Origin: Gemmatimonadota bacterium
GTDB taxonomy: Bacteria; Gemmatimonadota; Gemmatimonadetes; Gemmatimonadales; GWC2-71-9
NCBI GenBank assembly: GCA_039586365.1
Contig: JBDHKN010000087.1
Coordinates: 1 to 20,257, forward strand
Length of the DNA: 20,257 bases
Direction of reading: 5' to 3'
In this document: positions 1 through 20,257 of the stretch, piece after piece
How the letters are laid out: every line of letters starts with the position of its first letter
How positions within the stretch are numbered: the stretch's first letter is position 1
Translations under genes and position numbers: made by a program
Notes under the pieces: generated by a model
Databases searched by the model: none
Told to the model about the DNA's origin: nothing
What the model saw: only the letters and a program-made list of their open reading frames with translations

Positions 1-2
1 TC

Positions 3-548
3 AGGCAACAGGGGCGCTTCGACATCCTCGTGCACGCCGCGGGGATTTCCGCGGCCATTCCGCTCGCCGACACCACCTTCGCCGAGTGGCGCCGGGTATT
101 GGCCACGAACCTCGACGGCAGCTTCCTAGCGATCAAGCACGGCATCCGCGCTATGCGCGACGCGGGGGGCGCGATCGTCGTGGTCGGCTCCGCCTCCGGG
201 ATCCGGCCCGCCGCCGGCGCGACGGCATACTCCACCAGCAAGGCGGCCGTGAGCATGTTGGTACGCGCGGCCGCCAAGGAATGTCGCGAGGGCAAGCTCC
301 CCATCCGGATCAATGTGGTCAGCCCGGCAGGGGTCAAAACCCCGATGTGGCGGGCCATGCCGTTCTTCCAGGACCTGATCCGGCAACATGGCTCGGAGGA
401 CGCCGCGTTTGCGGCCTTGGAGGCCGGCGCTAGCGGGCGGTTCGCCGAACCCGAGGAGATCGCGCAGAGCGTGCTGTTCCTCGTCTCGGACGCCGCCTGC
501 CACGTAACCGGCGTGGAGCTGCCGGTCGATGGCGGCTACATCCTCTAG
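3..548 (+). CDS. Short-chain dehydrogenase/reductase (SDR), 5'-truncated by the window edge
   Basis: Frame is open from base 3 (RQQGRFDILVHAAG, NNAG-like). Catalytic YSTSK (YxxxK), IRINVVSP and C-terminal VTGVELPVDGG are present. Confidence 0.93.
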   Translation, partial: RQQGRFDILVHAAGISAAIPLADTTFAEWRRVLATNLDGSFLAIKHGIRAMRDAGGAIVVVGSASGIRPAAGATAYSTSKAAVSMLVRAAAKECREGKLPIRINVVSPAGVKTPMWRAMPFFQDLIRQHGSEDAAFAALEAGASGRFAEPEEIAQSVLFLVSDAACHVTGVELPVDGGYIL

Positions 549-564
549 GTCGTGCGCCGGCGCC

Positions 565-725
565 GCCCAACAAGCGTTTGCAGCTGGCGCTGCAGGCTTT
601 CTAGCTACGGACTTTGGCCCTGCCGCGCGGAGGGCTCCTTGTAGAAGGTGGGTACATGCTGGTTGACTTTGCTCCGTTGCCCTCCGCGCTTCTCAGGGCG
701 CAGCTGAAGCGCAAGGTCGTTAGGC
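565..725 (+). repeat. attC site, ~160-bp family (161 bp)
   Basis: GCCCAAC-aagcgtttgcagctggcgc ... gcgcagctgaagcgc-aaggtc-GTTAGGC. Confidence 0.93.
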
Positions 726-920
726 GGCACTCATTCTCGGTCCGGAGGTCTATAGGTCACAGGTAGGGGATTCAGCCACCACCGCGGAATCGCAGGCCTG
801 CCTCATTCTTGTCACGACAACTGAGGTGTGGGAGGTGTGGACGTTCTAGTATGGAGGCTGACTGGCAAACCGCTTAGTCCTGGCAAAGGTGAGAACTCTG
901 GCAACGGTCAGGCGGCTCTG

Positions 921-1344
921 ATGTTGAAGCGGATGTTGTTCACTGCCGCACTGCTCGCGTCGGGCGCCGCCGCATGCGACAGCGCGACAGCCCCCGCCAC
1001 GAGTTTGGTGCTCTCGAGAGCCCCTGACTTCGTCGCGGTCGTTATCCAGACTACGTACGAGAGCTTCTTCGCTCCCTCGGGGTTCTCCCTCGGGGTTCTG
1101 GGTCGAGCAGTACAAGGTCTGGGTTGCTATTCCGCCGTCCACGACCGCGAATGCTGGGGTGGTTGTCGGCGTGTCGAGGCCTGTATTCGTCAGCAACGAC
1201 GGCGTCCTAGCCCGTGCCACTGCGGATTCCATCAGTGTCGGCGATTCGATTCAAGTCTGGCACACCGGCTCGGTTGGCTACGGGGCGGAAGAGGCGCCTG
1301 ATTCACCGTGCTACATCGCCACCCAGGTCTTGATAGTTCGGTAG
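921..1344 (+). pseudogene. Lipoprotein (possibly DUF3221/YobA-like) frameshifted by a 13-bp tandem duplication
   Basis: Lipobox in MLKRMLFTAALLASGAAAC. CTCCCTCGGGGTT occurs twice (1072-1097). Removing one copy joins ORF 921 to the 1159-1344 frame, giving 136 aa ending ISVGDSIQVWHTGSV...ATQVLIVR. Confidence 0.8.
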
Positions 1345-1359
1345 CTCGCACGGGGCGCC

Positions 1360-1518
1360 GCCTAACAAGCGCTTGCAGCTGGCGCTGCTGCCTTTCGGGC
1401 AGCCGCCTTTTTTCCGTGACGGGGCGAGTTCACTATTGATGGTTACATTGCGGTTTGGCCTCTGCTCCGTGGACCCGCGCGGTCCTCAGGGCGCAGCTGA
1501 AGCGCAGAGTCGTTAGAC
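1360..1518 (+). repeat. attC site, ~160-bp family (159 bp)
   Basis: GCCTAAC-aagcgcttgcagctggcgc ... gcgcagctgaagcgc-agagtc-GTTAGAC. Confidence 0.95.
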
Positions 1519-1535
1519 CGCACCAAGGCGGGAAC

Positions 1536-2744
1536 GTGCTGTCTGTAGGATCTAGCAGACTCGGAATTCGGTGTTGTGCAGCGCTTAGCGCGATGCCGGT
1601 GCTTATGATCGCTGTTGGTCTGTCGGGTTGTCAGAGTGAGCGGCAACCGGCCCGTGACGTGGTGGTGGGCAGACCTCTGTGGACTCCGCAGACCGCTTGG
1701 ACAGTGCGCGCTGAGCCAACTCTAGTTCTTGGAACGCCGAATTCCGTGCCCGAAGCTCAGTTCCACGATGTTCGCGGTGCCATTGCCCTTTCCGACGGTC
1801 GTATTGTCGTCGCTGAAGCTTCTGCGGATCAACTCGTGGTTTTTGGCTCAGACGGCCGGGTTATCAGGACGATCGGTCGCAGTGGTCGTGGCCCAGGTGA
1901 GCTTCGCGACCCGAACGATCTCTTTCTGCTGCCAGGTGACACGATTGCAGTCAGAGATCTCTCCACATCTAGGATTACCTTGTTCACTCCTGACGGTAGT
2001 GTGGTCGACACGTGGCGCATTGATGGGCCACCACGGAGTATCGCGGGAGTCTTACGCGGTCATCGACTGGTTGCATTTGCCGATTTTCCAGGCCTCGGCA
2101 TGGGCTTGGTTCAAGCTCGCCCTTTCTCTGTCTTGGTACTGGACTTCAGTGGGGAAGAACTCGCTACGGTTGGCCCGTTTGAAGGGAGGAAGGGCTACAA
2201 CGTTGACCGTGGTAATCTGCATATCGGCATCGATTACATCTTCGACTACCGCACACATGTGGCGGCTGGCTGGGATTTCTTCGTTGTAGGAGACAGCGGG
2301 TCTGATTCTGTGATCGTCTACGACCTCAATGGGGAGCCTGCTCTTGTTATCCAGTTGCCTTTGGAGGGACGTCTTGTCCAGAGGGAGGATGTGGAAGCTT
2401 ATCTAGATAGGCACGCGCCTGCGAGCGAGAATCGCATGGACAAGGCCTGGCGGCAGGCACACCTCGAAATGATCGAGAAAGTCTCGATTCCGGAGAGACT
2501 CCCAAGGTTTGCCGATCTCCGAATTGATCCAGACGGCAACCTATGGATTCAAGGCTATCCGGAACCCGAGGCGAGAACTGACAATTGGTACGTGTTCGAC
2601 ATCCATGGTCTTTGGCTGGGGGTCGTGTCTGTCCCCGGCGGGCTCAAGCGTGTGCTGTACATCGGGCGGTCTTGCCTCCTGGGTCTAGCCCAGGGCGAGT
2701 ACGATATTCCGCTGGTGCAGGTGTACCAGCTCTTGAAACCATAG
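1536..2744 (+). CDS. 6-bladed beta-propeller (NHL-like) lipoprotein
   Basis: Lipobox LSGC. Propeller motifs LSDGRIVVAE, TIGRSGRGPGEL, DLRIDPDGNLWI. Start uncertain (GTG 1536 or ATG 1593); the ORF-track start at 1455 lies inside attC. Confidence 0.8.
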   Translation: MLSVGSSRLGIRCCAALSAMPVLMIAVGLSGCQSERQPARDVVVGRPLWTPQTAWTVRAEPTLVLGTPNSVPEAQFHDVRGAIALSDGRIVVAEASADQLVVFGSDGRVIRTIGRSGRGPGELRDPNDLFLLPGDTIAVRDLSTSRITLFTPDGSVVDTWRIDGPPRSIAGVLRGHRLVAFADFPGLGMGLVQARPFSVLVLDFSGEELATVGPFEGRKGYNVDRGNLHIGIDYIFDYRTHVAAGWDFFVVGDSGSDSVIVYDLNGEPALVIQLPLEGRLVQREDVEAYLDRHAPASENRMDKAWRQAHLEMIEKVSIPERLPRFADLRIDPDGNLWIQGYPEPEARTDNWYVFDIHGLWLGVVSVPGGLKRVLYIGRSCLLGLAQGEYDIPLVQVYQLLKP

Positions 2745-2770
2745 AGGCGGCGGGCTTATTGCTAGGTGCG

Positions 2771-2930
2771 GTCTAACAAGCGCTTGCAGCTGGCGCTGCA
2801 GTCTATCGAGGAACGGCCTCTGATCTGTGATAAGGTGAGTTCATCGCAGTTGGTGACATCGCGCCTTGGCCTCTGCTCCGTGGACCCCCGCGTTCCTGCG
2901 GGGCGCAGCTGAAGCGCAGAGTCGTTAGGC
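2771..2930 (+). repeat. attC site, ~160-bp family (160 bp)
   Basis: GTCTAAC ... gcgcagctgaagcgcagagtc-GTTAGGC. Confidence 0.95.
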
Positions 2931-3000
2931 GGCAGCTCCGGATTGGCCCTATGACTGACAGGTGGCCTCAGAAGGCTGTTGCTCTGCTGGAGGTGAAGCG

Positions 3001-3591
3001 ATGAGGGCCGGCCATCGTTTGATTATTGGCATCGTCCTGTCGATACTCGCCCCGGTCGCTTCCTTCGCCCAAACGGACTTTGCCATTGAGGAGATCCGGC
3101 TGTTGGCACGACCGTTTACGGACCCGTGGTCCACCAAGCCACCGCCGGCAGCCCTGGATCTACCGGGCGTGTGGGCGGCTATCGACTTCGAAGACTCCAT
3201 CGTTGTCGAGGTCGAGGTCCGATTGCCCGCCTCTGAACTTGAGAGAGCACTGCTCGTAGCGGACGTGCAAGTTGCCGCGGCACGGACAGTGGGACGTGCC
3301 GAGCAAGAGGAATTAGTTGACTGGGACCGCATGTACGACAGTGAAGTCTGGCTGCCGAGTTTTCACTCGTTTGCAGTCCCAGTGGCCGAAGGCAAGCAAA
3401 TCTCCGCTGGGCGCTACGTGATCACGCTGGGGCACTTCATGATTGAACCAATCCGAGGTGAACTGTACCGGCATGACCGGCGTCTGATTCTGACACATCT
3501 CCGTGTCACAGCGGCGCTGATTGCGGAACGAGCGGAGGATTACACCGCAGAGCACTTTGTCGAACGGACCATAAAGGTCGGACTGAACTAG
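3001..3591 (+). CDS. Hypothetical secreted protein
   Basis: GGAGGTG RBS before ATG 3001. Signal peptide ending ASFA-Q. Fills the cassette. Confidence 0.75.
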   Translation: MRAGHRLIIGIVLSILAPVASFAQTDFAIEEIRLLARPFTDPWSTKPPPAALDLPGVWAAIDFEDSIVVEVEVRLPASELERALLVADVQVAAARTVGRAEQEELVDWDRMYDSEVWLPSFHSFAVPVAEGKQISAGRYVITLGHFMIEPIRGELYRHDRRLILTHLRVTAALIAERAEDYTAEHFVERTIKVGLN

Positions 3592-3608
3592 CGATTCATC
3601 TGGCTGCC

Positions 3609-3748
3609 GCCTAACAAGCGTTTGCACCTGACGCGGGCGCCGCTCGCGGCGGTGGCCTTGGATTGTCATCGGTCGTGTTCGGCGGCCCGGCCGCTTCCCC
3701 GATCGGGCGTGGTCGTAGCCGCGCAGGTGAAACGCAAATCCGTTCGGC
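3609..3748 (+). repeat. attC site, ~140-bp family (140 bp)
   Basis: GCCTAAC-aagcgtttgcacctgacgcgg ... ccgcgcaggtgaaacgc-aaatcc-GTTCGGC. Confidence 0.93.
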
Positions 3749-3819
3749 GGGCGACGGGAGGTGGACGCTAGCTCCAGTAGTGATAGCACGCCCGACCGTA
3801 GGAAGGGAGGCGACGGGCC

Positions 3820-4362
3820 ATGGATCATGAGTCCTTCGGACGTTTTGCTGGCCGCGTCACGTCGTGCCACCTGGTGACGTACTTCATAGCGGGCGTACTC
3901 GCTTACACATTGCTTGATTATGGAACGCTGTTTCAGACGGGTGCGTTCGCCTGTCTGATGCGACCCATCAGTTCCAGGTGGGTGGCGGCTGGGCCAGCGC
4001 TACAGGTCATCCGTGGGCTCATGTTCGCTGTCGCGCTATACCCGTTCAAGAGCGTGTTCCTTGGTGGCCGTCGGGGGTGGCTGAGACTGTGGGGACTGCT
4101 GGTGGGCTTAGCGATCTTCTCCACCGCGGGTGCGGCGCCGGGGTCGGTGGAAGGCATCATCTACACGAAGATCCCGCTCGGCTCTCAACTGATCGGGCTA
4201 CCAGAGGTGCTGCTTCAGACGCTTGCCTTTTCTCTGCTTGTCACAACATGGCATCGGCATCCGCACCGGGCGTGGGCAATCGTCATGGCCAGCCTGACCG
4301 TCTTAGGGATCCTGCTGAGTCTGGCCGGAGCGTTCTTGCCGCGGCCGCCGGCGGTCGAATGA
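3820..4362 (+). CDS. Hypothetical multi-pass membrane protein
   Basis: GGAGG RBS, about 5 hydrophobic segments, fills the cassette. Confidence 0.8.
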   Translation: MDHESFGRFAGRVTSCHLVTYFIAGVLAYTLLDYGTLFQTGAFACLMRPISSRWVAAGPALQVIRGLMFAVALYPFKSVFLGGRRGWLRLWGLLVGLAIFSTAGAAPGSVEGIIYTKIPLGSQLIGLPEVLLQTLAFSLLVTTWHRHPHRAWAIVMASLTVLGILLSLAGAFLPRPPAVE

Positions 4363-4383
4363 AACCCGGGGGTCGGAAGCGCC

Positions 4384-4467
4384 GCCGAACAACCGGTTGG
4401 AGCTGACGAAGCACGGTTGTAGCCCCGAGCGGCCCCGGAACTTCGCAGCTCAACCGGGGTGTTAGGC
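4384..4467 (+). repeat. attC site, short outlier type (84 bp)
   Basis: GCCGAAC-aaccggttggagctgacgaag ... cttcgcagctcaaccgg-ggt-GTTAGGC. Arms pair with two bulged bases. Confidence 0.9.
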
Positions 4468-4473
4468 GGCGCT

Positions 4474-4691
4474 ATGCCGGATTGGTACACGCAACAGTTC
4501 TCCCTGAAAGGGAAGAGTGGCGACGCTAAGCGGTCAGCCTTCATAAAGACCTGGCGTTGTTGATCATCGTGGATGCTGTAATCGTGGTGGGTGTCAATGT
4601 CCTGCTTGGGGAATCTTTGATCCTTGCGGTCATCTGTGCGGCGGTCTTTAACGTGATCGATCTGTTTGGGCTGGCAGCGGAGGTCATGTAG
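4474..4691 (+). other. Small cassette with no long ORF: a 29-aa ORF (4474-4563) overlapping a 46-codon hydrophobic frame (4551-4691)
   Basis: Read by hand: MPDWYTQQFSLKGKSGDAKRSAFIKTWRC* and LALLIIVDAVIVVGVNVLLGESLILAVICAAVFNVIDLFGLAAEVM*. Confidence 0.4.
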
Positions 4692-4732
4692 GCTGGCTTC
4701 GCAAGGCGCCAGTGTCCGAAATGGTTAGCGCC

Positions 4733-4873
4733 GCCTAACAAGCATTTGGACCTGACGCGGGCGCCGCTCGGAGTGATGTCCTTATATTGTTCTTCTCTCG
4801 TGTTCAGTGGTAATGCCGCGCCCGCAGGCAGGCGCGGTCGTTGCCGCGCAGGTCAAATGCATATCCGTTAGAC
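4733..4873 (+). repeat. attC site, ~140-bp family (141 bp)
   Basis: GCCTAAC-aagcatttggacctgac ... gcaggtcaaatgc-atatcc-GTTAGAC, with compensatory changes in both arms. Confidence 0.93.
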
Positions 4874-4979
4874 GGACACAGCGGGGTCACTTTGCAGCGA
4901 GCCGATCATCGGACTGGGTAATGTCCCGGTCGATTAACACCTCGATGAGCTGATAATCCGCAGTCAAAGGAAACGCGGG

Positions 4980-5372
4980 ATGAGACGAAAGCTCTTTCTC
5001 GTCTGCGGTATCTTGGCATCCCTGCTCTATGTCGCTACTGACATGCTCGCAGCTATACTATGGGAAGGCTACAGCTACACTGCCCAAACCATCAGTGAGA
5101 CCTTTGCTATCGGTGCTCCGACGAGACCACTCGTCGTTCTGCGTGGCCTTGGGTATTCTGTCCTTGTGATCGCATTCGGATTGGGCGTCTGGGGATCGGC
5201 CAGTGGAAAGCGTCCGCTGCGCGTTGCAGGCGGACTGTTGGTCGGAATCGCCGTCGTCGACTTGATGGCGCCATTTGTTGCCCCGATGCATCTTCGTGGC
5301 GCCGAGCGGACGCTAGCCGATACGATGCATATAGTCCTGGCGCTGTGGGGAACGGCCTTTGATGTCTGGTGA
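4980..5372 (+). pseudogene. DUF998-like membrane protein, 3'-truncated and fused into an attC remnant
   Basis: GYSYTAQTISE...H pattern typical of DUF998 proteins. Sequence switches to attC-family sequence at CTGGCG (5337), and the last residues (LWGTAFDVW) are read from attC. Confidence 0.75.
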
Positions 5373-5469
5373 GGTCAGTTCATTGCAGTTAGGTGAGGTC
5401 GCCCTTCGGCTTTTGCTCCGTGGACACCGGCGTTCCTCAGGGCGTAGCTGAAGCGCGAAGTCGTTAGGC
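5337..5469 (+). repeat. Truncated attC (~160-bp family) lacking R'' and most of L''
   Basis: ctggcgctg...ggaacggcct...ttcattgcagtt...ctccgtggac...gcgtagctgaagcgcgaagtc-GTTAGGC, with no upstream RYYYAAC. Confidence 0.88.
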
Positions 5470-5482
5470 ATCAGGTACTGCA

Positions 5483-5512
5483 TCGTGCTAGATTTGCTTA
5501 GGACTAGCACGA
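5483..5512 (+). promoter_or_regulatory. Inverted repeat overlapping a candidate extended -10 of the hicBA cassette (putative autoregulatory operator)
   Basis: TCGTGCTAG-N12-CTAGCACGA. TGcTAGATT at 5486-5494. GAGGA RBS follows. Confidence 0.5.
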
Positions 5513-5522
5513 GGATGGTCAT

Positions 5523-5744
5523 ATGAAGCTTACCGCCCTATTCCGTAAGGTCCCTGAGGGCTACATCGGATTTGTAGAAGAACTCGCGGGTGCCAACACC
5601 CAAGGAAAGACGCTAGAGGAGGCCAGGGAGAACCTGCGTGAAGCCGTCGAGCTTGTTCTCCAGGCTAACCGTAGCCTTGCCCACGAGTCCGTCGGCGAGG
5701 AGGGCGGCTTCATCCGCGAACCCTTCGAGGTCTCGAGCGATTGA
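5523..5744 (+). CDS. hicB: HicB family antitoxin (short form, no obvious DNA-binding domain)
   Basis: GYIGFVEELAGANTQGKTLEEARENLREAVEL is a HicB partial RNase H-fold signature. Confidence 0.9.
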   Translation: MKLTALFRKVPEGYIGFVEELAGANTQGKTLEEARENLREAVELVLQANRSLAHESVGEEGGFIREPFEVSSD

Positions 5745-5922
5745 AGCGCCGCGATCTCGTCCGCCATTTGGAGTCCCACGGGTGCAAGCTGTATAGAGAA
5801 GGCCGCACACTCTTTACATCAACCCTAGGGCGCGAAAGGTCGCTACCGTCCCACGGCATCGGAAGATCAACGAGTATCTCGCTCGCAAGATCTGCCGTGA
5901 CTTGCAGGTAGCTGAGCCCTGA
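5741..5922 (+). pseudogene. hicA: HicA family toxin, frameshifted at ~5804
   Basis: TTG overlaps the hicB stop. First frame reads MKRRDLVRHLESHGCKLYREG; shifted frame reads HTLYINPRARKVATVPRHRKINEYLARKICRDLQVAEP*. The 182-nt span is not a multiple of 3. Confidence 0.85.
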
Positions 5923-5923
5923 T

Positions 5924-6083
5924 GCCTAACAAGCGCTTGCAGCTGGCGCTGCTGGGTATTGGGGAACGGCCTCTGATCTGTGCTAGGGTGAGTACATTGC
6001 AGGTGGTGACATCGCGCTTCGGCAGCTGCTCCGTGGCCCCCCATGCTGCTGCGGGGCGCAGTTGAAGCGCAGAGTCGTTATGC
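5924..6083 (+). repeat. attC site, ~160-bp family (160 bp)
   Basis: GCCTAAC ... gcgcagttgaagcgcagagtc-GTTATGC. Confidence 0.94.
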
Positions 6084-6141
6084 GGCACTTCGACACACAT
6101 AGGATCCGGACCTGTTATCTCGCGCGCGAGAGGGGGACGAT

Positions 6142-6645
6142 ATGACGCATATACAGAGGCATCCGGTTCGGAGGGTACTGCTTCTTGGATGGATACCGAT
6201 CATTATCTTGGCGGCCTGCACTGGATCAGCGGACTCACAAAGAGCGGCGAACATCGAAACGGTCACACTGCTCCACACTGAGGTGTGGAGTGAAGGCCGC
6301 GTGGAACTAATCCCAACGCTATACGCTGACGGGTATGTTGGTGACTTTCCAGGTGGAACAACCTTGAATGGCCGCGACGGCATACAAGCGGAAGTCGAGA
6401 ACGTTCGTTCTGCATTTCCTGATTGGACAGAGACCGTGGAGCAGATTGTTGCTGACGGGGATTGGATCGTCACCCTATATCGGTCAACAGGCACGCATTC
6501 CGGGGAGTTTCTTGGTAACCCAGCGACTGGGAATGTTGTGGGGATTCTCGAGGCATCCGTGTTTCGAATGGTCGATGGGAAGATTGCTGAGCAGTGGGCA
6601 TTCCCAGACGTTCTGAGTCTTCAGACCCAGACGGCTTCTAAGTGA
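6142..6645 (+). CDS. SnoaL-like ester cyclase family lipoprotein
   Basis: Lipobox LAAC. RSAFPDW, GTHSGEFLGNPATG, DGKIAEQW motifs. Confidence 0.88.
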   Translation: MTHIQRHPVRRVLLLGWIPIIILAACTGSADSQRAANIETVTLLHTEVWSEGRVELIPTLYADGYVGDFPGGTTLNGRDGIQAEVENVRSAFPDWTETVEQIVADGDWIVTLYRSTGTHSGEFLGNPATGNVVGILEASVFRMVDGKIAEQWAFPDVLSLQTQTASK

Positions 6646-6683
6646 TGCTGAGCGTCCGCGAACGCACGACCGCACTGGGTGCC

Positions 6684-6823
6684 GCATAACAAGCGTTTGC
6701 ACCTGACGCGGGTACCATTCGTGGTGTTTGCCTTTGATTGTCTCTTGTCGTGTTAAGTAACCTGGCCGCGCCCGTCTGTGAGCGTGGTCGTTGCCGCGCA
6801 GGTGAAACGCTAATCCGTTAGAC
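6684..6823 (+). repeat. attC site, ~140-bp family (140 bp)
   Basis: GCATAAC ... gcgcaggtgaaacgctaatcc-GTTAGAC. Confidence 0.94.
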
Positions 6824-6877
6824 GGCAGCAGATACGCGGATCTCAAGCTGGTGTAGGCGCCTGGAAGGAGGTAGCAC

Positions 6878-7354
6878 ATGTTGAGCACTCGCTGCTCTGT
6901 CGCGGCGATCGTCCTAATGGCGATTGCCGGTTGTAGTTCTCAGCGTGACAGCGATTCATCCGCGGCCGACATCGCGGCCGTTCAGCAGTTGGTGACGGAT
7001 ATCGACGCTGCTGGCGACCTGGACAGTTTCTTGTCTTTCTTCGCGGAGGATCTCGTTGACATGCCACCGAACGAACCGGCGATCATCGGCAAGCAGGCCC
7101 TACGAGCACACCACGAGCCGCTGTATGAAGCGTTCAACGTCCGTATCACACGTGAGCCAGTCGAGACGCATGCGTTCGGCGATGTGGTGATACAGCGGGG
7201 TGCCGGTGTCGCTGAGCTCGCTCCCAAGGCGGGAGGGGACCCAGTGATCTTGGATCAGAAGTACCTGTTCGTCTTCCGCCGGCAAGAGGACGGTTCCTTC
7301 AAGCTCTGGCGGGCGATCTTCAACGATAACGCACCGCTCGCGGCGTCTCAGTGA
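6878..7354 (+). CDS. NTF2-like (DUF4440/SnoaL) lipoprotein
   Basis: AGGAGGT RBS, lipobox IAGC. AGDLDSFLSFFAED, MPPNEPAIIGK, KYLFVFRRQEDGSFKL motifs. Confidence 0.85.
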   Translation: MLSTRCSVAAIVLMAIAGCSSQRDSDSSAADIAAVQQLVTDIDAAGDLDSFLSFFAEDLVDMPPNEPAIIGKQALRAHHEPLYEAFNVRITREPVETHAFGDVVIQRGAGVAELAPKAGGDPVILDQKYLFVFRRQEDGSFKLWRAIFNDNAPLAASQ

Positions 7355-7378
7355 CTCGCGTGCAACAAGCAGGCTGCC

Positions 7379-7519
7379 GTCTAACCAGCGTTTGCACCTG
7401 ACGCGGGCACGGTATGGGGAGGTGGCCTTAGATTTGTCGTTAGTCGTGATTGACGGTCCGGCCGCTCCCTCAATCGGGCGCGGTCGTAGCCGCGCAGGTG
7501 AAACGCTATTCCGTTAGGC
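7379..7519 (+). repeat. attC site, ~140-bp family (141 bp)
   Basis: GTCTAAC ... gcgcaggtgaaacgctattcc-GTTAGGC. Confidence 0.94.
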
Positions 7520-7551
7520 GGCAGCCACACGCATTGAAGAACACAGGTAGG

Positions 7552-8169
7552 ATGAAAGGATCGAGTTTTGGACCGCTGGATGCGGACTCTGACGCCCAGC
7601 TGCTGACGGCGTATCGGTACCTCCTTGAGGCTTTTCCAAGACTCGGGCGGGCCCCCACTCTACGTGAGATGAAGAACGAACTCGATCTCAGCGAGGATTC
7701 CATTGGTGAGATCTTGGGAAGGCTTGAAGCTTGTGGTGCCTTGCGACTTGATCCGCGCACGTCCTGGATCGCCGACGCTTATCCGTATTCACCAACTCCT
7801 ACGAGCCATTTGGTGAGCTTCGATACGGGTGTTCGAGCATACTGCATGTGTGCAATTGATTGCTTTTACGTCCCATTCCTTACGGGGTCTAATATTTCTA
7901 TTGAGTCAAGATGCCATCTGTGCCGAACCGGCATACACGTGCGTATTGAGCGGGGGAAGATATTGATGGTGGTGCCGGTGACGACGGTTGTCTGGGACAG
8001 TGAAGCTTTGTATGACTGTCCAAAGACAAACTTCTTCTGCAGCGAAGGCCACCTACTGGAGTGGAGAACCTCTGCACCTGATGAGGCAGGGAGGATTCGC
8101 TCACTCGACGCAGCGCTCGAAAGAGGGCGTGAGGCCGCAACCCGAATAAGGCAGGTAATTGGCGGTTAG
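7552..8169 (+). CDS. merB: MerB-like alkylmercury lyase family protein
   Basis: N-terminal winged-helix-like segment, then AYPYSPTPT, YCMCAID (matches the MerB WCALD Cys/Asp motif), IESRC, and CPKTNFFCS. Confidence 0.75.
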   Translation: MKGSSFGPLDADSDAQLLTAYRYLLEAFPRLGRAPTLREMKNELDLSEDSIGEILGRLEACGALRLDPRTSWIADAYPYSPTPTSHLVSFDTGVRAYCMCAIDCFYVPFLTGSNISIESRCHLCRTGIHVRIERGKILMVVPVTTVVWDSEALYDCPKTNFFCSEGHLLEWRTSAPDEAGRIRSLDAALERGREAATRIRQVIGG

Positions 8170-8216
8170 TCATCTTCTGCCCAGTTCGTGTGAGGCAACT
8201 GAGCATCCTCGCTGCC

Positions 8217-8376
8217 GCCTAACAAGCGCTTGCAGCTGGCGCTGCAGCCTTTCCGGGAACGGCCTCTGAACTTCAGTCAGGTGAGTTCATTGCACTTAGT
8301 GACATCGCGCTTCGGTCTCTGCTCCGTGGACCCACGTGCTCCAGCGGGGCGCAGGTGAAACGCGGAGTCGTTAGGC
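8217..8376 (+). repeat. attC site, ~160-bp family (160 bp) with a 140-family-like L' box
   Basis: GCCTAAC-aagcgcttgcagctgg ... gcgcaggtgaaacgc-ggagtc-GTTAGGC. Confidence 0.92.
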
Positions 8377-8399
8377 CGACTGCTGCCGGAGGACTTAGT

Positions 8400-8816
8400 G
8401 TGAACGTTAAGACACCTAAGAGGATTGCGACTGTCGGCGGAGCGCTTCTCTCCATCAGTGGTCTGGTGAATGCCGTGCTCGGGGCACGGATAGGAGTACT
8501 AGTCTACGACGCGTATCCCGGCGGAAGAATGGGTGATGTGGGCGTCATTGCCGGCGTTGCCGGGATAGTCATCGGCATTGTTATTGTCTTCCTTGTCGTT
8601 CCTCTCTTCGAACGCCGTAACCGGGCGCTTCTAGCGCTTGGCGGCGTTCTCACGATTGTATTAGGGCACGCTGGCGCAATCGCCGGCGCAATCTACGTTG
8701 GGACGCTGGGGGTGATTCTCTGCTACATAGCAGGCGTTTGGATGCTGGTTATCGCCGCGAGGGGAGTCAACACTCGAAACTGGCGATCCCACTCTGGCGG
8801 GTCAGCAGCGGCCTAA
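8400..8816 (+). CDS. Hypothetical Gly-rich membrane protein (~4 TM)
   Basis: GGAGGA RBS before GTG 8400. Stop TAA lies inside R'' (GCC-TAA-C). Confidence 0.75.
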   Translation: MNVKTPKRIATVGGALLSISGLVNAVLGARIGVLVYDAYPGGRMGDVGVIAGVAGIVIGIVIVFLVVPLFERRNRALLALGGVLTIVLGHAGAIAGAIYVGTLGVILCYIAGVWMLVIAARGVNTRNWRSHSGGSAAA

Positions 8817-8950
8817 CAAGCGTTTGCACCTGTCGCGGGCGCCATGTGGGGCTGTGGCCCTAGATTGTCATTAGTCATGTTCAGCTGTCCAGCCGCTTCC
8901 TCAATCGGGCGCGGTCGTTGCCGCGCAGGTGAAACGTATATCCGTTAGGC
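8811..8950 (+). repeat. attC site, ~140-bp family (140 bp)
   Basis: GCCTAAC ... gcgcaggtgaaacgtatatcc-GTTAGGC. Confidence 0.94.
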
Positions 8951-8973
8951 GTCACCCGCGCAGAAGGTCTCAC

Positions 8974-9483
8974 ATGGTGAAGATCGACCAACAAGGTGGA
9001 GTGCTAGGCACGTGGCAAACCAGCAGTCGCGTGACGGCATTTCTAATCGAAAACCTTCCAGATGAGGTATGGTGCTCGACCATTCCGGGGGCGCCGAGGC
9101 GAACGGTGCAGATGATCGGGGGGCACCTCCACAACTGCCGCTGCATGTGGGTCAAGATGCTCGGCAAGAGACACGGTCTAGCCGTCCCGCGGGGTGTGGG
9201 CCGGTACGGGGTGTCGCGGCGCCAGCTTTTGGCAGCACTGGGTCGGAGTGCTCGCGCCATCGCTGGGCTATTGGAAGTCGGTCTCGCGAACGGCGGACAC
9301 CTCGCTGGATTCTCGCCACCGGAGGTCACACACTTCCTGGCCTACCATGTAGCACACGAGGGTCACCACCGCGGGCAGATTGTGATGGTGGCTCGACAGC
9401 TCGGCCACCGACTGCCGGCGGAGGTCACGAACGGCTTGTGGCAATGGTCGAAGCGCGGCCGCGAGGCGAGGGGTGACGCCTAA
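8974..9483 (+). CDS. DinB/YfiT-like four-helix metal-binding family protein
   Basis: His triad: GGHLHN and HEGHHRGQI. Stop lies inside R''. Confidence 0.88.
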   Translation: MVKIDQQGGVLGTWQTSSRVTAFLIENLPDEVWCSTIPGAPRRTVQMIGGHLHNCRCMWVKMLGKRHGLAVPRGVGRYGVSRRQLLAALGRSARAIAGLLEVGLANGGHLAGFSPPEVTHFLAYHVAHEGHHRGQIVMVARQLGHRLPAEVTNGLWQWSKRGREARGDA

Positions 9484-9617
9484 CCAGCGTTTGCACCTGA
9501 CGCGGGCGCTATCGATGACGAGTCTTTAGATTGTCATTAGGCCGCGTTCGGCGGTCGGGCCGCTCCCGTGGACGGGCGCGGTCGTTGCCGCGCAGGTGAA
9601 ACGCATATCCGTTAGGC
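9478..9617 (+). repeat. attC site, ~140-bp family (140 bp)
   Basis: GCCTAAC ... gcgcaggtgaaacgcatatcc-GTTAGGC. Confidence 0.94.
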
Positions 9618-9690
9618 ATCGCTCAGGCCACCCGCACACAGTCTGGACGAGCACGTCTTCTGGGACTGCGGACTGGAGCCAAATGGAGGA

Positions 9691-10182
9691 TCAGCCCCCG
9701 CCTCCGAGCAGTTCCCGCGCCTCATCCTCGGTAAGCCCGGCCTCGCCCACGTCCGCGCTGGCGTCGAGCAATTCCCGGTCCTCCGCCATTCTGGCTAGGG
9801 CCAGCGAACCAGCAGCGGAGCCCGCACCCGCCAGTGCGAACACAGGTCCCAAGACCAGAAGGGCCTCCCCAAGGCCCTCCCCTCCAAGGGCCGCCGCCAA
9901 GACAAAGATCCCGGACAGCAGAAGACCCCCAATGCCTCCCCACACTGCAAAGCGCGGAAGCGACATCTGGTCAAACCTGCGCCGGCGCTCAACAATCCCG
10001 AGGACCCCAGAGAACATGACGCCGGCAAGAAAGCCGAGCAGAGCAAAGAAAAGGGGAAACGGGACGTCGGCGGCGCCAAAACCGACTACGAGCAGGAGGA
10101 TTAGGCCCGCGCCGAACCATGCTATTGCCCAGGTCAGACCCATGGCGATTGCGCCGCGGATGCGTCGCAGCCACGTCTTCAT
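9691..10182 (-). CDS. Hypothetical 4-TM membrane protein, inverted within its cassette
   Basis: GGAGGTGG RBS before ATG 10182. MKTWLRRIRGAIAMGLTWAIAW followed by hydrophobic helices. Confidence 0.85.
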   Translation of the reverse strand: MKTWLRRIRGAIAMGLTWAIAWFGAGLILLLVVGFGAADVPFPLFFALLGFLAGVMFSGVLGIVERRRRFDQMSLPRFAVWGGIGGLLLSGIFVLAAALGGEGLGEALLVLGPVFALAGAGSAAGSLALARMAEDRELLDASADVGEAGLTEDEARELLGGGG

Positions 10183-10255
10183 TGCCACCTCCCTGTGCAC
10201 TTGAACCTACTAGCCGACGCTGGTTCCCATGCAGCTTTACAGCACTTTGTTTCGC

Positions 10256-10283
10256 AAGGTAGCGCCAGAGAAGAGGGCGTCAA
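10256..10283 (-). promoter_or_regulatory. Candidate sigma70 promoter of the inverted gene
   Basis: Minus strand TTGACG-N16-TACCTT, about 75 nt upstream of the ATG. Confidence 0.5.
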
Positions 10284-10359
10284 CAGAGCGGACCGACTCA
10301 GTCCCCACGATACCCTAGGTGCCGGGCCGAGAGTGCGTCTCTCCCGTCGCGGCGGCGAT

Positions 10360-10499
10360 GCCTAACAAGCGTTTGCACCTGGCGCGGGCGCCGTACGGTG
10401 CGATGGCCTTAGATTGTAAATGGTTGTGTGCCGTGGCCCGGCCGCTTCCTCAATCGGGAGCGGTCGTAGCCGCGCAGGTGAAACGCATATCCGTTAGGA
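10360..10499 (+). repeat. attC site, ~140-bp family (140 bp)
   Basis: GCCTAAC ... gcgcaggtgaaacgcatatcc-GTTAGGA. Confidence 0.93.
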
Positions 10500-10540
10500 A
10501 GCAAGAGCGAGGATTGGGCGGTTGTCTCCAGGGGGTTCCT

Positions 10541-11548
10541 ATGGAGGTGCTAGCTTCGAACAGCACGACGGTGTCCCGCAGATCTGTGTGGACCTTCCTC
10601 GTCCTGCTGTGCGTGCTCTCGTGGCCGGTCTGGGTGGTCTCCGGAGTGCTGCCCAGAGCGGGCACGGGCGGATACGATGCACGCTGGCTCGTCGCCCAGA
10701 TCGGGGTGATGGGCCCATCGCTCGCCGCGCTGGTCGTGTCCGGCTCCCTGAGCCGCGCGCTGCGCTGGAATAGCCTGCGCCTGCTCCCCTTCGTTCTCGG
10801 TCCGTTGGTTGTGCCCGGCATACTCGTGGCGCACGCTTCTCCGGTCCAAGTCTCGTTGATGCCACTGCTGCCTGCGGTCGCTACCGTGGTCGTCGCCGCT
10901 CTCGTTGTGCTGTTCCTGTCTCCGCTGAGTAGCCGGCTGCTCGGTCCCGCGACCGGAACACCACAGGTACGACCGCCGGCCAGAGTAGTCCTGCTCAGCC
11001 TGACACTCTTCCCGGCTCTCTTCCTTCTGTCTTGGGCGTTCGTGAGTGTTCAGGGCGGCCATTTCGAGATGGCGGCCTTGCAGGCGGGACCGCTGGAATC
11101 CGCGTGGATCCTGCTCGTGTGCTTCGCCCACAACCTGCTGTTGGGGGGCTCACTGGGAGAAGAGCTCGGCTGGCGCGGATTCCTGCTGCCCGCGCTGCTG
11201 AGAGAGAGGAGTCCCCTCGAGGCGTCGCTCGTGCTTGCCGTTGTGGGGGGAGTGTGGCATCTACCGATCGATCTGTACGCCGGATTCGGTATCACAGGCC
11301 CTGGGGCCATCCTGGTCAGGATCCTCTTCCTCGTTCCGGTGTCAATCCTTTTCACGTGGTTCTACCTTCGTTCGAAGGGAAGCCTGCTTATCGCCATACT
11401 GCTTCACACGTCCGTCAACGTAGTGAGTGATCTCGGCCTTTCGAGCTATGAAAACGCGGCGATAGTGTTCGGCCTTCTGACAGGCGTGGCCGCCCTGGTC
11501 CTTTCGGTTTTCAGCGCAGTGTTACGTAGGGCTGCAGCCGGTACTTAG
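10541..11548 (+). CDS. CPBP family intramembrane metalloprotease (CAAX/Abi)
   Basis: GEELGWRG, WHLP and AILLHTSVN motifs, many TM helices. Start approximate. Confidence 0.9.
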   Translation: MEVLASNSTTVSRRSVWTFLVLLCVLSWPVWVVSGVLPRAGTGGYDARWLVAQIGVMGPSLAALVVSGSLSRALRWNSLRLLPFVLGPLVVPGILVAHASPVQVSLMPLLPAVATVVVAALVVLFLSPLSSRLLGPATGTPQVRPPARVVLLSLTLFPALFLLSWAFVSVQGGHFEMAALQAGPLESAWILLVCFAHNLLLGGSLGEELGWRGFLLPALLRERSPLEASLVLAVVGGVWHLPIDLYAGFGITGPGAILVRILFLVPVSILFTWFYLRSKGSLLIAILLHTSVNVVSDLGLSSYENAAIVFGLLTGVAALVLSVFSAVLRRAAAGT

Positions 11549-11581
11549 GCAACCTCATGGCCACTATGGCTGCGGCTCGCT

Positions 11582-11647
11582 TCCTAACGGGGCGTTGCAC
11601 CTGACAGCGCGCATTGCGCGCCGCAGGTGAACGCCAGCACGTTAGGC
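11582..11647 (+). repeat. attC site, short type (66 bp)
   Basis: TCCTAAC-ggggcgttgcacctgac-agcgcgcattgcgcgc-cgcaggtgaacgcc-agcac-GTTAGGC. Confidence 0.9.
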
Positions 11648-11687
11648 CGCGTGGCGCGCGCTGTGCAACAAGCGTGGAGGTAAACCG

Positions 11688-12371
11688 ATGACAGTCTGGG
11701 TATTTCCTGCACTTGTTATGTTTGGCTTGGCGGCACAGACCCCCAGTTCTCAGACAACCGAGCCCGTCATCGTCACGAGCGCGACTGGTGAAGTAACGAT
11801 CAGCCCGGATAAGGCTGTTGTTTGGATCGGGGTTGAAACTACTGAGTCACTGGCCGCGAAGGCAGCGCGCGAGACTGCGTCCAAGCTCCGTGCGCTCGTC
11901 GACACACTCGTGGCCCTGGGATTCTCACGTGATTCTCTTCCTACGACTGGATACTCGGTGGGTCCCGAGTGGCGAGATGGAGAGGGAGAACGCTGCTACC
12001 AAGCAAGGGCAACGATCCGGTTGGATGTGTCAGACTTGGAACGGATTCCGGAGATCCTCGATGCCGCTCTGGCAGCTGGAGCCAACAACATCCCTTACAT
12101 CCAACTTGAGGCGGAAGATACGGAAACTGCTCGGCAAACGGCTATCAGTCAGGCTGTGGACAAAGCTCGCAAGGATGCGGAAGCGTTGGCCCGTGCGGCT
12201 GGCGGCCGCTTGGGTCACTTACTGGAGTTGTCCATGAAGCCAGAGTATGGCTATGCGTTCGAAATGGCTACGGCGGAGATAGCGCCATTTTCCTCCATGC
12301 CGTTCACTCCTCAGAACGTGACAGTTACGGCGAGGGTTACGGCAAAATGGCAGTATCTAGAGCCTGGATGA
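11688..12371 (+). CDS. SIMPL (DUF541) domain secreted protein
   Basis: GGAGGT RBS, signal peptide. TGEVTISPDKAVVWIGVET, LDAALAAGAN, AVDKARKDAEALARAAG motifs. Confidence 0.9.
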   Translation: MTVWVFPALVMFGLAAQTPSSQTTEPVIVTSATGEVTISPDKAVVWIGVETTESLAAKAARETASKLRALVDTLVALGFSRDSLPTTGYSVGPEWRDGEGERCYQARATIRLDVSDLERIPEILDAALAAGANNIPYIQLEAEDTETARQTAISQAVDKARKDAEALARAAGGRLGHLLELSMKPEYGYAFEMATAEIAPFSSMPFTPQNVTVTARVTAKWQYLEPG

Positions 12372-12393
12372 TAGGGTCACCGTGGTCCACGCG

Positions 12394-12534
12394 GCCTAAC
12401 AAGCGTTTGCACCTGACGCGGGCACCGTACGGGGTTCTGGGCTTAGATTGTCGTTCACTCGTGTTCAGTGGTCCGGTCGCTTCCGCAATCGAGCGCGGTC
12501 GGTGCCGCGCAGGTGAAACGCTAATCCGTTAGGC
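12394..12534 (+). repeat. attC site, ~140-bp family (141 bp)
   Basis: GCCTAAC ... gcgcaggtgaaacgctaatcc-GTTAGGC. Confidence 0.94.
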
Positions 12535-12572
12535 GGACTGAGGCTGCAGAAATCATCTATATCGGAGCTGTC

Positions 12573-13097
12573 ATGAAAGCCAGGTACCTCGCACCGTCAG
12601 CTATAGCATTGGCGGTTAGTTTGCTTGTCGCGTCTGTGGGTAGTAGCCAAGAACTCGATGAGCATCTGCTTTTGCTTGAACCACTAACAGGTGTCACGTG
12701 GGTCGGGCATTTCGTGGAGTCGCCGGACTCCGGACTTATCCACGTAGTTCGCTGGGAGCCCGTATTGAACGGAGCCGTCATCAGGTCAACCAAGGAAGTG
12801 ACAACTCTGAACTTCAGAATGGAGACCCTATATTTCTGGGACTGGGAAAAGGAGGAAATCTCATTCCTTCAGCTTACTAGCAGAGGATTCTTTAGCAGGG
12901 GCACTGTTGCGATTGTCGAAGACAAGATGACGCTGTCTGGGAGGAGTATACGACCCAATAGCGTAGTCGAGTTCAAACAGACGTTTGAGATCCGACCGGA
13001 TAGGACACTTCACGACTACTTCTATCACAGAGCTGACGGTGAGTGGAAGCTGGGACATCGGATCGTCTATACTAGGCAGGAATGTTCCAATAGATAG
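12573..13097 (+). CDS. Hypothetical secreted beta-rich protein
   Basis: GGAG RBS, signal peptide. LEPLTGVTWVG start resembles lipocalin/DUF1579-like barrels. Confidence 0.7.
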   Translation: MKARYLAPSAIALAVSLLVASVGSSQELDEHLLLLEPLTGVTWVGHFVESPDSGLIHVVRWEPVLNGAVIRSTKEVTTLNFRMETLYFWDWEKEEISFLQLTSRGFFSRGTVAIVEDKMTLSGRSIRPNSVVEFKQTFEIRPDRTLHDYFYHRADGEWKLGHRIVYTRQECSNR

Positions 13098-13103
13098 CGA
13101 GCC

Positions 13104-13265
13104 GCCTAACAAGCGTTTGCAGCTGGCGCTGCGTGCTTCGCATAGACAGCCTTTGTTCCGTAGTGATTGTGGATTCCGTGGTCGTGGTGACGATTAGCTG
13201 ATTGCCATTGTTCGCAGCTGCGCCGCTCGTTCCTCACGGCACAGATGAAACGCTGACCGTTAGAC
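13104..13265 (+). repeat. attC site, 162-bp subfamily
   Basis: GCCTAAC-aagcgtttgcagctgg ... cgctcgttcctcacggcacagatgaaacgctgacc-GTTAGAC. Confidence 0.9.
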
Positions 13266-13291
13266 AGCACCAGAAGTTGTAGAGGTGGTGC

Positions 13292-14038
13292 ATGCGCCTC
13301 ATTGGCTTCTTGCTGTTTGGCTGCCTTCTGCTGACGGGTTTGCCTGCCGCAGCACAGGGTCCCGAACGACTGTCGGCCACCGATGTCTCGCCGCCTGTGT
13401 GGGGTGTGCTGGAGCTACCGCAGGCGCCGGGACCCCACCCCGGAGTAGTCATCCTTCCCGGTGCCGCTGGCTGGCGACCGTTGTATGCAGAGGTTGCCAG
13501 AGCCCTCGCCGACTCCGGATTCGTGACGTTGGCGCTCGACTACTACGCGGAGACCGGCGGCCCTGCGATCGGCTCGGACGAGAAGCTCCGGAAGTGGCCG
13601 ACGTGGAAGGCCACGGTCCGGAACGCGGTCGAGTACCTCAAGGGTTTGCCGACGGTCGCCAACCGGCCGGTGGGCTTGGTCGGATATTCCCGCGGCGCGT
13701 TCCTCGCGGTCTCGGTGGCCTCTTCGGCCTCAGGTGTCCAGGCCGTCGTGGACTTCTTCGGTGGGGGAGGAGGGGGGACGGATTCCCTAGAGCAGGAGGT
13801 GCGGGGGTTTCCTCCGCTCCTCATCCTCCACGGTGATGCCGATGAAGTCGTGCCGGTGAGGTTTGCCGAGACCCTGCGGGATGCAGTCGTCGCTCAGGGC
13901 GGCCAAGTGGAAATACACATCTACTCCGGCGTTGGCCACGCCTTCAATGCACCTGGGGCGTCAACGTATTCGGAGTCGGCAGCGGTCGATGCCTTCCGTC
14001 GTACGGTTGAGTTCCTGCGGCGTCGTCTGGCAGACTGA
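13292..14038 (+). CDS. Secreted dienelactone hydrolase family alpha/beta hydrolase (Ser nucleophile)
   Basis: Signal peptide AAA-Q. GYSRG elbow, LHGDADEVVP, GHAF. Confidence 0.9.
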   Translation: MRLIGFLLFGCLLLTGLPAAAQGPERLSATDVSPPVWGVLELPQAPGPHPGVVILPGAAGWRPLYAEVARALADSGFVTLALDYYAETGGPAIGSDEKLRKWPTWKATVRNAVEYLKGLPTVANRPVGLVGYSRGAFLAVSVASSASGVQAVVDFFGGGGGGTDSLEQEVRGFPPLLILHGDADEVVPVRFAETLRDAVVAQGGQVEIHIYSGVGHAFNAPGASTYSESAAVDAFRRTVEFLRRRLAD

Positions 14039-14055
14039 CCACTTGCCGCTGTGCT

Positions 14056-14193
14056 GTCTAACAGGCGCTTGCTGCTGGCGGGCGCGTGGACTGGCGGAGT
14101 GATCGCGCGCGTAGCAGGTTCCGTGAGGATGTCATTGACACACGTTGCTGCTGGTGCGACTGCGCCCGCAGCAGAAGCGCAGGGTCGTTAGGC
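14056..14193 (+). repeat. attC site, divergent type (138 bp)
   Basis: GTCTAAC-aggcgcttgctgctggcgggcgc ... gcgcccgcagcagaagcgc-agggtc-GTTAGGC. Confidence 0.92.
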
Positions 14194-14219
14194 GGCGTCT
14201 CAAGGAAAGGAAGCGACTC

Positions 14220-14699
14220 TTGCACAAGTCATCCTTCGGAGTCCTCGGTGCATTGGCTGTCACAGCGCTTGGCATATCCTGCACCGAGTCGAGCCAAAGA
14301 GCCAGTTCCGAGGTCGCTCATCTGAATTCACCCGAGATGGAAGCGCTTGGTCTGCCGTTCTCGGAGGCGGTTCGCGTTGGCAACACCCTTTACTTGTCCG
14401 GACAGATCGGTATCCTCCCGGGCACCACTGAGCTCGTGCCCGGTGGTATCGTAGAGGAAACGAGGCAGACCCTAGAGAACATACGTGCGGTGCTTGAGCG
14501 CCATGGTTCGAGCCTCGACCAGGTAGTCAAGTGCACAATCTTCCTGGCGGACATCGGCGAGTGGCCAAGAATGAACGAGGTGTACGGGACGTACTTCGGC
14601 GATAGGAAGCCTGCCCGTAGTGCAGTCGCTGGCAGTGGGCTTGCCCTCGGAGCGAGAGTCGAGATCGATTGCATTGCAGTTATAGGAAGTGAGGACTGA
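14220..14699 (+). CDS. ridA: RidA (YjgF/YER057c/UK114) family protein with a putative lipoprotein signal
   Basis: PFSEAVRVGNTLYLSGQIG, MNEVY, KPARS, ARVEIDCIA. TTG start after AAGGAAAGGAAG. N-terminus ...ALAVTALGISC. Confidence 0.88.
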   Translation: MHKSSFGVLGALAVTALGISCTESSQRASSEVAHLNSPEMEALGLPFSEAVRVGNTLYLSGQIGILPGTTELVPGGIVEETRQTLENIRAVLERHGSSLDQVVKCTIFLADIGEWPRMNEVYGTYFGDRKPARSAVAGSGLALGARVEIDCIAVIGSED

Positions 14700-14708
14700 T
14701 ACGACGCC

Positions 14709-14868
14709 GCCTAACAAGCGCTTGCAGCTGGCGCTGCGACCTGTCGTGCAACGGCATTTGTTCCGTCGTGAGGTGGGTTCGTTGCAGTTGGTGACATCGC
14801 GCTTCGGCCTCTGCTCCGTGGCCCCCCGCGCTCCTCAGGGGCGCAGCTGAAGCGCAGAGTCGTTGGGC
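14709..14868 (+). repeat. attC site, ~160-bp family (160 bp)
   Basis: GCCTAAC ... gcgcagctgaagcgcagagtc-GTTGGGC. Confidence 0.95.
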
Positions 14869-14902
14869 CGCGTAACCCTCAACAGAAGGGAGCAGTGGAT
14901 TG

Positions 14903-15871
14903 ATGGCGAAATGGCTATCCTGTGACACCGGGCTGCAGATCAGAGCGGCAAGCAATCTGGTACCGCCGCGGACCGTCACCTTCCAGCGCACCATAGCTGC
15001 CGTCATGGTCGTATTGGCGCTCCTCGTTCCGTACCATGCTATGGCGCAGGGCGATACATGGCCGCGGCGAGTACTAATCACCAACGACAACGGCATCTCA
15101 GACGTCGCCACGCAGGCACTCGCGCGCTCGTTCGCAAACACCGCCGACGTTGTCCTCGTGGCGCCCAGTGAAGACCGGAGCGGCACGTCCAACCTGATGT
15201 CCTTCACACGGACAGGCCGGTTCGTGGTTGAGCGGCTCGACATTGGGGAGGGCATCCGAGCGTGGGCATTAGATGGCTACCCGGCCGATTGTGTGGTCTT
15301 CGCGCTGGCCGGACCCATGGCTGAGGAGCTACCGGACCTTGTCGTATCGGGGATCAACGGCGGCGCCAACATGGCGGACGAATGGTTCGGCTCGGGCACC
15401 ATCGCTGCGGCGCGGACCGCGGCCTTCCTGGGAATCCCCGCCATCGCGGTTTCCGGTATCGACGACGACGATCCGGAGGCCGTGGCAGCCGTGGTGGACT
15501 GGGTTGTGCGTCTTGCAAGGAGCCCAATCATGCAACGTGTCCAGCCGCCGAGCTACCTGACCATCAGCCTCCCCGTCGGACCGCCGTCGCAGATCACTGG
15601 CATCGAAGTTGTGGACCGAGCACGTGGACTCTTGGGAGGCGTGGCCTGGCTGGATGAGGCGGCCAGTCAGGCAGCCGGCAAGGAGGTATGGTCGATCGAG
15701 ATCGAGGCACAGGGCCAGCCAGACGCCGAGTCGGACGTGGCCGCCGTCGCGCGCCGCCGCATCGCGCTCGTGCCAATGCGCGTCGGCGACGCCGACCTTG
15801 AGACGCTGGATTGGTTGCGCACGAACGAGGGCCTTCTGCCCCCGTGGCGTCAGCTACCACCCGAACGGTGA
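14903..15871 (+). CDS. surE: SurE-like 5'/3'-nucleotidase with a signal peptide
   Basis: RVLITNDNG, APSEDRSG, GYPADCV, SGINGGAN, SGTIAAA, GIPAIAVS. Start uncertain. Confidence 0.87.
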   Translation: MAKWLSCDTGLQIRAASNLVPPRTVTFQRTIAAVMVVLALLVPYHAMAQGDTWPRRVLITNDNGISDVATQALARSFANTADVVLVAPSEDRSGTSNLMSFTRTGRFVVERLDIGEGIRAWALDGYPADCVVFALAGPMAEELPDLVVSGINGGANMADEWFGSGTIAAARTAAFLGIPAIAVSGIDDDDPEAVAAVVDWVVRLARSPIMQRVQPPSYLTISLPVGPPSQITGIEVVDRARGLLGGVAWLDEAASQAAGKEVWSIEIEAQGQPDAESDVAAVARRRIALVPMRVGDADLETLDWLRTNEGLLPPWRQLPPER

Positions 15872-15886
15872 ACTGGCCTCAACGCG

Positions 15887-15952
15887 GTCCAACAAGGCGA
15901 TGCACCTGACGGTCCGCTCCGCGGCCCGCAGGTGATCGCCGATCTGTTAGGC
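15887..15952 (+). repeat. attC site, short type (66 bp)
   Basis: GTCCAAC-aaggcgatgcacctgacgg ... ccgcaggtgatcgcc-gatct-GTTAGGC. Confidence 0.9.
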
Positions 15953-16085
15953 CGCTCTCATAGCTGGAGGTCCTCGGCTGGCTGCGCGCTCGAATTCCGA
16001 AGGTCTTCCATCAGGCTACGGGCCATCGCAGGTGAACGGCGTGTGTCATATATCGACCGCAGTACCTAACGTGTTGGAGGTAGGC

Positions 16086-16886
16086 ATGCATGAACGGAAT
16101 GGCACCGTGTTTTCCATTCTCCTGAAGAATCGGAGAATGAGGTATTGTCTGGGGCTGCTCGGCGTGCTTCTGTGGCCCCCCTTGTCTTCGGTGGCATACT
16201 TAGAAGCGCAGGAATTGACTGGTCTCCGTGGAGATCCTGCCGCCATCGCGGACGCTGAGAAGATGGTCGAAGCGATGGGCGGTCTGGCTATCTGGCGTGA
16301 GCTTGAGGGCGTTCACTTTGTTCACGAGTGGGACATCTTCGACCGTCCTGACATCTACCTGGAAAACGAGATTCTGGATCTCACTGGGCCACGCTCGTAC
16401 GTCACGATGGAGAGCGAGATATACAACAGAGTTCGAGCGTATAGCCCTGAGTATGGATACTGGAATGTAGTCAACGGGGAGTTCTCGTATGCCAGCGATC
16501 AGGCATACGCGAATGCCATGGAGCGGGCTCCATATAGTATTTACCGACTAGCCAGAGCCATTGCCCGGGGCGATAGCTTTTATTCTGTCCAGTTCGGTCC
16601 AATGAGGGGTATGCCCGGCACAACCGCCCTTGAGTTTCGCGGTCCAGACGGCGAAATCCACGGCTGGATCCTGCTCAACACCAGAAAGGAGCCGGTGGTG
16701 TGGGCGACGACCCAGTACAGCTATAGCTTTGGCCCGCTACAGCGGTTCGGGAATCTCCGTGTCCCGAGGTGGGCGATGACTGGGGGCGGCCGGGTTCGTT
16801 ACGAGATGGTGTCACTGACCGGAAGTAGTGAGCGCCCCGATCTTTCGCTCTTTGCCCCGCCGCCTGAATTTCGCGGGGAATTCTAG
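16086..16886 (+). CDS. Hypothetical secreted protein (allele 1 of a repeated cassette)
   Basis: GGAGGT RBS then ATG 16086. Hydrophobic signal ending LEA-Q. Mostly synonymous divergence from allele 2 supports this frame. Confidence 0.85.
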   Translation: MHERNGTVFSILLKNRRMRYCLGLLGVLLWPPLSSVAYLEAQELTGLRGDPAAIADAEKMVEAMGGLAIWRELEGVHFVHEWDIFDRPDIYLENEILDLTGPRSYVTMESEIYNRVRAYSPEYGYWNVVNGEFSYASDQAYANAMERAPYSIYRLARAIARGDSFYSVQFGPMRGMPGTTALEFRGPDGEIHGWILLNTRKEPVVWATTQYSYSFGPLQRFGNLRVPRWAMTGGGRVRYEMVSLTGSSERPDLSLFAPPPEFRGEF

Positions 16887-16908
16887 CTGAAGCGCATATC
16901 TGCTAGCT
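16885..16908 (+). repeat. attC right-arm remnant (L'-spacer-mutated R')
   Basis: AGCTGAAGCGCATATCT-GCTAGCT aligns without gaps to AGGTGAAACGCATATCC-GTTAGGC. Confidence 0.7.
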
Positions 16909-17009
16909 GGCCAGTCATCTTGAGTAGAAGCCGCATCGCCGATGTTTGCAGTGTGAGTTTTCGCGTTGCTAGGTTTCTCGTTCATGGCTGCTCAGAACGA
17001 GGTGCAACA

Positions 17010-17960
17010 GTGAGATCGATACTATCGAGCAGACGGTTCGGATTCGTCTTTGTGGCTCTCCTACTGGGGCTTGGTCCGGCCGTGGTTGCACAAGAGGTGA
17101 CAGACGCCGGGTCCAAAGGGATCGAGATAGCCGACGGCGTGCATCTCCTTGCTGGGCTGGCGTGCAATGTCATCGCCGTGATTGCTCCCGACGGTGTCTT
17201 GATCATCGACAACGGGAGGGCCAGCGGTTCTGAGGACCTGGAGAAATCGATCACCGAACTCGACGCGGGTCCGGTCCGGATCGTCCTAGACACGCATTTT
17301 CACTTCGACCACATTGGCGCAAACGAGGCCCTCGCTAGAGATGGGGCAGTCATCGTCGCGCACGAGAACGTAAGGCGGCGCATGCTGGCCGAATGGCGTG
17401 TTCCAGATACTCTAGGCATTAGTTACCCCACCGTCGCGCCGTACCCAGAGGTAGCTCTTCCGATACTAACGATCACTGACTCCCTCACTGTACATTTTGG
17501 CGGACACGAAATCGAAGTCCGATATCTTCCGAGCGCCCACTCGGATGCGGATGTCGCGGTGTTCTTGCGTGACGCGAATATCCTTCACACCGGAGACCTC
17601 TACCTCTCGAACGGCTTCCCCATCATCGATTCTTATCATGGTGGGACGATAGATGGGCTGATCGCCGCGGTCGACGCCTTGATAGACCTCATCGACGACG
17701 ACACGAAGGTCGTTCCGGGGCACGGTCCGGTGTCGAACCGGCGGGAGTTGCGCGAGTATCGGCACATGCTTGCGGCGGGTCGCGACCGGATCACAGCCCT
17801 TATCGACGAAGGTAAGACCCTAGAGGAGGTTGTAGCGGCGGATCCGACAGCTGGCCTCTATAGGCGTGGGGAGTCCTGGCTTCCTCCCAAGCTCTTCGTC
17901 TGGATGGTCTACGTGGACCTCACCCGGTCTCGTTCTCCAGCAGAAGATACGAGTGGCTGA
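17010..17960 (+). CDS. Secreted MBL-fold metallo-hydrolase (cyclase/glyoxalase II-like)
   Basis: THFHFDHIG (HxHxDH), AHSDAD, TGDL, VPGHG. GAGGT RBS before GTG 17010. Signal ends VVA-Q. Confidence 0.9.
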   Translation: MRSILSSRRFGFVFVALLLGLGPAVVAQEVTDAGSKGIEIADGVHLLAGLACNVIAVIAPDGVLIIDNGRASGSEDLEKSITELDAGPVRIVLDTHFHFDHIGANEALARDGAVIVAHENVRRRMLAEWRVPDTLGISYPTVAPYPEVALPILTITDSLTVHFGGHEIEVRYLPSAHSDADVAVFLRDANILHTGDLYLSNGFPIIDSYHGGTIDGLIAAVDALIDLIDDDTKVVPGHGPVSNRRELREYRHMLAAGRDRITALIDEGKTLEEVVAADPTAGLYRRGESWLPPKLFVWMVYVDLTRSRSPAEDTSG

Positions 17961-17985
17961 CTTACCGCCCCCTCATTCTCCGGCC

Positions 17986-18125
17986 AGTGAACAAGCGTTT
18001 GCAGAAGGCGCGCGCGTCGCTCTGGGCGTTGGCCTTAGATTGCGATTGGCTGAGTTCTGCGGCTCGGCCAGCGCCTCAATCGGGCGCGGTCGTTGCCGCG
18101 CAGGTGAAACGCTGATCCGTTAGGC
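17986..18125 (+). repeat. Degenerate attC, ~140-bp family (R'' and L'' mutated)
   Basis: AGTGAAC-aagcgtttgcagaagg ... gcgcaggtgaaacgctgatcc-GTTAGGC. Confidence 0.85.
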
Positions 18126-18172
18126 GGCCGTGGCGAAGTTCCAGGCTGACGAGTAATAGCTGTGAGGTGCTA

Positions 18173-18766
18173 ATGAGATCAGCCCACAGGCACCTTTGTC
18201 GAGCGGTTCGAGTGTCTCTGATCGCATTTTTCGGCTGTGCGGGAAGCTCTACAGCTCCGTCGGCCGGAGAGATCTCACAGTTAGTTCTCTTTCACATCTC
18301 CTATGAGAACTTTGCCTGGGGCCATCAGAGCGCTGGCTCGTATATAGATAATCACGGCCGCGTCTGGCGGCTCAGCACCGCGCTTCATTGGTGGCCGGAG
18401 GTAATGAACATACTGCAGGGTAGCGAGGATACTCTTTATTACTCCGTTGCGGAATTGGAGCAAAGTTACGCAGATGCCAGAGACTCGCTTGTTGCTGTTA
18501 TCGACGCTGGCGAGCTACGAGAGAAGTATCTGTTGATTGCTGGGGCCGCGCGGGGCACCTATTCGCCACCAGTTAACGCCGGTGCGGACATGGGGTCCCT
18601 CGTCGTTGGTTGTCTGGCCTATGATCAAGAAGTCGAGAGATACCGAAAGGTGATTCTTAGCATGACTGGAGATTGGGAGGCGATGAATGTCGCCAGCTCT
18701 GCGACTGAATTGGACGCCTGGCTGAGAAGCCTTGCGCAGCAGTTCCTTCTGGGGACGGACGGCTGA
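18173..18766 (+). CDS. Hypothetical lipoprotein
   Basis: Lipobox-like AFFGC. YENFAWG and GADMG motifs. Fills the cassette. Confidence 0.75.
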   Translation: MRSAHRHLCRAVRVSLIAFFGCAGSSTAPSAGEISQLVLFHISYENFAWGHQSAGSYIDNHGRVWRLSTALHWWPEVMNILQGSEDTLYYSVAELEQSYADARDSLVAVIDAGELREKYLLIAGAARGTYSPPVNAGADMGSLVVGCLAYDQEVERYRKVILSMTGDWEAMNVASSATELDAWLRSLAQQFLLGTDG

Positions 18767-18780
18767 GGTGTTGAGCGGCC

Positions 18781-18942
18781 GCCTAACAAGCGTTTGCAGG
18801 TGGCGCTGCATACTTCGCGTTCATTGCCTTTGTTCGGTGGTCGATGCGGTGTTAGAGGGCAAGCTGACTACGAGCTGATGTCCTCTGTTCCAGCCGTGCC
18901 GCTCGTTCCTCACGGCGCAGCTGAAACGCTGATCCGTTAGGC
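18781..18942 (+). repeat. attC site, 162-bp subfamily
   Basis: GCCTAAC ... cgctcgttcctcacggcgcagctgaaacgctgatcc-GTTAGGC. Shares internal sequence with 13104-13265. Confidence 0.92.
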
Positions 18943-18958
18943 ATACACGCGCGCGGCC

Positions 18959-18987
18959 TTGCGAGTCCGTCCGGGATGACCAAGATT
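18959..18987 (+). promoter_or_regulatory. Candidate promoter of the TA cassette, possibly leaderless
   Basis: TTGCGA-N17-AAGATT, with 6 nt between the -10 and ATG 18994 and no SD. Confidence 0.4.
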
Positions 18988-18993
18988 TTGGGT

Positions 18994-19215
18994 ATGGCCA
19001 AGCGTGCGATTGACTACGAGAAGCTCAGCATCGCGGAGCGGCTTCAACTCGTGGAGGATATCTGGGATAGTATCGCCGACGAGACCGAGGCGCTTCCTTT
19101 GACTGATGCGCAGAAGGCGGAACTCGACCGCCGTCTTGAGCAACATCGTCGCGATCCAGATTCCGCCATACCCTGGGAACAGGTTCGGGAAGAACTAAGT
19201 AAGCCTGGCGGATGA
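18994..19215 (+). CDS. Addiction module antitoxin (TIGR02574-like)
   Basis: LSIAERLQLVEDIWDSI...QKAELDRRL...IPWEQV signature. Confidence 0.9.
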   Translation: MAKRAIDYEKLSIAERLQLVEDIWDSIADETEALPLTDAQKAELDRRLEQHRRDPDSAIPWEQVREELSKPGG

Positions 19216-19508
19216 CGCTCCGCTTGGTCTTCCATCCAGCGGCTCGAGCCGAGCTGCGGGAAGCTCAGGGGTGGTACGAAGCCCGGGTTCCGGGTCTCGG
19301 CCTTGAGTTTGCGCGTGCAGTCGAGGCTGCGCTGATGGCCATCCAACGCAGCCCGGCAGCGTATCCGGTTGTCTATGAGGAAGTCAGGCAGGCCGTGCTG
19401 CGCCGGTTCCCCTACTCTCTCCTCTTCATTCCGGAAGCCGACAGCATTCTGGTGGTCGCGTGCTTCCACCACAGGCGCGATCCGCGGACCTGGCAAGAGC
19501 GCGCGTGA
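19212..19508 (+). CDS. RelE/ParE family type II toxin
   Basis: FHPAARAELREAQGWYE...GLGLEF...RRFPY...HHRRDP. ATGA overlap with the antitoxin stop. Confidence 0.92.
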   Translation: MTLRLVFHPAARAELREAQGWYEARVPGLGLEFARAVEAALMAIQRSPAAYPVVYEEVRQAVLRRFPYSLLFIPEADSILVVACFHHRRDPRTWQERA

Positions 19509-19509
19509 T

Positions 19510-19668
19510 GCCTAACAAGCGCTTGCAGCTGGCGCTGCAGCCTTTCGTGGAACGGCCTTTGGTCTGTGATAAGGTGAGTTCATTGCAGTTAGTGACATCG
19601 CGCTTTGGCCTTCGCCACGTGGACCCCCGCGCTCCTCAGGGCGCAGCTGAAGCGCAAAGTCGTTAGGC
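19510..19668 (+). repeat. attC site, ~160-bp family (159 bp)
   Basis: GCCTAAC ... gcgcagctgaagcgcaaagtc-GTTAGGC. Confidence 0.95.
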
Positions 19669-19805
19669 CGCTCTCATAGCTGGAGGTCCTCGGCTGGCCG
19701 CGCGCTCGAATTCCGAAGGTCTTCCACCAGGACACCGGCCATCGCAGGTGAATGGGGTGTGTCATATATCCATCGCAGTACGTAACGTGCTGGAGGTAGT
19801 CATGC

Positions 19806-20257
19806 ATGAACGGAGCGGCACTGTGTCTGGGGCTGCTCGGCGTGCTTCTGTGGCCCCCCTTGTCTTCGGTGGCATACCTAGAAGCGCAGGAATTGACTGG
19901 TCTCCGTGGAGATCCTGCCGCCATCGCGGACGCTGAGGAGATGGTCGAGGCGATGGGCGGTCTGGCTATCTGGCGTGAGCTTGAGAGCGTTCACTTCGTT
20001 CACGAGTGGGACATCTTCGACCGTCCTGACATCTACCTGGAAAACGAGATTCTGGATCTCACTGGGCCACGCTCGTACGTCACGATGGAGAGCGAGATAT
20101 ACAACAGAGTCCGAGCGTATAGCCCTGAGTATCGATACTGGAACATAGTCAACGGGGAGTTCTCGTATGCCAGCGATCAAGCATACGCAAATGCCATGGA
20201 GCGCGCTCCATATAGTATTTACCGACTAGCCAGAGCTATTGCCCGGGGCGATAGCTT
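19806..20257 (+). CDS. Hypothetical secreted protein (allele 2 of the repeated cassette), truncated by the window edge
   Basis: ATG 19806 gives MNGAALCLGLLGVLLWPP..., open to the window end and about 97% identical to 16149-16579. Confidence 0.75.
   Translation, partial: MNGAALCLGLLGVLLWPPLSSVAYLEAQELTGLRGDPAAIADAEEMVEAMGGLAIWRELESVHFVHEWDIFDRPDIYLENEILDLTGPRSYVTMESEIYNRVRAYSPEYRYWNIVNGEFSYASDQAYANAMERAPYSIYRLARAIARGDS

Follow-up and report, generated by a model that had tools for sequence, protein, structure and literature searches.

Cassette-specific pairing of own ends, with a recurrent one-base bulge, in an integron cassette array of a Gemmatimonadota bacterium

The window analysed here, a stretch of 20,257 nucleotides from a Gemmatimonadota bacterium, holds an integron cassette array on the + strand (565–19668) in which 23 G|TT crossover sites delimit 22 intervals, 21 of them with an R'' box and thus scored. 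A motif check found both R'' (RYYYAAC) and R' (GTTRRRY) at 22 sites and R'' lacking at one. The sites fall within 55–170 bp in length, are repeated between single-gene units and resemble attC sites (59-base elements) in their AAC...GTT boundaries and R''-L''-L'-R' order, with several cores off consensus at one position. Pairing of L'' with L' leaves the fourth base and a second base 6 bp further out extrahelical, as in attC, where the outer of the two likewise follows 9 bp of stem. An Rfam scan of the window gave no matches.

No integron integrase is present in the assembly: an IntI search of the genome yielded nothing above the family cut-off, a likeness to CALIN elements, and a pattern search found no attC-like arms in this genome outside contig C13. 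Unlike a CALIN, however, the array fills its contig and is open at both ends in an assembly that is 86% complete, and since IntI occurs in 127 of 301 genomes of the phylum (and in two of seven same-genus entries among the matches listed), the integrase may simply be unassembled. The IntI of relatives is of full-length type (274.6 bits to PDB 2a3v). In the relatives examined (e.g. L022 and L073) intI precedes the array and has the same orientation, in contrast to Vibrio and Xanthomonas integrons, in which the array is upstream and divergent.

The original prediction was that the 5' end of each cassette is the reverse complement of its own 3' end for 9–14 bp. This holds for 19 of the 21 scored intervals. 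Uninterrupted pairing, with all 5' ends on the + strand, occurs at 719–728 (cassette 719–1511; 10 bp with 1357–1366), 1512–1524 (beta-propeller; 13 bp with 2765–2777), 2924–2936 (13 bp with 3603–3615), 4461–4474 (14 bp with 4726–4739), 6077–6088 (SnoaL; 12 bp with 6679–6690), 6817–6829 (SnoaL_2/DUF4440; 13 bp with 7373–7385), 7513–7525 (MerB-like; 13 bp with 8211–8223), 10493–10502 (Rce1-like; 10 bp with 11579–11588), 11641–11654 (SIMPL; 14 bp with 12387–12400), 13259–13270 (dienelactone hydrolase; 12 bp with 14051–14062), 14187–14199 (RidA-like; 13 bp with 14703–14715) and 18119–18130 (12 bp with 18776–18787). The eight pairs cited in advance, those starting at 1512, 4461, 5463, 6077, 8944, 11641, 13259 and 18936, were all exact at their coordinates. 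One exception is the SurE cassette, where 14862–14873 pairs with 15882–15893 at 11 of 12 bp (5 bp, a mismatch at position 6, then 6 bp). The other is the interval 15946–18118, two cassettes fused through loss of an attC left arm; the remnant right arm inside it (16885–16914, decayed core at 16902, + strand) pairs at positions 6–11 and 13 with 17980–17992. A cassette with a short DUF998 frame (4867–5462, + strand) has lost its R''/L'' arm and was left unscored.

Pairing reaches into coding sequence in several cassettes. In the DinB cassette, as predicted, the 14 bp at 8944–8957 pair with 9471–9484, the last three codons and the stop, so that the G-D-A-stop tail lies inside the stem. The HicB-like/HicA-like cassette pairs 13 bp (5463–5475 with 5918–5930); the TGA at 5920–5922 lies inside as predicted, in a frame that is only HicA-like by weak Pfam matches (E 0.035 and 0.0015) and is frameshifted near 5804 in this assembly. 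In the antitoxin–ParE cassette, 18936–18954 pairs with 19499–19516, the ParE stop and last codons, as 9 bp, an extra A at 18945 and 9 bp, with the stop at pairing positions 9–11. The cassette at 9611, which likely carries an inverted gene (9691–10200, minus strand), pairs 12 bp (9611–9622 with 10355–10366) outside the frame.

Three further 5' ends carry one extra base after 9 bp: 3742–3753 (a G in the run 3749–3751; 9+2 bp with 4380–4390), 8370–8385 (an A at 8379; 9+6 bp with 8803–8817) and 12528–12539 (an A at 12537; 9+2 bp with 13100–13110). These ends also occur in contigs of sequencing runs, gaplessly in runs X1, X2, X5 and X6 for cassette 3742 and in X5 and X6 for 8370, and as identical contigs in X2 for 12528 and, for the ParE cassette, in X1, which may be the sample that the assembly came from. 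Contigs from two other studies are without the blocks 4867–7512 and 11641–13258, indicating gain or loss of whole cassettes; both joints fall at the G|TT crossover, with only 8 and 6 letters shared. There was no clear circle joint among the joints listed for the contigs searched.

Over the 21 window intervals the exact own-end run had a mean of 11.05 bp and a median of 12, against 5.78 for non-self end pairs and 5.10 for attC sites as they lie in the array. One reading of this pattern is that a shared GC-rich consensus alone yields the self-match. Non-self pairs of 10–15 bp are indeed found in 43 of 420 comparisons, and at position 10 self and non-self pairs are equally conserved; because the consensus is shared, six of the 19 cassettes find among the other cassettes a partner whose exact run is as long as their own or longer, and cassette 3742 can pair its 3' end with the 5' end of the adjacent cassette at 12 of 13 positions. 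Shuffled end pairings, however, gave 6.03 ± 0.38 with a maximum of 8.48, and none of 100,000 permutations reached the observed mean. The match is cassette-specific at positions 8 (0.95 self, 0.37 non-self), 11 (0.67, 0.30), 12 (0.76, 0.29) and 13 (0.52, 0.30), and drops to background from position 14 (0.19, 0.25). The consensus can thus be dismissed almost entirely as the sole cause, and the prediction that the match is to the same cassette and not to the neighbour is borne out.

We surveyed own-end pairing in 613 cassettes from this lineage (likely Gemmatimonadota), Vibrio, Xanthomonas and others. Stand-alone attC detection yielded only 8 Vibrio cassettes, so sites were searched again in a seeded pass, which recovers 15 of the 21 window intervals. 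Self runs exceeded non-self runs in every group: 9.77 versus 5.70 in the lineage, 9.89 versus 4.72 in Vibrio, 8.38 versus 5.74 in Xanthomonas and 9.53 versus 6.21 in the others. The few class 1 cassettes seen, which lie outside the final set, paired 12, 8, 8 and 6 bp. The own-end match is cassette-specific, sharply bounded and general across taxa. It is also biology that has already been described, as own-end pairing of 9–11 nt beyond R'/R'' was stated for most cassettes by Bouvier 2009 (PMC2727003), citing Rowe-Magnus 2003 and Sundstrom 1991. The original prediction carried the proviso that the extension might prove equally common and already documented elsewhere; both were found, and its novelty is not supported.

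As had been proposed, it is chiefly in the circle that the extension adds to the stem. Fold predictions placed the R box in a paired state in 94% of circles versus 75% of array sites in the lineage, and in 91% versus 31% in Vibrio; for 19 of the 20 window cassettes the bottom strand was predicted to be the more stable one (-42.8 versus -35.3 kcal/mol). The cassette-specific extension fits a possible bias towards integration over excision.

We considered whether the matching ends are a footprint of cassette genesis, as the original prediction had also suggested, with one of the two, the 5' end or the 3' end of the gene, templated at birth from the other and the match only decaying thereafter. 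Such an origin would account for the stop and last codons covered by pairing in the DinB, ParE and HicA-like cassettes (18 bp in the ParE cassette) and for a typical pairing length that varies by array (mode 11 in L073, 13 in the window); we also count in its favour that the origin of cassettes is stated as unresolved (PMC5371416). Against it, the stem measures 10.68 bp in cassettes whose gene stops at the TAA of R'' (n=151) and 10.52 bp in those whose gene ends further upstream (n=183), overlapping proteins finish mainly in AA, AV, GA, AT or AS, as expected from read-through of attC, and the inverted-gene cassette at 9611 pairs over 12 bp. Moreover, 14 of 35 homologous-cassette clusters contain compensated changes at both ends, with about nine clean cases beyond position 7, and such changes separate full-length homologues of 73–86% identity, which points to upkeep after birth. 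As stem length is indifferent to coding overlap and homologues show compensated changes, a one-off footprint is weakened to an explanation that we consider unlikely. Against upkeep, low-identity homologues may have been captured independently.

Upkeep could alternatively occur through templated correction, whereby template switching or mismatch repair in the folded circle rewrites one arm to match the other and selection on pairing plays little part. Consistent with copying, compensated changes lie adjacent in runs (positions 7–9 in a Vibrio cluster and 5–8 in a lineage pair) and pairing is near-perfect at positions 4–9 in most surveyed cassettes. Copying leaves the sharp stop of pairing at about 11–14 bp unexplained, however, and one-sided changes persist among homologues: at positions 8–12, 122 non-independent pairs held 38 compensated changes, 86 at the 5' end only and 38 at the 3' end only. 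The frequency of one-sided changes also counts against upkeep of the pairing by selection. Correction would moreover erase the extra base after 9 bp, yet this base is retained in 17 of 33 stretches, where its identity and surroundings vary. We therefore regard templated correction as the main cause as unlikely; it can coexist with selection on pairing. An excess of bottom-strand G-T wobbles at positions 11–16 was dropped as evidence of selection on own pairing, as it is common to non-self pairs and is reversed in Vibrio.

The extra A of the toxin–antitoxin cassette had been noticed correctly in the original prediction, where its recurrence at a fixed position was missed. In the lineage, 79 of 401 cassettes carry one extra base on the 5' end directly behind the ninth base pair, in most cases an A, which is a T on the recombining strand; so do the four window cassettes at 3742, 8370, 12528 and 18936. 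Of 104 lineage runs stopping at 9 bp, 79 resume for at least 2 bp once one 5' base is skipped (null mean 29, maximum 44) and 43 for at least 3 bp (null 9.4, maximum 19). The extra base is A in 74, G in 13, C in 7 and T in 7 of 101 cases, and an indel scan placed 59 of 405 on the 5' side at position 10 versus three on the 3' side. A recurrent bulge is a point of difference from the sedentary chromosomal integrons of Vibrio (1/118) and Xanthomonas (0/45), which otherwise share homogeneous attC families, toxin–antitoxin cassettes and own-end pairing of about 8–12 bp. Scanning the last long frame per cassette in all 97 bulged and 150 of the 196 unbulged cassettes from the same stretches, we detected no enrichment of toxin–antitoxin genes in bulged cassettes (7/97 versus 7/150, p=0.41). 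Compensation for a missing L-arm base was ruled out, as L arms are similar in bulged and unbulged sites.

In its placement the bulge resembles an extrahelical base of attC: one base lacks a partner, its position in the stem is constant, and it sits on the strand that enters the spacer in the 5'-3' direction. The outermost extrahelical base of the L arm likewise follows 9 bp (266/391 lineage, 103/115 Vibrio and 31/39 Xanthomonas sites) and is mostly a top-strand A. In position as well as in strand and base, the R-arm bulge is likely the mirror image of the extrahelical T of the L arm, which the recombinase is known to hold in its flipped-out state. The bulge is apparently new, no earlier description having been found in the literature consulted; in described attC sites, extrahelical bases are confined to the R''-L'' arm, close to L''. 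Other departures from described attC are pairing mostly of 12–14 bp rather than 9–11 nt, a first extrahelical base that is a bottom-strand C in 336 of 391 lineage sites (usually G), and an L'-R' spacer of 9 nt in 14, 8 nt in two and 6 nt in one of 17 detected window sites, against 5–6 nt in described sites (Nivina 2016), a usual value and no absolute rule. Of the extra bases in the longer spacers, three are able to pair with the opposite spacer. A weak lead is the correlation of spacer with stem length over 25 non-independent stretches (rho 0.50, p 0.01).

We consider it likely, as an account that takes in the bulge, that a cassette's own ends make up the outer R arm of the attC hairpin, an arm that the crossover divides and whose pairing is maintained once the cassette has arisen. 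Crossover at G|TT would divide the R arm, so that the site in the array is a hybrid with a weaker arm of about 5–6 bp exact. Only the excised circle would possess the complete arm, with room for one integrase monomer; this would favour integration over excision, and the pairing is likely maintained by selection at re-integration. Whether the R-arm extra base, once flipped out, occupies the same cis pocket in the monomer bound to R is in our judgement close to a coin toss; if it does, an indel may be tolerated at position 10 alone because the extra base would enter that pocket, and the bound base may tune cleavage. Cis binding of an extrahelical T disables a monomer (Bouvier 2009, section 29; PMC2727003), and a bound R-arm T would for this reason be expected to hinder integration, an uneasy fit with the frequency of the bulge. 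More tentatively, and with the balance of probability against it, the bulge may be a putative third kind of extrahelical base, an R-arm mirror of the L-arm T that occupies the cis pocket of whichever IntI monomer cleaves, is present only when own ends meet, and acts as a one-base gain-and-loss switch setting each cassette's recombination rate.

In practice, the paired ends matter because a cassette's own ends must be joined before its full recombining site can be read, and folding attC as it lies in the array misses it. Compensated changes shift the question from how ends came to match at birth to how they are kept matched. In current models all extrahelical bases lie on the L arm, and this asymmetry is used to explain why a single IntI monomer cuts. 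With a frequent mirror-image base on the arm that is cut, a one-base change tests that model directly, and the position-10 bulge could reveal per-cassette control of mobility.

The window is the complete contig C13 of the source genome, G000, and holds a single cassette array, whose 23 crossover sites lie between 719 and 19662. Both ends of the array are open, since the window begins within a short-chain dehydrogenase frame, which stops just ahead of the first attC, and finishes within another copy of the 15946 cassette (19662-20257; 91-98% identical to the first copy). No integron integrase scored above the family cut-off in the G000 assembly (86% complete); IntI was present in 21/41 and 127/301 related genomes in two surveys, and the best plasmid match to the IntI of a same-genus relative was Gemmatirosa (60%), which makes Gemmatimonadota the probable lineage. 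In array stretches from relatives (L022, 1-11230; L073, 20001-40903; L036) intI precedes the array and shares its strand, whereas the layout is divergent in Vibrio, Xanthomonas and class 1 integrons. Blocks 4867-7512 and 11641-13258 were absent from contigs of two other sediment studies, with joints at the crossover sharing only 8 and 6 letters; the boundaries of these blocks therefore behave as real recombination sites. A MerB-like gene (alkylmercury lyase family) is present as a cassette at 7552-8169, and this assembly has frameshifts in the HicA-like gene (5741-5922) and the first cassette's gene (921-1344). Length differences from contigs of other runs at 5804, 1072 and 7005 indicate strain variants or assembly errors.

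Own-end pairing was measured by reverse-complementing each cassette's 3' end and taking its exact run of matches to the 5' end. Both ends were scored in 21/22 intervals; 4867-5462, which has no R'', was left out. In that interval a DUF998 frame continues into the attC interior, and the gene end and R''/L'' arm appear to have been deleted. All eight end pairs cited in the original prediction matched exactly. The mean own-end run was 11.05 bp, versus 5.10 for R'' against the neighbour's R' at the same sites and 5.78 for non-self pairs, and it withstood shuffling of the pairings (100,000 permutations: mean 6.03, maximum 8.48). The cassette-specific match extends through position 13 and is absent at 14. 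Self-pairing of each cassette, as predicted, held at 9 bp or more for 19/21 intervals but not universally: 14862 pairs at 11/12 positions with one core mismatch, and 15946-18118 is a fusion of two cassettes, produced when the left arm of an attC was lost. The second of these carries a metallo-beta-lactamase-fold gene (Pfam Lactamase_B, putative activity), and at the attC remnant (16902) positions 6-11 and 13 still pair with the downstream end; the fusion is shared with contigs from two other studies. Restriction of the match to the same cassette rather than its neighbour was borne out by the means but not in every case, as for six cassettes some non-self partner equals or exceeds the own-end run and the 3' end of cassette 3742 fits its neighbour's 5' end at 12/13 positions. 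This cross-pairing (3742-4474) spans a short, canonical 84-bp attC, and the two cassettes also sit next to each other in other runs' contigs; they may have travelled together.

Own-end pairing is real and already known (9-11 nt in most cassettes; Bouvier 2009, PMC2727003), and the extension was found equally in other arrays, so that the supposed novelty was not sustained. Our survey covered 613 non-redundant cassettes in 65 array stretches, partly from one array or genome and hence non-independent (390 from this lineage, 118 Vibrio, 45 Xanthomonas, 11 from one Pseudomonas-like genome, 34 others and 15 from the window), after exclusion of duplicates, intervals above 2 kb, intervals that enclose an orphan arm or another attC, and stretches of only one or two sites. 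For stretches with at least three cassettes, self/non-self runs were 9.77/5.70 in the lineage (n=386), 9.89/4.72 in Vibrio (n=112), 8.38/5.74 in Xanthomonas (n=40) and 9.53/6.21 in other taxa (n=30). The window lies at the long end of this range (mode 13), as do stretches L052 and L215. Its attC is a lineage variant with a 12-14 bp arm, a spacer of 8-9 nt, C in place of the first extrahelical G and a recurrent bulge. The L'-R' spacer is 8-9 nt at most lineage sites (e.g. 3609-3748 and 2771-2930 in the window), three of its bases pair with the opposite spacer to leave a 2 x 6 loop, and the first extrahelical base on the bottom strand is C instead of G. There is a weak tendency for stems to lengthen with the spacer (11.05 bp for 6 nt, 12.62 bp for 9 nt).

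IntI recombines the folded bottom strand; its monomers occupy the R and L arms, and cutting takes place within AAC of R' (PMC5027507). Because the crossover falls at G|TT, the bases 3' of it are the cassette's own 5' end. As predicted, the extension would lengthen the stem mainly in the excised circle: folding predicts the circular form to be stabler than the array form for 19/20 window cassettes (-42.8 vs -35.3 kcal/mol), and in the predicted fold the R box is paired more often in circles than at array sites, at 94% vs 75% for the lineage and 91% vs 31% for Vibrio. Tyrosine-recombinase arms span 11-13 bp. The extension would be the remaining part of the R-arm duplex and would be under selection when the cassette re-integrates.

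The suggestion that the extension is a footprint of cassette genesis was weakened by three observations favouring upkeep of pairing. Stem length is 10.68 bp where the gene stops at TAA of R'' (n=151) vs 10.52 where it ends upstream (n=183); the last two residues of overlapping proteins (AA 35, AV 19, GA 11, AT 11 and AS 10 of 151) are those expected from read-through into attC; and compensated changes at both ends occur in 14/35 clusters of homologous cassettes, past position 7 in 11 of 35 (two owed to a misaligned member). Against upkeep, one-sided changes outnumber compensated ones in a pairwise tally of homologues, homologues of low identity could have been captured separately, and the G-T wobble bias, being compositional, lends it nothing. 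Templated repair within the hairpin is a possible alternative means of keeping the ends matched.

The position-10 bulge is recurrent, at the mirror position and statistically solid. In window cassettes 3742, 8370, 12528 and 18936 pairing breaks at position 10 and resumes after one extra 5'-end base, with no gap there in contigs of other runs. Runs end at exactly 9 bp in 102/390 lineage cassettes, and of these 75% resume for at least 2 bp on skipping one 5' base, 6% after a substitution and 12% on skipping a 3' base. With the window included, 79/104 such stops resume for at least 2 bp past one 5' base (null mean 29, maximum 44, drawing tails 2,000 times within a stretch) and 43/104 for at least 3 bp (null mean 9.4, maximum 19), spread over 17/33 stretches. 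An unconditioned indel scan placed 59/405 at position 10 of the 5' side, against 3 for the 3' side; elsewhere the 5' side gave 1/118 in Vibrio (4 on the 3' side), 0/45 in Xanthomonas and 2/45 in others. The extra base is A in 74 cases, G in 13, C in 7 and T in 7. Its neighbours vary, and three pairs of homologues clearly differ by its gain or loss, which indicates that the position of the bulge is fixed and its sequence is not. Bulged cassettes showed no toxin-antitoxin enrichment (7/97 vs 7/150 unbulged). In Vibrio (stretches L174-L177) 38/118 runs likewise stop at 9 bp, without resumption; what recurs at position 10 there is a T/G mismatch (28 cases each), partly from one paralogous cassette family. 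Two cassettes of one genome (L206, L207) are identical except that one has an additional base at 5'-end position 9, through either a recent indel or an error in sequencing.

The outer L-arm extrahelical base, mostly top-strand A, follows 9 bp at 266/391 lineage, 103/115 Vibrio and 31/39 Xanthomonas sites. As both lie on the bottom-strand segment running 5'-3' into the central spacer, the bulge and this base are two-fold mirror images, a symmetry that presumes an L box starting 5 nt after R'' and is less certain with the long spacer here. The 2a3v integrase has an HH motif, with a role in binding the L-arm T, that is retained in a relative's IntI. This IntI also has R at the position where Demarre 2007 (PMC2095811) aligns IntI1 R168 opposite W157. 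Full-text searches, which may have missed earlier mentions, returned no account of an R-arm extrahelical base, and none appeared in the retrieved portions of PMC5027507, PMC5371416, PMC3053210, PMC8352920, PMC2727003, PMC7439510, PMC8618304, PMC2095811 and PMC12614218. According to Bouvier 2009 (PMC2727003), cis binding of the L-arm T disorganizes the active site of that monomer. We infer that the same IntI pocket may accept the R-arm bulge base, binding of which could either slow or help recombination.

Follow-up and report, generated by a model that had tools for sequence, protein, structure and literature searches.

Two interleaved families of long attC sites, with cores likely swapped between cassettes, in an integron array from an uncultured Gemmatimonadota bacterium

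In the VCR array of Vibrio cholerae, attC sites of R''-L''-core-L'-R' anatomy lie on one strand, cross over at GTT and belong to one family, and the cassettes carry small genes mostly of unknown function together with toxin-antitoxin modules. Most chromosomal attC sites measure 120 to 129 bp, with a maximum of 141 bp (PMC5371416), and attC spacers of up to 10 nt are on record (PMC7370490). An outstanding question is how cassettes come by host-typical attC sites; meanwhile, the type of attC has been used to assign cassette origin (PMC8352920). The locus described here shares the VCR anatomy, single strand, GTT crossover and type of cargo, and its system, cargo and integrase are of a known kind, the chromosomal integron. 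Two attC families are interleaved in it, in contrast to the one in Vibrio.

The window, that is, the whole stretch of 20,257 bp that we analyzed, is an entire contig cut at both ends inside the array. Its source genome, G000, is 86% complete in 132 contigs and metagenome-derived like the other sequences compared. The array is genuine, comes from an uncultured Gemmatimonadota bacterium and interleaves two long-attC families. The initial annotation had counted 22 full attC sites and 2 remnants, and we found all 24 in place on the plus strand, with nine full sites of 159 to 162 bp (family A) and nine of 140 to 141 bp (family B). The internal loop motifs quoted for each family were present, and mean column identity was 80% in each family alignment, each including one extra site. 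The two families are found side by side in other assemblies of Gemmatimonadota as well, where sites reach 170 bp, in agreement with the proposed pair of co-resident, lineage-specific families. The proposed host was likewise upheld, as 15 of 17 loci were matched in GTDB genomes, pointing to Gemmatimonadota.

Sites of family A lie at 565..725 (161 bp, 9-nt L'-R' spacer), 1360..1518 (159 bp), 2771..2930 (160 bp), 5924..6083 (160 bp, with a low predicted fold probability of 0.002), 13104..13265 (162 bp, 8-nt spacer), 14709..14868 (160 bp), 18781..18942 (162 bp) and 19510..19668 (159 bp), as placed by structure finder and family alignment or, for 5924..6083, by finder and fold prediction. A further 160-bp site at 8217..8376, placed by alignment, is chimera-like, with an A-type left arm and core and a B-type L' box, and its predicted fold probability is 2e-6. 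Family B occupies 3609..3748, 6684..6823, 8811..8950, 9478..9617 and 10360..10499 (140 bp each) and 4733..4873, 7379..7519 and 12394..12534 (141 bp each), all supported by alignment and finder, and 17986..18125 (140 bp, degenerate R''), supported by alignment. Outside both families are an 84-bp site at 4384..4467, the sole one with a 6-nt spacer, two short sites of 66 bp with 8-nt spacers at 11582..11647 and 15887..15952, and a 138-bp site with a 9-nt spacer at 14056..14193, all recovered by the finder and the last also aligned with family B. The remnant at 5333..5469, assigned by the family A alignment, lost its left arm, together with the end of a DUF998 gene, at a 9-nt match (CTGGCGCTG) common to the gene and the attC stem; the one at 16886..16908 retains only a right arm with an L'-like box, a 9-nt spacer and a degenerate R'.

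The finder looked for R boxes, a 5-nt spacer'', an L box with one extrahelical base and a 12-bp stem. It recovered 20 of the 22 full sites on the plus strand, none on the minus strand and none in 20/20 dinucleotide-resampled windows. The two missed sites, at 8217 (L''/L' mismatch) and 17986 (degenerate R''), have one defect each and were assigned by eye. The sites carry the attC signature, in which R'' reads RYYYAAC, R' reads GTTRRRY, L'' and L' are inverted repeats of each other and L'' has an extrahelical base. An earlier version of the finder, which allowed right spacers of 5 to 7 nt only, recovered 3/22 sites, and this low yield exposed the long L'-R' spacer, which measures 9 nt in 18 of 22 sites, 8 nt in three and 6 nt in one; these lengths and the 5 nt of the other spacer fall within the 10-nt limit. 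The initial annotation had overlooked this 9-nt spacer, and likewise that attC cores are decoupled from their genes, as described below.

Folding into R/L-box hairpins, anticipated from the start, was borne out by prediction: with our own fold implementation, the bottom-strand recombinogenic hairpin had a predicted probability above 0.1 in 18 of the 22 window sites, and median values were 0.42 for family A (60 of 169 sites) and 0.71 for family B (60 of 74). The L boxes covary: of 169 A sites, 94 have C:G and 73 have T:A at position 1, and position 6 is G:C in 162/169 A sites and C:G in 69/74 B sites. No conserved fold emerged within the cores, for which alignment folding retained the L stem only. 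An alignment of A with B cores was suggestive of common ancestry (p=0.08), which we do not claim. A search against Rfam gave no family at E up to 1.

Unusual length had been asserted for both families, and a length beyond the classical range for one. Family A does go beyond it, as its nine window sites (9/22) exceed the published range of 55/57 to 141 bp, and family B lies at the top of that range; the range is itself descriptive rather than a mechanistic criterion. Among the sites collected, 192 of 325 were longer than 141 bp (maximum, 170 bp), in a set enriched for family A by the search pattern; this count leaves out as false positives the 175- and 177-bp sites of locus L063 and an 82-bp overlap in L049. 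The pattern, with a gap of 88 to 116, left out family B (gap 86 to 87), which was gathered as a neighbor only. Tools whose training sites did not exceed 141 bp may undercount the long ones.

The cargo, all on the plus strand, consists of small genes mostly of unknown function plus toxin-antitoxin cassettes. The first cassette holds a 5'-truncated short-chain dehydrogenase gene at 3..548 (PF13561, E=3e-38). A block at 4868..7513 contains the truncated DUF998 gene, a HicB/HicA pair and two SnoaL-like genes; the pair, at 5523..5922, comprises a HicB-like antitoxin (PF21748, E=1.5e-7) and a frameshifted HicA toxin (PF07927, E=4e-4, below the family cutoff). A membrane-protein gene lacking a Pfam family lies at 8400..8816, and an addiction-module antitoxin with a ParE toxin at 18976..19508 (PF09720, E=2.8e-20; PF05016, E=4.1e-7; TIGR02574). 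One cassette occurs twice, at 15947..16901 and, cut by the contig end, at 19663..20257 (repeat families D6, 98%, and D12, 91%), each copy beginning at the GTT of a different attC. A search of 72,556 plasmids with one site of each family found no match. Promoters were not enriched in the cores, with 2 sigma-70-like sites in 20 kb against 5.1 expected. Terminator-like sites numbered 22 in the window against 14.7 ± 4.2 expected, some of them inside cores.

The designation as a superintegron is provisional: at least 24 homogeneous, lineage-specific sites (22 full and 2 remnants) lie on this doubly cut contig, and total size and the link to intI rest on relatives. The array reaches beyond base 1, where run X1 continues into another A-like site; no further A or B sites were found in G000 outside this contig (C13). 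The search for intI and attI that had been proposed gave none in G000: no IntI exceeded the TIGR02249 cutoff in this 86% complete genome, and no attI was found there or in the window. This negative result for G000 counts against the reading favored below. Above the same cutoff, IntI was present in 21 of 40 relatives, including the same-genus genomes G003 and G006, and wherever both were assembled it lay upstream of the cassettes and co-oriented with them, with attI-like GTTRRRY sites behind intI. In locus L114, a 162-bp site shares its contig with IntI, an attI-like site and a single cassette. The same-genus IntI aligned end to end with VchIntIA (PDB 2A3V; E=4.7e-75), with one gap of 1 residue and no insertion that would fit the long spacer. 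In G006, many N gaps interrupt the scaffold near intI and near the array, and the distance between the two was dismissed as meaningless. Sites of these families were present in 2 of 7 same-genus genomes, and a phylum-wide sample of 400 genomes gave the A-type pattern in 1.

Ordinary cassette recombination at GTT was seen among related strains from two studies. The block 4868..7513 is absent from the strains of runs X6 and X8, in which the site at 4733..4873 directly adjoins the cassette at 7514, and their joint (4863|7510) falls somewhere in 8 nt of shared sequence, of which the GTT crossover point is part. In eight clusters, an identical gene-attC unit (seven A-type, 159 to 163 bp, and one of 169 bp) is followed by different cassettes, with divergence at or just after GTTRRRY. 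Cassette 5' ends are largely the reverse complement of their own R'' and flank, mainly breaking down where a remnant intervenes. End complementarity, the eight units and the joint thus all support cassette boundaries at G|TT. Travel of a gene with its upstream attC was rejected, as shared cassette 5' ends begin at GTT behind unrelated sites.

The lack of a detected IntI in G000 raises the alternative that the array is a CALIN, an attC cluster likewise without a nearby intI in its assembly (Cury et al. 2016, PMC4889954), with intI lost in this strain and the array frozen or eroding. The two remnants, the frameshifted HicA and the chimeric site would fit such decay. However, the genome is incomplete and fragmented, the contig is cut at both ends within the array, so that intI may lie outside what was assembled, and a precise GTT joint distinguishes closely related strains. 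We regard a CALIN as unlikely.

Cores and genes come apart in these cassettes. Among 45 gene clusters, which are not independent because the loci were picked by the A-type pattern and a small number of related metagenomes supplied many of them, 15 held a pair at 90 to 99% gene identity. Median identities in these were 0.96 for the gene, 0.97 for the last 40 nt before the site, 1.0 for the left arm and 0.79 for the core, the last equal to that of random A159-160 core pairs. Core identity was below 0.90 in 12 of the 15, and the core was retained in 2 (0.95 and 1.0), as it was in 26 clusters with a pair ≥99% identical (minimum, 0.94). Among 180 family members, the partner's core ranked 121, 45, 39, 7, 37, 74, 76, 1, 8 and 41, one being thus the nearest neighbor in its family. 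Seven clusters contain both A and B sites, and two window genes switch between the families: the dehydrogenase gene is followed by an A-type attC here and by a B-type attC in L047 and L059 (94% gene-end identity), and the membrane-protein gene by a B-type attC here and an A-type attC in L052 and L079. Core identity across these window switches was 0.45, against 0.48 between random A and B cores. The crossover point can only be bracketed because the differences spread evenly along the core. Left arms are nearly invariant and offer few markers.

On this comparison of sequences, cores are likely swapped between cassettes and so would not record cassette origin. We lean toward the view that a cassette is not a fixed unit of gene and attC: the gene would keep both ends, on the R'' side and on the GTT side, and replacement of the entire long core would outpace the drift of genes by a few percent. 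Sites 159 to 170 bp long whose spacer is fixed at 9 nt would also widen the range of substrates known for an unmodified IntI. Two processes probably operate, an IntI (absent from the assembly, present in the genus) shuffling cassettes at GTT and a second process swapping attC cores. In the first, a standard IntI would cut the folded bottom strand at the GTT of each site as in Vibrio, tolerating without modification the lopsided loop (about 6 nt versus 2) that the 9-nt spacer would form. The second may be recombination or replication slippage between near-identical left arms; integrase-free deletion between 83%-identical attC sites has been observed in vivo (PMC5371416). Such a crossover would leave gene 1 with core 2 and set free a circle made up of gene 2 and core 1, reinsertable by IntI, and this could keep both families host-typical over time.

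IntI itself might instead swap the cores, by top-strand recombination at the R'' of two sites so that all after AAC comes from the other site. In altered VCR sites, the crossover has been documented to shift to R'' (PMC2727003), many sites have predicted top-strand folds nearly as good as their bottom-strand folds, and the switch between A and B at 8811 can be placed within the first 18 nt, R'' included. Pointing the other way are a few cases: L085 and L073 have the L''/L' mismatch expected from a crossover beyond L'', the L'' of L085 matches that of its gene partner, and site 8217 and the remnant at 5333 resemble crossovers inside a site. We think this route improbable, about as much so as a CALIN, and favor exchange between left arms.

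Less probable still is that cores are inherited with their genes and mutate much faster than the flanks as exposed single-stranded loops. The even scatter of differences would agree with this, as would the pair L073/L108, nearest neighbors at 0.79. However, some genes 98.4 to 98.8% alike have cores 0.62 to 0.69 alike, and both letters were common family alleles at 58% of 268 differing positions against 28% expected, a share that selection on allowed letters could also raise. Fast mutation cannot convert A into B and is an unlikely reading of the A/B switches. Repeated cassette genesis, each time with a newly built host-type attC, would also yield near-identical genes with unrelated cores, and a homolog (86%) of one cassette gene lies on contig C54, where no A/B site was found; it would, however, need to reproduce independently two stretches that paired cassettes share, the left arm and the 40 noncoding nt preceding R'', and we give it slight credence. 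Least probable are chimeras produced in assembly through the repeated arms of roughly 30 nt, where the breakpoints of these short-read metagenome assemblies do fall, since contigs from other studies span both window pairings (X8, 1-730, linking gene and site at 565; X6, 8240-8929; X8, 8239-8921), each alternative pairing occurs in two assemblies, possibly with shared reads, and such repeats would be shorter than the usual final k-mers.

Core exchange, if true, would explain how chromosomal integrons gain host-typical attC sites, and it would undercut the inference of cassette origin from attC. Two unrelated-looking core families in one array provide natural markers with which the exchange point could be mapped. 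In the open literature covered, with subscription papers, the HattCI paper and the PMC7370490 supplement outside its scope, we found no description of these attC families or of whole-core exchange.

Compared with the Vibrio array, the L'-R' spacer is 9 nt rather than 5 (PMC2727003), the first extrahelical base on the bottom strand is C rather than G, the long sites reach 159 to 170 bp, and intI in the relatives, whose product is collinear with VchIntIA, is co-oriented with the cassettes, unlike in the Vibrio chromosomal integron. In Treponema integrons, intI is likewise transcribed toward attI and the cassettes, and T. succinifaciens has several attC types in one genome (63, 68 and 132 bp); those sites are shorter and from another phylum, and the accessible part of that report does not describe core exchange (PMC3607928). 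Nearest in style is the Acidobacteria attC model (Ghaly et al. 2021, PMC8352920), which has a top-strand G at the extrahelical position, as here, and an L'-R' spacer of 6 positions whose insert state has an entry probability of about 45%, so that spacers longer than 6 nt are already modeled. The 11 taxon models described there have consensus lengths of 60 to 127 and none is for Gemmatimonadota, families A and B being compared with them by model description. Closest to the proposed exchange is the gene conversion between Vibrio 59-be (attC) sites suggested as the cause of their species-specific homogeneity (Boucher et al. 2006, PMC1382264). Whereas exchange was a suggestion there, the near-identical genes with different whole cores found here, including switches between two families, are direct sequence evidence.

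The window is a real integron array. All 22 full attC sites and both remnants of the initial annotation are present, on the + strand, and its two length groups hold as well, with nine sites of 159 to 162 bp (family A) and nine of 140 to 141 bp (family B), each family having a column identity of 80% in its alignment. The remaining four full sites measure 66, 66, 84 and 138 bp, and the two families are interleaved along the window (AAABoBABBABBBoBAoAoBAA, where o denotes other sites). Of the 22 full sites, 20 were retrieved on the + strand by a structure-based finder, which gave no hit on the - strand or in any of 20 resampled windows. The genome, G000, comprises 5.44 Mb in 132 contigs and is 86% complete, and the window is the entire contig C13. 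Since a contig of run X1, which may be the source sample, extends past base 1 to another A-like site, and since the right end cuts a duplicated cassette in its second copy, both contig edges lie inside the array. The array is probably chromosomal and active.

Sixteen of the 26 translated stretches scanned in the window gave a Pfam match at E <= 0.001, including SDR, SnoaL-like, MerB-like, DinB, Rce1-like, SIMPL, dienelactone hydrolase, RidA-like, SurE, a metallo-hydrolase fold and two toxin-antitoxin pairs. Against beta-lactamase models, the metallo-hydrolase cassette product scored far under every cut-off. The sole cassette gene running against the array direction (9691-10200, - strand) encodes a membrane-like product of 169 aa with no Pfam match, and the start of its cassette has a homolog (89%) on contig C37 that follows another attC-like right arm. 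A 13-nt duplication near 1072 interrupts the open reading frame at 726-1359, which also has 9 additional nt near 823; contigs of runs X1 and X5 lack both.

Each window site opens with R'', which a 5-nt spacer separates from an 8-nt L'' carrying an extra base; a core of variable sequence leads on to a 7-nt L', and a second spacer lies between L' and R'. The length of this second spacer is 9 nt at 18 sites, while three others have 8 nt and one has 6 nt. The 145 collected sites that do not match the search pattern divide into 102 with 9 nt, 39 with 8 nt, two with 7 nt and two with 6 nt, and 140 of them have a top-strand G as the extra base. The corresponding spacer of the Vibrio VCR is given as 5 nt (PMC2727003). 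Spacers of up to 10 nt have been recorded (PMC7370490), and the Acidobacteria attC model has frequent insertions at this position (PMC8352920, supplement 4), so that 9 nt falls within known limits; it is nevertheless near-fixed in these sites. Paired L-box positions covary, and the recombinogenic bottom-strand fold is predicted with a probability >0.1 for 18 of the 22 window sites. Among clinical cassettes, a C at the second extrahelical base is described as uncommon and as often giving better excision (PMC3053210).

Family A cores (e.g., 19510-19668) contain an imperfect internal direct repeat of ∼25 nt (p ∼0.01 versus shuffles), which suggests growth of the core through duplication. In family B cores (e.g., 8811-8950), the motif GCCTTAGATTGT is strongly conserved; we found no conserved fold where it sits and no enrichment of promoters, and it is possibly a protein-binding site.

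From 184 sequences (183 loci plus the window, with 11 duplicate loci excluded), we collected 328 distinct sites: 169 of family A, 74 of family B and 85 others. Both families occur together in 32 of the 79 sequences having at least two sites. Comparison of the 250 nt immediately preceding each site defined 45 gene clusters. Where a cluster contained a pair with at least 99% gene identity (26 clusters), the core was retained, its identity never falling below 0.94. Fifteen clusters had a pair at 90 to 99% gene identity, the closest of which was compared; here, median identities were 0.96 for the gene, 0.97 for the 40 nt adjoining the site, 1.0 for the left 28 nt of the site and 0.79 for the core, a value that random pairs of A sites of 159 to 160 bp also reach (0.79). 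In 12 of these 15 clusters, core identity was below 0.90, the exceptions being 0.94, 0.95 and 1.0; among 180 cores, the partner ranked 121, 45, 39, 7, 37, 74, 76, 1, 8 and 41 in the ten A-length pairs. These comparisons involve clusters from common habitats that are not independent, short-read assemblies throughout and few markers in the arms.

Seven gene clusters include both A and B sites, two of them involving the window: the SDR gene is followed by an A site in the window and a B site in loci L047 and L059 (gene end, 94%), and the gene at 8400 by a B site in the window and an A site in L052 and L079 (95%). Both window pairings are spanned by contigs of other studies. Identity between paired cassettes stops ∼18 to 30 nt inside the site. 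As judged from sequence, cores are decoupled from genes, and the two marker families make this traceable.

We favor a mechanism in which the left arms of two sites would recombine or slip, with the core being exchanged. The main alternative is that IntI recombines the top strand at R''. An integrase-free deletion between sites of 83% identity has been observed in vivo (PMC5371416), and several sites look like within-site crossovers, namely, site 8217 (160 bp, with an A-type left arm and core and a B-type L' box), remnant 5333 (family A without the left arm), L085 and L073; both observations argue for left-arm recombination or slippage.

Cassettes also rearrange as units. At its start, each cassette is for the most part reverse complementary to its own R'' plus flank, a mark left by circular cassettes that were opened between G and TT. 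In eight clusters, an identical gene-attC unit (seven with an A site, one with a 169-bp site) is followed by different cassettes, one of these successors containing ambiguous letters. Four runs from four studies were compared with the window; in X6 and X8, which come from two studies, position 4863 is joined to 7510 over an 8-nt shared stretch including GTT (the shorter side backed by 255 letters), and block 4868-7513 is absent from these strains. The differing successors and this joint show that the long sites with a 9-nt spacer are rearrangement points, and we infer IntI to be the agent.

No IntI above the cut-off was found in G000 (86% complete, 132 contigs). Such integrases are present in 21 of 40 relatives, including G003 and G006 of the same genus, and that of G006 aligns end to end with VchIntIA. 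Among 14 intI loci examined, seven have an attC downstream on the intI strand and none has one upstream on the opposite strand, an arrangement like that described for Treponema (PMC3607928). In the metagenome locus L114, IntI is joined to an attI-like site, a single cassette and a site of 162 bp whose arms are A-type. In G006, L029 (C1:1737001-1757000) consists of ∼2-kb pieces between N gaps and contains isolated attC sites, a pattern typical of an array broken up in assembly.

The A-type pattern was found at 17 loci in GTDB genomes, 15 labeled Gemmatimonadota and two Polyangiaceae, and one matched contig also belongs to G003. Of 400 genomes sampled throughout the phylum, one contained this pattern, and a wider pattern was present in two of seven same-genus genomes; at least 143 stretches matched in the metagenome scan. 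Runs containing parts of the window are mostly labeled sediment metagenomes. The Polyangiaceae-labeled contigs (L058, with 153-bp sites and 8-nt spacers, and L046) may reflect a common cassette pool or a binning error. Loci L009 to L012, L037, L038 and L040, from other genera of the same family and order, have mostly 8-nt L'-R' spacers, and long spacers therefore appear typical of the wider group. A third long family (169 to 170 bp, 8-nt spacer; L111 1165-1333 and 2525-2694, L133 298-466) also precedes different cassettes. Elsewhere in G000, C52 carries a single 133-bp attC with a 9-nt spacer (2357-2489, - strand), and C9 carries four consecutive attC-like right ends (∼43900-48500, - strand) unconfirmed by the structure-based finder. 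Contigs C54, C44 and C124 encode 80 to 86% homologs of the cassette genes at 15977-16877 and 18258-18749, and neither an A nor a B site was found adjacent to these homologs, which are possible donors or stranded cassettes.

Gemmatimonadota are among listed integron carriers (PMC8618304), and a Gemmatirosa element has >10 attC sites (PMC9024848). Gene conversion has been proposed between Vibrio attC sites (PMC1382264). Our literature search, with much subscription literature outside its coverage, returned no account of these two families or of whole-core exchange. At 159 to 162 bp, family A does exceed the quoted classical range of 57 to 141 bp (PMC5371416), as had been proposed initially, and the 11 taxon models given in PMC8352920, none for Gemmatimonadota, have consensus lengths of 60 to 127. 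Across the collection, 192 of 325 sites (three false positives removed) are longer than 141 bp, with a maximum of 170, in a set enriched in family A by design. The array is a variant of a known system, the integron, and its length record is modest; the apparent decoupling of cores from genes is the part of the finding worth following.
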